NCBI GenBank assembly: GCA_964413375.1
Contig: CAYPSI010000113.1
Coordinates: 4,664 to 68,663 of the forward strand
Reading direction: 5' to 3'
Length of the DNA: 64,000 nucleotides
From: an uncultured Spirochaetales bacterium
GTDB lineage: Bacteria > Myxococcota_A > UBA9160 > SMWR01
The notes beneath the pieces were generated by a model. It worked only from the letters and a program-made list of their open reading frames with translations. It was not told where the DNA came from and did no database searches. Both the position numbers and the translations under genes were made by a program. Shown here in pieces: positions 1 through 64,000 of the stretch. Within the stretch, counting starts at the first letter, position 1. Each line of letters begins with the position of its first letter.

Positions 1-1
1 C

Positions 2-2140
2 TGGAACCTGGTGGCGGGCATCGGCGCGCGCGCGGCGCGCGAGCTGGCCGAGAACGCGATCGGGATGCCGGTACGCTCGCTCGTGTACAACGCGATGCCG
101 GCGCGCTTCCGCGGGCGGATGCGCGCCCTCCTCGAGGGCATCGTCTTCTACGCGGGAATGTCGCTGGCCGGCCTCGTGCTGCTCGCGTTCCCCGATGCGG
201 CGCCGCTATGGCTCTGCGGGGCCGGCGCGGTCGCCGCACTCGCGTACTTCGTCGCGAACCTGCGCACTCGCCGCGCCTACCTGGAAACCCTCGTCGCGCA
301 GCTGCGCGCGGGTCGCCTGGACCTCGCGACCGTCGGGCAGGGGCTCGGCGCGTGGGAGGCGTCGCGACTGGCCGCGCTCTGGGAGCCGCTCGTGCGCGGA
401 GATGGCGAACGGCCGTCGCCCGGGCTGCTCGAGCTCGCACCCCACCTGGCCGCGCGCGGAATCCTCGACCCGCTCGTCCGCGCGGCGTCGCATCCCGACG
501 CCGGCGTGCGACGGGCGAGCATTGCCGCACTCGCAACGAAAGAAAGTACCGGGGGGGCGCTGGCGCTCGCCCTCGACGACCCCGACGCCGGCGTGCGCTT
601 CGCCGCGTTGCGCGGCCTCGCGCGTCCGGGCGCGGACCCGGGCTTCCTCGCCGCGCGGGCGCGAGATCTGCTGGCCGATCCCGATCCAGGGGTGCGCGCG
701 GAGGCGGCGCTGCACTTCGGCGACGAAGGCGTGAGCGTGCTCCTCAGCATGCTCGGGTCGGAGCAGGGCTCCGAGGCGGTGGCGGCGCTCGCGGTGGCAC
801 CCGCGGCGCTCGCAGCCGCGGTCGCGGACTGCGTGCGCTCGAGCTCGCCCGAGATTCGCGCCCACGCGCTCGAAAGCCTGGTGCGCCTCAAGTCTTTGCG
901 GGGCGGCGAGGTGCTTCCGGGGGCAGGACAGCTGCTCGCGACCCTCGAGCTGTCGCAGGCGCTCGCGGATCCGCACTCCGCAGTACGGCGCGCCGGCCTG
1001 CGCCTGCTCGCCACGCGGCGAGAGCCCGGGGCGGTTGCGCAGTTTGCGCGGGCCCTCGACGACCCGTCGGCGGAGGTCCGCGCGGCGGCCGAGACGGCGC
1101 TCGCCGCGCGGGGCGCGGATGGCGTTGCGGCAGCGGAGCCCTATCTGCGTTCCGAGCGCGAGCACACGGCGCTCGCGGCGCTGCGGGTCGTGGCGCGCAG
1201 CCACTTGCGCGACTCGCGGGCCGTGCTGGCCTTCGAGCTGCGCCGTCTCGTGCGCGAGATCTGGTACCTCACGATCGCGACGGAACGACTGCCGGCAGCG
1301 GCACACCCGAGGGCGCGTCTGCTGCGCATCGCCTTCGCCGACGCGCTTCTCCGCGAGCACCGCCTCGCTTTCGCGGTGATCGCGTTGCTCGAGCACCCCT
1401 CGGTCGTGCGCAAGGTGGAGCGGGGTCTCAGCGACCCGCGCCTCCGCACCCGCGCGGATGCGCTCGAGGTGCTCTCGCACCTCGCCGACCGCGAAGCAGC
1501 GGGGCTGCTGGTGCTGCTGCACGAGGCGCCGCTCGCCGAGCGCGAGCGCGCCGTGGCCGGAATCGTCGCGGTTCCGACCGACCCCGCAGAGATCGTGATG
1601 GCGGCGCGCAACTCGCCGCTGCGCTGGGTGCGCGCCTCGGCCCGCGCCCTCGCACCACAGGAGGGCGATCCGCCCCCGGAGGAGACGACCATGGAGCGAC
1701 TTCTGGCCCTCAGGCAGGTCGACCTGCTTGCACAGCTGAGCCTCGAGCAGCTCGAGGCGGTCGCACAGCTCACCGAGGAAGGCGAGTACCTCGCGGGCGA
1801 GCAGATCGTTCGCGAGGGCGAACCGGGAGATCGCCTCTACCTGTTGCTGGAAGGGTCCGTCCGCGTGGTGAAGGGGTACGCTACGCCACAAGAGCTCGAG
1901 CTCCGCACCCTGGAAGCCGTCGACTACTTCGGCGAGATGGCGGTCCTGGCAGACGAGCCGCGCAGCGCCACCATCGTGGCGGCGAGCCCCGCTCGGCTCC
2001 TCTCGCTCGACGGCGAGAGCCTGCGGGAACTGATCCGCGAGCACCCCGACATCAGCTTCTCGATCTTCCGGGTGCTGACCAGTCGCCTGCGGGCCGCCGA
2101 GAGTCGCCTGAGCGACCGCACCGAGCCGGCCGGGGCCTGA
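2..2140 (+). CDS. HEAT-repeat protein with C-terminal cyclic-nucleotide-binding domain; 5' end outside window (partial)
   Basis: The frame is open from base 2. The fragment starts with two hydrophobic helices (IVFYAGMSLAGLVLLAF, LWLCGAGAVAALAYFVANL). At least six D-P-D/S-x-x-V-R-x-A-A HEAT-type repeats follow. A cNMP-binding signature, FGEMAVLADEPRSATIVA, lies near the C-terminus. Confidence 0.75.
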   Translation, partial: WNLVAGIGARAARELAENAIGMPVRSLVYNAMPARFRGRMRALLEGIVFYAGMSLAGLVLLAFPDAAPLWLCGAGAVAALAYFVANLRTRRAYLETLVAQLRAGRLDLATVGQGLGAWEASRLAALWEPLVRGDGERPSPGLLELAPHLAARGILDPLVRAASHPDAGVRRASIAALATKESTGGALALALDDPDAGVRFAALRGLARPGADPGFLAARARDLLADPDPGVRAEAALHFGDEGVSVLLSMLGSEQGSEAVAALAVAPAALAAAVADCVRSSSPEIRAHALESLVRLKSLRGGEVLPGAGQLLATLELSQALADPHSAVRRAGLRLLATRREPGAVAQFARALDDPSAEVRAAAETALAARGADGVAAAEPYLRSEREHTALAALRVVARSHLRDSRAVLAFELRRLVREIWYLTIATERLPAAAHPRARLLRIAFADALLREHRLAFAVIALLEHPSVVRKVERGLSDPRLRTRADALEVLSHLADREAAGLLVLLHEAPLAERERAVAGIVAVPTDPAEIVMAARNSPLRWVRASARALAPQEGDPPPEETTMERLLALRQVDLLAQLSLEQLEAVAQLTEEGEYLAGEQIVREGEPGDRLYLLLEGSVRVVKGYATPQELELRTLEAVDYFGEMAVLADEPRSATIVAASPARLLSLDGESLRELIREHPDISFSIFRVLTSRLRAAESRLSDRTEPAGA

Positions 2141-2234
2141 AGCCCGGGCGGATGGCAGCACCGGGATCAGGCGCTGGAACGCTTGCGCACTACACGCGAA
2201 CGGCTCATCCTCGCGGCCTGAGGCAGAGCAGCCG

Positions 2235-2708
2235 GTGATCACGACCGCCCTCTCGACGCTGGTGGGAGCCCCGCGCGACCGGGTCTGGCGAGCGCTCACG
2301 GACCCCGCCGAGATCGTGCGCTGGGACGAGCGCGCGGTACAGCTCCTCGAGCCGGTGGCGCAGCCGCTCGCGCCCGGCTGCGTGCTGCGCTGGCGCTATC
2401 TGCTGGGCGGAGTCCCTCTCGAGCTGCGCGAGGAGATCGAGGACGTCATCCACGAAGAGCGGCTCCACGCCACCGCGCAGCTCGGCCTCTTCCGCTTCGA
2501 GCAGACCTTCAGCCTCGCCGATGACGCGGCCGACCCCGCACGCACCCGGCTCGGTCTGCGGATGACGGCGGGCAACGCCGTGCCGGTCGTGGGCGGCCTG
2601 CTCGACCGCTTCTCCGTGCGCCGTCAGGCAGCGGATTTCGTGGACTTCCGCCTGCGCGCGCTCCAGAAGTGGTGCGAGGCCGGTCAGCCCGTGGCGCCGG
2701 CGTCGTAG
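2235..2708 (+). CDS. SRPBCC (START/AHSA1-like) family protein
   Basis: 157-aa ORF with a GTG start. The opening LSTLVGAPRDRVWRALTDPAEIVRWD is typical of SRPBCC ligand-binding proteins. The call rests on motif memory only. Confidence 0.65.
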   Translation: MITTALSTLVGAPRDRVWRALTDPAEIVRWDERAVQLLEPVAQPLAPGCVLRWRYLLGGVPLELREEIEDVIHEERLHATAQLGLFRFEQTFSLADDAADPARTRLGLRMTAGNAVPVVGGLLDRFSVRRQAADFVDFRLRALQKWCEAGQPVAPAS

Positions 2709-2715
2709 GCTCGCT

Positions 2716-2729
2716 CTCCGCCGGCGGAG
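2716..2729. terminator. Perfect 14-bp palindrome CTCCGCCGGCGGAG in a convergent intergenic gap; possible bidirectional terminator hairpin
   Basis: Read directly. It lies 8 nt after the SRPBCC stop and 55 nt from the response-regulator stop on the other strand. There is no T-tract. It resembles the 5' arm of the repeat copies at 54363-54454. Confidence 0.3.
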
Positions 2730-2783
2730 CTTGCAGGCGCCGCCAGCGGCTGACCGGTCCCTCGGGACGCACTTCGCGTTCGC

Positions 2784-3515
2784 TCACGCGCTCCGCTTGG
2801 CGGCGGGCTCCGGCGGCTCCGCGGGAGGCTCCGAGAACCGGTAACCGACGCCGCGAACCGTCTCCAGGGCGGCGCGTGCGGAGCCGAGCTTGCGCCGGAT
2901 GCTCTTCACGTGGGCGTCGATCGTTCGCTCGCCCTGGCCCGCATCGGGACCGCGCAGTCGCTCGATCAGATCACGGCGGCGAATGACCCGGCCCTTCTCC
3001 GCCTCGAGCGCGGCGAGGACGCGAAACTCCGTGGCCGTGAGCTGCACCGTTCGACCCTCTACCTCGACGCGTCCCGCGCTCACGTCGATCGACACGCCGC
3101 CGTTCCCCGCCGCCCGCTTCCCATCCAGGCTTCGTTGGTTATCGAAGGCCCGCAGCAGCCCTCGCACGCGAACAGCGAGCTCGGGCGCGTAGTAGGGCTT
3201 CGCGAGGAAATCGTCGGCTCCCGCCTCGAAGGCCAGGACCCGGTCGACCTCGCTCGCCAGCGCGCTCAGCACGAGAATCGGCATCCGCGCGGTGTCCGGG
3301 TTTCCCCGGATCATGCTGAGCAGGCCCAGCCCGGTGATGTCCGGAAGCGACAGATCGAGCACGACGAGGTCGAAATGCTCGGTTGCGAGCGCGCGCAGTG
3401 CTGCCTGAGACGTGGATGTCCCGACGCAGCCCGCACGGCTGCCCAGGCTCTCGGCAGTGTGCCGGAGCGATGCGGGGTCCGAATCGACGACGATGATCCG
3501 CTTCGTGTCGAACAC
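2784..3515 (-). CDS. OmpR-family response regulator (receiver + winged-helix)
   Basis: Receiver motifs: IIVVDSD, DLVVLDLSLPD, ADDFLAKP. Trans_reg_C motifs: LTATEFRVLAAL, TIDAHVKSIRRKL, RGVGYRF. I prefer the GTG at 3515 because AAGGGAG lies about 9 nt upstream. The track start at 3563 is the alternative. Confidence 0.85.
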   Translation of the reverse strand: MFDTKRIIVVDSDPASLRHTAESLGSRAGCVGTSTSQAALRALATEHFDLVVLDLSLPDITGLGLLSMIRGNPDTARMPILVLSALASEVDRVLAFEAGADDFLAKPYYAPELAVRVRGLLRAFDNQRSLDGKRAAGNGGVSIDVSAGRVEVEGRTVQLTATEFRVLAALEAEKGRVIRRRDLIERLRGPDAGQGERTIDAHVKSIRRKLGSARAALETVRGVGYRFSEPPAEPPEPAAKRSA

Positions 3516-3794
3516 GCCGGTTCTGGCTCCCTTCGCCCTCCAACCATCATGGGATACCACCACAGCGTTTCACGACGATGGCGCGACCGTGAGAATCCGA
3601 TGGCGAGTCGGTGACGGTGCCTCGGCCGTGCGGCCCACTAGAGCTTTCGCGGCTCCGACGCCTGCGTTTCGGCCGACCCGTCCCGAGGGGAGAGCGACAT
3701 TCTGGCGCCGATACGAGCTCGCTTCGATGTGTAGAGATCGCGAAATCTTCGCGAGGCGTGAGCATTCCCGCCACCTGGGGCAGCTAGTGTCCAC

Positions 3795-4676
3795 ATGCAT
3801 CGGGGAAGGGATGAGAGGTCTCGATCGATGATCGGAACGTACGCAGCACCACGGATCGCGGCTTCGATGGTCGCGTCCGAATGGCGGAGCCTCGAGGGAC
3901 CCTTCGTGCTCCGGATCGCCGAAGGCCAGGTGCTCGTGCGTGGCAGCGACGAGCTGATTCGGGCCGGACAGGGCGATCTGGTGTGCGCGCCTCGTGCCGT
4001 TTCGTGCTCACTCCGCCGGCTGGCTGGGAACGCGCGCGTCGAGCGCCTCGAGCTCGATCCCGCCTGGTTGGAGCGCGCCCTCTCGTTGACCGCGTGGAGC
4101 GATGCGCACGGCGACTCGTCGCGCCGCTTCGGATTCCGGGTGGATCGCAGCGGAACGGACAGGGCGCGCCGTGCGGGGCGCCTGATGCGCGAGATCGCGC
4201 AGGCGGAAGGGACCGATGATGAGGGCGTGCCGATGCTGCTCGCCGCGCGCAGCATCGAGCTACTCGGGCTCGCGCTCCTTCCACCCAGGGCTTCGTGCGC
4301 AGCGGGCACGGCGGCTCGTGGGCTGGAGCGGCGCGATCACTTCCTGCACGCCGTCGAGGCTTTGCGCCACGATTCGTTCGGGGACATCAGCCTGTCCTCC
4401 TTCGCGCGTCGGGCGAGATTCTCCGAGCGACACGCCTCGCGGCTCTTCCAGCTCGAGCTCGGGAGGACCTTTCGCGAGCACCTCGCCCTGCTTCGGCTCG
4501 AGCGAGCCAAGGCGCTGCTGCTCGATACGGAGATGTCCGTGATCGATGTCGCCGGCGAAACCGGTTGGAGCTCGCTCGCTCACTTCAACAGCGTCTTCCG
4601 TCGCCGGGTGGGATCGACGCCGAGCCAGTTTCGAACCCGCTCGGCACAGCGCGATCGCTCCCGCCTCGTTTCCTGA
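3795..4676 (+). CDS. AraC-family transcriptional regulator
   Basis: The C-terminal double HTH reads FSERHASRLFQLELGRTFREHLALLRLERAKALLLDTEMSVIDVAGETGWSSLAHFNSVFRRRVGSTPSQFR. An alternative ATG start is at 3828. Confidence 0.8.
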   Translation: MHRGRDERSRSMIGTYAAPRIAASMVASEWRSLEGPFVLRIAEGQVLVRGSDELIRAGQGDLVCAPRAVSCSLRRLAGNARVERLELDPAWLERALSLTAWSDAHGDSSRRFGFRVDRSGTDRARRAGRLMREIAQAEGTDDEGVPMLLAARSIELLGLALLPPRASCAAGTAARGLERRDHFLHAVEALRHDSFGDISLSSFARRARFSERHASRLFQLELGRTFREHLALLRLERAKALLLDTEMSVIDVAGETGWSSLAHFNSVFRRRVGSTPSQFRTRSAQRDRSRLVS

Positions 4677-4842
4677 GGGCCGTGCCGCAGGCGATGTCGT
4701 AGAGCCACGCCAGAAGCGGCGTGTCGCCACGGTAGGCGCCGATCGCGGAGATGGCTGTCGCGAGCGTATCCTCGGTGAGGAACTCGGCCTCCCGGGTACC
4801 CATGCGCTGGCGCATCGCGAACGCGAAGACGAGGTGGAAGCT
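4663..4842 (-). pseudogene. Relic of an ECF sigma-70 factor (region 2 only)
   Basis: The translation AFAMRQRMGTREAEFLTEDTLATAISAIGAYRGDTPLLAWLYDIACGTALRKRG follows the ECF region 2 pattern (AEDLxQETFLxAxxxLxxFRGxxxFxxWLYRIAxN). It has no N-terminal about 30 aa and no regions 3/4. It runs into the 3' end of the AraC gene. Confidence 0.3.
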
Positions 4843-5700
4843 TCAGCGGCTCTGCGGCGCGGTCGCGAACGCCGCCTCCAGCGCCGCTTCGATCTCCGGG
4901 ACGAGCTCCGGACTCCAGCTGCGCTGGAGCAGCACGCGACCTTCGTTCGTCTGGAGGATCAGCTCCGGGAGAGGGGACTCTCCGGCCAGCAGGGAGCGGG
5001 TGTAGGACTCCGCGAGGTGGTCGTAGACGAAGGGCACCGGCCATTTCAACGCGCGCAGCTGCTCACGCACTTCGGCGTCGGGATGCTCGCCCTGCGGCAA
5101 GAGGATCGTCAGCACCCCGTCGCGCTCGCGCAGGGGGGCGAGCGACTTCGCGAGAGCGGCGAAATCCTTCGCAGCCGGATCGGCGAAGACGGCGAGGAAG
5201 CCGCGCTGCTGGATGACCGTTTCGAATCCGAAGGGGCGCAGCGTGGCGGATGCGGAATCGACCAGGCGCGGTCCGATCGCCAGCGCGAAGTTCGGCGCCG
5301 ACTTCTGGAGCTCGCCGCGACGGACCCGGTCCGCCCGCTCGACCAGATCCGTGGCGTCGACGGGGACCTCGTACCTGCCGTCCCGCCCGAAGTCGATGCG
5401 CGCCGACCCGGACGCCTCGACCCTGATCAGCACGCCGAGCAGGCCGGAGGGGAGGGCGGCGCCGCCGCCGGCCGGCCGCCAGGGCCGGGTGAGCGCGACC
5501 TGATAGGGCCAGAAGCGCTCGCTAGCGAGCAGCGTCTGCTGCGTGACGACCGGCGCTCCCGCGTCTCCCGCGTGGTATTCGGGCAGGCTGCCCGCGCTCA
5601 CCGGGTCGGCAGGGTCTGCTCGGAGCGAGCTCGGCAGGATGACCGCTGGAGCCACGAGGAGCAGGACACGCAGCCAGGGCGCTTGCATCGGTCGATCCAT
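4843..5700 (-). CDS. Secreted hypothetical protein (last gene of the TonB locus)
   Basis: 285-aa ORF with an N-terminal signal peptide (WLRVLLLVAPAVILPSSLRA). Its composition looks like real coding sequence. I recognise no family. Confidence 0.6.
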   Translation of the reverse strand: MDRPMQAPWLRVLLLVAPAVILPSSLRADPADPVSAGSLPEYHAGDAGAPVVTQQTLLASERFWPYQVALTRPWRPAGGGAALPSGLLGVLIRVEASGSARIDFGRDGRYEVPVDATDLVERADRVRRGELQKSAPNFALAIGPRLVDSASATLRPFGFETVIQQRGFLAVFADPAAKDFAALAKSLAPLRERDGVLTILLPQGEHPDAEVREQLRALKWPVPFVYDHLAESYTRSLLAGESPLPELILQTNEGRVLLQRSWSPELVPEIEAALEAAFATAPQSR

Positions 5701-5765
5701 CGCTGGAGGCGGGAACCGCCATCGATCTGGATGGCGGTTCCGCGGCCTCCCCGGGAACGCGGTGA

Positions 5766-6545
5766 TCAGCGGCGGCGACGGAGGCGATACAGGACCGCGA
5801 GGGTCAACAGCGCCGCGGGAGCCTGGAGGGCCATGCTCGGCTCCGGTAGCAGCACCACCGCCACGTTGTCGATGATCGGCTGCCCGCCCGAAGGGTCGAG
5901 GCTCACGCGTACGTAGGCCGTGTCCGTTAGGGCGGCCACCAGCGGCGCGCTGAAGGGCGTGTCGCTGGTGGTGAGATTGAACGTCGTCATCGGGCTGTAG
6001 GCGATTCCGTCTGCGGAGAACTCGACGCCCACGTCCGAGCTGCCGGCGAAGGTCCTGCCGCCGAGGCTCAGCTCCCAGTGGTGGGTGGGCGGGGGCGCGC
6101 CGCCGAGCTGGGCCCTGAAGACGGCCTGCACCGGCTCGGGTGCGGTCATGCTGAGCCGGTTGAACAGGGGCTGACCGGCGACCTTCAGCTCGTTCTTCGA
6201 GTCGAAGTCGACGTAGCCGGGGGCCCCCGGCGCGCTGCGGTTCGACTCGAGCGAACCCCTCGCCGCGCTGGGGAGGAACCCCGGCGAGTTCGGGTCGACG
6301 GACGTCGACCCGAAGCTCCCATCGAAGTAGAGCGTCCCGAAGGCCGCTGCCGCGGGCCCCGCACCGGGGGCCGAAGCCGAGTTGGAGTAGTTCGCCGCGA
6401 GCGTGTTCGAGGGGACGAGGCTCAGGTCCTTGACCAGGGACCCGTCGGTCGCGTACTGGGAGAAGTCCCAGCCGGCGACCGTCGCGGCCTGAGCCGAGGC
6501 TGCGAGCCAGACCACAATCGAGGCGATCAGGGGTCGCGTTCTCAT
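5766..6545 (-). CDS. PEP-CTERM sorting-domain protein
   Basis: ATG at 6545 (MRTRPLIASIVVWLAASAQA signal). The C-terminus VVLLPEPSMALQAPAALLTLAVLYRLRRRR shows a PEP motif, a TM helix and an Arg cluster. The 837-aa track ORF 5766..8279 is a frame artefact upstream of this start. Confidence 0.8.
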   Translation of the reverse strand: MRTRPLIASIVVWLAASAQAATVAGWDFSQYATDGSLVKDLSLVPSNTLAANYSNSASAPGAGPAAAAFGTLYFDGSFGSTSVDPNSPGFLPSAARGSLESNRSAPGAPGYVDFDSKNELKVAGQPLFNRLSMTAPEPVQAVFRAQLGGAPPPTHHWELSLGGRTFAGSSDVGVEFSADGIAYSPMTTFNLTTSDTPFSAPLVAALTDTAYVRVSLDPSGGQPIIDNVAVVLLPEPSMALQAPAALLTLAVLYRLRRRR

Positions 6546-6622
6546 GGTTCGAGATCCTTTTTCCCGGAGCTTCCGCTCCAGGTCTGGTTGCTTGCGCACT
6601 ACGCGTCCGGGCCCGCCCCCGA

Positions 6623-8350
6623 TCAGTTCGACAGCAGCCCGGCCTGGCTCAGGGCCGTCCAGCCGGTCGTCCAGATCCCGGGCACGGCGGGCTCGGTGCT
6701 CGAGAAGGCACCCCGGTAGGTGGCGGCCGGGTCGAGCCCGAAGACCACCGGCTCGGCGCCGCCGCCGCGGCAGGTCGGATCCACCGTGTTGACCGGGCGC
6801 GGGTCGATCGGCGCGGACAGCAGGCTCGAATCGAGCTTGCCCGCCACTCCCGTCGGCAGGAACGCGGAGTTCTCGTTCACGAGACCGGCGAACTGGAGGG
6901 GAGTCGCGGCGTAGCAGTTCGCGCTCAGCGGCGCCGGGGCACCGAGGGCGACTGCCTCGGCGTTGCCGTTGGCGATCGCTACGTCCTCGCAGGGCAGGCT
7001 CAGCGCTCCCACGTTCTGGAAGGTCGACGACTGCGCGGCGGCGAGTCCGGCCGTGACGTTGGTGCAGGTCGCGAAGCCCGGCGCCCCACCGTCTCCCGGC
7101 GGGTTCGGGATGTCGAAGCCCCGCGCGGAGCCGGTGTTGACGACGATGCTGTTCCACAGCGCGCCGCCGTAGCCGTTGCGCATCTGGATGCCGGTGTTGG
7201 CGGACGCGTCGGAGACCGAGGGGTTCGCTCCGTCCGGCGTCGACCCGATCACCGTCAGGTTGTAGATGTTGGCGTTGGAGAAGGGCCAGGGAGCCGCCCC
7301 GGGTCCGACGAGGTTCACGTTGGAGCAGGTTTCGTTGAAGTCGTCGCCGTCCCACTCGCCGGCCTTGTCGCCCGAACCGGTCCCGAAGAGCGCTCCGCTG
7401 TTCTGGTTGAAGTAGGGCATCAGACCGAAGAGGAACTGGTTCAAACCGGTGTATCCCTGGTCGAGGTCGAAGGTGTCGTCGCCGGCGAACGCGACGTGGA
7501 GGTAGCGGCCGCTGACCGTGCCGCCGAACCACTCGATCCCGTCGTCGAAGTTCGCGTACACCTCGATGAACTCGAAGACCGTACCGTCGCCCACGCCGCC
7601 GAGGCTCACCCCGTTGAGCTCGTTGCTCGCGCCGATCTCGTCGCCCGCGTGGCGCACCGAGACGTAGCGGAGCGCGCCCGAGCTGTCGTGCGCTTCGACA
7701 CCGCCGTAGGTCGCATCCGCGACCGGGAAGCCGGGGACGGTGAGACCCTCGATGACGTTGAGGCCGGCGCCGAGGCCGGCGCAGTTCCCGACGTTGATCG
7801 GAGCATTGCCGAGCACGACGAGGCCGCCCCAGAGCGCCACGTTCGCGGTGCCGTCCGCGGCGAGCGGCGCGAGCGGTTGCGCCTCGCAGTCGTCGTCGAG
7901 GAAGGCGTCGCCCAGCACCCAGGTATCCTCGAAGCCGTCGAGGTTCACGTCGTCCGCGACGCCATCGCCCGGCGGCAGCAGCGTCGTGTTGTTCACGTTG
8001 TCGACCGCGGCGGTCGTCATGATGATCGGAGCGCTGGATGAGCCCTCCGCGCGGATGCGACCCGTCTGCGTGACGATCAGCGCGCCGGGGCTCCCGGCGA
8101 CCTGGCCGGGGACCACCGGGCCGGAGCGCGGCTGGCCACGGACGATCGTACCCGCGGTGATCGTGAGCGTGGCGCCGCTCTTCACGAAGATCGGCTGCTG
8201 GAGGACGATCTCTCCGCTCCAGGTCGTGTCGACCACGACGTCGGCAGCGACGAGCGTTTCCGGATCGGACGCGCCGCAATCCTGCGCACGCGCGTTCCCG
8301 GAGACGGCGACGAGAGCGAAGGCCAGCGTAGCGAAGAGCGTCTTATGCAT
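6623..8350 (-). CDS. Secreted protein of unknown function (Gly/Asn/Asp-rich, possibly beta-helical)
   Basis: ATG at 8350 (MHKTLFATLAFALVAVSGNARA signal), preceded by AAGGGTGAG. 575 aa with several Cys pairs. I recognise no family. Confidence 0.75.
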   Translation of the reverse strand: MHKTLFATLAFALVAVSGNARAQDCGASDPETLVAADVVVDTTWSGEIVLQQPIFVKSGATLTITAGTIVRGQPRSGPVVPGQVAGSPGALIVTQTGRIRAEGSSSAPIIMTTAAVDNVNNTTLLPPGDGVADDVNLDGFEDTWVLGDAFLDDDCEAQPLAPLAADGTANVALWGGLVVLGNAPINVGNCAGLGAGLNVIEGLTVPGFPVADATYGGVEAHDSSGALRYVSVRHAGDEIGASNELNGVSLGGVGDGTVFEFIEVYANFDDGIEWFGGTVSGRYLHVAFAGDDTFDLDQGYTGLNQFLFGLMPYFNQNSGALFGTGSGDKAGEWDGDDFNETCSNVNLVGPGAAPWPFSNANIYNLTVIGSTPDGANPSVSDASANTGIQMRNGYGGALWNSIVVNTGSARGFDIPNPPGDGGAPGFATCTNVTAGLAAAQSSTFQNVGALSLPCEDVAIANGNAEAVALGAPAPLSANCYAATPLQFAGLVNENSAFLPTGVAGKLDSSLLSAPIDPRPVNTVDPTCRGGGAEPVVFGLDPAATYRGAFSSTEPAVPGIWTTGWTALSQAGLLSN

Positions 8351-8649
8351 CGTGTTCGTCTCACCCTTGTAGGTTGTGATTTCCGCCTGCCGTGGCACCG
8401 GGCAGGGCCGGCACCGACGCTGCGATCGTACGCGGCCGGAGGCGCGGCTTCCTACGATATGTGGCCATCCATCGATGGTTTGCGGACATCGCGCCGCGAA
8501 GATTGGATGGCGAGGATCGCACGCTCGTGAGGCGCGTCTCGCGCGAGCCGCTCGGATGGCGCTCGACCGAGCGATCTTCACGCGCCCTTCATGGAGTTCA
8601 CGGGAGAGTCACGGGGCCTTCGCAGCTCCGCCGCGCCGGCGAGCGTCGT

Positions 8650-11600
8650 TCAGAAGGAGTACTTGATCTGGAACTTGAAGTCCCGTCCGACCTCGACCTC
8701 GCGCTCGGGAATCCGCTCGCTGGTCTGGTAGGGATCGTAGACGATTCGCCGCGTGCTGTTGGTGAGGTTCTTCATCTGCACGGAGAGGGTCAGTCCGCGC
8801 CAGATCTCCTGGCTGACGATCAGATCCAGCTGGCCATAGGAATCGATGTAGCGGTCGGGGGCCAGGGACTGGGTGACGTTGTTCGGTCCGATGAAGGCGC
8901 TGCCGGCGGCGTCGAGCACGTCGCTGATCGCGTAGAAGGCGAGGGTGACCTTCGTCCCCCAGTCCGGCTGATCGAAGGTGATGTCGGCGTTGACGATCCA
9001 CTCGGGCTGCCCGAACAGGCGCCGGCTCGAGTCGAGGCTCGAGTACTCGGCGGCCACCCCCGGCCTCGTGCCGAAGAAGGGCTGCGCGCGCGTCAGCTCG
9101 GCATCGATCCGGTCCACCCGGGCGTGGATGTAGGTGTAGTTGGCACCGATGGTGAAATAGTCTCCCCCGTCGTAGCCGAGCAGATCTCCGACGAAGCCGA
9201 GGTTCTTGCGCGTCTCGACCTCGATGCCCCAGACCTTCGCCTGGTTCGGATTGTTGAAGAAGGTGCGATAGAGGGCGCTCGACGACTGTTCGAAGTTGAG
9301 CGGATTGCGGATCACGATGCTCTCGATCGGCTCGTCGATGGTCTTGTAGAAGCCGCTCAGCGCGACGAGGTCCGCGAAGTCGCCGAAGGCGTACTCGATA
9401 CGCAGGTCGTAGCTGTCGACCGGGGAGAGCTTCAGCTGGGGATTGCCGACGATCAGGTCGTCCGAGGCGGGCTCGACGGAGACGTAGAAGCCCATCTCCC
9501 GGAACGAGGGCCGTGCGACGGTCTTCGACCAGGCCCCCTTGACGGAGACCCCTTCGAGCGGGCGGACGGCGAACCCGGCGGTCGGAAGCACCTGGAGCTC
9601 GTCGATCTCGCCGTTGACCAGCGACAGGATCGACTCGCGGTCGACGAGATCGACGCACCTGCGCCCCGGGTTGCTGGGAGTCGGGCACGGAGTGTTCGGG
9701 CGATCGATGCCCAGGAGATCCCCGTTGAACGTGCTTCCCGGGGGCGGCGGGGTCGAGACCTCGGGGAAGAGCACGCCCCCGACCCTGCGCTGCGGGTTGT
9801 CGAGCTGATCGAAGAAGAGGTAGGCCTCCGGAAAGGTGGCCGGCGCGCCGAAGCGCAGGTCGCCCGTGAACGGTTGATTGCGCGAGTCGATGAAGATGTT
9901 CTCGAGGCGAACGCCGCCGAGCAGGTCCCACCGCTCCCAGAGGGTTGCCTTCGAGCCCACGTACCACGCCCAGATCTCGCGAGTGGCGTCGTTCTCCGTC
10001 TTGCGCATGAAGCTGGGCTCGCCGTTGCGCTTGTCGATCTGGTCGAACACCGCCCTGCCGAGCTGCTCCTGCGTCTCGCCGAGGATCGCGAACTGCGAAG
10101 AGCCGCTCACCGTGGGGCTCTCGAGAAAGCTCGAGTCGACGCCTCGGGTCGCGTGCTCGTACCAGCCCCCGCTGTTCACGCTCACGTTGAGCATCTCGGA
10201 GAGTGCAGTGGTGTAATCCCCATCCAGGCGGCCGAAGCCCTGGCTCTCGTCCACGTCGACGGCGTTGTAGAAGGGGCCGCGATTCGCAGCGTATCGCCCG
10301 GGTCCGAGGGCTTCCGGCGTGGCCGGAATGCCCGGAGTCTGGACCTGGTCGTCCGGCTCGTAGAAGTAGCGCGCACCGCGGGCCTCCTCCTCCTGCGTGG
10401 TATGGGCATAGTTCCCCGCCCAGCCGAAGTGCAGGCCTGGAACGGCGTCGATCCAGTGCTCGCCGTTGAGCTGGGTGACCAGCAGGTCGCGTTCGCGCTC
10501 GAACGATTTGCTCTCGTAGAAGTTGGTGAACCAGAGCGGTCCCCGGGCGGGACCGTCGTTCGCCGTGGCCCGCACCGACCTGAAGACCGCGCTGTTCGTC
10601 GCGAAGCCGTTGAACAGGAAGGTGTTGACCTCCTCCCCCGCGTCGGCGAAGACGCCGTAGTCGAAGTTCGGCAGGTAGCCGTTCTCCTTGAGCTGCACCA
10701 CCTCCTGCTCCTTGCGCGTGTAGAAGGTGGAGGCATCGAAACGGTGATTGCCCGCCTCGTCGGCGTCGAATCCGAGACCCAGGTAGCCGGTTGACTGCGC
10801 CGAGCGCTCGCTCGTGGTCAGATCGAAACGGCCGCCGCTGAGGAAGAGCTGGCCGAGCGCGAGGTCTCCCGAGCGCGTGGGCTGCTGGCCCGGGAGGCAG
10901 GGCTGGCTCACGCTGTTCAGGCACGGCCTCGGCTCGCGCGCTTCCTGGAACCCCTCCTCCGTGTCGTAGTCGACCTCCCAGTTGAGCAGCGCCTTGTAGC
11001 GGACTTCGTGTCCCTTGAAGTCCCGGCGTCCGCCGATCAGTCCGCCGTACTCCTGCTCGATGGTGTCGGCGCCCTCGGTCTCCTTGCCGACCGGAGATCC
11101 GTCCCTGTACTCCAGGAAGCGGTCGATCGCGTTCGTGTTGAAGCCGGCCTTGGCCTTGAGCGCCAGCTCGAATTCCTCGGGATAGTCGTGCGTGACGATG
11201 TCGATCGAACCGCCGGAGGAGTTGCCCGGCGCGCCGGGTGCGAAGGTCTTCGCGACGACGAGATTGCTCACGACCTCGGAGGGAAAGAGATCGAGCGGGA
11301 CGGACTGCCGGTCGGGATCCGGGCTCGGGACGGGAGCCGAGTTGTAGGTCGTGCTGCTGTAGCGATCCTCCAGTCCGCGGATCACGGCGAACTGCCCCTC
11401 CACCACGTTGACGCCGGCCACGCGCTTGAGACCTTCGGACACGTCGGTGGCGGCGAACTGCGAGAGCTCCTCCGCGCTCAGGACGTTCAGGAGCTGGTCG
11501 GAATCGACCCGCAGCTGCAGCGATTCCATCGCCATCTCGGAGCCCACCACCACGAACTCCTCGATGCCGGCTCTCGGGTCGGACGTCGTCTCGCGCGGCA

Positions 11601-12060
11601 GCGGCGGAAGCGGGAAATCCGCGCGATTGCTCTGGTCCGGGCGCACCGTGAAAGCGTCCTGGGTGGATTCACGGTACCCGGATGCGCTGAAGCGGAGGCT
11701 GTAGCTCCCGGCGGGAATCGACGCGAACTCGAAGCTTCCGTCCGCGCCGGTCACCCGGGTCTCCTGCCGGGCTTCGCTGCCGTCAGCAGGCGCCGGCCAG
11801 ACGACCACCACCGTCGCCCCCTCGACGGGCTTGCCGGTCTCCCCATCGAAGACCTGGCCGAGCAGCCTCGCGTCGCCAGCAGCGGCTTCGCCCCCCGCCC
11901 GCCCTTCCACGGCGTTGGCCGCGCCGGACGCACCGGCGCCCTGCGGAGCCTGGGCCCAGGCTGGCGCGCTCAGCGCTGCCACTGCGAGCAGACCCGCGAC
12001 GAGCGTGGTAGCCCCCACCGGAAACGCCCGGCGCAAGGCATGCAGGGGATTCGCGTTCAT
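8650..12060 (-). CDS. TonB-dependent receptor with N-terminal carboxypeptidase-regulatory-like domain
   Basis: ATG at 12060 with a signal peptide. A CarboxypepD_reg-like segment (GQVFDGETGKPVEGATVVV...SGYRE) comes first. The plug follows (VIRGLEDRYSSTTYNSAPVPSPD). A long beta-barrel ends in the terminal-Phe motif KFQIKYSF. Confidence 0.9.
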   Translation of the reverse strand: MNANPLHALRRAFPVGATTLVAGLLAVAALSAPAWAQAPQGAGASGAANAVEGRAGGEAAAGDARLLGQVFDGETGKPVEGATVVVVWPAPADGSEARQETRVTGADGSFEFASIPAGSYSLRFSASGYRESTQDAFTVRPDQSNRADFPLPPLPRETTSDPRAGIEEFVVVGSEMAMESLQLRVDSDQLLNVLSAEELSQFAATDVSEGLKRVAGVNVVEGQFAVIRGLEDRYSSTTYNSAPVPSPDPDRQSVPLDLFPSEVVSNLVVAKTFAPGAPGNSSGGSIDIVTHDYPEEFELALKAKAGFNTNAIDRFLEYRDGSPVGKETEGADTIEQEYGGLIGGRRDFKGHEVRYKALLNWEVDYDTEEGFQEAREPRPCLNSVSQPCLPGQQPTRSGDLALGQLFLSGGRFDLTTSERSAQSTGYLGLGFDADEAGNHRFDASTFYTRKEQEVVQLKENGYLPNFDYGVFADAGEEVNTFLFNGFATNSAVFRSVRATANDGPARGPLWFTNFYESKSFERERDLLVTQLNGEHWIDAVPGLHFGWAGNYAHTTQEEEARGARYFYEPDDQVQTPGIPATPEALGPGRYAANRGPFYNAVDVDESQGFGRLDGDYTTALSEMLNVSVNSGGWYEHATRGVDSSFLESPTVSGSSQFAILGETQEQLGRAVFDQIDKRNGEPSFMRKTENDATREIWAWYVGSKATLWERWDLLGGVRLENIFIDSRNQPFTGDLRFGAPATFPEAYLFFDQLDNPQRRVGGVLFPEVSTPPPPGSTFNGDLLGIDRPNTPCPTPSNPGRRCVDLVDRESILSLVNGEIDELQVLPTAGFAVRPLEGVSVKGAWSKTVARPSFREMGFYVSVEPASDDLIVGNPQLKLSPVDSYDLRIEYAFGDFADLVALSGFYKTIDEPIESIVIRNPLNFEQSSSALYRTFFNNPNQAKVWGIEVETRKNLGFVGDLLGYDGGDYFTIGANYTYIHARVDRIDAELTRAQPFFGTRPGVAAEYSSLDSSRRLFGQPEWIVNADITFDQPDWGTKVTLAFYAISDVLDAAGSAFIGPNNVTQSLAPDRYIDSYGQLDLIVSQEIWRGLTLSVQMKNLTNSTRRIVYDPYQTSERIPEREVEVGRDFKFQIKYSF

Positions 12061-12087
12061 GTCATCCGGGGAGAACCGGAGTCTATT

Positions 12088-12101
12088 CGGGCTCGAGCCC
12101 G
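12088..12101 (-). terminator. Perfect 14-bp palindrome CGGGCTCGAGCCCG between exbD and the receptor gene; possible attenuator or processing hairpin
   Basis: Read directly in the 115-nt gap. No T-tract follows. Confidence 0.2.
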
Positions 12102-12175
12102 GGCGGCTCCACGTTCGTGCGAGGAGATCGCGGCGAATCGGTGACGAGCGCGGGAGCTCCGGGGGCCGGGCGAGG

Positions 12176-12580
12176 CTATCCGCCTGCGGCATTGATCGCC
12201 CCGACGCTGACCTCCTCGATCCCGCCGAGCTTCACCTCGTCCATCACCTCGGCAAGGATTCCGACCGGAGCCGCCTTGTCGCCGATCACGATCACGGTGT
12301 CGTCGGGCCTCTCGACGTGCAGGCGCTCGATGACTGGACGCACCTCCCGAAGGTCGACCTGGCGCCTGTCCATCCAGATCTCACCGTTCGAGCGGATCGC
12401 GATCAGGATGTTGCCGCTCTCGTGGTGCTCGGCGGTCATCGCTTCGGCGCGGTCCACGCTGATGCCCGCTTCCTTGACGAAGGAGGTGGTGATGATGAAG
12501 AAGATCAGCAGGTTCAGGACGAAGTCGAGCATCGGCGCGAGGTCGATGTTGACCTCCTCCTCCGGGCGCTGGTGCCGCAC
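12176..12580 (-). CDS. exbD: ExbD/TolR biopolymer transport protein (second copy)
   Basis: The N-terminus NIDLAPMLDFVLNLLIFFIITTSF is the ExbD/TolR anchor motif. GTG start, 134 aa. Confidence 0.9.
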   Translation of the reverse strand: MRHQRPEEEVNIDLAPMLDFVLNLLIFFIITTSFVKEAGISVDRAEAMTAEHHESGNILIAIRSNGEIWMDRRQVDLREVRPVIERLHVERPDDTVIVIGDKAAPVGILAEVMDEVKLGGIEEVSVGAINAAGG

Positions 12581-12595
12581 GCGAGCGCCTCCCCT

Positions 12596-13006
12596 TCATC
12601 TCGTCGCGCCGAAAGAGACGTTCATGACGCCTCCCTGGCGCACCTGGTCGACGATCTCCACGAGCAGCCCGGTCCCGGCCCTCGCGTCGGCGACGATCAT
12701 CACCCCGTTCTCGGGCTTGAGCGCGTGCATGCGCTCCACGTTGGCCCGCACGGCGCGGATGTCGACGAGACGGTCGTCGATCAGGATCTCGCCTCCAGCG
12801 GCAATCGCGATCAGCAGGCTCCCGGCCTCCTTGGCCGGCGCACCGACGCTGGCCGAGGGCCGGCTCACGGCGAGGCCGAACTCCTTCGCGAAGACCGCGG
12901 TGATGATGAAGAAGATCAGCAGGTTCATCACGAAATCGAGCATCGGTGCGAGGTCGATGCCCGTCGTCTCGCCCCGATGCTTGCGCATGTGGCTGCGGAT
13001 GCGCAT
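12596..13006 (-). CDS. exbD: ExbD/TolR biopolymer transport protein (first copy)
   Basis: Anchor motif GIDLAPMLDFVMNLLIFFIITAVF. The ATG at 13006 lies 1 nt after the exbB stop. Confidence 0.9.
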   Translation of the reverse strand: MRIRSHMRKHRGETTGIDLAPMLDFVMNLLIFFIITAVFAKEFGLAVSRPSASVGAPAKEAGSLLIAIAAGGEILIDDRLVDIRAVRANVERMHALKPENGVMIVADARAGTGLLVEIVDQVRQGGVMNVSFGATR

Positions 13007-13007
13007 C

Positions 13008-13544
13008 TCAGAGCTCGAACGAATCGGCGAGCAACTCGGCCTGCCGCCTTGCCCGAGATTCGAAATAGAAGATCGGATAGAGGCCGGTGATGCTGACCGC
13101 GAGACCGGTCAAGGTGCAGATCATCGCGTGGGAGACGCCGCTGGCCATGGTGCGCGCGTCGGCGGAGCCGCGCAGCGCCATGGAATCGAAGACCTCGAGC
13201 ATTCCGCTGACCGTTCCGATCAAGCCCAACAGCGGAGCCATGGGCACCAGCACCTTCATCAGTCGCAGGTTGGCGGTCATCCCGGCGCTGAAGCGCGAGA
13301 TCATCGCCTCGCGAACCTGGCGGGCGCACCAGGACTTGTGATCCGTCCGCGAACGCCAGCGCGCAAGCGACTCGGTCGTCTCGCGCGGGAGAACGCGGGA
13401 GAAGTACAGGGCGCGTTCGACCACCAGGGTCCAGAGCAGCAGGCAGGTCAGAAAGATCCAGACGACGAAGGGACCTCCTCCCTCGAACAGGTCGGTGATC
13501 GCCCGGTAGGGAACGAGCAGCGACAGGATGATGGACTCGAGCAC
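13008..13544 (-). CDS. exbB: MotA/TolQ/ExbB proton-channel protein
   Basis: MotA_ExbB C-terminal core: MAPLLGLIGTVSGMLEVFDSM...ASGVSHAMICTLTGLAVSI. I prefer the GTG at 13544, which is 4 nt after the upstream stop, to the track start at 13652. Confidence 0.85.
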   Translation of the reverse strand: MLESIILSLLVPYRAITDLFEGGGPFVVWIFLTCLLLWTLVVERALYFSRVLPRETTESLARWRSRTDHKSWCARQVREAMISRFSAGMTANLRLMKVLVPMAPLLGLIGTVSGMLEVFDSMALRGSADARTMASGVSHAMICTLTGLAVSITGLYPIFYFESRARRQAELLADSFEL

Positions 13545-13548
13545 GGCG

Positions 13549-14940
13549 CTAGCCCCCGCTCGCCGGGGACCGGCGGCCGGCCTGCGAGTTCTTGCGCTCG
13601 ACGAGTTCGGCCAGGATGCCGGTGCTCTGCTGATCCAGCACCTGCGTGACACCGTCCGAGAGCGACCCGAGCGCCGCGTTGGCGAAGAGCAGCGGGATGG
13701 CGATTCCGAGGCCCAGGACGGTCGCGATCATGGCCTGACTGATGCCGTTGGCCATCAGCTTGGGATCGCTGGAGCCAGACTCGGTGATGCTCTGGAAGGT
13801 GATGATCATGCCGATCACGGTGCCGATCAGGCCGAGCAGCGGACCGGCGGCGACCGCCAGGCGCAGGAAGCCCTGGAAGCGCTCGAGCGAGGGCAGCTCG
13901 CGAAGCACCGCCTCCGAGATGCGCAGCTCGGCGACCTCGGCTTCCTCCTCGATCCGCGCCGGGTCTCCGCTGAAGCTCCCGAGCACGCGACCCAGGGGAT
14001 TGTCGCGGGTGGGTCGATCGAGCTGCGCGAGCTGGCGCCTGACCGCGATGCGCACGCGGATCAGATAGAAGAACTGATAGAGCGCGCAGAGTGCCGCCAC
14101 GCCGCCGACCGCGATGATCACGTAGCCGACGGCCTCACCCTTCTCGATCCGCTCCCATAGATTCGGCCTCTGCACGTACAGGGAGAGGAGCACGCCGCGC
14201 GACGGATCGACGACCGACCTCGTGTATCCCTGGCGGGCCGTCTGGACCTCGGAGGCCAGCTCCCGGAGCTCGGCACCCGGCTGGCGCGGCAGGACGGTCA
14301 GCGTGTTCACGCCCGGGTTGAAGGCGAGGTATTGCCCGTCCGACATGGCGATGAAGCTGCCGACCCGGACGACCTCGGCGTCCTGCTTCTCGCCCTGTGC
14401 CGTCACGATCTGCGTCTGGAAGCGCGTCACGCGACCGGTCTCGCTCATCTCGCGCAGTATCTCGAACCACAGGCGCTCGAGATCGGAGCTCGAGGGCAGG
14501 GCCTTGGCCTTCGCCAGCCCCAGGAAGAATCCGTCGCGACCCGGGTATTGGACACTGACCAGCGAGCTGTAGACGATGTTGGAGAGGTCGGCCGCCACCT
14601 GGCGCGTCACGCCGAATAGCTCGCCCAGGTTTCCCTCGCGGGCCTTGAGCAGGGTCTCGAGATCGCTCAGCTCGAGCTCGTGGGCGTCGAAGCTCGCCGA
14701 GACCTGCTGGGTGTGCTGCTGGGCGGCGTCCCGCGCCCGGCGAGCCTGCTCCAGGAGCTCCTTCTGTCGCTCGCGACTGGCGAGGAACTCCTGCTCGCGA
14801 GCGGCATTCGCCCGTTCCTCGAGGGACCGGAAGTTCCTGGTCTCCTCGATCAGGTCATCGATCGTCTCGGCGGAGGAAGCGACGGCCACCGCCGCGGAGA
14901 CCGCGAGGACGAGGGCCCTGAGGATCCCATGCGGACTCAT
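13549..14940 (-). CDS. Long MotA/TolQ/ExbB-family protein with about 250-aa periplasmic N-terminal extension (TtpC-like)
   Basis: ATG at 14940 overlaps the upstream stop (ATGA). A signal peptide and a coiled-coil-rich N-domain come first. The ExbB core follows: AAGPLLGLIGTVIGMIITFQSI...ANGISQAMIATVLGLGIAIPLL. Confidence 0.85.
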   Translation of the reverse strand: MSPHGILRALVLAVSAAVAVASSAETIDDLIEETRNFRSLEERANAAREQEFLASRERQKELLEQARRARDAAQQHTQQVSASFDAHELELSDLETLLKAREGNLGELFGVTRQVAADLSNIVYSSLVSVQYPGRDGFFLGLAKAKALPSSSDLERLWFEILREMSETGRVTRFQTQIVTAQGEKQDAEVVRVGSFIAMSDGQYLAFNPGVNTLTVLPRQPGAELRELASEVQTARQGYTRSVVDPSRGVLLSLYVQRPNLWERIEKGEAVGYVIIAVGGVAALCALYQFFYLIRVRIAVRRQLAQLDRPTRDNPLGRVLGSFSGDPARIEEEAEVAELRISEAVLRELPSLERFQGFLRLAVAAGPLLGLIGTVIGMIITFQSITESGSSDPKLMANGISQAMIATVLGLGIAIPLLFANAALGSLSDGVTQVLDQQSTGILAELVERKNSQAGRRSPASGG

Positions 14941-15734
14941 GATCGGCCTTCCGTCGGAGCGGGAACGGGAGCGATCAGCAGGTCGGGGGCGCTCGCCTTG
15001 TCTGCGACCGCGAAGCCGTGCTTGACGGCGCTCCGGTAGGAATCGTCCGCGATCCACTGCTTCTGCGCGGCGTCCCAGTAGCCGGTCTCCTCCCCGTCCA
15101 GGTTCTGGTACATGAGGGTGACCCGGCCGATGCGCAGGAAGCGCACCGTGCGGGCGTCCTCGCCCTCGCCGAGATCGCCCTGGTAGGCCTCGAGGGTACG
15201 ACCGTAGTCGGTCTCGATCTGATAGGCCTCGACGATGCGCCGGTACTTCTCGGAGACCGTCACATCGGCGCGATTCATCGCGTCCCTGAGCGAGGCGATC
15301 CGCTTGCTGCGCTCCTCGAGCTGGAAGGGCACGTCGAGCTTCACGAAGCGTTCGAGGGTGTCGAGCATCTTCTGCATCAGGGGCAGCACTGCGCGCGACG
15401 TGGTCTCGATCTCCACGAGCTGCTGCTTCACGAACTCGATCTCGGCGATCTGAGACTCGACCTGCGACGAGAGCTGCTTGCCGTACTCCAGCAGGCTCTG
15501 GGTCTCCTTCAGATACTGGCGATACTGCAGCAGCATCTCGCGCGTCGCGTCGCTGAGATCGTTGATGCGCTCTTGAGACGCGGCGGCCGCCGCGTCGGTG
15601 GCGAGCTGCTCCTTCAGCACGGGCTGGATCGATTGCTCCGCTTCGGCCTTCGCCTCCGGCGCTGCGTACCACGCCGCCACTCCGGCCAGGACGGCGGCGA
15701 GGGCCAGGGAGGTCTTGCTTGTCTTGTGCGTCAT
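14937..15734 (-). CDS. DUF3450-like periplasmic coiled-coil protein (TtpB-like)
   Basis: 265 aa with a signal peptide and a long coiled coil. Its size and its position next to the long ExbB paralogue match TonB2-type clusters. Confidence 0.75.
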   Translation of the reverse strand: MTHKTSKTSLALAAVLAGVAAWYAAPEAKAEAEQSIQPVLKEQLATDAAAAASQERINDLSDATREMLLQYRQYLKETQSLLEYGKQLSSQVESQIAEIEFVKQQLVEIETTSRAVLPLMQKMLDTLERFVKLDVPFQLEERSKRIASLRDAMNRADVTVSEKYRRIVEAYQIETDYGRTLEAYQGDLGEGEDARTVRFLRIGRVTLMYQNLDGEETGYWDAAQKQWIADDSYRSAVKHGFAVADKASAPDLLIAPVPAPTEGRS

Positions 15735-15812
15735 GTCTCCTCTCGGGTGTCGGTCGAAACTGTGCGCGGAGCCGCTCTTCCCGGACGGATCACCCGGCCC
15801 GGGAATCCGATC

Positions 15813-17153
15813 TCAGCCGGCCGTGCCGGCGATCGTCCGGCTCGCCTGGAGCTCCCGGTCGATGTGCTCGATCCAGCTCTCCGCCTGCTGTCGCGTTCCG
15901 CCCGACTGCTGGGCCTGGGCGAACCAGCCGCGGGCCTCCTGCAGTTGCTGCTCGTTGTAGTAGGCGATTCCGAGCAGCAGCTGTGCGGCGCCGGGATCGG
16001 CGAGGCCCCCCTTGGCGAGGCCCTTGCGGAGCGCCGCCGTGGCGGGCTCCCACTCTTCCTGCAGCAGGTGGATCTGGGCGAGGCGGACGTAGAGGTCACC
16101 CTTCGGCGCCAGCTCCGCCGCGCGCGCGAGCGGCTCCTCGGCCTTCGAGGCGTCGCGCGCCAGGATCCAGCCGATGCCGAGCAGCTCGAAGGCCTCCGCA
16201 TCCTCGTGGATGCGCTGATCCGCGATCTCCTTCTCGAAGATCTCCGCTGCGCGGTAGGGAATCCCGCGCAACAGCATCAGCTGCAGCAGGCGGCGCAGAT
16301 CGCGATCCTCCGTCAGCAGGCCCTTCCGGTAGGCGATCTCGAGCACGCCCAGAGCGCGGTCGTTGTCCCCGCCGACCCCGTACAGCGCGGAGAGCTGCAG
16401 CCAGTAGCCCTTTCCGGCGTTCGGGTAGCGCGCGAGGAGCCCGTCGAGCACCGGCGCCGCCGCAGCGTAGTCCTTCCGGGTCAAGTGGATGGCCAGCAGC
16501 AGCTGGAACCACGCCTGCTGCGGTACCTCCGCGATCTCGACCGCCTTCTTCGCCGGCAGCAGAGCGCCGTCGAGATCCTCGAGCTGGTAATGGGCGACGG
16601 CCAGCATGAAGTACCCGACCGAGTTCGGTCGCTCGACGGTCTGGAACCACTCCGTGAGCGTCGCGATCGTGTCCTTCCACTGCCTCTCGACGCCCTGGAT
16701 CTGGGCGATCTGGAACAGCACGTCCGCCCGGTCCGCTGCGGGCAGCGCATCCTCGACGAGCGCCTGCCTGAGATGCTCGATGGCGACGGCGTTGTCGCTC
16801 CTGCCGTAGGCCGCGTAGCCGTAGAGGCGATGGGTCTGCGCCCGCTCGTGAGCTCCGAGCTTGGGCAGCCGCAGCTTCCCGAGCGCGGCCTCCGCCTCCC
16901 CCCAGCGTCCCGCGTCGAGGTGCTCCCTCACCTTCGAGAAGGTCTTCGACGTTCGCGGCCGGATGGCGTACTTCCGACGCTCCTCCCGCTCCTGCTTCCT
17001 GGTCTTCTTGCTGGCGGGCTGCTCGTCAGCCTGGTTTCCGACTTCGCTCCGGTCACCTGTCGTCTCCCCGGCGAGAGCCGGCGAAGGCGGCGACAGCACG
17101 AGCGCCCCGAGGGCGAGACCGGCGAGCAGACGTCGCAGGACTAGAGGTGACAT
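15813..17153 (-). CDS. Secreted TPR-repeat protein (TtpD-like)
   Basis: Signal peptide LAGLALGALVLSPPSPALA, a Lys/Glu-rich linker, then repeated TPR-like A-x-x-x-Y/L-x-x-A helices throughout. Confidence 0.8.
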   Translation of the reverse strand: MSPLVLRRLLAGLALGALVLSPPSPALAGETTGDRSEVGNQADEQPASKKTRKQEREERRKYAIRPRTSKTFSKVREHLDAGRWGEAEAALGKLRLPKLGAHERAQTHRLYGYAAYGRSDNAVAIEHLRQALVEDALPAADRADVLFQIAQIQGVERQWKDTIATLTEWFQTVERPNSVGYFMLAVAHYQLEDLDGALLPAKKAVEIAEVPQQAWFQLLLAIHLTRKDYAAAAPVLDGLLARYPNAGKGYWLQLSALYGVGGDNDRALGVLEIAYRKGLLTEDRDLRRLLQLMLLRGIPYRAAEIFEKEIADQRIHEDAEAFELLGIGWILARDASKAEEPLARAAELAPKGDLYVRLAQIHLLQEEWEPATAALRKGLAKGGLADPGAAQLLLGIAYYNEQQLQEARGWFAQAQQSGGTRQQAESWIEHIDRELQASRTIAGTAG

Positions 17154-17156
17154 CGA

Positions 17157-17798
17157 TCAGCTCTCCAACTGGAAGCGGATGCGGACCTGGACGTTCGGGC
17201 GTTCGACGGGCTTTCCGTCCTGGACCTTCGGGTTGTACTTCCAACCCTTCACGGCCTGGAGTGCGGCGCGGTCGAAGATCGTCCTCGGCTCGGCATTCAG
17301 GACGATCGGGTTGCGGACGCTTCCATCCGATCCGACCGTGAACTGGACGTCGACCCAGCCCTCGATCCTCTTCTGCCGCGCCTGGATCGGGTAGTCGGGC
17401 TGGATCCGCACCTGCGGCACGGCGTCGCGGTCGACCCCCCCGCCGACCGCAAGGTCGCTGGCGGCCAGACCGACTCCGGCACCGCCCGCGCCGAAGCCCG
17501 AGAAGTCCACCGACGGCGCGAGCGCGGCGAGGTCCGCCCCCGGAGCAACGCCGAGCCGTTCCGAGCTGGCCACGCTCTCGGCCTTCGGCGGCGGAGCCGG
17601 CTTCTCGATCTGGGGCTTCACCCTTCTCCTCTCCTCGACCGCGCTGTCCCTGCGCAGCCGCACGAACTCGATCTTCCGCGGAGGCTCCAGCTCGTCGATC
17701 GCGCCGCCAGCACCCATCAGCACTCGAAGCAGCCAGAAGAGGCCCACAGAGATGCCGGAAGCAATCAGAAGTGCCAGCGGAAGCCGAAGTCGTGTCAA
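17157..17798 (-). CDS. tonB: Energy transducer TonB
   Basis: TTG start preceded by AGGAAGGAAG. It has an N-terminal anchor and a Pro-rich spacer (KPQIEKPAPPPKAE). The TonB C-terminal domain reads PDYPIQARQKRIEGWVDVQFTVGSDGSVRNPIVL...ALQAVKGWKYNP. Confidence 0.85.
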   Translation of the reverse strand: MTRLRLPLALLIASGISVGLFWLLRVLMGAGGAIDELEPPRKIEFVRLRRDSAVEERRRVKPQIEKPAPPPKAESVASSERLGVAPGADLAALAPSVDFSGFGAGGAGVGLAASDLAVGGGVDRDAVPQVRIQPDYPIQARQKRIEGWVDVQFTVGSDGSVRNPIVLNAEPRTIFDRAALQAVKGWKYNPKVQDGKPVERPNVQVRIRFQLES

Positions 17799-18011
17799 GG
17801 CTTCCTTCCTAACAACAGCGGCTCGTCCGCAAGCGCGACGTCGGAAACAATTCTTATCAGTTGGTCGGTACGCACGTGGGTCGCGACCATGACATGAATG
17901 CGGCTATTCAGAGGCGATTTCGTGAATCTCCGGAATGCCCCTTCCTTGGTTAGGATCTGCGCCGTGCACTTCGTGATCGAGCGTGAGCTCCCGGCCCGCA
18001 GACGGCTCGTC

Positions 18012-18899
18012 GTGCAACGCTCCGCGGCCCCCTTTGCACGCGGCGTTCTCTCCCTGGTGGCAGCGCTGGGGACGGCGTGTGCGAGCGAGCCGGACCCGAC
18101 GGCGGAATCGCTTCAGCCCGTCCGCGTTCGCATCGGAGCGATCGGACCTGCCGCGATCGATACGGCGAGCAGGGCAGACGCTTCGCTTAGGGAGCGCATC
18201 GAGCAGCTCGTGGACCTGTTCTGGCAAAGGGGTTGCGGGGGCGGCGATTTGAGCCGGCCACGCATGCAGGACACACTCTATCCGGACGTGGTATGCAGGC
18301 TTCCCGGCCGCATGGCCGACACCGTCGTGGTGGCTGCGTACGTCGATCCGCGGTCGGAGCGAGGCGAAGATTCGACGGGGCTGGCTCTCCTGCCCTACCT
18401 GTATGCCGCCTTGAGCGTCGAACGTCGTGAACACTCCTTCGCGTTCGTCGGTCTTGCGCGGCGATCGCGGGTTGGCCTACGCGAGGACACGAAGCGTCTC
18501 GAGGAGTCTCGGCGCGATCAGGTCCGAGCCATCGTGGATCTCCATCGACTGCGTGAGGGCTCGTCGTCGATCCTGTTCGATTCATCCGACCCGAGGCTGC
18601 ACCGCGACCTCTCCGCAGTCGGCCTCGCCAGCGGCCAGCCCGGCGAGTCGCTTCGCCTGATCGCGCTTCCCGGCGCGAAGGGGTGGTTCCCGCAGCGCGG
18701 CAGGATCCCGATGATTAGAATGGCGTCACCGCACCCGGCGCAAGCCGTGGCGGAGACCGCGGCGAGCGGCGCTGGCGTCGCGGGCGATCGCGAGACGTTT
18801 CGCTCCGCGGCGCGCACGCTCGCCATCTTCCTCGCCTACCTGGACGAGACGCTCCGCCTGCCCGGCGAGCCCCCCGCGCTGAAGCCCGGTGACCCGTAG
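18012..18899 (+). CDS. Secreted hypothetical protein; degenerate M28-peptidase-like paralogue
   Basis: I prefer the GTG at 18012, which gives a signal-like GVLSLVAALGTACAS. VVVAAYVDPRSERGEDSTGLALLPYLYAAL and FAFVGLARRS align with the M28 motifs of the next gene, but the metal and catalytic residues are replaced. The start is uncertain. Confidence 0.45.
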   Translation: MQRSAAPFARGVLSLVAALGTACASEPDPTAESLQPVRVRIGAIGPAAIDTASRADASLRERIEQLVDLFWQRGCGGGDLSRPRMQDTLYPDVVCRLPGRMADTVVVAAYVDPRSERGEDSTGLALLPYLYAALSVERREHSFAFVGLARRSRVGLREDTKRLEESRRDQVRAIVDLHRLREGSSSILFDSSDPRLHRDLSAVGLASGQPGESLRLIALPGAKGWFPQRGRIPMIRMASPHPAQAVAETAASGAGVAGDRETFRSAARTLAIFLAYLDETLRLPGEPPALKPGDP

Positions 18900-18918
18900 G
18901 GATGGGCGAGCTGGACGG

Positions 18919-19002
18919 GGAGCGCTTCGCGAGCGACCACGCGACGCTCGACGCGGTGATTCCGCCGCCGACGATCACCACCGCGCCGCGCGAGACGCAC
19001 AC
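18919..19002 (-). pseudogene. Relic of the N-terminus of an FAD-dependent oxidoreductase
   Basis: The translation GAVVIVGGGITASSVAWSLAKRS is the GxGxxG dinucleotide-binding opening of DAO/glycine-oxidase-type flavoproteins. Similarity ends after about 28 aa, where it meets the neighbouring gene. Confidence 0.3.
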
Positions 19003-19039
19003 AGCGTAGCCGAGCAGCGGTCGCTACGATCGCGACCCC

Positions 19040-20878
19040 ATGGCGGCGACACTCAGGGGCCGAACGCCTGCTCTCGCAGCCATCGCGGCCGCGATTGCGG
19101 GCTGTGCAGCATGGCCGTGGTCGGAGCGACCGCTGCCGCCGGCGCCGGCGATGGATGCGGCACGCATCGAGGCCGACGTGCGCTGGCTCGCGGACGACGC
19201 CCGCGAGGGGCGGGGAGCCGAGACGCAGGGGCTCGAGGACGCGGCCGAGTGGCTCGCCCAGGCCTTCCGCAGCGCCGGCCTCGACCCGGGCGGCGACGAC
19301 GGCGGCTATCTCCAGCGCTTCGAAATGCCGGTCTCGCTCCGCGTGGCGCGCGAAGCCCTGCGCGCGGGGTCCGAGAACTTCGCCGCCGGGAGAGACTTCG
19401 CGGCGCTGCTGTCGAGCGGAGACGGGAGCGTGCGCGGGCCGCTCGTGTTCGCCGGCTACGGGATCTCCGCGCCCGAGCAGGGCTACGACGACTGGGCGAG
19501 CACCCCGATCGAGGGAGCCGTCGTGCTCGTCCTCGAAGACCGCCCCGGTGGGGACGCGAGCCCTTTCACCGGCGTGCAAGCCGATGCCTTCCTGTCGCGT
19601 GCGCACAAGATCTCGAACGCGCGCGACCGGGGCGCGCGAGCGGTGCTGCTCGCACCCTCGACCCGCGACGGGGAGCACGCGGATGTTGACGAGGCCGGCC
19701 CGCCCTCCGCGAACCCGAGCCAGCGCTCGAGCGGGATCCCGGTCCTCTCGCTGTCGCGCGCCGCCGCCGAGCGCCTCGTCGCCCTTGCCGGCGGGACGAC
19801 GCTCGGCGAGCGACAGCGGCGGATCGACGCAGCGCTGGAGCCGGCGTCGGAGCTCCTGCCGGGTGTCGAGGTCGACCTCGAGGTGCAGATGGAGCGCCGG
19901 ATGGGGAGTGCGGCAAACGTGGTCGGGATCCTCGCGGGATCGGACCCACGGCTGCGGCGCGAGGCGATCGTGGTGGGCGCCCACTACGACCATCTCGGTC
20001 GCGGAGAGTTTGGATCACTCGCGCCGGAGCAGCGCGGCGAGATCCACAACGGTGCCGACGACAACGCCTCCGGCACGGCCGGAGTGCTCGAGCTCGCGCG
20101 CGCCTTCTCGAAGGGCCCACGCCCACGCCGCAGCCTGGTCTTCGCGGCCTTCGCCGGAGAGGAGATCGGACTCTTCGGCTCGCGCGCCTACGTCGAGGCG
20201 CCGGCGCTTCCACTCTCCGACACCGTGGCGATGCTGAACCTCGACATGGTAGGTCGCCTCCGCGACGGAGGGCTCTCCGTCTTCGGCACCGGATCCTCTG
20301 CGGGCTTTCCGAGCCTGGTGGGGCGGGCGCTGCGAGGCCTCTCCCTCGATGCGGCCTTCAGCGAGGACGGCTTCGCGCCCTCCGACCAGACGAGCTTCTA
20401 CGCGCGCGGGGTCCCGGTGCTGATGTTCTTCACGGGCGCGCATCCGCAGTACCACACGCCCGAGGACGACGCGCCGAGGATCGACGCCGCGGGCGAAGCG
20501 CGCGTGCTCGAGGCCGTCTATCGCGTCGCGCGGGAGCTCCTCGACGCCGACTCGAGACCCGAGCTGGTGGCGGCCGTGGCTCCGGCGGCCTCGCGCGGAG
20601 GCGGCGGCTACGGACCCTACCTCGGCACGGTGCCGTCCTTCGGCGAGGCGGAGCTCCCGGGCGTTCTCCTCCAGGGCGTGGCGCCGGGAAGCCCGGCGGA
20701 GAAGGCCGGGATCCGCGCCGGGGACAGGATCGTGAGCTTCGACGACGCCTCGGTCGCAAATCTCGAGGAGTACGCGGCACGCCTCTATTCCGCACGCCCC
20801 GGTCAACAGGTGCGGATCGGGCTGCTGCGCGGCGGTCAGCGCGTCGAGGTCGTGACGACGCTCGGTCGGCGCCGGTGA
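19040..20878 (+). CDS. M28-family metallopeptidase lipoprotein with PA domain and C-terminal PDZ domain
   Basis: Lipobox AIAGC. M28 motifs: GAHYDHLG, NGADDNASGTAGVLELARAF, FAAFAGEEIGLFGSRAYV, LNLDMVG. PDZ: GVAPGSPAEKAGIRAGDRIVSFDD. Confidence 0.9.
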   Translation: MAATLRGRTPALAAIAAAIAGCAAWPWSERPLPPAPAMDAARIEADVRWLADDAREGRGAETQGLEDAAEWLAQAFRSAGLDPGGDDGGYLQRFEMPVSLRVAREALRAGSENFAAGRDFAALLSSGDGSVRGPLVFAGYGISAPEQGYDDWASTPIEGAVVLVLEDRPGGDASPFTGVQADAFLSRAHKISNARDRGARAVLLAPSTRDGEHADVDEAGPPSANPSQRSSGIPVLSLSRAAAERLVALAGGTTLGERQRRIDAALEPASELLPGVEVDLEVQMERRMGSAANVVGILAGSDPRLRREAIVVGAHYDHLGRGEFGSLAPEQRGEIHNGADDNASGTAGVLELARAFSKGPRPRRSLVFAAFAGEEIGLFGSRAYVEAPALPLSDTVAMLNLDMVGRLRDGGLSVFGTGSSAGFPSLVGRALRGLSLDAAFSEDGFAPSDQTSFYARGVPVLMFFTGAHPQYHTPEDDAPRIDAAGEARVLEAVYRVARELLDADSRPELVAAVAPAASRGGGGYGPYLGTVPSFGEAELPGVLLQGVAPGSPAEKAGIRAGDRIVSFDDASVANLEEYAARLYSARPGQQVRIGLLRGGQRVEVVTTLGRRR

Positions 20879-21864
20879 AACTCACGGTCTACGGGGCCGG
20901 GGCCGTGGGCCTCGTCGTGGGAGCGCGCCTCGCGCGCGCCGGGAACGAGGTCGTGTTCCTCGTGCGCAAGCCCGGCGTGGCCGAGCAGATCGAGGCCCGT
21001 GGCGTGCGCTTCGAGGATCCCGCGAAGGGCGACGCGTGGAGCGCGCGTGCCCGCGCGGTGGCCTCTGCGGAGGAGCTCCCCGAGGAGTTCCGCGCGGGAA
21101 CGATCCTCTTCTGCATGCGCGCCTCGCAGACGGCCTCCGCGGCGCAAGCCCTCGCCCCGGTCGCGCCGCGCGCCTGCGTCGCGAGCTTCCAGAACGATCT
21201 CGACAACGAAGCGATCCTGGCCGAGCACTTTCCGGTCGTGATCGGTGCGCCGCTGCGGCAGACCTGCACGCGAACGGCTTCGAACCAGGCACGGGCGATC
21301 GGTGGCGGGCGCGTCGTCCTCGGGCGCCATCCGAGCGGCGGAGGCCCGGAGCTCCTCGCGCTCTCCACCCAGCTGCGCGCGGCGGGCTACGAGGTCGGCA
21401 TCTCGGAGCGCATCGCCGAGGACCGCTGGCTCAAGCTCTGCGTGAACCTGACGAGCGCGCCGAACGCGCTGATTCGCCGTCCCGATCATACGACGCGCGC
21501 CTTCGTCGAGATCAAGGCGCGGCTGCTCGAAGAAGCCCGCGACGCGCTCGCCTCCGCGGGGATCGCGGCGCGCTCCTGCGACGCGCGCGACCGCTCGCTC
21601 GACGAGGAGATCGAGTGGCAACGCGCATCGCTCGCGCGCGGCGAGAGCGCACGCCGCCTGCCGATCTACAACCAGGTATGGGCCGCGCTGCGCCACGGCG
21701 GTCCGCTCGAGGCCGACGCCTATCACCGGCGGATCCTCGAGCTGGCGGCGCGCGCGGGTCTCGCCGCACCGATGAACGCCCGGGTCCTCGAGGTACTGCT
21801 TCGCCAGGCAGGGAGCGAAGCCGGGCCCGAAAGCGTCGAGGCCTCCGAGATCCTGGAGCTCTGA
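20875..21864 (+). CDS. panE: 2-dehydropantoate 2-reductase (ketopantoate reductase family)
   Basis: The GTG start overlaps the upstream stop (GTGA). N-terminal Rossmann MKLTVYGAGAVGLVVGARLARAGNEVVFLVR, with ApbA/PanE length and layout. Confidence 0.8.
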   Translation: MKLTVYGAGAVGLVVGARLARAGNEVVFLVRKPGVAEQIEARGVRFEDPAKGDAWSARARAVASAEELPEEFRAGTILFCMRASQTASAAQALAPVAPRACVASFQNDLDNEAILAEHFPVVIGAPLRQTCTRTASNQARAIGGGRVVLGRHPSGGGPELLALSTQLRAAGYEVGISERIAEDRWLKLCVNLTSAPNALIRRPDHTTRAFVEIKARLLEEARDALASAGIAARSCDARDRSLDEEIEWQRASLARGESARRLPIYNQVWAALRHGGPLEADAYHRRILELAARAGLAAPMNARVLEVLLRQAGSEAGPESVEASEILEL

Positions 21865-21891
21865 GCGGCCCGACATGTGCCCGGCGGCGGC

Positions 21892-23187
21892 CTACGTCCC
21901 GGCGGCGGCGACGCTCTCGTGGACGATGCCGAGCAGGAGCTCGAGGTCCGCGTCGGGGATGTTGAGCGAGGGGGTCACGTACACCACGTTCCCGAGCGGG
22001 CGCAGGTAGCAGCCGCGGCGCCGCGCCTGCGCGAACACGTTCCAGCCGGCTCGCGCGAGGTATCCGGCGTCGCCGTCGAGGTCGAGCGCCCCGATCATCC
22101 CCAGCGAGCGCACCGAGGCAACCCCCGGAAGTCCGGCCATCGCGGCGAAGGCGCGCGCGATCCGCTCCGCCTTCGGCTTCACGCCCTCGAGCACCTGCTC
22201 GTCCTCGAAGACGCGCAGCACCTCGAGCGCGACGGCGGCGCCGAGCGGGTGCCCGCAGAAGGTGTGCCCGTAGTAGAAGGCGCGCTCCGGATCGCCGAGG
22301 AAGCCCTCGAAGACGCGCGGCGTGGTCAGCGTCGCCGCCATCGGAAGGACGCCTGCGGTGAGCCCCTTCGCCGTACACAGGATGTCGGGAGAGACGCCTG
22401 CATGCTCGCAGGCCCACATCGGCCCCGTGCGGCCGTAGCCGGTGAAGACCTCGTCGAAGACGAGCAGCAGATCGTGCCGATCGCAGAGCTCTCGCGCAGC
22501 GCGCAGGTACGCGGGGTCGTAGAAGCGCATGCCGGCCGCGCCCTGCACGATGGGCTCGAGCACCACGGCCGCGATCCCTCGCGCGTGCTGCACGAGCGTC
22601 TGCTCGAGCGCGTCCACGCAACGGTCGAGCGAGCCCGGCTCGAGCGGAGGCGGGAGGTGGTGGCACTCGAGCAGCGCGCCCTCGAAGGGGCGGCGGAAGA
22701 CCTCGACGCCGCCGAGCGCGGTGGCTCCGAGGGTCTCGCCGTGAAAGGCGCCCTCGAGCGCGACGAAGGCGCGGCGCTCCGGGTGACCCTGCTGCGCCCA
22801 GAACTGGAGCGCGAGCTTCATCGCCACCTCGACCGCCGTCGAGCCGTCGTCGCTGAAAAAGACGTGCTCGAGGCCGGCCGGCGCCACCGTGCAGAGCGCC
22901 TCCGCGAGCTCCGCGGCGGGCGCGTGGGCAATGCCCCCGAGCGCCGTGTGGCACAGGCTCCCGGCCTGGCGGCAAAGCGCCGCGACGAGGCGCGGGTGCC
23001 CGTGCCCCAGGCTCGACGACCACCACGACGCGTTTGCGTCGAGGTAGCTGCGCCCATCCACATCGACGAGGCGGGAGCCCTCGGCCCGCTCGATCACGAG
23101 CGGGTCGCCGCGCTCGCGCCACTCCTGCATCTCGGTGTAGGGGTGCCATACGCGTCGGCGATCTAGCTCGACGACTCGCTCGCGCAG
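21892..23187 (-). CDS. bioA: Adenosylmethionine-8-amino-7-oxononanoate aminotransferase
   Basis: DRRRVWHPYTEM, SWWSSSLGHGHP, FFSDDGSTAVEVAMKLALQFW and FDEVFTGYGRTG parallel E. coli BioA. The start is unresolved. No in-frame ATG or GTG lies between the upstream stop (23202) and the conserved WHPYT. A CTG at 23187 or an overlapping GTG upstream is possible. The 601-aa track ORF is over-extended. Confidence 0.85.
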   Translation of the reverse strand: MRERVVELDRRRVWHPYTEMQEWRERGDPLVIERAEGSRLVDVDGRSYLDANASWWSSSLGHGHPRLVAALCRQAGSLCHTALGGIAHAPAAELAEALCTVAPAGLEHVFFSDDGSTAVEVAMKLALQFWAQQGHPERRAFVALEGAFHGETLGATALGGVEVFRRPFEGALLECHHLPPPLEPGSLDRCVDALEQTLVQHARGIAAVVLEPIVQGAAGMRFYDPAYLRAARELCDRHDLLLVFDEVFTGYGRTGPMWACEHAGVSPDILCTAKGLTAGVLPMAATLTTPRVFEGFLGDPERAFYYGHTFCGHPLGAAVALEVLRVFEDEQVLEGVKPKAERIARAFAAMAGLPGVASVRSLGMIGALDLDGDAGYLARAGWNVFAQARRRGCYLRPLGNVVYVTPSLNIPDADLELLLGIVHESVAAAGT

Positions 23188-23201
23188 CCCCCGCGTGCCG
23201 C

Positions 23202-24230
23202 TCAGAGCACGAGCTCCGCCACGAGCCGCAGCGCGTCGACCTGACCCGTGCCGAGCAACATCGTATCGACCGGAGAGTCCTTCCAGGCCTTCACACGCTC
23301 GGTGATCCGCGCGCGGGGACCGACGAGCGCGACCTCGTCGACGAGCGCGTCGGGCACCGCCGCCATCGCCTCGGCCTTCTTCCCGGCGAGGAAGAGATCC
23401 TGGATCTGCGCCGCTTCCGCCGCGTAGCCCAGACGCTTCGCATAGTCGTTGTAGAAGTTCTTCGCACGGGCGCCCATGCCGCCGATGTAGAGCGCGAGCA
23501 TGCCCTTCACGGGCATGCGGCACTTCTCGAGGTCGTCCCCGAGCACGACGCTGACGAAGGGGGCCACGTCGAAGTCGGCCCGACGCCTGCTCCCGCCGGC
23601 CTTGGCGAGGCCGCGCGCGAGCGGGCCCTCGACGACCTCGGCCTTGGCCGGGCTCATCCACACCGGGAAGACGCCGTCGGCGACCTCGCCGGCGCACTCG
23701 AGCCCCGGCTCGCTGATCGCAGCGGTGTAGATCGGGATGTCGGCCCGGCCGTGCAGGATGCTCTTCAGCGGCTTGCCGAGCCCTGTCGCACCCTCACCCG
23801 CGTAGGGAATCTGATAGTGGTAGCCCTTGTGCTCGAGCGGCGCTTCGCGCGCCAGGATCTTGCGCACGATGGTCACGTACTCGCGGGTGCGCGTGAGCGG
23901 CCGACCGTAGGCCACACCGTGCCAGCCCTCGATCACCTGCGGGCCGGAAGGCCCGAGCCCGAGGCGGAAGCGCCCCCCCGAGAGCACGTCGAGCGACATC
24001 GCCGTCATCGCCGTCATCGCGGGCGAGCGCGCCGGCATCTGCATGATCGCGGTCCCGAGCCCGATCCGCGTGGTGCGCGCTGCGATGTAGGAGAGCGGGA
24101 CGATCGCGTCGTTGCCGTAGGCCTCGGCCGTCCACACCGAGTCGTAGCCGAGCTTCTCGGCCTCGAGGATGACTTCCCAGGGGATGGTGAGCTTGGGTCC
24201 GAAATTGCTGGTGACGAGTCCGAGGCGCAT
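23202..24230 (-). CDS. LLM-class (luciferase-like) flavin/F420-dependent oxidoreductase
   Basis: ATG at 24230 ([11 protein letters not shown]...). The TIM-barrel LLM pattern reads [47 protein letters not shown]...[11 protein letters not shown]. Confidence 0.85.
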
Positions 24231-24265
24231 CGGGGGGCTCCTTTCCGGGGGATTCGTAGGGCTGG

Positions 24266-26797
24266 CTAGCTTACCAGACTCACGTCGAGGGGGAGTTCGA
24301 TGGCGAAGGTCGTGCCCTGCCCCGGCTCCGACTCGACGGCGATCCGGCCGCCGTGGCGCTCGATGATGCCGTGGGAGAGCGAGAGGCCGAGGCCCGTCCC
24401 GACGCCCACCGGCTTCGTGGTGAAGAAGGGGTCGAAGATCCGGCTCCGGATCTCCTCGGGGATCCCGGGCCCGTCGTCCGTGAACTCGAGGCGCACGCCT
24501 TCCGGGATCCTGCGGGTCGTGATGTGGATCGTCCCGCCCCCTTCCATCGCGTCGCACGCGTTCATCAGCAGGTTCAGGAAGACCTGGTTCAACTGGCCGG
24601 CGTAGCAGCGTACGCGCGGCACGTCACCGTAGTGCTTCTCCACGCGGATTCGCGTCGTGAAGCGCGGTTCCATCATCGCGAGGTTGCGGTCGATCTCCTC
24701 GTGGAGGCTCACCTCCTGGATCTCCGCCTGGTCCATGCGCGAGAAGGTCCGCAGGTCCTGCACGATCTTCTTCACGCGCTGCGTGCCCTCGCGGCTGCGC
24801 AGGATCAGCTTCGCGATCGCCTCCCGGATCCGCGTGGTGTCGGCTCCCTGCGTCTGCGCATCCGTGAGCTTCTGCACGTACTCGTCGAGGAGCTGGAGGT
24901 TCGCATGCACGAAGCCGATCGGGTTGTTGAGCTCGTGCGCCACGCCGGCCACGAGCTGGCCGAGCGACTTCATCTTCTCCGCCTGCATCAGCTGACCCTG
25001 GATCTCCCGCAGCTCGTTCGTGCGCTCCTCGACGCGAGCCTCGAGCGTCTCGTTGAGCTTCGCGATCTCGTCGAAGGCCTTGGCGTTCTCGATGGCGATC
25101 GAGCTCTGGTTCGCGAGCGTCCGCAAGAGCAGGCGGTCGTCCCCCGCGAGCCGGTCGCCAGAGAGCTTGCGGCCCACGGCGATCACGCCGAGGAGGTCGA
25201 CGCCGTAGAGGATCGGGACGAGCAGCTCGACCTCGAGCGTGTCGTACACGTCCCGACAGGCCTCGCGGCTCTCGAGATCGTGTTCGTCGTCGAAGTCGGA
25301 GCGCGTCAGGTCCTCGCGCCGCATCCACAGCTGCTTCCAGATCGGGTGGTCCGAGGAGATCTCGAGCGCTAGCGCGGCATCGTCCCACTCGCCGCGCGAC
25401 GCGATCGGGCGCAGCATGCGCTCCTCGTCCTCCACCAGCAGCACGATCGCCCGCTCGACGCCCATCGTATCGGTGAGCGCCACGAGGATGCGGTCCGCGA
25501 TCTCGCCCAACGAGAGCATCGAGACCATCGCCTCGGAGATCTCGCGCACGGCCACGCGGTAGGCCGCGCGGTCGCGGTCGAAGAAGCGGTCGGCCAGGCT
25601 CTGCATCCGGTCGCGCACCGGATTGAAGAGGAGGATTGCGATGAAGAGCAGCGCCACCTGCGCCGAGCGCGTACTCACCCCGAAGTCGGACACCAGGCTG
25701 TCCGCGAAGGTGATCAGCAGCGCGAAGGCGCCGGTGATGCTGATCGAGGCGATGCCGTAGGCGGCCGAGGAACGGGCCACGTTGCGCAGGTCGAAGAGCT
25801 GGCGGTAGACGATCCCGTAGCCCACGGCCACCGGGAAGACGAAGGTCCACAACAGCGCCAGGTAGAAGGGGTAGGGCTGCTGCGTCAGCCACTCGACCAG
25901 GAACACCGCGAGCACCGGGACGAAGCTCACGAGGGCTGCCAGCGTGACCACGTCGGCGGCCTCGCGCATCGGACCGTCGCGGTGGCGCCGCCGCTCCACC
26001 GCGAGGATCCCGAGCGAGAGCCACACGAGGGAGGCCATGTAGAAGAAGGCGAGCTCGGAGCAGAGGCCGGACGGAAGCCCCAGGCGACCCTCGGCGAGTG
26101 TCAGCGCCACCAGCAGACCGGCTCCCAGATAGGGAAGCACCTGGATGCGCGGATGGCGGACGACCCAGCCCGGTTGGATCGGATAGGTCGTGAAGAGATG
26201 GAAGGTGGTCGCGCCGATCAGCGGCGCATTGACCAGCAGGTGCAGGGTGGCACCCTGGATGTAGTCCGTGTGGAGCGTGATCGCGAGCTGTACCGCCAGC
26301 GTGCAGCAGAAGAGCAGCAGCGCCCAGGCCCCGGAGCGCTCGGGCCGCAACCAGTAGACGACCGCTCCGGTGCCGAGGTAGATGATCGCGACCACGAGCA
26401 GGAGGCCGTGCACGAGCGAATCGAAGGGGCGGTAGAGCTCCGCGATCGGAACGGGGGGCAGCTCCGCCGTGAAGCGTCTGCCGTCTGGCTTCTCGATCTC
26501 GTAACGGCTCGGCACCCCCGGGTGAAGTTCGGCGTCGGATCCTTGCGCGGTCGGAACGAAGGGCCGCCCGTCGAGCGCAACGACTCGGTCGCCGATCGCG
26601 ATCCCGGCCGCCGCGGCCGACGGATGCACCGCGTGGACGACGGCGAGCCTTCCGAGCCTCGCAGCGTCGAAGGGGTGGTCCACCCCCATTTCCGGCGGAC
26701 CCAGCGCACCGACCGACGGCAGGATCGCGGACAAGGCCCATGCGATCGCGAGGAACGCGGTCGCGCGACGCATCGGATGGGAGGAGGTCGGGCTCAT
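24266..26797 (-). CDS. Sensor histidine kinase: PDZ-like periplasmic domain, multi-TM region, GAF, HisKA, HATPase_c
   Basis: PDZ-like [19 protein letters not shown], then about 7 hydrophobic helices and a GAF-like segment. H-box [16 protein letters not shown] boxes: [30 protein letters not shown] at 26797 (GGAG upstream); the alternative is 26773. Confidence 0.85.
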
Positions 26798-26909
26798 CGA
26801 GCTCCGGGCACCCCCGCGCATGCTAGCCCGCATCGCCAGCGGGAGCCCGAAGGAGCCGCGGGGTCGGGGTCGCCGCCGCAGCAGCCGCGTCGGCGCGACC
26901 GGCCGCGAA

Positions 26910-27221
26910 TCAGGGCTGCGGCCGAGGCTCCGGGAGGGGCAGCTCCCGCAAGGGATCCGGATCCGCGCCGTACCCGTAGCCGCGGTTGTCGAGAGCCTCC
27001 ACCCGCGCCGTGCCCGGGGCCCGCTCGGCCTCGCGACGCCGCAGGCTCTCGATCACCGCGGCCATGGCTGCGCCGTCGCCGCCAGCGTCCGACGCCTGGC
27101 AGGCCGGCGCGGGGGGCGGCGAGGCCGAAGCAGCTGGCTTCTCGGCGGCTCCGCCCAGCAGGCACACCGCCGCGGCGATCACCCCTGCGCCCCAGACACG
27201 CCTGACCGCTCCCGGTTTCAT
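26910..27221 (-). CDS. Small secreted hypothetical protein
   Basis: ATG at 27221. Signal-like MKPGAVRRVWGAGVIAAAVCLLGGAA, followed by a Pro/Ala-rich stretch. It lies directly upstream of the kinase on the same strand. No family recognised. Confidence 0.4.
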   Translation of the reverse strand: MKPGAVRRVWGAGVIAAAVCLLGGAAEKPAASASPPPAPACQASDAGGDGAAMAAVIESLRRREAERAPGTARVEALDNRGYGYGADPDPLRELPLPEPRPQP

Positions 27222-27348
27222 CGCATCCCCCGTGATACCCTGCGCCTTTCTCCATCGACGCGGCGACGCGCCGTCTTGACCGGGCGGATCCGTCGCCTGC
27301 GCGAGCGCTGCCGGCCGGCTGCGCGCCGGCGGGTCCGACGGAGGGCGC

Positions 27349-28422
27349 GTGCAGATCGTCACCTTCGAGCGTCGCGACGACAACGCGGATCCGGCGGGCC
27401 GGCGCGAGCACTCGATGAGCGACGAAATGGCCGGCTTCGAGGGGCTCGAAGCGGTGGCCGTTGGAGCGCGCCGCCTCGGCTCGATCCTTCCGACCGGCGC
27501 GCACGCCGGCGCGGTGGTCGACCTGAACCGGGCCCTCGCGATCAAGCTCGCGGACGAAGATTCGGGGGCACCGGAGGCCGAGGCCGATTCGCTGCTCCCG
27601 ACCGAGATGATCGCGTTCCTGCGCCGCCTGCCGGGCTCGCTCGCCGCGGCGCGCAACGCACTCGATTTCGCGCTCGACGCCCTCTCGCGCTACGACGCGC
27701 CGGACCTGCTGCGCGCCGGCGTCGTCGCGCCGCGCTCGGGCGTGCGCCTGTGCGCCCCCGTGCCGCGCCCCGGGAAGATCGTCGGCGTCGCGCGCAACTA
27801 TCCCTCGCATGCGGCGGAGCGGGGGTCCACCACCACCCCGGAGAATCCGGTGCTCTTCCTGAAGGCGCCCTCGGCGGTGATCGGACCGGAGGACGAGATC
27901 CTGCTTCCCTCCTGCTCCGAACGGGTCGACTTCGAGGGCGAGCTCGCCGCGGTGATCGGCACTCGCGCGCGCGAGGTCTCCCCGAGCTCCGCCCTCGCCT
28001 GCGTCTTCGGCTACTGCGTGGCCAACGACGTCACCGCGCGCGACATCCAGGACAAGCGCGGCCAGCGATCGATCGCCAAGTCCTGCGACAGCTTCGCTCC
28101 GCTCGGCCCGGTGCTCGTCACCGCCGACGAGGTGCCGGACCCGCAGGACCTCGCGATCCGCACCGTCCTCTCCGGGGAGGTCGTGCAGAGTGCGCGGACC
28201 AAGGAGATGCTCTTCGGCGTGGCGCGTCTCGTCTCCTTCGCGTCGCACCTGATGACGCTCGAGCCCGGCGACGTGATCCTCACCGGAACGCCGGCCGGCG
28301 TCGGCGCCGCGCGCACGCCGCCGCGCTGGCTCCGCGACGGAGACATCGTCGAGGTGGCGATCGAGCGCGTCGGCCGTCTGCGCAGCTACGTACGCGGATC
28401 GGGCGTTCAGAGCGGCGTGTAA
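27349..28422 (+). CDS. Fumarylacetoacetate hydrolase (FAH) family protein
   Basis: GTG start with GGAGGG upstream. FAH core: GKIVGVARNYPSHAAE...VDFEGELAAVIG...NDVTARDIQ...KSCDSFAPLGP...GDVILTGTPAGVG. Confidence 0.85.
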   Translation: MQIVTFERRDDNADPAGRREHSMSDEMAGFEGLEAVAVGARRLGSILPTGAHAGAVVDLNRALAIKLADEDSGAPEAEADSLLPTEMIAFLRRLPGSLAAARNALDFALDALSRYDAPDLLRAGVVAPRSGVRLCAPVPRPGKIVGVARNYPSHAAERGSTTTPENPVLFLKAPSAVIGPEDEILLPSCSERVDFEGELAAVIGTRAREVSPSSALACVFGYCVANDVTARDIQDKRGQRSIAKSCDSFAPLGPVLVTADEVPDPQDLAIRTVLSGEVVQSARTKEMLFGVARLVSFASHLMTLEPGDVILTGTPAGVGAARTPPRWLRDGDIVEVAIERVGRLRSYVRGSGVQSGV

Positions 28423-28979
28423 CGGATCAGCACGCGGCTGCCGTCGGCGAAGCCCTGCCGGAAGCGGTCGCGCCAGCGCCCGATCTCCTCGGGGTACTTG
28501 AGCTCGTAGCTGGCGATCAGGCGCTCGAGCAGCGCCGCGTCGTTCACGACCGCTGCCCGCGCGTCGAAGGACGGCGCCTGGCGAAACTCCTGGTTGTGAC
28601 CGACGAGCTGCTTCCAGGTGCCGTGATCGCCAACCCAGATCCGAGCGCGGTCGAGCCCCTGCAGGACGGCGCGCGCCTTCCAGCGCTCGCGTGCGGTGAT
28701 CAGCACCACCGCGCCGTCGAGCCAGCCGAACCAGACTTCGCCGTGGCAGCGGCTCTCCTTGCCATCGGCGCGCAGCGGCGAGACGTAGACGAAGCCGCTG
28801 CGCTCGAGCGCGGTGTCGAGCGCCGGCTCGGCCGCCGCGGCGCGCGCCAGCCCGCGCGGCGCGAGGGCGGCGCCGAGCGCGATCAGCAGGAACTCGCGTC
28901 GCTGGATCAGATGCCGGATCCCTGGTCCTCCTCGTCGACGTGGATTCCGCACTCGCGGGTCTCCGGATCCTCCCACCAC
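28407..28979 (-). CDS. Tat-signal secreted hypothetical protein
   Basis: Twin-arginine motif QRREFLLIALGAALAP...ARAAAA. The start is uncertain. The GTG at 28979 overlaps cysH by 73 nt. A CTG at the cysH stop is the alternative. Confidence 0.6.
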   Translation of the reverse strand: MVGGSGDPRVRNPRRRGGPGIRHLIQRREFLLIALGAALAPRGLARAAAAEPALDTALERSGFVYVSPLRADGKESRCHGEVWFGWLDGAVVLITARERWKARAVLQGLDRARIWVGDHGTWKQLVGHNQEFRQAPSFDARAAVVNDAALLERLIASYELKYPEEIGRWRDRFRQGFADGSRVLIRYTPL

Positions 28980-29683
28980 CAGCGGCCGGCGCGCAAGTCC
29001 TCGCCCGGCGCGATGGCCCGCGAGCAGGGATCGCAGCCGACGGAGGGATAGCCCTGGGCATTGAGGCGGTTGGTCGGGATCTCATGAGCGTGCACGTAGT
29101 CCATCACCGCGTCGTGGGTCCAGTCCGCAATCGGGTTGAGCTTCACGATGCCCCCGTTCACCGGGTCGAACTCGACCTTCGGCACCTCGCTGCGCGTCAC
29201 GTTCTGGTCGCGGCGCAGCCCGGCCACCCACGCGTCGAGAGTCGAGAGATGGCGGCGCAGCGGCTCGACCTTGCGGATCCGGCAACACAGCTGGCGATTC
29301 TCGATGGACTCGTAGAAGAGATTCACGCCCTTGCTCCGGACCATCGCCTCCACGTCCTCGGCGCGCGGGAAGACGACCTCGACCGGCTTGTCGTAGCGCT
29401 CGCGCACGCGGTCGATCAAGTCGTAGGTCGCCTGCGGCAGGCGCCCTGTGTCGAGCATGAAGACGCGCGAATGCGGGTCGATGCGATGCATCATGTCGAG
29501 CAGCACGAGCCCTTCGGGCGCGCCGAAGGAGCACGACAGTGCGATGCGTGGGGCGAAATTCTTGATTCCCCAAGTAAGGATTTCCTGGGCGCTCAACATT
29601 TCGGGCGCCCCAGAGGAGATGAATGACAACGCTTCGTCGTTCAAGGAGTTCTCGGTAGTGCGGGCGCTCGCAGGCATTGCCAT
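28907..29683 (-). CDS. cysH: Phosphoadenosine/adenosine phosphosulfate reductase (CysH family; Cys pattern of the Fe-S APS-reductase type)
   Basis: C-terminal ECGIH motif. It also has the extra cysteine pairs NRQLCCRIRKVEPL and SVGCDPCSRA, which characterise Fe-S-containing bacterial APS reductases. Confidence 0.9.
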   Translation of the reverse strand: MAMPASARTTENSLNDEALSFISSGAPEMLSAQEILTWGIKNFAPRIALSCSFGAPEGLVLLDMMHRIDPHSRVFMLDTGRLPQATYDLIDRVRERYDKPVEVVFPRAEDVEAMVRSKGVNLFYESIENRQLCCRIRKVEPLRRHLSTLDAWVAGLRRDQNVTRSEVPKVEFDPVNGGIVKLNPIADWTHDAVMDYVHAHEIPTNRLNAQGYPSVGCDPCSRAIAPGEDLRAGRWWWEDPETRECGIHVDEEDQGSGI

Positions 29684-29692
29684 GACCCCGTC

Positions 29693-29721
29693 AAGATATC
29701 CGGAACCAGGCGGCCTGCCAA
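29693..29721 (-). promoter_or_regulatory. Candidate sigma70-type promoter for cysH giving a near-leaderless mRNA
   Basis: On the minus strand: TTGGCA, 17 nt, TATCTT, 9 nt, ATG(29683). It lies in an unusually AT-rich 51-nt gap after the folK stop. Confidence 0.3.
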
Positions 29722-29734
29722 ATATTCCACAGTT

Positions 29735-30256
29735 TCAACTCGTAGAATAGTCGAGTGGCCCGAGCCTGCGTACCGCGCTGGGGTCCCGCACCCGGCCGGC
29801 CAGGCTCGCGATGCTCTCACCGCACCCGGGGTGTACGAGATCCGCCGCCAGATCGCACAGCGGCTCGAGCGCGAAGGCTCGCTCGTGCAGCCTTGGATGC
29901 GGCACCACCAGACCGGGCAGCTCGAGCACCAGGTCGTCGTAGAGCAGCAGATCGAGATCGAGGCGTCGCGGCTCGTTGCGCACGCCGCTGCGCGCGCGTC
30001 CCGCGCGCTCCTCGATCGCGAGGAGTTCCCCGAGGAGCGCGCGGGGGTCGAGCCGCGTGCGCAGCTCCACGGCGGCGTTCAGGTACGCCCGCTGCGGCGG
30101 CGGGCCGATCGGATCGGTCTCGTAGACCGCCGACACCGCTTCGACGCGGATCTGTGCGCTCGACTGGAGCGCCTCGACGGCGAAGGCGAGCAGCGCCGCG
30201 CGGTCGCCGAGGTTCGAGCCCAGGGACACGAAGGCGGTCGAGAAGGCTCGGCTCAC
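29735..30256 (-). CDS. folK: 2-amino-4-hydroxy-6-hydroxymethyldihydropteridine diphosphokinase
   Basis: I prefer the GTG at 30256 (173 aa). Motifs: AFVSLGSNLGD, YETDPIG, RWGPR-type segment RNEPRRLDLDLLLY, VPHPRLHERAF. Confidence 0.85.
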   Translation of the reverse strand: MSRAFSTAFVSLGSNLGDRAALLAFAVEALQSSAQIRVEAVSAVYETDPIGPPPQRAYLNAAVELRTRLDPRALLGELLAIEERAGRARSGVRNEPRRLDLDLLLYDDLVLELPGLVVPHPRLHERAFALEPLCDLAADLVHPGCGESIASLAGRVRDPSAVRRLGPLDYSTS

Positions 30257-30287
30257 CCCGCACAGGGTACAGCTACACTTTGCCGCC

Positions 30288-31565
30288 GTGCCGCCCTTCG
30301 AGCAGCTTCCGCCGCGCCTGTGCACGCCGGTTCCGGGCCCCCGCTCGCGCGCGCTGGCCGAGCGGCTGGCCTCGGTCGAGAGCCGCAACGTCACCTGTGT
30401 GCTGCCGACGCCGCCGATCTTCTGGGAGCGGGCGAGCGGCTGCAACGTCTGGGACGTCGACTCAAACCGCTACGTGGACCTCAGCGCAGGCTTCGGCGTC
30501 GCGAACGTCGGCCATTCGCACCCCCGGGTCGTCGCCGCGCTACAGACCCAGGTGCTGCGCCTGCTCCACGCTCTCGGCGACGTGCATCCGGCGGACACCA
30601 AGGTCGAGCTGCTCGAGGCCCTGGTGCGGCGCTTCCCGGGCGGCGGCCCGGCGCGCGCGGTGCTCGGGTCCTCGGGGTCGGACGCGGTCGAGGCTGCGCT
30701 CAAGACCGCGATGATCGCGACCGGGCGGGCCGGAGTCGTCGCCTTCGAGGGGGCCTACCACGGGCTCACGCTCGGCGCGCTAGACGCGACCTTCCGACCG
30801 CTCTTCCGCGATCCCTTCGCCGCGCGCCTCGCGCGCGCCACGCGCTTCGCCCGCTACGGGGACGCCGATGACGCGCTGCGCGAGGCCCGGCGCGCGGAAG
30901 TTCCGATCGGCGCCATCCTCGTGGAGCCGATCCAGGGGCGCGGCGGCGAGCGCATCCCCCCGCCGGGCTTTCTGCGCGAGCTGCGCGCGCTGTGCGACCG
31001 CGAGGCCTGGCTGCTGATCGTAGACGAGATCTACACCGGCTTCGGTCGGACCGGTCGCTGGTTCGCGTGCGAGCACGAGGGCGTCGTCCCGGATCTCTTG
31101 TGCGTCGGCAAGGGGCTCGCCTCGGGAATGCCCCTCTCGGCCTGCATCGGCCGCGCCGAGCTGATGGATCGCTGGCCGCCCTCGCAGGGCGAGTCACTCC
31201 ACACGCAGACCTTCCTCGGCCACCCGCCGGGCTGCGCGGCTGCACTCGCCTCGCTCGCGGTGATCGAGGAGGAAAGGCTCGTCGAGCGCTCCGCGGCGAC
31301 GGGTGCCCGCGCGCTCGCCCACCTGCGCGAACGACTCGCCAGCGCGGCAGGAGTGCGCGAGATCCGCGGGCGCGGGCTCCTGCTCGGGATCGAGTGCGAC
31401 ACCCCGGGGCGCGCCGCGCGCGCCTGCGCCGGTGCCCTCGCGCGCGGCGTGATCGCGCTCGTCTCCGGAGACGACGGCCGTGTGGTCTCCCTCACTCCTG
31501 CGCTCGGCATCGACCCGGAGCTGCTTGGGAGCTGCCTCGATGTGATCGCGGAGGAGCTCGCGTGA
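30288..31565 (+). CDS. Class-III (omega/GabT-like) PLP aminotransferase
   Basis: GTG start. TPVPGPRS opening, GFGVANVGHSHPRVV, GSDAVEAALK, DEIYTGFGRTG and the PLP lysine in CVGKGLASG. Confidence 0.9.
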   Translation: MPPFEQLPPRLCTPVPGPRSRALAERLASVESRNVTCVLPTPPIFWERASGCNVWDVDSNRYVDLSAGFGVANVGHSHPRVVAALQTQVLRLLHALGDVHPADTKVELLEALVRRFPGGGPARAVLGSSGSDAVEAALKTAMIATGRAGVVAFEGAYHGLTLGALDATFRPLFRDPFAARLARATRFARYGDADDALREARRAEVPIGAILVEPIQGRGGERIPPPGFLRELRALCDREAWLLIVDEIYTGFGRTGRWFACEHEGVVPDLLCVGKGLASGMPLSACIGRAELMDRWPPSQGESLHTQTFLGHPPGCAAALASLAVIEEERLVERSAATGARALAHLRERLASAAGVREIRGRGLLLGIECDTPGRAARACAGALARGVIALVSGDDGRVVSLTPALGIDPELLGSCLDVIAEELA

Positions 31566-32659
31566 GCCGGACCCGCGCGCTCCTCGAGGCGGATCTCCTC
31601 AGCTGGATGCGCGAAGACGCCTGGCGCCCCGACGACGCGCGCTTCGCAGGACTGGCTCTCGAGGTCTTCGCGTTCCAGTTCGAGCGCTGCGAGCCCTACC
31701 GGCGCTTCTGCACCCGACGCGCTGCGACACCGGATCGCGTCGAAGACTGGCGGGCGATCCCGCCGGTGCCGACCGGTGCGTTCAAGGAGGTCCCGCTGCG
31801 CTGCTTTCCCGCGGAGCACAGCGTCCGCACCTTTCGCACCAGCGGTACGAGCGGGGCGGCGCGAGGCGAGATCCACCTCGACAGCCTCTCGCTCTACGAG
31901 GCCTCGCTGCTCCCGACCCTTCGCCGCCATCTGCTTCCGGACCTCGCGCCGGGGCAGAGGGCGCTCATCCTGGCACTCGCTCCCCCGCCCGAGGAGGCGC
32001 CGGATTCGTCGCTCACCCACATGTTCGCGACCGCGATCGCGGCCTTCGGGGCGCCCGGGAGCGCCTTCTTCGTATCCGACGGCGCGCTGCGCGAGAAGGA
32101 GCTGCAAGGCGCGCTCGAGGCTGCGGGAGAGGCGCCTCTGCTGGTCGCGGGAGCGGCCTTCGCCTTCGTGCACCTGCTCGACGCGCTCGAGCGCGCGGGC
32201 GCGAAGCTCTCGCTCCCCGCGTCGGCACGCATCATGGAGACGGGCGGGTTCAAGGGGCGCACGCGATCGCTGCCGCGCGAGGAGCTGCACGCGGCACTCG
32301 CCGATCGCCTCGGCGTCCCCACTCGGCGCATCGTGAACCAGTACGGCATGACGGAGCTCGGGAGCCAGTTCTACGACTCGACTCTCGCCGAGCCTGGCAG
32401 CACGCGCCGAAAGCTCGGACCGCCCTGGGTGCGCGTGCGGATCGTCGACCCGGAGAGCGATCGCGAGGTCTCCGCGGGCGGGCCGGGCGCGATCGTCGTC
32501 CTCGATCTCGCCAATCTCGCGAGCGTCTCCGCGATCCGCACCGCCGACCTCGGACGCCGCGTCGGCGACGGCTTCGAGGTGCTCGGGCGCGAGCCGGGCG
32601 CCGAGGAACGCGGCTGCTCGATCGCCGTCGACGAGCTCCTCGGCGGCGCGAGCGGGTGA
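31562..32659 (+). CDS. LuxE-like acyl-protein synthetase / acyl-adenylate-forming enzyme
   Basis: The GTG at 31562 overlaps the aminotransferase stop (GTGA). Motifs: FQFERCEPYRRFC, FRTSGTSG P-loop-like motif, METGGFKGR, VNQYGMTELGSQFY. All are typical of the LuxE/PaaK-like family. Confidence 0.8.
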   Translation: MSRTRALLEADLLSWMREDAWRPDDARFAGLALEVFAFQFERCEPYRRFCTRRAATPDRVEDWRAIPPVPTGAFKEVPLRCFPAEHSVRTFRTSGTSGAARGEIHLDSLSLYEASLLPTLRRHLLPDLAPGQRALILALAPPPEEAPDSSLTHMFATAIAAFGAPGSAFFVSDGALREKELQGALEAAGEAPLLVAGAAFAFVHLLDALERAGAKLSLPASARIMETGGFKGRTRSLPREELHAALADRLGVPTRRIVNQYGMTELGSQFYDSTLAEPGSTRRKLGPPWVRVRIVDPESDREVSAGGPGAIVVLDLANLASVSAIRTADLGRRVGDGFEVLGREPGAEERGCSIAVDELLGGASG

Positions 32660-33936
32660 CGCCCGCCGAGCTGCGGGCGCGGCTCGCGCAGCTGCGCGCG
32701 GCCGGGGCCGAGCTGCGCGCGCGACCGGCCCGGGAGACGCTCGACGCCGTCGCCGGCGTGCTCGATGTGTGGCGCGACCCGGCCTCCGGCGCGCGGGCGG
32801 CGCTCGAGGCGGAGCTCCCCGCGGCGACCGGGTTCTCGCCGGCGATGGTCCGCGAGGGGCTCTCGCGCGCACTGCGGGGATGGAGCGGTGACGCGCTGCG
32901 CGCGCTCGTGGACGCGGAGCTCGGCGGCAGCGCGGCCCTCGACGGAGAGGGATCGAGCGCCGCGGCGGGCTTCGACGCGACCAGCGTGATCCTCGCAGGT
33001 GCGATCCCGATGCCGACGCTGCTGGCTCTCGTCGTGCCGCTCGTACTGCGCTCGCCGGTACTGGCGAAGGCGGCAGCGCGCGATCCGGTGACGCCGCGCC
33101 TCGTCGCCCGGTCCATCGCAGAAGTCGACGCCGGGCTCGGGCGCGCGGTCGCGGTGGTCGAGATCCCGCGCGACCAGGCCGAGCTCGGGGCCGCGCTCCT
33201 CGAGGCCGACTGCATCTGGGCAACGGGGTCGGATGCCGCGGTGGCCGCCCTGCGTGCCCGCGCGCAGGGCGCGCGACGCATCGTGGCCCACGGTCACCGC
33301 CTGTCGCTCGCGCTGCTGGGGCCTGCCGCCGTGAGCGGCCAGGCGCTCCGCGAGGCCGCCAGCGGCCTCGCGCTCGACATCGCGCTCTGGGACCAGCTCG
33401 GCTGTCTCTCTCCGGTGTCGGTGCACGTGGTCGAGGCCGATCCGGGAGCCTGCGATCGCGTCGCGGAGGCGCTGGCCGCAGCGCTCGCGGCAGCGGAGGA
33501 GCGTTGGCCACGCGGGCGGGTGTCGGCGGCCGCGGCCGCCTCGATCGGGGCGGAGCGCGACGAGGCGGAGCTGCGCGCTGCGACGGGTCGCCGCATACGG
33601 GTCTTCGCGGGCCCGGGGACGGCCTGGACGGTCGTTCGCGAGGATGCGCCGGCGCTGCGGACCGCGCCGCTGCACCGCTTCATCCGGGTACACCCGGCCG
33701 GGTCGACCGCTGAGCTCGCCGCGGCGCTGGCCCCCGCGGCACGCCACCTCGCCGGGGTCGCGATCGCGGGTTTCGGCACGCACACCCGGGATGCATCGCG
33801 CACGCTGGCCGCTCTCGGCGCCTCGCGCGTCTGCTCGCCCGGGACGCTCCAGACGCCCCCGCTGGCCTGGCACCACGAGGGCGAGGGCGTCCTGTTGCCC
33901 TTCGCCCGCTTTACCGATGTCGAGGTGGAGGAGTAG
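32656..33936 (+). CDS. LuxC-like acyl-CoA/acyl-protein reductase (aldehyde-forming)
   Basis: The GTG at 32656 overlaps the LuxE-like stop (GTGA). ILAGAIPMPTLLALVVPLVLRSPVLAK, HGHRLS and the candidate catalytic Cys in WDQLGCLSPVSVHV follow the LuxC/ALDH-like pattern. Confidence 0.8.
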   Translation: MTPAELRARLAQLRAAGAELRARPARETLDAVAGVLDVWRDPASGARAALEAELPAATGFSPAMVREGLSRALRGWSGDALRALVDAELGGSAALDGEGSSAAAGFDATSVILAGAIPMPTLLALVVPLVLRSPVLAKAAARDPVTPRLVARSIAEVDAGLGRAVAVVEIPRDQAELGAALLEADCIWATGSDAAVAALRARAQGARRIVAHGHRLSLALLGPAAVSGQALREAASGLALDIALWDQLGCLSPVSVHVVEADPGACDRVAEALAAALAAAEERWPRGRVSAAAAASIGAERDEAELRAATGRRIRVFAGPGTAWTVVREDAPALRTAPLHRFIRVHPAGSTAELAAALAPAARHLAGVAIAGFGTHTRDASRTLAALGASRVCSPGTLQTPPLAWHHEGEGVLLPFARFTDVEVEE

Positions 33937-33949
33937 AGTAGGAGGGGCC

Positions 33950-35470
33950 GTGAAGATCTACCTCGTCACGCCGCGGAACCCTCCGAGCTTCTGGACCTAC
34001 GACACCATCCTCCCCGTCCTCGGCAAGCGCTGCATCTTCCCGAATCTCTCGATGCCGACGCTGGCCGGGCTCACCTCGGACGAGCACGAGGTCGTGCTCT
34101 GCGACGAGAACGTCGAGGAGATCGACTTCGACGTCGATGCCGATCTGGTCGGCGTTACCGGCTACATCATCCACAAGCCGCGCATGCTCGAGATCGTGGA
34201 GGCCTTCCGGCAGCGTGGCCGCTTCGTCGCCGTGGGGGGGCCTTTCGCCTCGCTCTGCCCGGAGGAGTGGCGGGGCCGCTGCGACGCACTCTTCGTGGAC
34301 GAAGCCGAGGAGACCTGGCCCGAGTTCCTGCGCGATTTCGCAGCGGGCCGCGAGCGCGCCGAGTACCGCCCCGACGAGAAGCCCGATCTCACGCGGGCGC
34401 CCGCGCCGCGCTTCGACCTGCTCAAGGTGGAGCGCTATCACGCGCTCACGATCCAGTTTTCGCGCGGCTGCCCCTTCACCTGCGATTTCTGCGACATCAT
34501 CGTCGTCTATGGCCGCAGGCCGCGCGCAAAGACCGTGGCACAGGCGATGGAGGAGATCCGCGCCTGCCACCGCCTGGGCGCGCGTCAGATCTTCATCGTC
34601 GACGACAACTTCATCGGAAACAAGAAGCTCGCCAAGGAGCTGGTGCGCGAGATGGGAATCTGGGGCGCAGAGCGGGGCTGGCCGATCGATTTCCAGACGG
34701 AGGTGTCGCTGAACCTGGCGCAGGACGAGGAGCTACTGCGCTTGATGCACGCGGCAAACTTCACCACCGTCTTCGTCGGGATCGAGAGCCCGCGGCGGGA
34801 GTCCCTCCGGGAATCGGGAAAGACCCAGAACATCCGCGGCGACCTGCTCGAAAGCGTGCGGCGGATCCAGGCGCACGGGATCCAGGTGCAGGCCGGGATG
34901 ATCGTGGGTTTCGACCACGACGACGAGTCGATCTTCGAGGAGCAGCTCCGCTTCATCCAGGAGGCGCGAATTCCCGTCTCGATGACCGGGATGCTCCAGG
35001 CGATGCCGAAGACGCCGCTCCACGAGCGTGTGGCGCGCGAGGGAAGGCTGCTCTCCGCTTCGACGGGCGACCAGTTCGTGTTCTCGAACATCATGCCGCG
35101 GGGCATGAGCCGCCGCGCGCTCTACGAGGGCTACCGCCGCCTCGTGCATCAGCTCTACGACTTCGGCCACTATCGCAAGCGGGCGCTCGCCTATCTGATG
35201 CACCGCGGGCACCAGGTCCACGGCGGACGCAACGTGCGCCGAGGAGACCTCGCGCGGCTCGGGCGCGTGCTCCACGAGACGGTGATCCGCGGGGGTCCGC
35301 GACGCGCGTGGTTCACGCTCTCGTTGCTCGGCGCGACGCTCCTGCGCAGGCCCTCCGTCTTCAAGGAAGCCGTCTCCTTCGCGATCGTTCACAAGGCCTT
35401 CCACAGCTACGTCGAAGCGCTGATTCGAGACCTCGACGCCCGGGTACGGGAACTGCCGGACGCGCGATGA
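33950..35470 (+). CDS. B12-binding-domain radical SAM protein with DUF4070-like C-terminus
   Basis: GTG at 33950 with GGAGG 5 nt upstream. It has an N-terminal cobalamin-binding-like Rossmann domain. The SAM cluster motif is SRGCPFTCDFCDI (CxxxCxxC). The track ORF from 33644 is over-extended. Confidence 0.9.
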   Translation: MKIYLVTPRNPPSFWTYDTILPVLGKRCIFPNLSMPTLAGLTSDEHEVVLCDENVEEIDFDVDADLVGVTGYIIHKPRMLEIVEAFRQRGRFVAVGGPFASLCPEEWRGRCDALFVDEAEETWPEFLRDFAAGRERAEYRPDEKPDLTRAPAPRFDLLKVERYHALTIQFSRGCPFTCDFCDIIVVYGRRPRAKTVAQAMEEIRACHRLGARQIFIVDDNFIGNKKLAKELVREMGIWGAERGWPIDFQTEVSLNLAQDEELLRLMHAANFTTVFVGIESPRRESLRESGKTQNIRGDLLESVRRIQAHGIQVQAGMIVGFDHDDESIFEEQLRFIQEARIPVSMTGMLQAMPKTPLHERVAREGRLLSASTGDQFVFSNIMPRGMSRRALYEGYRRLVHQLYDFGHYRKRALAYLMHRGHQVHGGRNVRRGDLARLGRVLHETVIRGGPRRAWFTLSLLGATLLRRPSVFKEAVSFAIVHKAFHSYVEALIRDLDARVRELPDAR

Positions 35471-35907
35471 GCAGGGGCGGCTCCTTCGCGCGCTTCGCCG
35501 CGCTCGCGCTTCTTCTCGCCGCGGCCCTCGCCGCGGGTGGCGGCGACGCCCGTGCCGCGGAGATCGACTGGACTCCCTTCGCGGAGGAGGACGTGGTCGA
35601 GATCCTGACGGTCGATCCCGACGGCGAGCCGCGCGAGACCAAGGTCTGGGTGGTGGTGGTCGGCGACGCGGCCTACGTGCGGACCAACGACTCGCGCTGG
35701 CTTGCGAACATCCGCCGTGACCCCCTGTTCCGGATGCGCGTACGCGAGCGCGAGTTCCCGCTCCGCGCGGTGGAGGCGACGGAGCGCGAGACGATCGAGC
35801 GCGTCGAGGCGGGCTTCAAGGCAAAGTACGGCTTCATGCAGCGCGTGATGAGCACGCTGCGCCTGCGGGAGCCGACGGTCCTTCGCCTGGAACCCGGTCA
35901 GCGCTAG
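35467..35907 (+). CDS. Small secreted hypothetical protein
   Basis: The ATG at 35467 overlaps the rSAM stop (ATGA). Signal peptide FAALALLLAAALAAGGGDARA. The mature part is about 115 aa, with a weak shared pattern with the 28407-28979 protein. Confidence 0.6.
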   Translation: MSRGGSFARFAALALLLAAALAAGGGDARAAEIDWTPFAEEDVVEILTVDPDGEPRETKVWVVVVGDAAYVRTNDSRWLANIRRDPLFRMRVREREFPLRAVEATERETIERVEAGFKAKYGFMQRVMSTLRLREPTVLRLEPGQR

Positions 35908-35956
35908 AGGGCGGGCGGCCGTGTAGTCTCCGGGATCGTTCTCCCCGGAGGCCCGC

Positions 35957-37336
35957 GTGTCCCCCCTTCGCGCCGAGCTCCGCAAGATGCTGGCCCTTGG
36001 GCTCCCCGTCGCGGGAACCCAGGTCAGCACCATGCTGATCGGCGTGGTCGACGCGATCATGGTCGGGCACGTCAGCGTGGACGCGATGGCGGCCGCGGCG
36101 CTCGCGAACGTATGGATCTGGGCGACTTTCATGTTCGCGCAGGGCATGCTGATGGGACTCGATCCCATCGTCGCGCAGGCCCACGGCGCCGGCGACGGCG
36201 AGCGGGCCGGGCGCGCGCTGCACAGCGGCGTCGCGATGGCGCTGGTCCTCTCGGTGGCGCTCGCACTCCTGTGGCTCGCGACGGAGCGGATTCTGCTGCT
36301 CTCGGGCCAGGACCCGGAGCTCGCCCGGGGAGCTCACCTGTACACGATCGTCCAGATTCCGAGCATCCCCTTCTTTCTCGTCTACACTGCCTTGCGTCAG
36401 TACCTGCAGGGGCGCGAGTACATGCGGCCGGCGCTCTTCGTGATTCTCGGCGCAAACGTGTTGAACGTGCTCTTCGCCTGGTCGCTGATCTTCGGCCATC
36501 TGGGCTTTCCCGCACTCGGCCTCGTCGGCGCCGGGATCGCAGCGTGCCTCACGCGCGTGGTGAGCGGCGTCGGACTCGTTGCGCTCGTCGCCGGCTTCGG
36601 ACTCCACCGGGGGGCCTGGGTGCCCTTCGGACACGGCTCGCTCCGCGCGAGCGACCTGCGCGAAGTCGTGGCCTTCGGCATTCCGATCGCGATCCAGGTC
36701 TCGCTCGAGTCCTGGGCCTTCTCGGGAGCGGCGTTGCTCGTGGGCCACCTCGGGTCCACCGCGCTCGCAGCGCACACGATCGTGCTGAATCTCGCGTCGC
36801 TCTCGTTCATGATGCCGCTCGGAATCTCGCAGGGCGCCGCGACGCGCGTCGGGAACCTGCTCGGGGCAGGCCAGCCGGCTGCCGCGCAGCGCGCGGCCTG
36901 GGTCTCGCTCGCACTCGGTGCGGGCGTGATGGCTCTCGCGGCCCTGGCCTTCGTCGCGTTCCGCGAGGGATTGCCGCGCCTGTACACTCCCGACGTCTCG
37001 GTGATCGCAGCCTGCGCGGCGATCCTGCCGATCGCGGCCGCCTTCCAGATCTTCGACGGGACCCAGGCGGTGGGCTGCGGAATCCTGCGCGGGATGGGAC
37101 GGGTGCGGCCCGCCGTCGCGTTCAACCTGATCGGCTACTGGCTGATCGGTCTGCCGCTCGGGGGCTGGCTCGCGCTGCGCGGCGGCCATGGCCTCGCCGG
37201 CCTCTGGTGGGGGCTGGCCCTCGGGCTCGCGCTGGTGGCCACGTCGCTGGTGGTCTTCGTGGCGCTGCGCGGACCCGGCGTCCAGCCCCGGGGGGAGCTC
37301 GCAGCGGACCCTGCCCGCATCGGTACCGACTCCTAG
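35957..37336 (+). CDS. MATE-family efflux transporter
   Basis: GTG with GGAGG 6 nt upstream. 12 predicted helices. MATE opening LRKMLALGLPVAGTQVSTMLIGVVDAIMVGHV and the second-half repeat LREVVAFGIPIAIQ. Confidence 0.9.
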   Translation: MSPLRAELRKMLALGLPVAGTQVSTMLIGVVDAIMVGHVSVDAMAAAALANVWIWATFMFAQGMLMGLDPIVAQAHGAGDGERAGRALHSGVAMALVLSVALALLWLATERILLLSGQDPELARGAHLYTIVQIPSIPFFLVYTALRQYLQGREYMRPALFVILGANVLNVLFAWSLIFGHLGFPALGLVGAGIAACLTRVVSGVGLVALVAGFGLHRGAWVPFGHGSLRASDLREVVAFGIPIAIQVSLESWAFSGAALLVGHLGSTALAAHTIVLNLASLSFMMPLGISQGAATRVGNLLGAGQPAAAQRAAWVSLALGAGVMALAALAFVAFREGLPRLYTPDVSVIAACAAILPIAAAFQIFDGTQAVGCGILRGMGRVRPAVAFNLIGYWLIGLPLGGWLALRGGHGLAGLWWGLALGLALVATSLVVFVALRGPGVQPRGELAADPARIGTDS

Positions 37337-37423
37337 AACCATCGAGATTTCGCCCGAGAACGCCTTCCGATGCATAGAGGACTGTGCCAGTCCGATATTT
37401 ACAGTACCGCCGGGGTCCGATAT

Positions 37424-37439
37424 CCTCGAGGTCTCGAGG
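37424..37439 (+). promoter_or_regulatory. Inverted repeat CCTCGAG-gt-CTCGAGG covering the likely RBS of the Rrf2 gene
   Basis: Read directly. The 7-bp arms end 5 nt before the GTG at 37445. Two CCGATAT direct repeats lie just upstream (37391-37397 and 37417-37423). Confidence 0.25.
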
Positions 37440-37444
37440 TTCCC

Positions 37445-37939
37445 GTGATCCGTCTCAGCCGTCTCTCCGATTACGGCATCGTCTTGATGGCCCAGCTCGC
37501 CGGTCGGGCCGGGAGCGTGCCCTCGAACGCGCGCGAGGTGGCGGCCGAGGTCCACTTGCCGCTCCCAGTCGTCAGCAAGGTGTTGAAGGCGCTCGCGCGG
37601 CGCGGGCTCCTCGTCTCGCACCGCGGGGCGAAGGGTGGCTACAGCCTCGCGCGGCCGCCGGAAGAGATCACCGCGGCCGAGATGATCGCCGCGCTCGAGG
37701 GCCCGATCGGCCTCACGGAGTGCGTCGCCCATCCGGGCCAGTGCGTGCAGGAGGCGAGCTGCCACGTCCGCGAGCCGTGGCAGCGCATCAACAGCGTCGT
37801 GCGGCGCGCACTGACGGAGGTCACGCTCGCCGATCTCGTCACGCACGCGCCACAGGCCGGCGACACGCTTTCGATCCACCCGCTCGGCTCGGGCCCGCGC
37901 CACGCGCAGGCGCCCCTGACCGACGCCCGACACCGCTAG
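37445..37939 (+). CDS. Rrf2-family transcriptional regulator (IscR/SufR-like, three-Cys cluster ligands)
   Basis: [19 protein letters not shown] opening, w[30 protein letters not shown], and Cys ligands in [19 protein letters not shown]. Confidence 0.85.
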
Positions 37940-37947
37940 AGGGAGCC

Positions 37948-39405
<1,458 letters not shown>

Positions 39406-39427
39406 CCCGATGGAAGGAACGCAAGCG

Positions 39428-40179
<752 letters not shown>

Positions 40180-40180
<1 letters not shown>

Positions 40181-41514
40181 TGGACGCGCTCGAGACCGCT
40201 CGCGACCACTATGTCGCGCGCCACGCCGCCTGGGGCGCGGCGCGCCGGAACGAGCCCGCATGGCTCGCCCGGATGCGACGCGATGCCGCGGCGCGCTTCG
40301 CGGAGGTGGGGCTTCCGCACACGCGCCTCGAGGAATGGCGCTACACGAGCCTGACCCGCTTCGCGCGCGTGCCCTTCGAGCTCACCACCGCCTCGGCGCC
40401 GGTCTCTCGCCAGGCGCTCGAGCGGGTTTCGTTCCCGGTCTATGCGTGCAGCGTCTACGCCTTCGTCGACGGCGCCTACCGGCCCGAGCTATCCGCGCCG
40501 CCCGCGCTGACGGCCGGCGTGCGCGTCATGAGCCTCGCGGAGCTCCTCGCGAGCGAGCCCGAGCGTGTCGAGGCGGAGCTCGGCAGCCTCGTGGATCCGA
40601 AGCTCCATCCCTTCGCCGCACTCAACACCGCGTTCCTCGAAGACGGCGCCGTGCTGCTCATACCCCGCGGCACCCGGCTCCCCCAGCCCATCCACGTGGT
40701 CTTCGCCTCCTCCGGCGCGGAGCCCGACCGCGTTCGGCACCCCCGCGTGCTCGTCGTCGCCGGACCCGAGAGCCATTGTGAGTTGATCGTCGACCACGTC
40801 GATCTCGCGCCTGTGCGGGGCTTCACGAACGCGGTGATCGAGGTGCGCGTCGAGCGCGCCGCCGAACTCGGACTGATGCTCGTGCAGCGCGAGGCGGACC
40901 AGACCACCCACATCTCGAATCTCGGTGCGCGCGTCGAGCGCGACGCGCGTCTCTCGGCCCACACCCTGACGCTCGGGGGCGCTCTGGTGCGCAACGACGC
41001 GAACGTGCTGCTCGCGGAGGAGGGGGCGAGCTGCCGGCTCAACGGCCTCTTCGCCGGGGACGGTGATCAGCTTCTCGACCACCATACGCTGATCGACCAC
41101 GCGATGCCGCACGGGGAGAGCCGCCAGCTCTACAAAGGCATCCTCGATGGCGGCGCCCGCGGCGTGTTCCGCGGCCGCGTGATCGTGCGACCCGGAGCAC
41201 AGCGCACCGACGCGGAGCAGTCGAACCCGAACCTGCTCCTCTCGCCCAGGGCCGAGGTCGACAGCAGGCCGCAGCTCGAGATCTACGCAGACGACGTGAA
41301 GTGCCGCCACGGATCGAGCATCGGGCGCCTCGACGAGGACGCGCTCTTCTACCTGCGCGCGCGCGGGCTCGACGAGGGCGAGGCCCGCGACATGCTGACG
41401 CGGGGCTTCGCCGCCGAGGTGCTCGATGCGCTCCCCGTTCCGGCGCTCGGGATGGCGCTCGCCACGCTCCTCGCCACCCGCATGGACCCTGCGGCCGAAG
41501 GAGCAGGGTCGTGA
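40180..41514 (+). CDS. sufD: Fe-S cluster assembly protein SufD
   Basis: The ATG shares one base with the sufC stop (TGATG). SufB/D beta-helix C-terminal pattern: PQLEIYADDVKCRHGSSIGRLDEDALFYLRARGL. Confidence 0.9.
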
Positions 41515-42764
41515 GCGCGGGAGCCCGGGCCCCGGCCACCCGTCCGGCCTTCGACGCGGAGCGCGTACGCGAAGAGTTCCCGATCCTCGCCGAGCGCGTG
41601 CACGGCAAGCGCCTCGTCTTCCTCGACAGCGCGTCGAGCGCGCAGAAGCCGCGTCGCGTGCTCGACGCGATGAACGCCTTCTACGAGCACGACTACGCGA
41701 ACGTCCACCGCGGCGTCTACCTGCTCTCCGAGCGGGCGACCGCAGCCTTCGAGTCCGTCCGCGAGAAGGTCCGCGCCTTCCTCGGCGCGCCGGAGGCGCG
41801 CGAGGTGATCTTCGTCCGCGGAACGACCGAGGCGATCAACCTCGTCGCGCACAGCTTCGGCGGTGCCCGGGTGGGCGCGGGCGACGAAGTGCTCGTGACG
41901 CAGATGGAGCACCACTCGAACATCGTCCCCTGGCAGATGCTCTGCGAGGAGAAGGGCGCGCGACTGCGCGTGGTGCCGGTGGACGACCGGGGCGATCTGC
42001 GACTCGAGGCGCTGGAAGCACTCCTCGGGCCGCGCTCGCGCATGCTCGCGGTGACGCACGTGTCGAACACGCTCGGCAGCGTGAACCCGCTGCGCGAGAT
42101 CGTGCGGATGGCCCATGCGCGCGGCGTACCGGTGCTGGTAGACGGCGCGCAGGCGGCGCCCCACCTGCGCATCGACGTGCAGGAGCTCGGCTGCGACTTC
42201 TATGCCTTCTCGGGTCACAAGGTCTTCGGCCCGACGGGCGCCGGCGTGCTGTGGGGGCGCGCCGAGCACCTCGAGGCGATGCCACCCTGGCAGGGCGGTG
42301 GCGACATGATCCTCTCGGTCTCCTTCGAGAAGACGCTCTACCGCGAGATTCCCTACCGCTTCGAGGCGGGGACACCCGACATCGCCGCCGTCGTCGGCCT
42401 CGGCGCAGCGATCGACTGGCTCGGCGAGATCGACCCGCAGGCGGCCGCCGCGCACGAGCGCGACCTGCTGCTGCATGCGACGGAAGCCCTCGCGGCGATC
42501 CCAGGGCTTCGGCTCGTCGGCACACCACGCGAGCGCGTCGGAGTCGTCTCCTTCGTGCTCGACGACGTCCATCCCCACGACGTCGGCACGATCCTCGATC
42601 ACGAGGGGATCGCGGTTCGCACCGGACACCACTGCACGCAGCCGCTGATGGAGCGCTTCGGGGTGCCGGCGACGATCCGCGCCTCCTTCGCGCTCTACAA
42701 CGAGCGCGAGGACGTGGACTCCCTCGTGGCCGGGATCGCCCGCGTGCGCGAGGTCTTCGCCTGA
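41511..42764 (+). CDS. sufS: Cysteine desulfurase SufS (group II)
   Basis: GTGA overlap with sufD. FPIL...VFLDSASSAQKP, ANVHRG, the PLP site FSGHKVFGPTGAGVL, and the active-site loop RTGHHCTQPL. Confidence 0.95.
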   Translation: MSAGARAPATRPAFDAERVREEFPILAERVHGKRLVFLDSASSAQKPRRVLDAMNAFYEHDYANVHRGVYLLSERATAAFESVREKVRAFLGAPEAREVIFVRGTTEAINLVAHSFGGARVGAGDEVLVTQMEHHSNIVPWQMLCEEKGARLRVVPVDDRGDLRLEALEALLGPRSRMLAVTHVSNTLGSVNPLREIVRMAHARGVPVLVDGAQAAPHLRIDVQELGCDFYAFSGHKVFGPTGAGVLWGRAEHLEAMPPWQGGGDMILSVSFEKTLYREIPYRFEAGTPDIAAVVGLGAAIDWLGEIDPQAAAAHERDLLLHATEALAAIPGLRLVGTPRERVGVVSFVLDDVHPHDVGTILDHEGIAVRTGHHCTQPLMERFGVPATIRASFALYNEREDVDSLVAGIARVREVFA

Positions 42765-43213
42765 TGCAGGAGCTGCGCGAGCTATACCAGTCCGTGATCC
42801 TCGATCACAACAAGCTGCCGCGGAACTTCGCGCGGCCCGAGCGCGCGAACCGCGAGGCCCACGGGCACAACCCGCTCTGCGGCGACAAGCTCGAGGTCTT
42901 CGCGGAGGTGGACGAGGGCGTGCTGCGCGCGGTCGGCTTCCAGGGTTCCGGCTGTGCCATTTCGAAGGCGTCTGCGTCGCTGATGACCGAGGCGGTGAAG
43001 GGCAAGACCCTCGCCGAGATCGAGCAGCTCTTCGGAGGTTTTCACCGCGCCGTGACCTCCGATGCGCGCACGCCGGTCGACGCCTCGGGCCTCGGCAAGC
43101 TCGAGGTCTTCGTCGGCGTTCGCGAGTTCCCGATCCGCGTCCAGTGCGCCACGCTCGCCTGGCACACGCTGCGCGCCGCGCTTGCCGGCGAAGAGAACGC
43201 GAGCACGGAGTAG
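42764..43213 (+). CDS. sufU: SufU/IscU-like sulfur acceptor scaffold
   Basis: TGATG junction with sufS. LYQSVILDHNKLPRNF, NPLCGD, GSGCAISKAS and CATLAW motifs. Confidence 0.9.
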   Translation: MQELRELYQSVILDHNKLPRNFARPERANREAHGHNPLCGDKLEVFAEVDEGVLRAVGFQGSGCAISKASASLMTEAVKGKTLAEIEQLFGGFHRAVTSDARTPVDASGLGKLEVFVGVREFPIRVQCATLAWHTLRAALAGEENASTE

Positions 43214-43216
43214 AGC

Positions 43217-43549
43217 ATGCAAGAAAGCACGAGCCCCCATGGCGTCGAAGCGGTCCGCGCGAGCATCATCGAGCGGCTGCGAACCGTCTACGACCCGGAG
43301 ATCCCCGTCGATATCTACGAGCTCGGCCTGATCTACGAGGTGAAGGTCGACGAGGCCGGGAAGGTCGGGATCCGCATGACGCTGACCTCGCCGATGTGCC
43401 CTGCCGCGGAGGCGCTCCCGTCCGAGGTCGAGACCAAGGCCCGCGAGGTCGAGGGAGTCACCAGCGTGGCTCTCGAGCTCGTCTGGGACCCGCCGTGGAC
43501 CCCCGAGCGCATGTCCGAGGCCGCGAAGCTCGAGCTCGGGATGGTTTAG
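43217..43549 (+). CDS. sufT: DUF59/SufT-like Fe-S assembly protein
   Basis: 110 aa with VYDPEIPVDIYELGLIY and TLTSPMCPAAEALP motifs. Confidence 0.85.
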   Translation: MQESTSPHGVEAVRASIIERLRTVYDPEIPVDIYELGLIYEVKVDEAGKVGIRMTLTSPMCPAAEALPSEVETKAREVEGVTSVALELVWDPPWTPERMSEAAKLELGMV

Positions 43550-43591
43550 GCAGGCCCTGGGACGTTGCGTCGACCCGAAGGGTCGTGATCT

Positions 43592-43632
43592 CTCCGCTCG
43601 GCTTCGCCTCGCTGCGCGGCCGCTTCGCGGCC
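43592..43632 (+). repeat. GC-rich intergenic repeat, copy A
   Basis: ctccgctcggcttcgcctcgctgcgcggccgcttcgcggcc. The 3' part forms GGCCGC-ttc-GCGGCC. It lies between sufT and the MFS gene. Confidence 0.7.
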
Positions 43633-43651
43633 TTGCTAGCGTGCGGCCTCC

Positions 43652-44767
43652 GTGATCGCACTCGCCTTCGCTGCGTTCCTGCTCTTCGGGGTGATGCTCG
43701 TCCTGGTGGGCGCGAACCAGGCCGAGCTGGCGCGCGACCTCGAGCTCGATCTGGCGGGCTCGGGACTTCTCGTCTCGCTGCTCTCGGTGGGGCTCGGCGT
43801 GGGCGTCCTCGGCGCGGGGCCGCTCGTCGACCGCGTGGCGCGCCGCCCGCTCTTCGTGGCCGCGACGCTCCTCGCGGCGGCGGCGCTCCTCTCGATCGAT
43901 CGCTCGATGGGGCTCGCGCGCGCGGGCCTGCACCTCGCGGCGATCGGCGTCGGGCTCGGCGTCTTCGAGACGCTGCTCAACGTCGCGGTGGGCGAGCTCC
44001 ACGGCGCGCGCGCAGCGAAGCCGCTCAGCTTCGTGCATGCCGCAGCAACGCTGGGCGCGATGTCGGGTCCGGCGCTCGCGGCCTGGCTCGCAGCCCTGGG
44101 CGACTGGAGCTGGAGCTTTCGCGCGCTCGGCGCGGGTCACCTGCTGCTCGCCGCGGCCGCGTTCGCGGTGCCCTTCCCGCCGCACGCCCGCAGCGTGCGC
44201 GCAGCGGGCTCGGGCCTGCTCCCGCCCGGACTCGCCCGCGCGCTCTTGCCCTTTGCGCTGATCTCGTTTGCGTACGTGGGCATCGAGACGGCGCTCAGCG
44301 TGCTCGCGGTTCCCTATGCGACGCAGACACTCGGTCTGGCGGAAGAGCATGGCCTCGCGGCGATCAGCGCGCTGTGGGCGGGGATGCTGGCCAGCCGCCT
44401 GGCGCTGCTGCTCGCGCGCGGTGCGATCGACGCGCGCTACCTCGTCTTTGCCGGGGCCGCTGGCGCGCTCGTACTGGGCGTCGGTGTCGCCGCGCGGCTC
44501 GGACCGCTCGAGCTCGTCTTCGGCGCGACCGGCGCGGCGCTCGGCGTCGTCTTCCCGCTGATGGTGGCGCTCGCCGGCGAACGCGCCGGGTTCGCTCGCG
44601 GCACCGCCACCGGTCTCGTCGTCGGCGCCGGTGCGCTCGGCGGCTTCACCCTCCCCTGGCTCCACGGCGCCCTCGGCGACGCCGTCGGTCCAGGCCTGGC
44701 GGTGGGCAGCCTCGCGGGATGGGCGGGCCTGGTGGCGGGCGCAGCGTGGGCCGCGCGGCGCGCGTAG
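43652..44767 (+). CDS. MFS transporter
   Basis: GTG start. About 12 hydrophobic helices. The loop 2-3 motif is GPLVDRVARRPLF. Confidence 0.8.
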   Translation: MIALAFAAFLLFGVMLVLVGANQAELARDLELDLAGSGLLVSLLSVGLGVGVLGAGPLVDRVARRPLFVAATLLAAAALLSIDRSMGLARAGLHLAAIGVGLGVFETLLNVAVGELHGARAAKPLSFVHAAATLGAMSGPALAAWLAALGDWSWSFRALGAGHLLLAAAAFAVPFPPHARSVRAAGSGLLPPGLARALLPFALISFAYVGIETALSVLAVPYATQTLGLAEEHGLAAISALWAGMLASRLALLLARGAIDARYLVFAGAAGALVLGVGVAARLGPLELVFGATGAALGVVFPLMVALAGERAGFARGTATGLVVGAGALGGFTLPWLHGALGDAVGPGLAVGSLAGWAGLVAGAAWAARRA

Positions 44768-44772
44768 CTTGC

Positions 44773-44792
44773 GGCGAAGCGCGCAGGCTTCG
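44773..44792. terminator. Hairpin GCGAAGC-gcgcag-GCTTCGC in a 31-nt convergent gap (repeat-derived, copy B)
   Basis: A 7-bp perfect stem read directly, between the MFS stop (44767) and the rSAM stop (44799). No T-tract. Confidence 0.35.
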
Positions 44793-44798
44793 CGTGCG

Positions 44799-46385
44799 CT
44801 ACTCGGCTCCCGCGTGGATCCCGGCCGAAGCGGGCTGCGCAGGCCGCTTCGCGCGAGGCCCGACGCCGCCCGACGAGCGCCGCAGCACGAAGGCCGGTAG
44901 CGCGTTCGCCCCCTGCCCCATCGAGTGCTCGTAGGCAACGGACGCAGCCGAGGCGTTGAAGGGAATGTCGAGCCTGCGGCGCACGTCGCGCTCGACCCAA
45001 TCTCGCATCTCGACGAGCTGCGCCGCCGAGAGAAAGTCGGTGAAAACGTAGGATCGATAGCCGCTGTCCGGATCGCCCTTGTAGTACTCCGCGACCTCCG
45101 AGAAATCGACCTCGTAGGCGTGCAGGCGGTCTCCGCTTTTCTTTGCGGTGTAGGTCCACACGCCCGGCTCGCTGGGATGCGCGATGGCCTCGTCGTAGTA
45201 GGGCGTGCCGGGGTAGGTCGTGATGATCGTGCAGTCGAAGTCGTCCGGCTTCGCTTCGACCAGCCAGTCGCGTACCGCCCGGATCGTCTCCTCGCTCTCC
45301 CCGGGGTGACCGACGGACATCAAAGCCTTCACCTTGAGCCCCGCCGCACGAGCCGTCTGCACCGCCCGCGTATTGTCCTCGAGGGTGGCGCGCTTGTTGA
45401 TGTTGTCCAGGATCCGGGGCGAGGCGGCCTCGAAGCCGCACAGGATCCAGCGGAAGCCGGCGCGGAACATCGCCGCGGCCTGCTGGGCCGTGAAGAGCTC
45501 CGATTTCACGAAGCCGCGGAGCCGGAAGTCGACGCCGAGCCGCGCCTGTAGCTTGCAGAGCTCTTCGAGCAGCTCGAGCAGCTTGGGGCTCACGTTGAGC
45601 TCGTCGTCGTAGAACATGAACCCGGTGTAGCCATAATCCCGATGCAGGTGCTCGACCTCGGAGATGATCGACTCGACGCCTCGCACGCGGATCGCCCGCA
45701 AGGTGCGCGAGTTCCTGCCGCCGCAGAAGCCGCAGCCGAAGGGACAGCCGAGCTGACCGATCAGGCTCGTCGAGTTCCTGCCTTCGATCGTGTAGTGGTA
45801 GCTAGACGCATCGACGAGGTGGCGAGCCGGGAAGGGGGTGCGCTCGAAGTCGCTGTTGCTCAGGAACATGCCGTTCTTCGGATCGTCGGCGTCGATCAGC
45901 TTCGGCGCGTCCGCGGCGAGCGCATGGAGGACCGCACGCTCGCCGTCTCCCGAGACCAGCACGTCGAAGATCTCCGCCATCCGCGCAAAAGCCGCGTGGG
46001 CGCGAGATTCCCTCTTGGCGCGCTTCTCGAGCTTCACGGCCGAGGAGACGAGGGTCACGTGGGGTCCGCCGAGGATCAGGCGTAGCTCGGGCCTGAGTTC
46101 GCGCGCGCGGCGCGCGAGCGCCACCGCGGCCGGCAGCTGGGGCGTCGTCGTGGTCAGCGCCACGACGCGGGCCGTCGTGCTGCGCAGGTGGGCTTCAAAG
46201 GCCTCGACGTAGTTCTTGATGCCGGAGAGATCGAGCATCTCGACCGTGAGGCCCGCCTGCTCGAGCACCGCAGCGACCTTCAGGATCCCGAGGCTCATGA
46301 AGACGCGCTCGTCCAGCAGGAAGGAGGACGGCGGGATCACCAAGCAGACGCTCTGCGGACGCACGAGAACGGGCGGCCGGGACAT
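44799..46385 (-). CDS. B12-binding-like radical SAM protein (second one in window)
   Basis: ATG at 46385 (MSRPPVLVRPQSVCLVIPP...). It has an N-terminal Rossmann-like module and the cluster motif GQLGCPFGCGFCGG. The 720-aa track ORF is over-extended. Confidence 0.85.
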   Translation of the reverse strand: MSRPPVLVRPQSVCLVIPPSSFLLDERVFMSLGILKVAAVLEQAGLTVEMLDLSGIKNYVEAFEAHLRSTTARVVALTTTTPQLPAAVALARRARELRPELRLILGGPHVTLVSSAVKLEKRAKRESRAHAAFARMAEIFDVLVSGDGERAVLHALAADAPKLIDADDPKNGMFLSNSDFERTPFPARHLVDASSYHYTIEGRNSTSLIGQLGCPFGCGFCGGRNSRTLRAIRVRGVESIISEVEHLHRDYGYTGFMFYDDELNVSPKLLELLEELCKLQARLGVDFRLRGFVKSELFTAQQAAAMFRAGFRWILCGFEAASPRILDNINKRATLEDNTRAVQTARAAGLKVKALMSVGHPGESEETIRAVRDWLVEAKPDDFDCTIITTYPGTPYYDEAIAHPSEPGVWTYTAKKSGDRLHAYEVDFSEVAEYYKGDPDSGYRSYVFTDFLSAAQLVEMRDWVERDVRRRLDIPFNASAASVAYEHSMGQGANALPAFVLRRSSGGVGPRAKRPAQPASAGIHAGAE

Positions 46386-46523
46386 AAGGCGGCTCCCAGG
46401 TCGGGGGAGGGGAGCAGCAAGCCTATCAGGCGACGCGGGATCGGCCAGATTGGCGCGCTTCCCGGCACTTCGGCGGGCACCCGCGAGGCGACCGCATCGG
46501 CCGCAGGGTATTCTCCGGCCGCG

Positions 46524-47471
46524 ATGGCCGTCCGCATCCGAAACGTCGACACGGGCACCTATCCGTGTGTTTTCCACCACGCAGGTGGCGACTCGATCTG
46601 CCGCGCCGGTCTCGAGCTGAAGCGGAACTTCTTCGACGTGATCGGGGAGCCGGACCGCCACTTCCACTTCTCGAAGAACGGCCGGGTCTTCGGGCTCGAG
46701 AGCTACCGCTGGCCGCGCCCGGCCCCGACCCTTCGCAAGCTCCCGAAGCTCTCGATCGTCACCTTCACGAGCTTCCGCTTTCCGGGCAGCGCGGAGCTCT
46801 CGCTGCATCACCAAGGAGTGCAGGTCGACGTGATCCGCCCTCCCGGCCCGTGGAGGAACATCCGGAAGATCACGCTGATGCGTCAGTACCTGGAGACGGT
46901 GGACACCGAGTACGTGCTCTGCCTCGACTCCCACGACGCCTTCGTGACAGAGGACCTGCATGGGATCGTCCCCGCGTTCGAGAAGCTCGGTTGCCGGATG
47001 CTGGTGCAGGCGGACTCACACGACTGGCCGCAGATCCCCGGAAACCGCGAGTTCTACGACCGCATCGCCGGGGACCAGCGCCCCCTTCGCTACTTGTGCG
47101 GGGGCATCTACATCGGCGACGTCGCCTTCCTGAAGCGCTTCTTCGATCTCTCGCTCGAGACCGAGCCTGTGCTCCCGAACGACGATCAAGGTCCCTACAA
47201 GATGGTCTTCGAGCGCCTCCACCCCGACTGCCAGCTCGACTATCGTTGCGAGCTCTTCCAGTCGCTGACCGACTACCGCGATCCGCGGCGCAGCGACCGC
47301 TTCAAACCGGTGGACCACAACCTCGAGCTCCAGGTGCGCAGGGATCGCGCTCCCGAAGCCTCCGCGCGGCAGCTGACGCCCGGCAAGCTGCGAGCCGCCC
47401 TGCCCTACTTCCTCGGTCGCCTGCTCGATCCGCTGGCCGAGCGCCTGAGTCCGCGCCCACGCGAGAAGTGA
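46524..47471 (+). CDS. Hypothetical protein, possibly GT-A-fold glycosyltransferase-like (DxD-like DSHD)
   Basis: ATG at 46524. LSIVTFTS...YVLCLDSHDAFV...YLCGGIYIGDVAFLKRFF resembles the nucleotide-sugar-binding half of GT-A enzymes. The family assignment is weak. Confidence 0.55.
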   Translation: MAVRIRNVDTGTYPCVFHHAGGDSICRAGLELKRNFFDVIGEPDRHFHFSKNGRVFGLESYRWPRPAPTLRKLPKLSIVTFTSFRFPGSAELSLHHQGVQVDVIRPPGPWRNIRKITLMRQYLETVDTEYVLCLDSHDAFVTEDLHGIVPAFEKLGCRMLVQADSHDWPQIPGNREFYDRIAGDQRPLRYLCGGIYIGDVAFLKRFFDLSLETEPVLPNDDQGPYKMVFERLHPDCQLDYRCELFQSLTDYRDPRRSDRFKPVDHNLELQVRRDRAPEASARQLTPGKLRAALPYFLGRLLDPLAERLSPRPREK

Positions 47472-48832
47472 GCGGGCTTCGCCACGATCTTCCGGCTGGG
47501 ATCGTCGAGTGGGTCGCGCGGACCGGGCGCGGCGAGCTCACACGCCTCGAACGGCACGTGGCGCGCCGCGAGGCCTGGATCGTCGATGTGACACGCGACG
47601 ACGGCTCCGTGCTCGAGTGCTTCCTGCGCCTCGAGCGCGAGCCGGATCCCGGCAGCCCCTGGTCGCTGCGCAAGGAGACGAAGATCGTCGAGGCCCTCGG
47701 AGGGACTTCGGTTCCCGTGCCGAAGGTGTACGGGGTGAGCGACGCGCTCCACTGCACCCTCTTCGAGCGGGCGCGCGGGCGGAGCGACCTCGACGCACTC
47801 TCCGACCGCCGCCAGCAGCGCAGCGTGATGGAGGATTTCATCCGGGTGATGGCACGCATGCACACGCTCGACCTCGACGCGCTCGGGATCGCGCCGCAGA
47901 TGCCGGAGCTTCCGACGAGCGCCGAGCGCGCCGCTCTCGGTGAGGTGGAGCTCGTGCTGGCCCGCTGGAAGCCCTTCCTGCGCTCCTACACCGAGCCTCT
48001 GCTCCGCTACGGAGTGGACTGGCTGCGCCGCAACGCACCCACGCAGATCGCGCGCGTGAGCCTCGTGCAGGGAGACACGGGTCCGGGCAACTTCCTCTTC
48101 GAGGGCGACCGCGTGAGCGCGGTGATCGACTGGGAGTGGGGTCACCTCGGCGACCCTCTGGAGGACCTCGGAAACCTCTGCGTTCGCGAGTTCTGGAACC
48201 CCTGCGGTGGCCTCGCGGGCCTCTTCCGACTCTACGAGCGCGAAGCGGGGATCCCCTATTCGCGCGCCGCGGCGCAGTACTACCGCGTGCAGCAGAACGT
48301 CCGGGGCATGGTGGGCATCCACGCGGTGACCGCGCTGCTGCGACCGCGCGAGCCGGTCGCGTGGTTCCTCGCCTATCGTTACGTGGGCGACCGCGCCACC
48401 TGCGAGGCGCTGGCCGAAGCGATGGGCGTCGCGGTCGAGAGACCCGCGTTTCCCGACGACGACGCCCCCGGCGACGTGCTCGCCGAGGCCGCGCGCTTCG
48501 CGCTCGAGCACGACGTCCTTCCGGCGCTCGCGAGCCCTTTCGCCCGCTCGCGCGCCGCGGAGGCCCGGATTCTCGTCGAAGTCCTGGATCGCAGGCGGCG
48601 CTTCGGCCCCGCGCTCGCCGCGAGCGAACGCGAGGAGCTCGGCGCGCTGCTCGGCCGCCGGTCGCGCAGCCTCGCCGACGGGCTGCGCGCACTCGACCGC
48701 GCGATCCGCGCGCGCTCGCTCGGAGACGAAGCGGTCGTCCGCTACCTCACCCGCCGCGCCTGGCGCGACGAGTGGCTCCACGCCCCCGCAGCCGCGCTCT
48801 ACCCGAACCGGCGCTGGTCGGAAATCGACTAA
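47468..48832 (+). CDS. Phosphotransferase (APH/choline-kinase-like) family protein
   Basis: GTG at 47468 overlaps the upstream stop (GTGA). The Brenner-like motif LVQGDTGPGNFLF and IDWEWGHLGDPLEDL are present. Confidence 0.8.
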   Translation: MSGLRHDLPAGIVEWVARTGRGELTRLERHVARREAWIVDVTRDDGSVLECFLRLEREPDPGSPWSLRKETKIVEALGGTSVPVPKVYGVSDALHCTLFERARGRSDLDALSDRRQQRSVMEDFIRVMARMHTLDLDALGIAPQMPELPTSAERAALGEVELVLARWKPFLRSYTEPLLRYGVDWLRRNAPTQIARVSLVQGDTGPGNFLFEGDRVSAVIDWEWGHLGDPLEDLGNLCVREFWNPCGGLAGLFRLYEREAGIPYSRAAAQYYRVQQNVRGMVGIHAVTALLRPREPVAWFLAYRYVGDRATCEALAEAMGVAVERPAFPDDDAPGDVLAEAARFALEHDVLPALASPFARSRAAEARILVEVLDRRRRFGPALAASEREELGALLGRRSRSLADGLRALDRAIRARSLGDEAVVRYLTRRAWRDEWLHAPAAALYPNRRWSEID

Positions 48833-48866
48833 ACGGCCGCCGTCGATGCCCCGGATCGTGGCGCGA

Positions 48867-49655
48867 TCACGCGAGGGGGATCCGCAGCACGAACGCGGCA
48901 GTCCGGTGGCGGAAGCGGAGCCGACCCTCCGCGCGTTGCACCGCGAGATCGGCGCGATCGCCTTCGATCGATGCCTCGAGCAGCGAGCGGGTCGCGGCCG
49001 CCGCGTCCGCGTCGGGACCGCCGTGGGCGAGCCACTCCTCGACGTCGTAGTGCATCTCGGAGCCGAACTGGCTCGCGACCTCGAGACCCTGCGCCCGGAA
49101 GAGCTCTGAGAACTCCGAGAGCGGAAGCGCGCGCGCGTGAGTCGGATCGCAGAGGCGCTCGATGCGATCGTGGAGCGAGGCGCGCTCCGGCAGCTCCGAC
49201 CCGAGCAGGTCCGCGACGAGCAGCGTGCCGCCCGGCTTCGCGACACGAGTCATCTCGGCGAGCACGCGCGTCGGATCCGGGAAATGATGGAAGGCGGCAC
49301 GGCAGGCCACGATGTCCCAGCCGGCGTCGGGCTCGGGCAACGCGTTTGCGTCTCCCACCTCGAAGCAGGCGTTCCCGATCCCGCGCTCTTGCGCGAGTCG
49401 CCGCGCGCGCTCGACGAAAGCGGGCGTCGCGTCGATGCCGCGGGCGCTCGCGCAGGCCCCCGCGAAGGCCAGCGTCAGGAAGCCCGGCCCGCAGGCCACG
49501 TCGAGTACGCGGCTCTGGGGTTTCGCGCCGGCGAGTGCGACGAGCAGGCGCATGCCCGCCTCGTCGCGCGTCTGCTGCATGCCCGCGTAGGCCTCGGCCT
49601 GCCGCGTGAACTGCTCGCGCACCCGAGCAACGTGCGGGGGATCTGCCAATTCCAC
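48867..49655 (-). CDS. Class I SAM-dependent methyltransferase
   Basis: Motif I VLDVACGPGFLT. Post-I and II: ARGIDATPAFV, DIVACRAAFHHFPD, KPGGTLLV. The start is uncertain (GTG at 49655 preferred). Confidence 0.8.
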   Translation of the reverse strand: MELADPPHVARVREQFTRQAEAYAGMQQTRDEAGMRLLVALAGAKPQSRVLDVACGPGFLTLAFAGACASARGIDATPAFVERARRLAQERGIGNACFEVGDANALPEPDAGWDIVACRAAFHHFPDPTRVLAEMTRVAKPGGTLLVADLLGSELPERASLHDRIERLCDPTHARALPLSEFSELFRAQGLEVASQFGSEMHYDVEEWLAHGGPDADAAAATRSLLEASIEGDRADLAVQRAEGRLRFRHRTAAFVLRIPLA

Positions 49656-49681
49656 CTCCAGGGAGCGCGAACGCCAGGCGT

Positions 49682-50419
49682 TCAGCGCGGGACCATGCCG
49701 CCGTCGGCGAAGAGCACGTGGCCGGTGATGAAGCTCCCCGCGTCCGAAGTGAGCAGCAACGCCGGTCCCACCATCTCGTCGGGGTTCGCCATGCGCTTCA
49801 TGATCTGCATCCCGGTCATCCGGGCCCTGGCCTCGGGCGGGTTCTTTCGAACCATGTCGGTATCCACCGTTCCGGGCGAGAGCGCGTTCACGCGGATCCC
49901 GTAGCGGTCGAACTCGGCGGCCATCGAGCGCGTCGCGGCCACGAGCCCCGCCTTCCCGATCGCGTAGAGCGAGACCCTCGACGAGAACAGGAACGCGGCG
50001 CCGGACACCACGTTCAGCACGGCCGCATGCGCGCTCTTCTCGAGATGGGGAAGTGCCTCCTGCACCAGGAACACGGGCCCGCGCAGGTTCACGTCGAGCG
50101 ATTTCGCCCATGCCTCCGAGGTGTACTCGCCATGGGGCTGCGCGAGCGCGTTGGCCGCGTTGTTCACCACGACGTCGATTCCGCCGAAGGCAGAAGCCGT
50201 GCGCTGTACCAGCTCCCGGATCGCCGCGAGGTCGCCGAGGTGGCTCGGAACTGCGAGCACCTCGCCTCCCATCGCCCGCAGCTCGCGCGCCGTCTCATCG
50301 CAGGCTTCCGGCTTGCGGCTCGTGACGACGACCCTGGCGCCTGCCGCGACGTAGCCCTCGGCCAGCGCGCGCCCGATGCCGCGCGTCGCGCCGGTCACGA
50401 TCACCACGCGGCCGCTCAT
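49682..50419 (-). CDS. SDR-family oxidoreductase (FabG-like)
   Basis: TGATRGIG cofactor motif, NNAA, and the catalytic YAIGK (YxxxK). Confidence 0.9.
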   Translation of the reverse strand: MSGRVVIVTGATRGIGRALAEGYVAAGARVVVTSRKPEACDETARELRAMGGEVLAVPSHLGDLAAIRELVQRTASAFGGIDVVVNNAANALAQPHGEYTSEAWAKSLDVNLRGPVFLVQEALPHLEKSAHAAVLNVVSGAAFLFSSRVSLYAIGKAGLVAATRSMAAEFDRYGIRVNALSPGTVDTDMVRKNPPEARARMTGMQIMKRMANPDEMVGPALLLTSDAGSFITGHVLFADGGMVPR

Positions 50420-50528
50420 GTCGAAGAGCTGGCGGAGCTTGCGCTGGTCCAGGGCCGGTCTCCTCGCTTCCGATCACCCGGCCTGCGGGCGCTCGAGCGT
50501 CTGACGGCGGTCGAAGAGCGATGCCCGC

Positions 50529-51584
50529 CTAGTCCTCGGCCCCCGGGAGCGGCAGCGCCTCGCTCGCGTAGCGGGGGACGCCCTGCTTCGCGAGCTCGAA
50601 GAAGGCGGGGCCCATCGGGTGGATGCCGCGGATCGGCATCGAGCCGCGGCGGATCGTCCAGTCGCCCGGCGAGAGCTCGCCCGCACGTAGGAAGTGTCTT
50701 TCCGCGGCCTGCGTGCGCCCCTGTCGGTGCAGCCACCAGGCGAGCGAGCGGTGTGCGCGCGCGAGCTGCGTCTCCGCCGTTGGGACCGGCTGGTGGCTTC
50801 GGACCGTATCGGGGTCGAGGGCGCCCTTGCCGCGCCGGACCCACGCGCGCAGCGCGGCGAGGAAGGGCTCGCTCTGCTTGCCGTGGAACTGCGTGAAGGT
50901 ATCGGTTCCGAACTGCGCGTCGTGGGGGCGCACGATGCGCCCGCTCTCGTCGATCCAGATCATCGTCGGAACGTTGCGGATGTCGTAGAGCTGCGCGACG
51001 AGATGCTCGGTGTCGACGACGCTCGGATGCGTAGGCTTGGCGCGCTCGATGTAGGGACGCGGGTCCTCCGGGCTCTGATCGAGCGCGACGCTGAAGGGAA
51101 CGAAGCCCTGGGGGCCGAGCTCCTCGTAGAGTGCCTGCCACACGGGCAGGTCCTCGCGGCAGCCTCACCAGGAGGCGTAGGCGATCAGCAGCACCTTCTT
51201 GCCGCGGTGCTCGGAGAGCGAATGCATGCGGCCTTCGAGATCCGGGAGCGTGAAGTCCGGCGCCTCGAGCGTCGCCATCCGCGCGCCCCGTTCGGCCGCC
51301 GAGGTGCCGAGCGCGGCCGCGCGCTCGGCCGTGTCGAGTGCGAGCGGGCGGTCGACCGCGCGCGCGAAGGCCGCGAGATCGATGCCCGTTGCGTGCACGA
51401 GCTCTTCGCGATTGCGCACCGGCACGCAGACCTCGCCGCGGCAGAGCCCGCGGGGCTCGAGCCGCCAGCCGGTCGCGTCGCGAAGCGCATCGGCTGCGAT
51501 TCGCACCGTCTCCCCGGCGATGCTCGCCGGAATCACGACCTCGCGCTCACCGTCGATCAACGCAATGGATTCCGGCTGGCTCAT
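50529..51584 (-). CDS. Candidate selenoprotein: ResA/TlpA-like thiol-disulfide oxidoreductase with in-frame UGA (51165-51167) at the active site
   Basis: Track ORFs 51165..51602 and 50529..51143 are in the same frame, separated only by TGA plus 7 codons. Joined, they read APDFTLPDLEGRMHSLSEHRGKKVLLIAYASW-U-GCREDLPVWQALYEELGPQGFVPFSVALD...NVPTMIWIDESGRIV, a continuous redoxin fold. ATG at 51584 with GGAGGAG upstream. Confidence 0.6.
51134..51150 (-). promoter_or_regulatory. Candidate bacterial SECIS hairpin
   Basis: On the mRNA: UGA, 14 nt, then CCUGCC-CGUGU-GGCAGG. Flanking GAG/CUC pairing is possible. The G/U-containing apical loop lies 21-25 nt after the UGA. Confidence 0.45.
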
Positions 51585-51702
51585 CGTGGCTCCTCCAGGC
51601 AAGCGACACTAGCATACGCGGGCCTGCTCCGAGCAGGCTCGCGCACTGACCGCAGAACTTGAACCCCTCGGGATTCTCGAAGCCGCAGCTGGCGCAACGC
51701 AC
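51547..51702 (-). CDS. Unlisted 51-codon ORF encoding an N-terminal zinc ribbon (CxxC-x10-CxxC); may be a gene relic
   Basis: My own translation from the GTG at 51702: MRCASCGFENPEGFKFCGQCASLLGAGPRMLVSLAWRSHDEPAGIHCVDRR. It is below the length cutoff of the ORF track. It overlaps the next gene's start out of frame. Confidence 0.3.
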   Translation of the reverse strand: MRCASCGFENPEGFKFCGQCASLLGAGPRMLVSLAWRSHDEPAGIHCVDRR

Positions 51703-51755
51703 CGATCGACTCTACCGCGGCCCTGGCATGGAACCACTGATGAAGGCACGCTGGG

Positions 51756-53330
51756 TTAGATGCGCACCGGCAGGATGGCCGCGGCGATCGCCGCGAGCCA
51801 GCCGGCGTCGAGCAGTGCGATCGCGAGCAGGTTTCGCGAACCGGCGTAGACGAAGGCCGCGAGGATCTCCATCGCGACGAAGGCGAAGCACAGCATCGGG
51901 AGCATCAGCACCAGCACGAAGGGGAGGATTTCCGTCGCGACGCCTGCGCCGAGGAGCAGCACGATCAGCGTGCGGCCCGCGAGCCCGAAGAGCATCGCGC
52001 CGAACACCGACCCCCGGCGCACGAGGCATGCGAAGGCCAGCGAGAGCGGGAAGAACCCCGCTGCGGCCATCCCGAAGACGAGCACGCGCTCGGGCGTGAG
52101 CGTCACGCGGTGCAGTGCGACGCCGAAGGGGGACATGAGCGAGAAGACGGCGAGGACCCCGAGCCCTGCGGCGAGGAGCGGGGCGGCGGGATCGCGGCCG
52201 ATCCACGCGAGGAGCCCCGGCTCGCGCCAGCGGATCCACAGCAGCAGTCCCAATCCCGCGAGCGCGAAAATCGCGACCAGGGAGTCGAGCAGCTCCGCGG
52301 ACACGATCTCGGCGGGCGACCCGGTGGCGAGCAGCGGCATTGCCGCCACGAGCGCCACCGCCAGCAGGGCGAGGCCGCGGCCCCGCCGGAGCGCCGGGAG
52401 CGAATCGCGTCGCCCGGCGAGCCATGCCACCAGGAGGCCGAGCCCCGGAAGCACTCCGGCGAACGCGAGCGCCATCACTACGAGCGCGGGGATGCGCGCG
52501 TCCGTCGGAACCTCGACGGCCTCGCGCGGGATGCCGAAGGCCGCGTCGAGCCACGCCACGATCTCCCGCACGGAGTCGCCGCGCCAGACGATCGAGAGGT
52601 GATCGGCTCCGGGCACGACCGCGAGCTGGATCGCGGTGCCGGACGCGAAGCTCCCGTAGGCGCGCCCGGCCTCGGCACGCTCGACCTCGGCGAGACGCGT
52701 CACGAGCACGCCAGCGCGGTCCCGGACCAGGGCCGGATCGCCCTCGGCGACGAGGAAGAGCGCGTTCGGCGGGCGATAGGGTCCGTCGAGCCGCCAGCCG
52801 CCGGAGATCAGCACCGCAGCGTCGATCCCGGCATCGCGGGTCGCGAAGTCGAGCGCCGCGCCCGCGCCCATCGAGTGCCCCATCAACGCGATCCGCTCGC
52901 CGTCGACGAAGGGCGAGAGGCGCAGGTAGTCGACCGCAGCCGCGAGGTCTGCCTGGAACCCGTCGCTGCGCACGAAGCCGCGGCGCCAGGGATTGCGATT
53001 CTCGCCGTGACCGCTCGCATCGATCGCGAGCACCGCGTAGCCCGAGGCCGCGAGTCGGCGCGCGAGGCTCGAGAGCGAGAGCCGGTCGCCGGCGAAGCCG
53101 TGCATCAACACGATCGCGGGCGGCCGCTCGCCGCGCGGCGGCGGATCGAGAAAGGCATCCTGCACCGCCACGTCGCCGCTTCCGGGCAGGCTGAGCGTGG
53201 CGGGCACACCGCCCGCGAGCAGCAGATCTCCGTGCGCAGGGCCACCGCGCTCGAGTCGACCGAGCCAGACCGTCGCCACCAGGAACACGGCGAACGCAAT
53301 GCCCGACGCGAACCGAACGCCACGCACCAT
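51756..53330 (-). CDS. Alpha/beta hydrolase fused to a C-terminal multi-helix membrane domain
   Basis: N-terminal anchor, HGFAGD, nucleophile elbow GHSMGAG, then about 8 hydrophobic helices. ATG at 53330; the alternative is 53411. Confidence 0.75.
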   Translation of the reverse strand: MVRGVRFASGIAFAVFLVATVWLGRLERGGPAHGDLLLAGGVPATLSLPGSGDVAVQDAFLDPPPRGERPPAIVLMHGFAGDRLSLSSLARRLAASGYAVLAIDASGHGENRNPWRRGFVRSDGFQADLAAAVDYLRLSPFVDGERIALMGHSMGAGAALDFATRDAGIDAAVLISGGWRLDGPYRPPNALFLVAEGDPALVRDRAGVLVTRLAEVERAEAGRAYGSFASGTAIQLAVVPGADHLSIVWRGDSVREIVAWLDAAFGIPREAVEVPTDARIPALVVMALAFAGVLPGLGLLVAWLAGRRDSLPALRRGRGLALLAVALVAAMPLLATGSPAEIVSAELLDSLVAIFALAGLGLLLWIRWREPGLLAWIGRDPAAPLLAAGLGVLAVFSLMSPFGVALHRVTLTPERVLVFGMAAAGFFPLSLAFACLVRRGSVFGAMLFGLAGRTLIVLLLGAGVATEILPFVLVLMLPMLCFAFVAMEILAAFVYAGSRNLLAIALLDAGWLAAIAAAILPVRI

Positions 53331-53432
53331 CTCATGATGGAAGCCGGCCCGGATCCCCGCGTCAACGCGCGATGATCGCGTGATATCCTCGCGCACCCGA
53401 GCCAAGCTCATCGGACAGGGGAGGGCGAGGCC

Positions 53433-54338
53433 ATGACTCTCGGCACCATTCTCGTCAGCGGCGCCAACGGCAATCTCGGCCGTCGCCTGCTGCAGCGGCT
53501 GGCCGGCACGTACGCGCTGCGGGCGGTGGTGCGATCGGAACGCGCCGCGCTGGCCGTGCGCGCCGCGGGTGCGCTGCCCGCCCCCGAGCTTCTCGTCCTC
53601 GACTATGCGGACGAGGAGGGTCTCGCCGCGGCCGCACGCGGCTGTACGCACGCGGTGCACTTCGTCGGCATCCTGAAGGAGAGCCGGACGAGTCGCTACG
53701 TGGACGCGCACGAACGAGCCTGCGAGGCACTCGCACGCGCGGCGGACGCAGCCGGCCTGCGTCGGATCGTCTATCCGAGCATCCTCGGCTCGCGGCCGGA
53801 CTCCGCGAACGCCTGCCTCGCGTCGAAGGGTCGCGCGGAGCAGATCCTGCTCGGCGCGCGCACACCGGCCCTGGTATTGCGAGTCCCGATGGTGCTCGGC
53901 GAGAACGACTTTGCGGCGGCGGCGTTGCGAGCCCGCGCGCGCTCCCCCGCGGCGCTCCTCGTGCGCGGTGGCGCGAGCTTCGAGCAGCCGATCTACGCCG
54001 GCGACCTGGTCGAGGCGATCGTGCGCGGCCTCGACGCGCCTGGGCTCGACGACGTGGCGCTCGACCTCGCCGGCCCCGAGTCGCTGACCCAGCGCGCGCT
54101 CGTCGCTCGGGCGGCAGCGCTTCTCGGCGCGCGACCACCGCGCGTGATCCGGTTGCCGCGCGCGGTCGCCTTTGCGGGTGCGTGGCTCGCCGAGCGCCTC
54201 CTCGCCGACCCGCCGGTGACGCGCGCGATGCTCGACGTCCTCGACCACGACGACCGCATCGACCCCGCCGACGCCTGCCGCCGGCTCGGAATCTCGCTGA
54301 CGCCGCTCGACGAGGCGCTTCGGCGTTGCCTCGCGTAG
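53433..54338 (+). CDS. NAD(P)H-binding NmrA/epimerase-like protein
   Basis: ILVSGANGNLGRRLLQRL Rossmann opening. 301 aa with GGGAGGG upstream. Confidence 0.85.
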   Translation: MTLGTILVSGANGNLGRRLLQRLAGTYALRAVVRSERAALAVRAAGALPAPELLVLDYADEEGLAAAARGCTHAVHFVGILKESRTSRYVDAHERACEALARAADAAGLRRIVYPSILGSRPDSANACLASKGRAEQILLGARTPALVLRVPMVLGENDFAAAALRARARSPAALLVRGGASFEQPIYAGDLVEAIVRGLDAPGLDDVALDLAGPESLTQRALVARAAALLGARPPRVIRLPRAVAFAGAWLAERLLADPPVTRAMLDVLDHDDRIDPADACRRLGISLTPLDEALRRCLA

Positions 54339-54362
54339 CCCGCGCCACGCTCGTCCGATGGG

Positions 54363-54454
54363 CTCCGCTCGGCGGAGCCTCGCTGCGCGCGCTTCGCGCT
54401 CTCCCGATCGACTCCGCTCGGCGGAGCCTCGCTGCGCGCGCTTCGCGCTTGCGG
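54363..54454 (+). repeat. GC-rich repeat, tandem copies C1 and C2 (49-nt period)
   Basis: Two units of ctccgctcggcggagcctcgctgcgcgcgcttcgcgct. Each has CTCCGC-tcg-GCGGAG and GCGCG-ctt-CGCGC hairpins. They fill the convergent gap and abut the stop at 54455. Confidence 0.8.
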
Positions 54455-54874
54455 CTAGAAATCGATCGGGCGGCCGTCGTTGAGCGCGACCCAGCCGCGC
54501 AGGATGCGGTAGAGCACCCACAAACCCGTCGCGACCACGAGGATCCACGCGAGGGGAATTCCAACCACCGTTGCGAAGAGCACGACGGCGACCGAAACCC
54601 ACAGGACCGCGAACCAGAAGGTCCGCAGCTGCCAGCTGAAGTGCGACTCGAGCCAGGTATCGCGCGCATCGGAGCGCTTTACGTAGTTGAGGATGACGGC
54701 GAGGATCGAGGGCCAGCCGGTCAGGAAGGCCGTCACCACCGCTGCCGACGAGATCACGCCCATCAGCGCGCTGAACGCGTGCAGCGCATAGAGGATGTGC
54801 GTGAGCCGCACGAGCCCTTCCGACGCGGGGTCCGTCGCAAGCGGAAGAGGAGACTCCGGGCCGCCCTGCATCAT
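54455..54874 (-). CDS. Small integral membrane protein (four helices; COG3671/DUF4870-like)
   Basis: THILYALHAFSALMGV, SHFSWQLRTFW and the C-terminal RGWVALNDGRP match a widespread small membrane-protein family. The family name comes from memory. Confidence 0.7.
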   Translation of the reverse strand: MMQGGPESPLPLATDPASEGLVRLTHILYALHAFSALMGVISSAAVVTAFLTGWPSILAVILNYVKRSDARDTWLESHFSWQLRTFWFAVLWVSVAVVLFATVVGIPLAWILVVATGLWVLYRILRGWVALNDGRPIDF

Positions 54875-54890
54875 CGTCTGCCGATTCTAC

Positions 54891-54925
54891 CCACGCTTCG
54901 CCTCGCGCGGAAGCCGAGCAGCGTG
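54891..54925. repeat. Partial or hybrid copy of the GC-rich repeat (copy I)
   Basis: gcttcgcctcgcgcggaagccgagc. It shares the gcttcgcctcgc core and forms GCTTC-10 nt-GAAGC. Confidence 0.4.
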
Positions 54926-54938
54926 CCCCCCGGGCCTC

Positions 54939-55553
54939 TCACGAGGGCTCTCCCGGCGCCGCGCGCGGTCCCCGACGGTGGCGGCGCAGCCGCAGGCGCC
55001 TCGCTGCGAGCGCCGCACGCCGAACGAGCCGCTCGATCCAGGACAGCCGCCGCTCCGCGACGCGGACGCCATCGCGCCAGGTCTCGATCCGCTCGCCCGC
55101 GATGCGCTGCTCGTCTCCACCCGGGAGCAGCACGCGGAAGGGGCGACCCTCATCGAGCACGCACTCGCTGTCGAGGATCCGCACCGGCATCGAGGCCCGG
55201 TAGCGCTCTGCGATCGCGCGCAGGCGCAAGCAGCGATCGAAGCCCCCGGCCTCCGCCTCGTGCACCACGAGCTCCGGAAAGCCGCCGCGGCTCGCGAGGT
55301 CGAGAACGGCGCCCAGGCGGTCCGGCCGGTCGCCCTCCTCGAGCCCCCCCTGCAGCCATAGGCAACGGTACTGCCGACAGATCGACGGCCGGCGTGCATG
55401 GATCGCGCAGCCGGCCTCTGGCCGTTGGTGCAGGCACGCTGTGCCGCCGAGTTTCGCGAGCTCGTCCACCCGCAGGACGGTGCAGCACAGGCTGCACGCG
55501 CCGCAGGCGCGCTCGGCAGGGGACGCCGCCGCAGACGGGGATCCATCCCGCAT
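54939..55553 (-). CDS. YkgJ-family cysteine-cluster protein (UPF0153)
   Basis: ATG at 55553. CGACSLCCTVLRV ... CLHQ ... GCAIHARRPSICRQYRCLW is the family's Cys pattern. Confidence 0.8.
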   Translation of the reverse strand: MRDGSPSAAASPAERACGACSLCCTVLRVDELAKLGGTACLHQRPEAGCAIHARRPSICRQYRCLWLQGGLEEGDRPDRLGAVLDLASRGGFPELVVHEAEAGGFDRCLRLRAIAERYRASMPVRILDSECVLDEGRPFRVLLPGGDEQRIAGERIETWRDGVRVAERRLSWIERLVRRAALAARRLRLRRHRRGPRAAPGEPS

Positions 55554-55610
55554 CGCCGCATTGGACTCCGGACCCGGCCCCGCGTCAATGCGTGTTATGC
55601 TGCCCCCGAC

Positions 55611-56576
55611 ATGAGCGACGCGCGATCCACCCGGCGTTCCCCCCTCTGGCAGCGCGCGCTCCCGTGGCTCGTCACCTTCGGCTGCTTCGCGTTCCTGTAT
55701 GGCAGGCTCGACGCCGCAGCCGCACGCGAGGGCCAGGGCCTCGTCGCCTATCTCGGGGCGGTCTTCGCGCGCGTGAGCTGGCCGCGCTGGCTCGCGCTGA
55801 TGATCCCCTACTCCATCCTCTACTTCGTGATCGATTCGCTCGTCACGTGGCGGGTCGTGAGCTGGTTCAACACCCGCGTCAGCCTTGCGGGCATCCTCCC
55901 GATCCGTGCGAGCGCATACATCCTGTCGATCTTGAACGAGCAGGTCGGCAAGGGTGCGATCGCCGTGTACCTGAATCGCCGCGACGGCGTCCCAGGCTGG
56001 CAGGTCGGCTCGAGCATGCTCTTCATCATGTTCTGCGAGTTCTACTACCTGCTCGCCTGGGCGACGCTCGGGATCTCGCTGCGCGGGGACGAGCTCCCGG
56101 CCGTGTTTCGGGCGATCCCGTGGATCTTCGCCGGCGCGCTCGCCTTCTTGGCGCTCTGGCTCGCGTACTTCCGCGGCGCGCTCGCGCCTGCTTCGGGGCT
56201 GCGCGATCGCCAGATCTTCCACGCCTTTCGCAAGGCAGGGGCCTGGCACTACGTCGGGATCATCGCGCTGCGATCGCCGGCGCTGCTCGCCGCCGTCGTG
56301 GTCTACACGCTGGCGCTGCAGCTCTTCGGCGTCCACGCCGAGTGGCTCGACATGCTCTGCTATCTGCCGGTGATCTTCTTCGGTGCGGCCACGCCCGGAC
56401 CGATGCGCAGCGTCGCGATCACGCTGTGGGTGGTGCTCTTCCCCGAGCAGCCGGGCGAGATGGCTGCGTTCGGCCTGGTGCAGCACAACTTCTTCATCTT
56501 CTTCAACGCGGCGATCGGTCTCCTCTTCCTGCGTCGGGCGAACCGGGAGCTCTTCGGGAGCGCAGCAACAACCTGA
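55611..56576 (+). CDS. UPF0104 / lysyl-PG-synthase-TM-like (flippase-like) membrane protein
   Basis: ATG at 55611. About 8 helices. The segment ILNEQVGKGAIAVYLNRRDGV is typical of the family. Confidence 0.75.
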   Translation: MSDARSTRRSPLWQRALPWLVTFGCFAFLYGRLDAAAAREGQGLVAYLGAVFARVSWPRWLALMIPYSILYFVIDSLVTWRVVSWFNTRVSLAGILPIRASAYILSILNEQVGKGAIAVYLNRRDGVPGWQVGSSMLFIMFCEFYYLLAWATLGISLRGDELPAVFRAIPWIFAGALAFLALWLAYFRGALAPASGLRDRQIFHAFRKAGAWHYVGIIALRSPALLAAVVVYTLALQLFGVHAEWLDMLCYLPVIFFGAATPGPMRSVAITLWVVLFPEQPGEMAAFGLVQHNFFIFFNAAIGLLFLRRANRELFGSAATT

Positions 56577-57087
56577 GACGGTCTGCCATCGAGACGAGCG
56601 TCGTGGCGACGAGGAGCCAGCCCATCGCGCGAACCAGCGCCGGAGCGGGCCAGCCGAGGCCGGCAGCGTCGCGCACGAGCGGCACCGCGACGGCTGCGTA
56701 ATACGCGATGCCGTTCCAGCGGCCGAGGCGGCTCCCCCGCAGCCCGCCCGCCTGCGTGCGCGAGGCGACCGCGTACTGGACGAAGGCCGCCGCGATGAGG
56801 ATGGGCAGGAGCAGCGGAAGCGCGCCCTGCGACGCGAGCGCTGCCGTGCCGGCCGTGACGAAGGTCGCATCCACGGCGTGATCGAGAACTCCTCCGAGCG
56901 GGGAGTCCTCCGCACGGCGGCGTGCGATGCGGCCGTCGGCCACGTCCGTGGCGACCGCGACGCCGAAGACGAGCGCCGCAACCGACGGAGCCTCCGCGAG
57001 GATCGCGCCGACGAGCGCCGGTACGAGCGCCAGGCGAAGCCCGGTCAGCCAGTTCGCAAGCGTGAACCATCGCCCGACCGCGACCAT
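56503..57087 (-). CDS. CDP-alcohol phosphatidyltransferase family protein
   Basis: The signature D-x2-DG-x2-AR-x8-G-x3-D-x3-D reads DVADGRIARRRAEDSPLGGVLDHAVD. Its 3' end overlaps the convergent UPF0104 gene by 74 nt. Confidence 0.85.
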   Translation of the reverse strand: MVAVGRWFTLANWLTGLRLALVPALVGAILAEAPSVAALVFGVAVATDVADGRIARRRAEDSPLGGVLDHAVDATFVTAGTAALASQGALPLLLPILIAAAFVQYAVASRTQAGGLRGSRLGRWNGIAYYAAVAVPLVRDAAGLGWPAPALVRAMGWLLVATTLVSMADRLRLLLRSRRAPGSPDAGRGDRSPR

Positions 57088-57149
57088 CGTCGCGCGACTC
57101 TACCGGCGGCCGCGCTACCCTGCCGCACCTTCGAAGGAGGCGATACGAG

Positions 57150-57515
57150 GTGTCGCGAACGAGAAGTTTTCGCGCGGGCAGGTTCGCGGCACTCGCGAGC
57201 GCCGCCCTCGCCTGTGGTGGCGGAGACGAGGGCGCCGGCCTCGACGAAGTCGCCGCGCGCGGGAAGACCGTCTACGAGAACGTGTGCACCGCCTGCCACA
57301 ACCGGGATCCGCGCGAGGGCGGTGCCCTCGGGCCCGCCGTCGCCGGGGCTTCGCAGGAGCTCCTGGAGGCGAAGGTGCTGCGCGCGGAGTACCCGCCCGG
57401 CTACACGCCGAAGCTCCCGAGCTCGACCATGCCGAAGTACGAGTACCTGGCCGGGAGCCTGGGGGACATCGCCGCGTACCTGGCGACGATCCCCCCAGCG
57501 TCAGAGCCTGACTGA
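57150..57515 (+). CDS. Monoheme c-type cytochrome lipoprotein
   Basis: AAGGAGG upstream of the GTG. Lipobox-like ALACGG. Heme motif CTACH with a distal Met candidate (STMPKY). Confidence 0.8.
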   Translation: MSRTRSFRAGRFAALASAALACGGGDEGAGLDEVAARGKTVYENVCTACHNRDPREGGALGPAVAGASQELLEAKVLRAEYPPGYTPKLPSSTMPKYEYLAGSLGDIAAYLATIPPASEPD

Positions 57516-57582
57516 CTCCGCTCGCCTGCGGCTCGCTGCGCGCTTCGCTTGCGCGACCGACTTCTCTCGCCTGCGGCTCCGC
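57516..57582 (+). repeat. GC-rich repeat, copy D1 plus truncated D2
   Basis: ctccgctcgcctgcggctcgctgcgcgcttcgcttgcg followed by cttctctcgcctgcggctccgcc. It fills the gap between two convergent stops exactly (57515 and 57583). Confidence 0.7.
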
Positions 57583-58302
57583 CTACAGCAGCACCGACTG
57601 CAGCAGGAAGAGCACGATCGTGAGCGCGAGCCCCGCGTGGATCGTCCCGGAGATGGTCGTGAGCGGCTTCTGGGTCTTCGCCCCGGGTCCGATCAGCGCG
57701 TTCGCCTCGACGGCGAGGATCGCGACGAGCGCGACGATCCAGTAGGCCCCGAGCGACCCGCCGCCCATGTCGAGCTCCTTGGTGAGCGTCGGGAAGTGGC
57801 TCGCCGCGGCCATGAAGAAGAGCATCGGGATCGAGAAGAGCGTGTTCACGCGCGAGGCCATGCCCGCCCGACCGCCGCGTGCGGCCGCCGCCGGATTCGC
57901 CTGGCCCCCCGCCGCAACGGTGTTCGCGTTCGCGATCACCACCTGCTGCGCCGGCCAGATCACGAACCAGACGTTCGCCCACATGAAGGTTCCCAGAATC
58001 CCGCCCGTCAGGATCCGCGTCATGTAGCCACCGCCGAGCGGCGCCCCTTCGTGGCCGAGCTTGGTGAGCACGATCAGCCAGCCGGTGAGGAAGGTGAACA
58101 TGGCGCCCCAGCGAAACCACCAGAGCGCGTTCGGCACGAGGCCGCGCGTCATGGCGCTTTTCGCGGTGCCGCCGAGCTCGCTCCCGAAGAAGGGCGTCTG
58201 GACGAAGTTGAAGTAGTAGAGGATCCCGATCCAGGTGATGCCTGCGAGGAAGTGGAACCAGCGGAGCAGGAAGTACCACCCCTCCATGCTGAAGATCTCC
58301 AT
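57583..58302 (-). CDS. Membrane protein resembling the N-terminal membrane domain of urate hydroxylase PuuD
   Basis: ATG at 58302. WYFLLRWFHFLAGITWIGILYYFNFVQ resembles the PuuD-family opening. 239 aa with no cytochrome c domain. The family call is from memory. Confidence 0.6.
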   Translation of the reverse strand: MEIFSMEGWYFLLRWFHFLAGITWIGILYYFNFVQTPFFGSELGGTAKSAMTRGLVPNALWWFRWGAMFTFLTGWLIVLTKLGHEGAPLGGGYMTRILTGGILGTFMWANVWFVIWPAQQVVIANANTVAAGGQANPAAAARGGRAGMASRVNTLFSIPMLFFMAAASHFPTLTKELDMGGGSLGAYWIVALVAILAVEANALIGPGAKTQKPLTTISGTIHAGLALTIVLFLLQSVLL

Positions 58303-58391
58303 GCGCCCTCCTCCAGTATGCGTCGCCCGCGCGGGGCAGCGCGGCGCCAGTGTACCCCCGATCGCAACGAATGCAGGAGCGTTCTTCGGGA

Positions 58392-59324
58392 TCAACCCGG
58401 CGGCTCGAGCGCGCGCGTGGCGATCCTCCCCCAGCCGAGTCGATCGAAGAGCTCCGCCACCCGGCTCGGATCCGGTCCCCGCCGGCACAAGAGCGAGAGC
58501 TCCGAGCGCAGTCCGGGAACATCGCTGCGCAGCCGCGCGAGGTCGCGCGTGCGAAGCGCCCGCTCGCGATGCACGGCCACCCGCTGCGCGATCCGGATGG
58601 CGCCGCGCACCGCGACGCCCTCCCAGGCCGCCGGCTCTTCGGGAATCGCCTCGATGCGCCCGAAAGCCTGCAGCGCCGCAGCCGCGCTCTTCGCGCCTAC
58701 TCCCGGCACGCCGGGCAGGTTGTCTACGACGTCTCCCACGAGGCCGAGATAGTCCGGGATCTGCTCCGGATCGACGCCGAAGCGGCGGCGCACGCCGTCG
58801 GCGTCGAGGGTCTCAGCGCGCCCGAAGTCGTGAACCAGGACGCGGCCGTCCTCGCGCACGAGCTGGCAGAGGTCCTTGTCCGATGTCACCACCACGGCGC
58901 TCGCACCCTGCGCCAGCACCCCGGCCGCGAGCGTCGCGATGCAGTCGTCCGCCTCGAAGCCCGCTGCCTCGCAGGTCACCAGGCCGATCGCCTGCGCGGC
59001 AAGGCTCGCGAGCTCGAACTGCGGCATCAGATCCTCCGGGGGGTCGCCGCGCTGTGCCTTGTAACCCGGCTCGAGATCGTTGCGGAAGCTCCGCATCGAG
59101 TGGTCGAAGCAGACCGCCACGTGCGTGGCCGCCGCCTCGCGCAAATAACGCAACAGGGTGTTGGTGAAGCCGTAGGCCGCATGCGTCGGCATTCCGTCGG
59201 GCGCATGCATCGGCGGCAGCGCATGGTAGGCCCGAAAGACGTAGACCGAGGCGTCGATCAGGTGAACGACGGGTTCGTGAACTTCGCTCGGCTTCACCTC
59301 GCTGCGCGCTTCGCTTGCGTGCAC
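58392..59324 (-). CDS. 5'-3' exonuclease / flap endonuclease (Pol I N-terminal-domain family)
   Basis: LIDASVYVFRAYHA, FEADDCIATLA, VVTSDKDLCQLV and the H3TH segment GVPGVGAKSAAALL. The only canonical starts (GTG at 59324 or 59297) lie inside repeat E. Confidence 0.85.
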   Translation of the reverse strand: MHASEARSEVKPSEVHEPVVHLIDASVYVFRAYHALPPMHAPDGMPTHAAYGFTNTLLRYLREAAATHVAVCFDHSMRSFRNDLEPGYKAQRGDPPEDLMPQFELASLAAQAIGLVTCEAAGFEADDCIATLAAGVLAQGASAVVVTSDKDLCQLVREDGRVLVHDFGRAETLDADGVRRRFGVDPEQIPDYLGLVGDVVDNLPGVPGVGAKSAAAALQAFGRIEAIPEEPAAWEGVAVRGAIRIAQRVAVHRERALRTRDLARLRSDVPGLRSELSLLCRRGPDPSRVAELFDRLGWGRIATRALEPPG

Positions 59325-59362
59325 TTCGCTCGGCTTTGCCTCGCTGCGCGCTTCGCTTGCGG
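59282..59362 (+). repeat. GC-rich repeat, tandem copies E1 and E2 (42-nt period)
   Basis: E1 is cttcgctcggcttcacctcgctgcgcgcttcgcttgcg. E2 is cttcgctcggctttgcctcgctgcgcgcttcgcttgcgg, identical to copy G over 39 nt. Confidence 0.85.
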
Positions 59363-59376
59363 CACCTCTCGGCCGG

Positions 59377-61095
59377 CTAGGCCCGGCCGCGCTCCTCGAA
59401 GACGCGTTCCGCCACCTCGCGGGCAGCCTTCTGCAGCTCGAGGTTGCGGCTCTCGCGGGTACGCCGGCGCACGAGCTCGACGCGGCCCTCGGCGAGGCCC
59501 TTCGGCCCGACCGTGAGCCGATAGGGGATTCCGATCAGGTCGGCGTCGTTGAACTTGACTCCCGGGCGCTCGTCGCGATCATCGAAGAGCACCTCGATGC
59601 CCTCCTTCACGAGCGCGTCGTAGATTCCGCCGGCCGCTTCGGAAGTGGCGACGTCCTTGGGGTTCAGCAGCGTGAGCACCACCTCGTAGGGCGCCACCGG
59701 CAGCGGCCAGGCGATACCGGCTGCGTCGGCGCAGCGCTCGGCGACGGCCGCCATGCAGCGCCCGATCCCGATGCCGTAGGAGCCCATCACGATCGGACGC
59801 GAACGGCCGGCCTCGTCGAGGACCGCGGCGCCGAGCTTCTCGCTGTAGCGCGTCCCGAGCTTGAAGATGTGGCCGACCTCGATGGTCTTCTGCACGGCCA
59901 GGCCCGCCTCGCACATCGGGCAGGCCTCGCCGTCGCGCACGCCGCGCAGGTCCAGCCACAGATCGACGCGGATGTCGCGCGTCACATCGACTCCGCGGAG
60001 ATGGAAGTCGTCGCGATTGGCGCCCGTCAGCATGTCGCGCCGGCCCTCGAGCGTCAGGTCCGCGATCACGCGCGGGCCCGAGACACCCACCGCGCCGAGA
60101 CTCCCGGCGGAGGCGCCGAGCGCGGCGCGGATCTCCTCGTCCTTCGCGGGGCGCGCCTCGCTCGCGCCGAGGCCGTCCTTGAGCTTCTGCTCGACGAGGG
60201 CGTGGTCACCGCGCAGCAGCACGAGGACCGTCTCGCCGCCTGCCACGTAGACGAGAGTCTTGATCTGTCGCTCGGGGGGCGCGCCGCCCGCGAAGCTCGC
60301 GAGCTGCTCGATCGTGCGCTGGCCCGGCGTCGGAAAGGCCTCGGGCGCCGAGAGGCCCGGCCCGTCCTCGAGTGCGGGCAGCTGCGAGCGCGCCTTCTCC
60401 ACGTTCGCCGCGTAGCCGCAGGCGGCGCACGCGGCCACCCAGTCCTCGCCGGCATCGCTCGGCACCATGAACTCGATCGATTCGCTCCCGCCCATCGCAC
60501 CCGAGGAGGCCTCGACCGCGAGCGGGTCGAGCCCGCAGCCGGCGAAGATCTTGCGGTAGGCCTCGAAGTGGCGCTGGAAGGCGGCGTCGAGACCCTCGGC
60601 GTCGAGATCGAGCGAGTAGGAGTCCTTCATCACGAACTCGCGCACGCGCAAGAGTCCCGATTTCGGGCGCGGCTCGTCGCGGAACTTCGTCTGGAGCTGG
60701 TACCAGAGCTGAGGAAGCTGGCGGTAGCTGCGCAGCTCCGAAGCGATCTGCGTGAAGACCTCCTCGTGCGTCATCCCGAGCGCATAGCGTCCGCCCTTGC
60801 GGTCCTGGAGGCGGAACATCTCGTCGCCCATCGTCTCCCAGCGACCCGACCTCTCCCACAGCTCCGCCGGGTGCAGCGCCGGGAGCGAGAACTCCTGTCC
60901 GCCGATCGCGTCCATCTCGCGGCGCACGATGCGCCCGATCTTCGCGCACACGCGCACACCGAGCGGAAGCAGCGAGTACACCCCCGCGGTGAGCTGGCGC
61001 ACGTAGCCCGCGCGCACGAGCAGGCGATGGCTCAGCGCCTCCGCGTCGGCAGGGTCGTCGCGCAGCGTCGGGATGAAGGACCGGGACCAGCGCAT
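59377..61095 (-). CDS. proS: Proline--tRNA ligase
   Basis: ATG at 61095 with GGAGGC upstream. MRWSRSFIPTLRDDPADAE, HEEVFT, FRDEPRPKSGLLRVREF (motif 2), and GIGIGRCMAAVAE (motif 3 region). The 998-aa track ORF is over-extended. Confidence 0.95.
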   Translation of the reverse strand: MRWSRSFIPTLRDDPADAEALSHRLLVRAGYVRQLTAGVYSLLPLGVRVCAKIGRIVRREMDAIGGQEFSLPALHPAELWERSGRWETMGDEMFRLQDRKGGRYALGMTHEEVFTQIASELRSYRQLPQLWYQLQTKFRDEPRPKSGLLRVREFVMKDSYSLDLDAEGLDAAFQRHFEAYRKIFAGCGLDPLAVEASSGAMGGSESIEFMVPSDAGEDWVAACAACGYAANVEKARSQLPALEDGPGLSAPEAFPTPGQRTIEQLASFAGGAPPERQIKTLVYVAGGETVLVLLRGDHALVEQKLKDGLGASEARPAKDEEIRAALGASAGSLGAVGVSGPRVIADLTLEGRRDMLTGANRDDFHLRGVDVTRDIRVDLWLDLRGVRDGEACPMCEAGLAVQKTIEVGHIFKLGTRYSEKLGAAVLDEAGRSRPIVMGSYGIGIGRCMAAVAERCADAAGIAWPLPVAPYEVVLTLLNPKDVATSEAAGGIYDALVKEGIEVLFDDRDERPGVKFNDADLIGIPYRLTVGPKGLAEGRVELVRRRTRESRNLELQKAAREVAERVFEERGRA

Positions 61096-61188
61096 GCAAG
61101 AGCCTCCTTCCGCATGGCTCCGGGGGGAACGCCGCGAAGCTAGCCCCCTTCCACGAGCCTTGCCGCACGCCGCGAGGAGGCGCGGCCA

Positions 61189-61230
61189 GGCCGCGAAGCG
61201 GCCGCGCAGCGAGCCGAAGGCGAGCGAAGG
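61189..61230 (-). repeat. GC-rich repeat, copy F (inverted orientation)
   Basis: The reverse complement ccttcgctcgccttcggctcgctgcgcggccgcttcgcggcc closely matches copy A, including the GGCCGC-ttc-GCGGCC hairpin. Confidence 0.75.
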
Positions 61231-61241
61231 CTCAGGCCGGG

Positions 61242-62417
61242 CTAGAAGCGGATCGGGAGCGCGGCGAAGCCGAAGAAGAACTCCGAGCGGATCCGCACCG
61301 CGCGATCCGCCAGGACCTCGTACTCGGGAACGCGCGCGAGGAGCTCCTCGAGCAGCACGCGCCCCTCCATCCGGGCCACGTTGTGGCCCAGGCAGCGGTG
61401 CGTCGCGTGACCGAAGGAGAGGATGCGGCGCGCGCGGCGCAACACGTCGAAGCGGTCGGCGTCGGCGAACTCGCGCTCGTCGCGATTGGCACAGGCCCAC
61501 AGGAACATCGCCTTCTGCCCGGGGCGGAGCGTCTCGCCGTGGAGCGCCACCTCCGCGCGCAGCGTGCGTCCGAGCATCTGCGTCGGCATTTCCAGGCGCA
61601 GCGCCTCCCAGAAGGCATCGGGGGCGAGGCCCGGATCGGCGACGACGCGCGCGCGCTGCTCGGGGTTCCGCGCGAGCTGGTCGATGCAGCCGGCGAAGAC
61701 TTTCGGGAGGGTTTCCGTCCCGCCGACGACGAGGAGCGTGAGATTCGAGAGCAGGTCCTCGTCCAGCAGCGGGCGCCCCTCCACCTCGAACGCGAGCAGG
61801 CGCTCGACGATCCCGTCGCGATGCGGGCGGACACGCCGCTCGGCGACCCACTTCGCGAGATAGTCCCGGAGCAGGCTCCCGGCCGCCTGCCCGGCTGCCG
61901 TCTGTCCCCGCGAATCCGGCTCGCGGTGGAAGCTCGCGTTCACGTTGCCCGCGAGCAGGTCCGCATCTTCGAGCGGGATGCCGAGGATCCTGCACGCCAC
62001 GCGCACGCTCACTCGCATCGCGAGATCGTGGATCACGTCGAGCTCGCCGCGCGGGAGGGCCTCGTCGAGGAGGCTCGCGGCGAGCTCGCGGGTCGACGCC
62101 TCGAGCTCGCGCGCCGCCTGCGGCATGAAGAAGGGGGCCAGTTGCTCGCGAAGCCGCGTGTGAATGGGGGGATCCTGCACCGCGAGCGAGCTGCCTCGCT
62201 CCGAAAAGTCCTGGCCGAGCAGCAGCTCGATCGTCGTGACGCCGTCCGCGGCCACGAAACGCGGGTCGGCGCAGGCGTTCCACACGTCCTCGAAGCGGGA
62301 GAGGAACCAGCAGTCGAACTCGGGCAGGTAGAAGGCCGGCGCGTCCGCTCGCAAGTGCCGATAGGTCGGCCACGGATCGTCGCAGATCGCAGCCGAGAAG
62401 GGGTGGTAGTCGACCAT
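61242..62417 (-). CDS. Cytochrome P450
   Basis: Heme-thiolate loop FGHATHRCLGHNVA. ExxR (EALRLE) and I-helix VVGGTET. Confidence 0.9.
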   Translation of the reverse strand: MVDYHPFSAAICDDPWPTYRHLRADAPAFYLPEFDCWFLSRFEDVWNACADPRFVAADGVTTIELLLGQDFSERGSSLAVQDPPIHTRLREQLAPFFMPQAARELEASTRELAASLLDEALPRGELDVIHDLAMRVSVRVACRILGIPLEDADLLAGNVNASFHREPDSRGQTAAGQAAGSLLRDYLAKWVAERRVRPHRDGIVERLLAFEVEGRPLLDEDLLSNLTLLVVGGTETLPKVFAGCIDQLARNPEQRARVVADPGLAPDAFWEALRLEMPTQMLGRTLRAEVALHGETLRPGQKAMFLWACANRDEREFADADRFDVLRRARRILSFGHATHRCLGHNVARMEGRVLLEELLARVPEYEVLADRAVRIRSEFFFGFAALPIRF

Positions 62418-62423
62418 TGCCGC

Positions 62424-62462
62424 TGGCCGAAGCTAGCGCAGCGGGCGGACCGCCGAAGCGGG
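62424..62462 (-). repeat. Possible degenerate copy of the GC-rich repeat (copy H)
   Basis: The reverse complement cccgcttcggcggtccgcccgctgcgctagcttcggcc keeps the cttcg...cgctgcgc...gcttcgg skeleton. Confidence 0.35.
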
Positions 62463-62463
62463 A

Positions 62464-63396
62464 TCAAGCCTGGTCGAAGGGCGTCCCCATCGACACGCAG
62501 GCATCGGCGAACGCGGCTTCGAGCTTCGCGAGCACGGGGCCCCGAGCGCCGTCGCCGATCGGGCGGCCGTCGAGCGAACGCACGCCGACGAGCCCGGCGC
62601 CACTGCCGGTGAGGAAGCATTCCTGTGCCGCGAAGAGGTCGAAGCGGCCGAGGCTGCGTTCGCAGCACGGGATGCCGAGCGCGTGGGCGAGCTCGAGCAC
62701 GGTCGCGCGCGTGATGCCCTCGAGCGCACCGTCGCTGGCGGGAGGCGTGCGGAGCTCTCCCGAGCGCACGACGAACACGTTCGCAACGGTCGCCTCGGCA
62801 ACGAGCCCGGCGGCGTTGAGCAGCAGTGCCTCGTCGGCGCCGCGCATTCGCGCTTCTTGCTTGGCAAGGACGTTGTTCAGGTAGTTGAGGCTCTTGACTC
62901 GGGGATCGAGCACGTCGGGCGGCGGCCGCCGCAGGCTCGACGTGACGAGATCGATGCCGCGCCGGCGCTTCTCCTCCGGATAGAGGGTGATCTGGTCTAC
63001 GAGGCACACGATCCGGGCCGGGCCGCAGGGAAGCGGGTCGACACCGAGGGGGCCCTCACCGCGTGTCACGAGCAGCCGGACGTAGGCTTCGGGCGTCGCG
63101 TGTGCGCGCACGGTTTCGAGCACGATGCGGCGCAGCTCCGCCGGCGAGACCGGGAGCTCGAGCGCCAGCGCCTTCGCGCCGATCGCGAAGCGGGCGAGAT
63201 GATCGTCGAGGCGGAAGACGCGCCCGCCGCGCACGCGGATGCCCTCGAAGAGGCCGTCGCCGTAGAGGAGCCCGTGGTCTCGCACCGGAATCCGCGCCTC
63301 GTGTGCGGGAAGGATGCGACCCTCGAGCCAGCAGAGCGCACCGGCCCGGTGAACTTCGCTCGGCTTTGCCTCGCTGCGCGCTTCGCTTGCGGTCAT
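62464..63396 (-). CDS. ilvE: Class-IV aminotransferase (branched-chain amino acid aminotransferase-like)
   Basis: RDHGLLYGDGLFEGIRV, KSLNYLNNVLAKQEA, ALEGITRATVLELA. The ATG at 63396 overlaps the IclR stop (ATGA). The first 15 codons are repeat copy G. Confidence 0.8.
   Translation of the reverse strand: MTASEARSEAKPSEVHRAGALCWLEGRILPAHEARIPVRDHGLLYGDGLFEGIRVRGGRVFRLDDHLARFAIGAKALALELPVSPAELRRIVLETVRAHATPEAYVRLLVTRGEGPLGVDPLPCGPARIVCLVDQITLYPEEKRRRGIDLVTSSLRRPPPDVLDPRVKSLNYLNNVLAKQEARMRGADEALLLNAAGLVAEATVANVFVVRSGELRTPPASDGALEGITRATVLELAHALGIPCCERSLGRFDLFAAQECFLTGSGAGLVGVRSLDGRPIGDGARGPVLAKLEAAFADACVSMGTPFDQA
63354..63392 (+). repeat. GC-rich repeat, copy G (inside the ilvE-like reading frame)
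   Basis: cttcgctcggctttgcctcgctgcgcgcttcgcttgcgg. It is read on the minus strand as TASEARSEAKPSE. Confidence 0.85.
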
Positions 63397-64000
63397 GAGA
63401 CCCTCCCTTCGAGGCGGGCGGCCACGCGGGCGGCCGCCGCGCGCAGGCGCGCGGCGAGGGCGTCACGGCCCAGCGCTTCGAGTCTCACCGCGGACGCGGC
63501 GACGCAGACGATGCCGCACAGGCGCCCCCCCGCGAGCACCGGCGCCGCGAGCACCGCAAGCCCCGGGACCCACTCCTCGCGATTCTCGGCGAAGCCCTGC
63601 CTGCGCGCGCGCGCCACCTGCTGCTCGAGCGCATCGCGCCCGGCCGGAGTCTGCGCCGTGAAGCGCTCGAGCGGATCTGCGGGCCACTCGATCTCGCCGT
63701 CGCCGAAGGCGAGCTGGAGCTTTCCAGCGGCCGTCGCGTGGAGCGGCACGGCTGAGCCCACCTCGGGCGCAGCGCGCAGGAAGCCCGTCCCCTCCGCCTT
63801 GTCGAGCACGAGCAGTCGTCGGCCCCGCGCTGCGATCAGGAAGACCGTCTCGCCCAGGACCTCTGCCTCCGCGACCAGGATCGGGCGGGCGGCCCGGACG
63901 ATCGGATCGCGTTCGAGTGCGCCCCGCGCCAGCACGACCAGCGCGATTCCGGTCCGGTAGCGACCGCGCTCATCGCGCTCGACGAGGCCGCGGCTCGAGA
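63393..64000 (-). CDS. IclR-family transcriptional regulator; 5' end outside window (partial)
   Basis: The frame stays open to base 64000 (my translation ...LVERDERGRYRTGIALVVLARGALERDPIVRAARPIL). The IclR effector domain follows with LHATAAGKLQLAF and REEWVPGLAVLAAPV. Confidence 0.8.
   Translation of the reverse strand, partial: SSRGLVERDERGRYRTGIALVVLARGALERDPIVRAARPILVAEAEVLGETVFLIAARGRRLLVLDKAEGTGFLRAAPEVGSAVPLHATAAGKLQLAFGDGEIEWPADPLERFTAQTPAGRDALEQQVARARRQGFAENREEWVPGLAVLAAPVLAGGRLCGIVCVAASAVRLEALGRDALAARLRAAAARVAARLEGRVS

Follow-up and report, generated by a model that had tools for sequence, protein, structure and literature searches.

The mechanism by which LuxE and LuxC relay an acyl group has been described (PMC12041015). 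A LuxC-like reductase also works with an omega-transaminase in TabE/TabA, the pair by which dodecylamine is made (bioRxiv 10.1101/2025.08.11.669332), and the flagellin glycosylation islands of Aeromonas, where a LuxE and a LuxC again occur, also carry an ACP, a 3-oxoacyl-ACP reductase, an AMP-dependent synthetase, and glycosyltransferases (PMC7874193). Among class-III aminotransferases, an Arg binds the substrate carboxylate in OAT, AcOAT, and GABA-AT, and a Glu-Arg pair and a Gln have been described as strictly conserved in these enzymes (PMC4244111).

Here we analyzed a locus in which genes for an aminotransferase, a LuxE-like protein, and a LuxC-like protein adjoin one another. We find that aminotransferase–LuxE–LuxC is a conserved, uncharacterized operon in hundreds of uncultured Myxococcota.

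Layout and Boundaries of the Locus

Gene calling by third-position GC placed six genes, all on the + strand, at 30288–37336 of the window (the whole 64,000-nucleotide stretch of DNA that was analyzed), the same set as in a first-pass annotation of the sequence. They encode an atypical class-III (omega) aminotransferase (gene 1, 30288–31565, 425 aa), a LuxE-like, putatively adenylating acyl-protein synthetase (gene 2, 31562–32659, 365 aa), a LuxC-like, putatively aldehyde-forming acyl-thioester reductase (gene 3, 32656–33936, 426 aa), a B12-binding radical SAM protein with a DUF4070 domain (gene 4, 33950–35470, 506 aa), a secreted DUF2255 split β-barrel protein (gene 5, 35467–35907, 146 aa), and a MATE family efflux transporter (gene 6, 35957–37336, 459 aa). 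The first-pass annotation had named these families, gene 5 simply as a small secreted protein, and asked for profile searches, which bear them out for every gene, with all Pfam assignments exceeding the gathering cut-offs. Direct reading of the sequence likewise confirmed each operon junction that it had drawn: genes 1 and 2 share a GTGA overlap at 31562–31565 and genes 2 and 3 another at 32656–32659; a 13-nt gap with GGAGG separates the LuxC-like gene from the GTG start of the radical SAM gene at 33950; the radical SAM and DUF2255 genes share an ATGA overlap at 35467–35470; and a 49-nt gap with GGAGG leads to the GTG start of the MATE gene at 35957.

Sequence scans of 30288–37336 detected no promoter-like site, no + strand terminator-like site, and one − strand terminator-like site versus 2.2 expected, while a sigma-70-like site lies at 37398–37426, directly 5′ of the next gene, Rrf2. 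These signals are compatible with a single transcript for the six genes. The close packing is real, yet it is not unusual for this genome, because tight coupling is common there: 9 of the 44 same-strand adjacent gene pairs in the window overlap by 4 or 1 nt, and gaps of ≤15 nt occur in 16 of the 44. It is not the packing but the preservation of the first three genes from genome to genome that goes beyond chance.

Both neighbors of the block are outside the system. On the 5′ side, the divergent folK gene (29735–30256, − strand), whose translation contains the HPPK motif, has its start 31 nt away from that of gene 1. Its orthologs in four related loci (L003, L005, L089, and L175) are annotated as Pfam HPPK, and in 59 of 63 loci the aminotransferase gene has folK no more than 6.5 kb upstream of it. 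On the 3′ side, an Rrf2-type SUF regulator (TIGR02944, 129.6 bits; NCBIfam cut-off 110.65) and the genes sufB-sufC-sufD-sufS-sufU-FeS_assembly_P, identified by Pfam, form a separate unit (37445–43549, + strand). The entire block, lying between folK and the SUF operon, belongs to the vertically inherited core chromosome and is no sporadic natural-product cluster.

The first-pass annotation had also held that this is not a bioluminescence system, and we concur, as neither a LuxD acyltransferase nor a LuxAB luciferase occurs in the window or any of the ∼90 related loci examined. Elsewhere in the window, the sole protein with a Bac_luciferase fold (23202–24230) is an F420-dependent LLM oxidoreductase (TIGR03559, 397.5 bits; cut-off 335).

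Active-Site Residues of the Three Core Enzymes

The aminotransferase, core gene 1, matches Pfam Aminotran_3 (PF00202) with 324.7 bits but reaches no NCBIfam equivalog: the best scores 307.8 bits versus a cut-off of 639, and none of the 25 listed models attains its cut-off. Its best solved-structure matches are mycobacterial GabT, and several racemases and epimerases of the same fold are also among the matches. Across 73 orthologs, the PLP lysine, Lys275, is invariant. The position of the substrate-carboxylate Arg (Arg180 of OAT, in the YHGRT motif) is Leu160 in the window and Leu in 71 of the 73, the motif reading YHGL; the gating Glu position is Arg218 in every ortholog; the Gln position is Tyr249, a Tyr in 69; and position 401, the site of the C-terminal Arg, is Ser, Ala, Gly, or Cys and never Arg. 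By the criterion of the earlier work (PMC4244111), three of the four "strictly conserved" class-III transaminase residues are replaced. Because the carboxylate Arg has been exchanged, and so have the Glu-Arg ion pair and the Gln that serve in 2-oxoglutarate binding, the enzyme is, to judge by its sequence, neither GabT nor ArgD.

The LuxE-like protein, core gene 2, matches Pfam LuxE (PF04443) with 58.9 bits (cut-off 24.9), and its sole solved-structure match is LuxE of 7xc6 (E 4.9e-10, residues 31–355). Cys352, in the motif RGCS, aligns with the acyl-carrying Cys364 of LuxE (7xc6_E) and is kept in 74 of 75 aligned LuxE-like sequences, the remaining one having a gap; the adenylation motifs TSGT, YGMTE, and ETGGFKG are conserved as well. 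The LuxC-like protein, core gene 3, matches Pfam LuxC (PF05893) with 197.1 bits (cut-off 21), its sole solved-structure match being LuxC of 7xc6 (E 4e-6). In the stretch WDQLGCLSP, its Cys250 lines up with the Cys of YDQQACFS, the LuxC motif (7xc6_A), and is invariant (81/81). Both alignments to the LuxC–LuxE fatty acid reductase complex of Photobacterium (7xc6) span nearly the full length of the proteins. Neither protein reaches the NCBIfam equivalog of its family (LuxE, NF052244, 54.5 bits versus 550; LuxC, NF052251, 52.3 bits versus 750), and since the two are only distantly similar to true LuxE and LuxC, the long chain length (C14) of the Lux substrate does not carry over to them. Relatives of the LuxC-like protein are present in 252 species-level genomes, and in one Myxococcales MAG (P0387) LuxE and LuxC are fused.

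Conservation and Proposed Function of the Three-Gene Operon

We surveyed species-representative loci from ∼70 species-level genomes of uncultured Myxococcota, with flanks of ≤10 kb; all carriers of the three genes are uncultured MAGs. In 69 of 71 loci, each from a different species, the aminotransferase, LuxE, and LuxC genes lie side by side. The first-pass annotation had named, as the case against its reading, a housekeeping GabT or ArgD whose neighbors vary; this does not describe gene 1, given the adjacency to LuxE–LuxC, the changed active-site residues, and the equivalog cut-offs that it does not reach. In a sister clade, found in Gemmatimonadota and other metagenomic lineages, LuxE immediately precedes LuxC, with no class-III aminotransferase, in 26 of 36 assessable loci, and in 9 of those 26 a zinc alcohol dehydrogenase is fused to LuxE or encoded just upstream.

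We consider it reasonably probable that the three-gene operon at 30288–33936 is the functional unit and that it takes a free acid through an aldehyde to a primary amine. The LuxE-like enzyme would adenylate a free carboxylic acid with ATP and load the acyl group as a thioester on its own C-terminal Cys352, from which the group would pass to Cys250 of the LuxC-like reductase. The reductase would then convert it to the aldehyde using NAD(P)H, and the atypical class-III aminotransferase would turn the aldehyde into the primary amine. The radical SAM, DUF2255, and MATE proteins would be dispensable, serving at most in product modification or export in the window's subclade. A free acid is the likely substrate because no ACP, FAS, PKS, or NRPS gene was found in any neighborhood examined. 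We infer that flux runs from acid to amine and that the substrate is a hydrophobic compound with no carboxylate nearby; the simplest case would be a fatty acid that is converted to a fatty amine. Glutamate/2-oxoglutarate in its canonical binding mode is probably not the amino donor.

The wide conservation and fixed synteny of the gene set suggest a core cellular role, and to our knowledge no fatty-amine-containing component is known in Myxococcota; this counts against the acid-to-amine reading. Within the aminotransferase, the loss of the Glu-Arg pair and the Gln and the gain of the invariant Arg218 also count against it. Alternatively, the three genes might be a non-orthologous substitute for enzymes of primary amino-acid or polyamine metabolism, for instance taking the place of ArgB/ArgC/ArgD (N-acetylglutamate to N-acetylornithine) or producing GABA, β-alanine, or a diamine from a dicarboxylate. 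Arginine and lysine biosynthesis follow the logic of activation, reduction, and transamination, the best profile and structure matches of the aminotransferase are of the GabT and ArgD types, and the operon is conserved vertically throughout the lineage in fixed synteny beside the housekeeping genes folK, SUF, and PAPS reductase. However, no equivalog threshold is approached, and we regard such a replacement as unlikely.

Genes 4 to 6 Vary between Loci

The acid-to-aldehyde-to-amine logic of the first-pass annotation holds up as an interpretation and is the best reading. That annotation had, however, placed all six genes in one self-contained pathway: the radical SAM protein would methylate or rearrange the acyl chain, the three core enzymes would make the aldehyde or amine, and the DUF2255 and MATE proteins would handle and export the product. 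The genes are translationally coupled or ≤49 nt apart and have Shine-Dalgarno sites, neither a promoter-like nor a + strand terminator-like site lies inside the block, and a relative, L087 (83% LuxC identity), has the identical six-gene order. MATE pumps typically export lipophilic cations, and a fatty amine would be one. When we examined whether the order is conserved in other genomes, the three core genes stood together, but of 68 loci, only 20 have the radical SAM gene directly after LuxC, 1 has MATE nearby, and none has DUF2255.

The radical SAM protein is a facultative neighbor. It matches Pfam Radical_SAM (PF04055, 67.8 bits), DUF4070 (PF13282, 62.8 bits), and B12-binding (PF02310, 34.6 bits; cut-off 32.1), and its domain order, with an N-terminal B12-binding domain, a radical SAM core, and a C-terminal DUF4070, is that of a class B (cobalamin-dependent) radical SAM protein. 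The CxxxCxxC triad (C174, C178, and C181) is invariant in the orthologs. None of the characterized subfamilies searched (HpnP/HpnR, PhpK, BchE, ladderane-type lipid radical SAM, and others) was reached, the best NCBIfam score being 76.8 versus 600. The three core genes occur without it in 48 of 68 loci, and near-orthologs with 73 to 74% identity are encoded without the core genes nearby (L090–L093). In the close relative L175, the core genes are accompanied by DUF2255 and MATE, and the radical SAM gene is absent. Median identity to the window is 73% for the radical SAM protein versus 53% for LuxC, and this greater conservation suggests that the radical SAM protein may have an independent conserved role.

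The DUF2255 protein (Pfam DUF2255, 38.6 bits) has a clear Sec-type signal peptide (MSRGGSFARFAALALLLAAALAAGGGDARA). Its AlphaFold model (pLDDT 81.8) has as Foldseek neighbors the HutZ/HugZ heme proteins and F420-dependent reductases, with TM scores of 0.5 to 0.6. The gene follows the core genes only in the nearest relatives (L087 and L175) and occurs elsewhere in unrelated contexts (L176 and L177); L089 lacks it. The MATE protein (Pfam MatE, 213 bits; NCBIfam TIGR00797, 270.5 bits, cut-off 147.4) is a similarly subclade-specific neighbor. In L001 and L088, ∼6.5 kb of unrelated genes lie between the radical SAM and MATE genes, and MATE still abuts Rrf2-SUF. Beside the core genes, DUF2255 and MATE are confined to the window's own subclade, where they occur in every combination.

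These patterns argue against a single six-gene pathway, which we consider quite unlikely. C-methylation and export, as proposed in the first-pass annotation, are speculative, because the radical SAM, DUF2255, and MATE genes come and go between loci, and would be at most subclade-specific. Because racemases and epimerases belong to the fold family of the aminotransferase, a reaction other than transamination is conceivable, and three of the four class-III residues are replaced, but it is very unlikely that gene 1 encodes a racemase, an epimerase, or another PLP enzyme in place of a transaminase, or that the module is catabolic (amine to aldehyde to acid), since the protein keeps its PLP lysine and an overall GabT-like architecture and the alcohol dehydrogenase swap in the sister clade points to an aldehyde-consuming role.

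Comparison with Known Systems

The acid-to-amine operon proposed here has partial counterparts among described systems. Its aminotransferase shares with GabT, ArgD, OAT, and YgjG the fold, the Pfam family, the PLP lysine, and the DE.xTG.GRTG motif framework, but differs in having Leu, Arg, Tyr, and Ser/Ala/Gly/Cys at four sites, a pattern conserved over 73 orthologs. With the Lux reductase LuxC–LuxE of luminous bacteria (7xc6), the operon has in common the Pfam families, a near-full-length alignment, both relay cysteines, and the adenylation motifs, and the implied chemistry would be the same ATP-dependent reduction of a free acid to an aldehyde. The relationship is nevertheless very distant (E 5e-10 and 4e-6) and far under the NCBIfam equivalog cut-offs. 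Moreover, LuxD and LuxAB are absent from the operon, which is ordered LuxE then LuxC with translational coupling, and the aldehyde would go to an aminotransferase, not to light production. The Aeromonas flagellin glycosylation islands contain another non-luminous LuxE and LuxC pair, but the ACP, 3-oxoacyl-ACP reductase, AMP-dependent synthetase, and glycosyltransferases of those islands are all absent here.

The tambjamine enzymes TabE/TabA of Streptomyces and TamA/TamH of Pseudoalteromonas also take an acyl thioester through an aldehyde to a primary amine; TabE is a LuxC-like acyl-ACP reductase from the LuxC-containing cluster of the aldehyde dehydrogenase superfamily, and TabA is an omega-transaminase. 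Those systems lack LuxE, start from acyl groups bound to ACP or CoA, and belong to sporadic natural-product clusters, whereas the operon here, compared with TabA and TabE by description only, has a LuxE-type activator and no ACP, lies outside any biosynthetic cluster, and is vertically conserved. The sister-clade modules, also uncharacterized, have homologous LuxE (30 to 38% identity to the window) and LuxC (41 to 50%) next to an aldehyde-consuming enzyme, here a zinc alcohol dehydrogenase (in some cases fused to LuxE) in place of the class-III aminotransferase; the predicted product would be an alcohol. Since the sister clade swaps one enzyme for the other, the aldehyde would be the common intermediate and the third enzyme its sink, which fits LuxE–LuxC as a modular acid-to-aldehyde unit with interchangeable aldehyde sinks.

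Organization of the Gene Cluster

Because the window is ∼70% G+C, raw ORF lists are full of spurious frames; genes were called by third-position GC. This yielded six consecutive + strand genes with the same coordinates as in the first-pass annotation, encoding an aminotransferase (30288-31565; Pfam Aminotran_3), a LuxE-like protein (31562-32659; LuxE), a LuxC-like protein (32656-33936; LuxC), a B12-radical SAM protein (33950-35470; B12-binding, Radical_SAM and DUF4070), a secreted protein with a typical Sec signal peptide (35467-35907; DUF2255) and a MATE protein (35957-37336; MatE). All of these Pfam assignments lie over the gathering scores and agree with the families that had been proposed. 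The junctions, read directly, likewise matched the earlier description: GTGA overlaps join the first three genes (31562-31565 and 32656-32659), the LuxC-like gene is separated from the radical SAM GTG at 33950 by 13 nt that contain GGAGG, an ATGA overlap at 35467-35470 leads into the DUF2255 gene, and 49 nt, again with GGAGG, separate that gene from the MATE GTG at 35957.

Consensus scans revealed no promoter-like sites and no + strand terminator-like sites within the six genes. The lone terminator-like site there is on the - strand, with 2.2 expected by chance. The 49-nt gap 5′ of the MATE gene shows no sign of a hairpin or terminator, its fold being no better than that of shuffled sequence (z -0.36), and no riboswitch or other RNA element was matched in Rfam, either at the gathering threshold across the whole window or at E values up to 1 in 29400-37600. 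In the window, 9 of 44 same-strand adjacent gene pairs overlap by 4 or 1 nt. Tight coupling is therefore ordinary in this genome, and the packing of the six genes alone says little.

Divergent from the aminotransferase gene lies folK (HPPK; 29735-30256, - strand). The two starts are just 31 nt apart (30257-30287), and a similarly close divergent layout, of about 30 nt, is present in two related loci (L175 and L088). The aminotransferase gene is without a Shine-Dalgarno sequence, and a TACACT box is found 8 nt 5′ of its GTG. Either the promoters of folK and of the aminotransferase gene must each reach into the other gene's coding region, or the transcripts must be leaderless.

The Conserved Unit Is a Three-Gene Operon

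Metagenomic data contain hundreds of unnamed homologues of the LuxC-like protein. A scan limited to one genome per species found LuxC relatives in 252 genomes, and the best 80 of these 252 are nearly all labelled as Myxococcota or Deltaproteobacteria MAGs. Linkage was assessed by tblastn of every window protein against these loci, with counts taken over the assessable loci. Genes for the LuxE-like protein and the aminotransferase lie directly 5′ of LuxC, on the same strand, in 69 of 71 loci. The radical SAM gene is directly 3′ of LuxC in 20 of 68 loci (anywhere downstream in 23/68), an Rrf2 gene directly 3′ in 18/68, a MATE gene nearby in 1/68 and a DUF2255 gene nearby in none of the 68. The real unit is thus the three-gene operon at 30288-33936, with the last three genes as facultative neighbors. 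These co-occurrence data weaken the proposal of the first-pass annotation that all six genes form one self-contained pathway, with radical SAM tailoring of the product: its acid-to-aldehyde or -amine reading remains the likeliest for the trio, while its six-gene extent is not supported, operon packing in a single genome having made the pathway look larger than it is.

In the subclade to which the window belongs, the accessory genes occur in every combination. The trio is followed by radical SAM, DUF2255 and MATE genes in the window and in L087, by radical SAM and MATE genes without DUF2255 in L089, and by DUF2255 and MATE genes without the radical SAM gene in L175. In L001 and L088, the trio and radical SAM gene are followed by ∼6.5 kb of unrelated genes, with the MATE gene still abutting Rrf2.

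The surrounding neighborhood is collinear across the lineage, from histidine kinase, FAA hydrolase, PAPS reductase and folK genes at one end to Rrf2-SUF and MFS genes at the opposite end, which indicates that the block is vertically inherited core chromosome rather than a mobile biosynthetic island. When the ORFs of about 85 loci were all clustered, no additional gene proved to be conserved alongside the trio, and no ACP, FAS, PKS, NRPS or lipid genes were found near it. Sporadic, unrelated insertions encode a CDF transporter, an alpha/beta-hydrolase, an SDR, LLM oxidoreductases, a MOSC protein and XseA.

The Radical SAM and DUF2255 Proteins

The radical SAM protein retains an invariant CxxxCxxC triad and matches no characterized radical SAM subfamily in NCBIfam. 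Its family is very large and conserved (7,728 matches, the best 120 of which all show at least 72% identity). Near-orthologues with 73-74% identity occur without the trio nearby (L090-L093), so that the trio and this type of radical SAM gene can each occur without the other. In L090 and L091 the gene adjoins FAD-oxidase, SDR and UbiA genes. In L092 and L093, from Myxococcota genomes, the orthologue (8001-9548; 73% identity) lies ∼2 kb 5′ of Rrf2-SUF, which runs from 11668 onward, although the trio is absent; the radical SAM gene may be positionally linked to the Fe-S assembly operon and not to LuxC.

The predicted model of the DUF2255 protein is a split beta-barrel (pLDDT 81.8), with HutZ/HugZ haem proteins and F420-dependent reductases as closest structural neighbors. 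The protein, being secreted, is probably a small-ligand binder; an attempt to assign a specific function from the fold gave just this generic ligand-binding architecture. More distant DUF2255 homologues are found in unrelated gene contexts. In one of these (L177, 7001-11061), a homologue with 53% identity lies 2.3 kb from another B12-binding/radical SAM/DUF4070 gene, with DUF1295 and AMP-binding enzyme genes between them, a pairing that may reflect a recurring association or coincidence.

Flanking Regions

Downstream of the MATE gene lie genes for an Rrf2 regulator, sufB, sufC, sufD, sufS, sufU and FeS_assembly_P (37445-43549). The regulator scores over the NCBIfam SUF-regulator equivalog cut-off (129.6 vs. 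110.65), and a sigma-70-like site (37398-37426) lies directly 5′ of its gene. As the SUF operon has its own regulator and its own promoter-like site, a functional tie to the trio was rejected as the default; the adjacency is shared lineage synteny. In the Rrf2 promoter region, two GTCCGATAT copies (37390-37398 and 37415-37423) overlap the ends of the promoter-like hexamers, and a tandem CTCGAGGT CTCGAGGT at 37425-37440 lies just 5′ of the Rrf2 GTG at 37445. These repeats are candidate operator sites for Rrf2 autoregulation.

The SUF genes are followed by an MFS transporter gene and, convergent with it, a second B12-binding radical SAM gene (44799-46385, - strand; 528 aa). The encoded protein is without DUF4070, is unrelated to that of the cluster and matches no characterized subfamily, and no counterpart was found in the related loci examined. 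Upstream, beyond folK, are genes for PAPS reductase, an FAA-family hydrolase and a GAF histidine kinase. A 181-aa ORF (28407-28952, - strand) shares 46 nt with the PAPS reductase gene and 16 nt with the FAA hydrolase gene, yet is kept in 21 related loci; it has a weak PNPOx_N match below the cut-off and no confident family.

The remainder of the window is ordinary chromosome, with genes for TonB/ExbBD and a TonB-dependent receptor, a peptidase, PanE, BioA, methyltransferases, ProRS and a P450. The TonB-dependent uptake cluster (8650-17723, - strand) encodes a CarboxypepD_reg-type receptor, two ExbD, two ExbB/MotA, a DUF3450 protein, a TPR protein and TonB, and three adjacent ORFs without a Pfam match occupy 4843-8236. 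Two adjacent genes at 21892-24230 (- strand) were considered and rejected as further components of the system. A second class-III aminotransferase, a potential partner of the trio (21892-23130), is BioA (TIGR00508, 472.8 bits vs. a cut-off of 405), and a luciferase-like protein, a potential LuxAB analogue (23202-24230), is an F420-dependent LLM oxidoreductase (TIGR03559, 397.5 vs. 335). The latter hints that the organism uses cofactor F420; the DUF2255 protein also has weak F420-family similarity.

Catalytic Residues of the Trio

For both the LuxE-like and the LuxC-like protein, the sole solved-structure match is the LuxC-LuxE fatty acid reductase complex of Photobacterium (7xc6), aligned along almost the entire protein. 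Cys352 of the LuxE-like protein (RGCS, 14 residues from the C terminus) aligns with LuxE Cys364, which carries the acyl thioester in the described LuxEC mechanism (PMC12041015). This cysteine is kept in 74 of 75 aligned LuxE-like sequences, the remaining one having a gap, and the adenylation motifs are conserved. Cys250 of the LuxC-like protein (WDQLGCLSP) aligns with the cysteine of the LuxC motif YDQQACFS and is kept in all 81 LuxC-like sequences. While Pfam places both proteins inside the LuxE and LuxC families, above gathering, their scores do not come near the equivalog cut-offs of NCBIfam for LuxE and LuxC. By these profile scores they are distant family members, not orthologues.

The best matches of the aminotransferase are GabT-type enzymes, with no equivalog threshold reached. 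Class-III residue positions were assigned after OAT and YgjG numbering (PMC4244111). The PLP lysine, Lys275, is invariant among 73 orthologues. The arginine of the YHGRT motif is replaced by leucine (Leu160) in 71/73, the glutamate of QGEGG by arginine (Arg218) in 73/73 and the glutamine of DEVQTG by tyrosine (Tyr249) in 69/73; at the C-terminal arginine position the orthologues have Ser, Ala, Gly or Cys, never Arg. In putrescine aminotransferase, which acts on a substrate without a carboxylate, the YHGRT arginine position is a lysine. In class-III enzymes, the Glu-Arg pair and the Gln are described as strictly conserved and required for 2-oxoglutarate (PMC4244111). The replacements suggest that the enzyme takes a substrate without a carboxylate at the former arginine site and binds its amino donor in a noncanonical way; the carboxylate anchor may have been relocated to the invariant Arg218. 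The divergent active site, the lack of an equivalog match and the 69/71 linkage argue against a housekeeping GabT or ArgD whose neighbors vary. Loss of the carboxylate-binding arginine also weakens the possibility that the trio replaces enzymes of primary metabolism, such as ArgB/ArgC/ArgD.

The Wider LuxC Family

Searched exhaustively, a set of 1.84 billion representative proteins yielded 337 LuxC-like clusters at E ≤ 1e-30. Among them is a sister group of longer LuxC proteins with 30-39% identity, including Gemmatimonadota members, from which 80 loci were fetched, 36 of them assessable for LuxE-LuxC order. LuxE is directly 5′ of LuxC in 26 of the 36, and no class-III aminotransferase was present near LuxC in the loci examined. 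Instead, in 9 of the 26, Pfam detected a zinc alcohol dehydrogenase either fused to the LuxE N terminus or encoded just 5′. One such fusion, of 765 aa, is encoded at 5636-7933 of L150, and a 785-aa LuxE::LuxC fusion (P0387) was found in a Myxococcales MAG. Directly 3′ of LuxC, about 10 loci of the sister clade encode an ABC importer of the NitT/TauT type, with an NMT1-family binding protein.

Since LuxE-LuxC is paired with an alcohol dehydrogenase in the sister group and with an aminotransferase in Myxococcota, the pair appears to behave as a portable acid-to-aldehyde unit, and the swap provides independent support for an aldehyde-consuming role of the aminotransferase. Together with the ATP-dependent LuxE, it weakens a nontransaminase or catabolic role for the enzyme or the module.

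Proposed Pathway and Comparison with Known Systems

In the pathway that we envisage, a free acid would be converted to acyl-AMP and then to acyl-S-LuxE, the acyl group would pass to LuxC as acyl-S-LuxC and be released as an aldehyde, and the aminotransferase would finally yield a primary amine. The substrate would be hydrophobic and noncarboxylated, a fatty acid being the simplest guess. In this subclade, the product, a cation, might leave the cell through the MATE pump. We tentatively suggest, as a possible rather than a probable reading, that the trio is a lineage-wide two-component carboxylic acid reductase plus a new class-III subfamily, in which the carboxylate arginine has moved from the C-terminal to the gating-Glu position, and that a large group of uncultured Myxococcota uses it to make a primary alkylamine, as a core component of the cell or as a signal, with related clades swapping in an alcohol dehydrogenase to form an alcohol.

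Conservation of the module in at least 250 species-level genomes would imply that an abundant, uncultured branch of Myxococcota makes an amine metabolite not yet known. The trio is a well-defined, widespread module with testable function and biocatalytic appeal, although its carriers are uncultured. If the proposal is true, this compact, ACP-independent three-gene acid-to-amine module would give biocatalysis new tools for producing amines from free acids, and the rewired active site, which defines a subfamily, would inform class-III substrate recognition.

To our knowledge, natural routes from carboxylic or fatty acids to primary amines are few, and the known ones reside in specialized natural-product clusters (tambjamines, prodiginines). 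A full-text literature search turned up no description of an aminotransferase-LuxE-LuxC operon. The Lux fatty acid reductase has the chemistry of the first two steps in common with the trio. The tambjamine routes (TabE/TabA; TamH) share its thioester-to-aldehyde-to-amine logic but, unlike the trio, are ACP- or CoA-based, are without LuxE and lie inside natural-product clusters. Aeromonas flagellin glycosylation islands also contain LuxC/LuxE pairs, but with ACP and fatty-acid genes. The acid-to-amine logic is familiar, whereas the combination of enzymes, the rewiring of the aminotransferase and the conservation across the lineage are undescribed.

Follow-up and report, generated by a model that had tools for sequence, protein, structure and literature searches.

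A family of DNA elements about 45 bases long, each built from two hairpins and previously undescribed, is specific to a clade of uncultured (soil) Myxococcota. The element is non-coding by origin and behaves as REP-type mobile DNA: it occupies new sites, amplifies and contracts head-to-tail, and exchanges or remodels its second hairpin between strains. We assign a probability of roughly 0.6 to the reading that it is a REP-like, non-autonomous mobile palindromic repeat, possibly moved by an enzyme encoded elsewhere.

We searched for the element in a 64-kb window (the whole stretch of DNA analysed) by pattern and by profile. A pattern with 20 specified bases, CGCTCGSCNNNNSCTCGCTGCGCG, has eight exact matches, seven on the + strand (at 43595, 54366, 54415, 57519, 59285, 59327 and 63357) and one on the − strand (61203–61226). 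Allowing up to three mismatches gave nine matches against 1.9 expected, a count reached in 0 of 100 shuffles, and an independent repeat search of the window picked up the identical family. An nhmmer profile trained on 89 copies, all taken from other genomes and none from the window, matched eight full copies (E = 1.4e-11 to 1.4e-6) and one half copy (57556–57579, E = 0.03), all within 43.6–63.4 kb. The next match (E = 0.047) falls within coding sequence for NifU, and besides it the profile found nothing below E = 0.1 between 1 and 43 kb, where none had been seen by eye either. The copies, followed by three stretches proposed earlier as partial copies, are:

A, 43588–43636, + strand: full element (exact pattern match; E = 2.9e-7) with a 13-nt hairpin-2 insert, GCCGC-TTC-GCGGC, and its CTTGC end at 43632–43636; co-directional gap between an FeS_assembly_P gene and an MFS gene, F strand in sense.
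C1, 54357–54405, + strand: full core (exact pattern match; E = 1.4e-6), hairpin 1 GGC-GGA-GCC, hairpin-2 insert CGC-TTC-GCG, terminus CTCTC rather than CTTGC; first of a head-to-tail pair with C2, spacing 49 nt.
C2, 54406–54454, + strand: full element (exact pattern match; E = 2.1e-9), its CTTGC end 2 nt from the stop codon (CTA on +) of a small membrane-protein gene, 54455–54874 (−).
D1, 57509–57553, + strand: full short form (exact pattern match; E = 1.4e-11) with hairpin-2 insert CTTCG; convergent gap, immediately behind the TGA that ends the upstream + strand ORF.
D2, 57556–57582, + strand: half copy (5' tail and hairpin-1 module only; E = 0.03), adjoining the stop codon of the gene at 57583–58302 (−).
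E1, 59278–59319, + strand: short form (E = 4.9e-10) with a broken hairpin 1 (GGC-TTC-ACC); forms a 42-nt head-to-tail duplication with E2.
E2, 59320–59362, + strand: short form (exact pattern match; E = 2.3e-9) with a rare TTT loop in hairpin 1.
F, 61185–61233, − strand: the sole window copy with its F strand on the − strand (exact pattern match; E = 6e-8), insert GCCGC-TTC-GCGGC, end CTGGC; lies 12 nt past a P450 stop codon.
G with inserted flank, 63340–63391, + strand: hairpin 1 at 63362–63370, hairpin 2 at 63376–63390 (E = 1.6e-10; filled/empty site comparison).
B, 44773–44792, strand not given: GCGAAGC/GCTTCGC palindrome in the convergent MFS/radical-SAM gap.
I, 54891–54925, strand not given: likeness to GCTTCGCCTCGC.GCG by eye only.
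H, 62424–62462, strand not given: between the Aminotran_4 and P450 genes.

The sequence-only reading had proposed a dispersed family of at least eight clear and three partial copies. The family is real and eight full copies stand, joined by D2; B, I and H went undetected by the profile. All that B has in common with D1, E2 and G, read on their reverse strand, is the 13-mer GCGAAGCGCGCAG, and it would at most be a fragment of the element rather than a detectable family member; the stretches that I and H have in common with the element are shorter still and were noted by eye; the closest match near I has E = 24; and H, identical in the strain contig L115, is possibly a decayed relic beyond the reach of the profile. 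The resemblance noted between A and the reverse complement of F, through their shared hairpin-2 insert, extends over 45 nt at 91%. The same reading had placed copies in most intergenic gaps of this region, which overstates their density: the element is found at 6 of the 21 gene junctions beyond 43 kb, rising to roughly half between 54 and 63.4 kb, against 0 of 35 to the left (Fisher p = 0.0017, for a left/right split chosen post hoc).

On its F strand the element comprises, in order, a tgRa tail, CTYCGCTCG, hairpin 1, the linker TCGCTGCGCG, hairpin 2 and a CTTGC end, spanning 41 to about 60 nt (typically about 45; the short form is 42 nt, i.e., 14 codons). Hairpin 1 has a 3-bp stem (G-S-C/G-S'-C) and a TNC loop, and hairpin 2 has a base (GCGCG...CTTGC) around a perfect palindrome, from 3 nt to over 30 nt long, that varies in sequence as well as length between copies. 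The 10-nt linker is unpaired and invariant across 43 species, and the reverse strand of the linker region carries three AGCGAR repeats. The 3' boundary (CTTGC) is sharp, while the 5' boundary is weak and neighbours a weak TGRA. We found no terminal inverted repeats or target-site duplication at the ends, no GTAG or CGTC tag in the element, and no conserved tetranucleotide target at insertion sites.

Covariation supports both hairpins. Using a search pattern that permitted all four S combinations, we found the S positions of hairpin 1 to be complementary in 138 of 140 copies (82 C..G and 56 G..C). Hairpin 2 occurs with 79 distinct inserts, of which those of 5–17 nt are nearly all perfect palindromes with 3-nt loops, and its anchored pairs are Watson-Crick in 73% of cases versus 35% after shuffling. 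Among copies with a 13-nt insert, pairing holds in 99.3% of cells (80% when shuffled); six pairs are altered on both sides and none on just one, with a covariation score of 0.424 versus 0.10 (0 of 500 shuffles). The folding energy of single copies did not differ from that of shuffles, against a 70% G+C background. G.T and A.C pairs are about equally rare in the helices (n = 19 and n = 22), which fits a DNA palindrome better than an RNA helix. Loops read TNC in 86% of first and 77% of second hairpins, and on the R strand read C-GNA-G, a very stable DNA triloop.

The placement of copies relative to genes fits the REP-like reading and also gives some weight to the alternative of a cis-acting RNA element kept mainly by host selection, i.e., a terminator lacking a U-tract, a 3'-end stabiliser or an intercistronic hairpin for processing or translation control, its spread being secondary. 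Co-directional gaps with the F strand antisense to both flanking genes hold 43 copies (plus 13 start-codon miscalls) and those of the other orientation 19, with 26 copies in convergent and 13 in divergent gaps; given a background of 243 co-directional, 51 convergent and 100 divergent gaps, convergent gaps hold more than their share of copies and divergent gaps fewer. Most copies lie just 3' of stop codons, and the CTTGC end is within 3 nt of one in 12 of the 43 antisense co-directional copies; in the window, where copies had been described as flush with stop codons, the distance is indeed 0 nt for D1 and 1–2 nt for C2 and G. The F strand is opposite to the majority gene strand at 87:35 (p = 3e-6), and orientation relative to local GC skew stands at 71:51 (p = 0.085); since orientation follows gene direction much better than skew, an RNA-level or transcription-linked cause fits better than replication-coupled insertion. 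The R strand, with its GNA loops, is the mRNA strand about 2.5–2.8 times more often than the F strand, and in many genomes the reverse strand stops 5–10 nt ahead of a Shine-Dalgarno sequence and start codon. Canonical (U-tract) terminators were absent from gene ends in this genome region, and the unpaired linker is invariant. We nonetheless judge this explanation unlikely: copies face both ways in co-directional gaps, 13 of them occupy divergent gaps, the genes neighbouring copies are functionally unrelated to one another, no Rfam family matches the element, and its helices show neither an excess of G.U over A.C nor one-sided changes. Moreover, presence at a given gene is not kept even between genomes 87–95% identical, and one site may hold anything from 0 to 3 copies.

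This turnover is seen in relatives 82–95% identical to the window, which show empty sites, tandem copy-number changes and a swapped second hairpin. Site C holds two copies in the window and in relative L197 and none in L198. Full copies at site D number one in the window and L198, three in L197 and none in L038, and L197 and L198 each have, at the orthologous position, a counterpart of D2 with the identical truncation. At site E there are two copies in the window, one in L197 and none in L038 or L198 (by eye, L198 has a possible decayed remnant). Site F lacks the element in L197 and L198 and is filled in L115 (98% identical), with CTCCG + CTTGC as hairpin 2. Site G, filled in the window, is precisely empty in L197 and L198: 52 nt stand in place of 1 nt of the empty site (a net gain of 51 nt, or 17 codons), including 9 extra nt (CGGGCCGGT on the R strand) beyond the element, a point against the REP-like reading. 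The identity of E2 and G, previously put at 39 nt, extends to 40 of 40 nt including the rare TTT loop, and copy G was copied from E2, its closest relative, 4 kb away. Finally, L038 carries three copies at positions empty in the window.

Two of the eight window copies lie in frame at gene starts, at codon 3. Read on the − strand, E1 forms codons 3–16 of a 5'-3' exonuclease (VH-ASEARSEVKPSEVH-EPVVHLIDAS, by comparison with L197), whose ORF is 310 aa in the window and 296 aa in L197, and the tail of E2 (GTGCAC) provides the GTG start on that strand. Insertion G follows codon 2 of an Aminotran_4 gene and lies 1 nt after the TGA of an IclR gene; nearby, a GGGAGGG Shine-Dalgarno sequence precedes ATG 63396 by 5 nt. 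No frame of the element contains a stop codon and the short form measures 42 nt, which would explain why copies are tolerated within a gene's first codons.

In-frame units that overlap gene starts also recall the MIRUs of Mycobacterium tuberculosis, which reportedly form head-to-tail arrays of 40–100 nt at dispersed intergenic loci, vary in copy number between strains, overlap flanking stop and start codons in frame, lack dyad symmetry and follow operon orientation. The element shares the arrays, the variable copy number and the overlap with genes, whereas it is constructed from two covarying hairpins and is found facing either way. A MIRU-type minisatellite, spreading and changing only by slippage, template switching and ectopic gene conversion with no dedicated enzyme, would account for the arrays (17 of 19 adjacent pairs are direct, i.e., head-to-tail, and 2 inverted; unit length 42–49 nt) and their variation between relatives, for the reiterated hairpin-2 modules of L038 and the hairpin 2 swapped at the otherwise identical site F, and for perfect palindromes, the expected product of quasipalindrome template switching. 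It is nevertheless an improbable explanation, as slippage cannot seed a new locus, and G arose 4 kb away from the copy nearest to it in sequence, at a site without prior homology that related genomes show cleanly empty. The sharply defined 3' boundary and the density of about one copy per 8–15 kb, which implies hundreds of dispersed sites, also speak against it.

BIMEs are binding sites for IHF and gyrase. The invariant linker with its AGCGAR repeats and the regional clustering of copies could likewise mean that copies are bound by a protein that organises the chromosome, or by some other DNA-binding protein, and are kept for nucleoid structure. We consider this very unlikely, because copies showed no periodic or replichore-related pattern, their orientation has only a weak correlation with GC skew and sites turn over fast; furthermore, selection in hairpin 2 acts on stem pairing and not on sequence, which indicates a folded single strand and argues against duplex recognition. 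Chance similarity or assembly artefact has a negligible probability and is already refuted for the eight full copies, given the shuffles, the independent profile (E down to 1e-11) and the presence of the same element in 43 assemblies, although short GC-rich palindromes are common in DNA of about 70% G+C such as the window and B, I and H fall in a grey zone.

Full-type copies come from at least 43 species-level assemblies produced by different groups and methods, including Mb-scale contigs, which excludes an assembly artefact. All but one (42 of 43) are labelled Myxococcota, Deltaproteobacteria or Myxococcales, or mislabelled “Spirochaetales”; other phyla yielded 16 single, core-only matches that look like chance. 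In a control of about 0.9 Mb of loci carrying relatives of the prolyl-tRNA synthetase (ProRS) gene, the element was found in one locus only. The core sequence is not printed in the literature searched.

The likeness to REP/BIME elements of Enterobacteria and Pseudomonas, suggested from the window sequence, holds in several respects: both consist of short, G+C-rich stem-loop units in high copy number, dispersed between genes in both orientations, often in convergent gaps and directly behind stop codons, single or clustered, polymorphic, without terminal inverted repeats or target duplication, and in lineage-restricted families. It fails in others: a REP is one imperfect palindrome whereas the element has two hairpins and an invariant 10-nt linker, lacks the GTAG or CGTC tag, clusters head-to-tail where BIMEs and REPINs alternate, and varies freely in the length of the apical stem of hairpin 2 (occasionally hairpin 1); no RAYT gene was found for it, and its host phylum has no reported REPs in the literature searched. 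Recent within-genome copying and the inverted doublets of the related MAG L049 (arms of about 75 nt around about 130 nt) recall REPINs (inverted REP doublets; Bertels and Rainey 2011), but such doublets are exceptional here, and what replicates appears to be one asymmetric element on its own. The ends of IS608 and the miniature IS200/IS605 derivatives known as palindrome-associated transposable elements share asymmetric ends with a subterminal hairpin each, the absence of inverted repeats and target duplication, and an implied single-strand DNA chemistry, yet no parent IS with the element's ends was seen, and there is no conserved tetranucleotide target, just a weak TGRA beside the 5' end. Rickettsia palindromic elements also insert in frame and add peptide segments to proteins; they are, however, 100–150 nt long and mostly intragenic, whereas in-frame copies are a minority here.

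Under the REP-like reading, the asymmetric unit, the hairpin near each end, the lack of inverted repeats and target duplication, and the C-GNA-G loops on the R strand suggest that the element would be processed as single-stranded DNA by a hairpin-recognising HUH/Y1-class enzyme (RAYT or IS200/IS605-like) whose gene would lie elsewhere in the genome. Pfam searches of all called genes in the window found no transposase of any kind, RAYT included, and about 0.9 Mb of element-bearing loci contained no RayT-like ORF or HUH...Y motif (a weak negative), so that this enzyme is one we infer purely. Replication slippage and template switching at the palindromes may add the tandem copy-number changes and stem remodelling. 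The element has been copied recently between genes, twice into gene starts, and by analogy with REPs the inserted hairpins may block 3' exonucleases or affect termination.

The repeat that the sequence-only reading had picked out in the right-hand 20 kb of the window is a genuine family. A repeat search returned its direct copies between 43592 and 63392 together with the inverted pair formed by copies A and F, and the pattern CGCTCGSCNNNNSCTCGCTGCGCG, which has 20 specified bases, matched exactly at eight positions.

Exact matches to CGCTCGSCNNNNSCTCGCTGCGCG in the window (start, strand and copy; both ends for the match on the minus strand).
43595, plus strand: copy A
54366, plus strand: copy C1
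54415, plus strand: copy C2
57519, plus strand: copy D1
59285, plus strand: copy E1
59327, plus strand: copy E2
61203-61226, minus strand: copy F
63357, plus strand: copy G

When up to three mismatches were allowed, we found 9 matches against 1.9 expected, a number reached in none of 100 shuffles. As an independent test, an nhmmer profile built from 89 copies, all from genomes other than that of the window, recovered all eight of these (E = 1.4e-11 to 1.4e-6) and, at E = 0.03, the half copy D2, beyond which scores fell sharply to chance level; it found no copy in the first 43 kb, where none had been seen by eye either. The profile also missed three partial copies that had been proposed, i.e., B (44773-44792), which has one 13-mer in common with the element's other strand, and I (54891-54925) and H (62424-62462), which resemble pieces of the element by eye only. 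The stretch at 44773-44792 is a GCGAAGC/GCTTCGC palindrome in the 31-nt convergent gap between an MFS gene and a radical-SAM gene, and could be a hairpin-2 remnant or an unrelated terminator-like hairpin. Copies occur in both orientations, singly or in tandem: one lies on the minus strand, and the pairs at sites C, D and E (each named after its copies) are all head-to-tail.

Right of 43 kb the element is found at 6 of 21 gene junctions, against none of 35 on the left side (Fisher p = 0.0017, with the split chosen post hoc), so the statement that it fills most intergenic gaps there was too strong; no second repeat family populates the window's gaps. The left part carries three long gene clusters, at 8650-17747 (minus strand), 30288-33936 (plus) and 37445-43549 (plus), which comprise a TonB-dependent receptor with ExbB/ExbD/TonB, a LuxC/LuxE-like acyl reductase/synthetase with an aminotransferase, and a complete suf Fe-S operon. 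Junctions within these tight operons are mostly 13 nt or shorter, with a few larger ones (49-265 nt), and their shortness may partly account for the missing element.

An alignment of 157 pattern matches revealed a constant layout, with two stem-loops in each 41-60-nt unit. On the strand that ends in CTTGC (hereafter the forward strand; its complement is the reverse strand), the unit reads tgRa, CTYCGCTCG, hairpin 1 (arm G-S-C, loop T-N-C, arm G-S'-C), TCGCTGCGCG, a variable palindrome and CTTGC. Both hairpins covary and have 3-nt loops, in keeping with the small G+C stems noted by eye. The S positions of hairpin 1, which the search pattern left free, were complementary in 138 of 140 elements (82 C..G, 56 G..C, 2 G..G and no C..C). 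Hairpin 2 has an invariant base, GCGCG/CTTGC, containing one G.T pair and one C.T mismatch, and encloses an insert of which there are 79 distinct versions. Among inserts of 5-17 nt, nearly all are perfectly palindromic around a 3-nt loop, hence an excess of odd insert lengths, and the stem sequences are many and mutually unrelated. In the 13-nt insert class, 99.3% of cells were paired (80% after shuffling, and no more than 31-54% in slid controls), six pairs had changed on both sides and none on one side, and the covariation score was 0.424 versus 0.10 (0/500 shuffles). Single-sequence folding z-scores ranged from -2.5 to +1.0 and are uninformative at 70% G+C.

In hairpin 2, G.T (19) and A.C (22) combinations were about equally rare, and the helices therefore behave like DNA palindromes, unlike RNA helices that tolerate G.U. 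Loops of the form TNC made up 86% in hairpin 1 and 77% in hairpin 2, so that both loops of the reverse strand read C-GNA-G, a triloop of the d(GCGAAGC) type, which in DNA is exceptionally stable. On its 3' side the element stops sharply at CTTGC; on the 5' side its edge fades across four weakly conserved bases, and the flank shows a weak TGRA only. The unit is asymmetric, and we found no terminal inverted repeats in it, no flanking direct repeat above permutation expectation that would mark a target-site duplication, and no stop codon in any of the six frames as read from the sequence. Some copies elsewhere are elaborated. In one copy of L198 (2690-2754), a relative's locus, the usual triloop of hairpin 1 has given way to a 10-bp stem, CCCGCGAGGG-AAG-CCCTCGCGGG, so stem growth is tolerated by both hairpins; in L038 (3059-3290), three copies are interleaved with repeated hairpin-2 modules (GCGCGGCCGCTG/TCGCGGCC).

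To follow individual sites, we compared the window with related loci, close relatives among which came from a protein search and the look-up of their contigs. The loci were L115, a contig from a strain with 98% identity to the window; L197 (prolyl-tRNA synthetase, ProRS, 95% identical; DNA ~92% identical); L198 to L200 (ProRS 91% identical); and L038 (~82% identical).

Element copies at corresponding sites in the window and its relatives.
Site G: window 1, L197 0, L198 0
Site F: window 1, L197 0, L198 0
Site E: window 2, L197 1, L198 0, L038 0
Site D: window 1 and a half, L197 3 and a half, L198 1 and a half, L038 0
Site C: window 2, L197 2, L198 0, L038 segment absent

The element has thus recently been inserted, expanded and contracted in tandem, and remodelled in its hairpins. 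At site G, filled and empty alleles can be compared cleanly: the empty allele reads GTGAC|G|GCGCTC, and in the window the single G is replaced by 52 nt (63340-63391), a net gain of 51 nt with an unduplicated target. The identity between E2 and G, observed earlier over 39 nt, in fact covers 40 of 40 positions, a rare TTT loop included, and in L197 the loop of the sole E copy is the usual TTC. The simplest history suggested by these sequences therefore has G arising as a copy from the E array, at a distance of 4 kb, once the lineages of the window and of L197 had parted. At site F, strain L115 carries the element with a short hairpin 2 of the CTCCG type, as against GCCGC-TTC-GCGGC in the window, and the flanking coding DNA is identical. 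The reverse case was also found, i.e., three copies in L038 upstream of a cytochrome c-like gene and none in the window (57134-57199).

Gene content varies around these sites as well. The segment 54325-54964, which holds C1, C2, the I stretch and a gene for a 139-aa membrane protein with no Pfam match (54455-54874, minus strand), is missing from L038 (705-709) and kept in L197 and L198. Beside ProRS, a P450 gene (61242-62417, minus strand) is present in the window, L115 and L197 and in none of L198 to L200 (L198 9876-10001), and the place of the window's copy F is taken in L197 (8559-9866) by an additional Porin_O_P gene. Upstream of ProRS (61096-61180, minus strand) lies a leader of ~85 nt that is far better conserved than nearby intergenic DNA in L115, L197, L198 and L038; it can fold such that UUCC pairs with GGAA of the Shine-Dalgarno region, has no Rfam match, and may be a regulatory leader.

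Translation runs through two of the window copies, in a class IV aminotransferase (62464-63396, minus strand) and a 5'-3' exonuclease (58392-59324, minus strand). In both, the element encodes an N-terminal insertion directly after codon 2 that is missing from the L197 and L198 orthologues. Specifically, the aminotransferase begins V-T-A-L-C-W in L197 and M-T-ASEARSEAKPSEVHRAG-A-L-C-W in the window; its ATG and the TGA of the upstream IclR gene overlap, GGGAGGG stands ahead of this ATG, and there is no alternative in-frame start ahead of the conserved N-terminus. The exonuclease begins V-H-E-T-V-V-H-L-I-D in L197 and V-H-ASEARSEVKPSEVH-E-P-V-V-H-L-I-D in the window, with its GTG start within the GTGCAC tail of the adjacent copy E2, and the difference in reading-frame length (310 aa in the window versus 296 aa in L197) amounts to one 42-nt unit.

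We then classified 137 elements by the gap in which they lie, with genes called by codon-position G+C and gaps of at least 40 nt as background.

Elements by type of intergenic gap.
Co-directional, forward strand antisense to both genes: 43 elements, and 13 more that seemed intragenic antisense and are start-codon miscalls; background 243 (all co-directional gaps)
Co-directional, sense: 19 elements, and 1 more; background the same 243 gaps
Convergent: 26 elements; background 51
Divergent: 13 elements; background 100

The element is commoner at 3' ends, avoids promoter gaps and prefers positions just 3' of stop codons; in the antisense class, its CTTGC end lies within 3 nt of the upstream stop in 12 of 43 copies. 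In co-directional gaps the reverse strand was the mRNA strand ~2.8 times as often as the forward strand, and element orientation followed the majority gene strand of the locus (87:35, p = 3e-6). An explanation by replication strand is unsupported at this scale, the bias relative to local GC skew being weak (71:51). The neighbouring genes suggest no shared function: the right-hand 20 kb holds ordinary metabolic and housekeeping genes, with no canonical U-tract terminator at their ends in a terminator scan, the genes between inverted copies are housekeeping genes, and the sole recurrent families beside the element are common paralogues (e.g., short-chain and acyl-CoA dehydrogenases).

Beyond the window, a pattern scan of species-representative genomes gave at least 114 loci, and the full element with its CTY prefix was present in at least 43 assemblies. 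Among the matches listed, 42 of the 43 assemblies were uncultured MAGs labelled Myxococcota, Deltaproteobacteria, Myxococcales or "Spirochaetales" and the remaining one was a Longimicrobiaceae MAG with a different outer architecture; also among those listed, 16 single matches in unrelated phyla all lacked the prefix and look like chance. The family is restricted to a clade. The "Spirochaetales" label is probably wrong, because the MAG of that name containing L038 (CAZUYC) shows synteny with the window at ~82% identity and the named relatives of the window's ProRS are Myxococcota and Deltaproteobacteria MAGs only. The related loci (~0.85 Mb) contained 169 relaxed matches, ~140 of them full-type copies; as a negative control, the element was found in 1 of 80 metagenomic loci (~0.9 Mb, many of high G+C) with ProRS relatives of at most 75% identity among the matches listed. 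No Rfam family matched the whole window at gathering thresholds, and nothing relevant appeared in 54.3-63.5 kb with E up to 10. The Longimicrobiaceae MAG (CBDCDN; Gemmatimonadota) has the same 27-nt hairpin-1 core, CTACGCTCGCCTACGGCTCGCTGCGCG, twice (L008 ~6419-6442 and L104 ~1052-1075). There a 17-bp perfect inverted repeat, GAACGGCGGCCGCTTCG...CGAAGCGGCCGCCGTTC, encloses it in its loop, and this may point either to a transfer or to another phylum having a related family.

The sequence-only reading had likened the family to REP/BIME elements, and the likeness holds in part. Like REPs, the element forms short G+C stem-loops, although its two-hairpin layout is atypical for them, and occurs as dispersed extragenic copies, with eight in 64 kb, two of them within the first codons of genes. 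In REPs, one end bears a conserved tetranucleotide, GTAG or CGTC (Di Nocera et al. 2013, PMC3733652), whereas the element's consensus has neither on either strand, GTAG arising solely in the 14 of 142 copies whose loop is the TAC variant. BIME and REPIN clusters alternate in orientation; in contrast, adjacent pairs of the element were on the same strand in 17 cases and on opposite strands in 2, both in L049. This locus, from the closest MAG to the window among the matches listed, also has composite elements (3000-3260 and 6360-6600) with inverted copies, ~75-nt arms and a ~130-nt spacer, which are REPIN-like or MITE-like and have no counterpart in the window. The cognate RAYT gene of REPs, encoding a Y1/HUH transposase, is typically REP-flanked. 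No RAYT was found among all called genes of the window (Pfam) or in ~0.9 Mb of related loci by RayT phmmer, profile and motif searches, the profile being narrow because the search for E. coli RayT homologues gave enterobacterial sequences only. The element works like a REP but is not filed as one, since it has neither the tag nor the alternation and any RAYT link is putative.

MIRUs offer a second comparison, sharing head-to-tail arrays at dispersed loci, copy numbers that vary between relatives (sites D and E) and in-frame reading. MIRUs are not known to have dyad symmetry, however, and their orientation follows the operon, whereas the element has two covarying hairpins and lies in both orientations in co-directional gaps. 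The related loci available contained no IS200/IS605 parent element with tnpA and the same hairpin ends; a miniature derivative of such an element would have a fixed target of four or five nucleotides, and the flank of the repeat shows the weak TGRA alone. A MITE mobilised by a DDE transposase is ruled out by the asymmetric unit, the lack of excess flanking repeats and the unduplicated target at filled/empty site G; no gene anywhere in the window matched a transposase family (Pfam). We also rejected an intrinsic terminator (no T run after any copy, none called at copies by the terminator scan), the idea that CTTGC and TTGACT are promoter motifs for sigma-54 or sigma-70 (spacing unconserved), and integron attC or CRISPR readings (no cassettes, no spacers).

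The asymmetric unit with a hairpin near each end, the lack of inverted repeats and target duplication, the perfectly Watson-Crick stems and the GNA loops on one strand together led us to hypothesise that an HUH/Y1 enzyme specific for hairpins would act on the element in the form of single-stranded DNA, as happens to REPs with RAYT and to IS200/IS605; the ~0.9 Mb of available DNA yielded no such enzyme. On top of this, changes in the arrays and stems would come from slippage and template switching. The transcription-linked orientation and closeness to stop codons leave room for an effect at the RNA level, possibly as a 3' exonuclease barrier, through termination, or by interference with translation termination, the last of which has been reported for REPs. 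That sites turn over between close relatives speaks against a regulatory role conserved at any one gene.

A more specific proposal, which we consider rather unlikely, is that an enzyme other than a classical RAYT recognises single-stranded hairpins and would set copies directly behind a stop codon or a stop/start overlap. As the unit is stop-free and its short form measures 42 nt (14 codons), insertions and duplications in gene starts would survive. If so, surviving insertions would add the peptide ASEARSE(A/V)KPSEVH and even new start codons, and the family, besides being a genome parasite, would supply the clade with variation at protein N-termini.

REP-type repeats are best understood in Gammaproteobacteria. 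Myxococcota would be a new host group for them, as the searched literature contained no REP, RAYT or MITE report for myxobacteria and neither 11-mer of the element core. We consider the family of moderate interest for its clear mobility traces, unusual architecture and host phylum. The evidence of activity is unusually clean (a filled/empty pair, a donor 4 kb away, tandem changes, and a hairpin swap at 98% identity), and the architecture is distinct in its two hairpins, GNA loops on one strand and free stem length. In practice, the element offers strain typing a sensitive marker and is a cause of gene-start mis-annotation in the clade's high-G+C MAGs, and, if its mobilising enzyme were found, it would widen the known range of single-strand DNA transposition systems.
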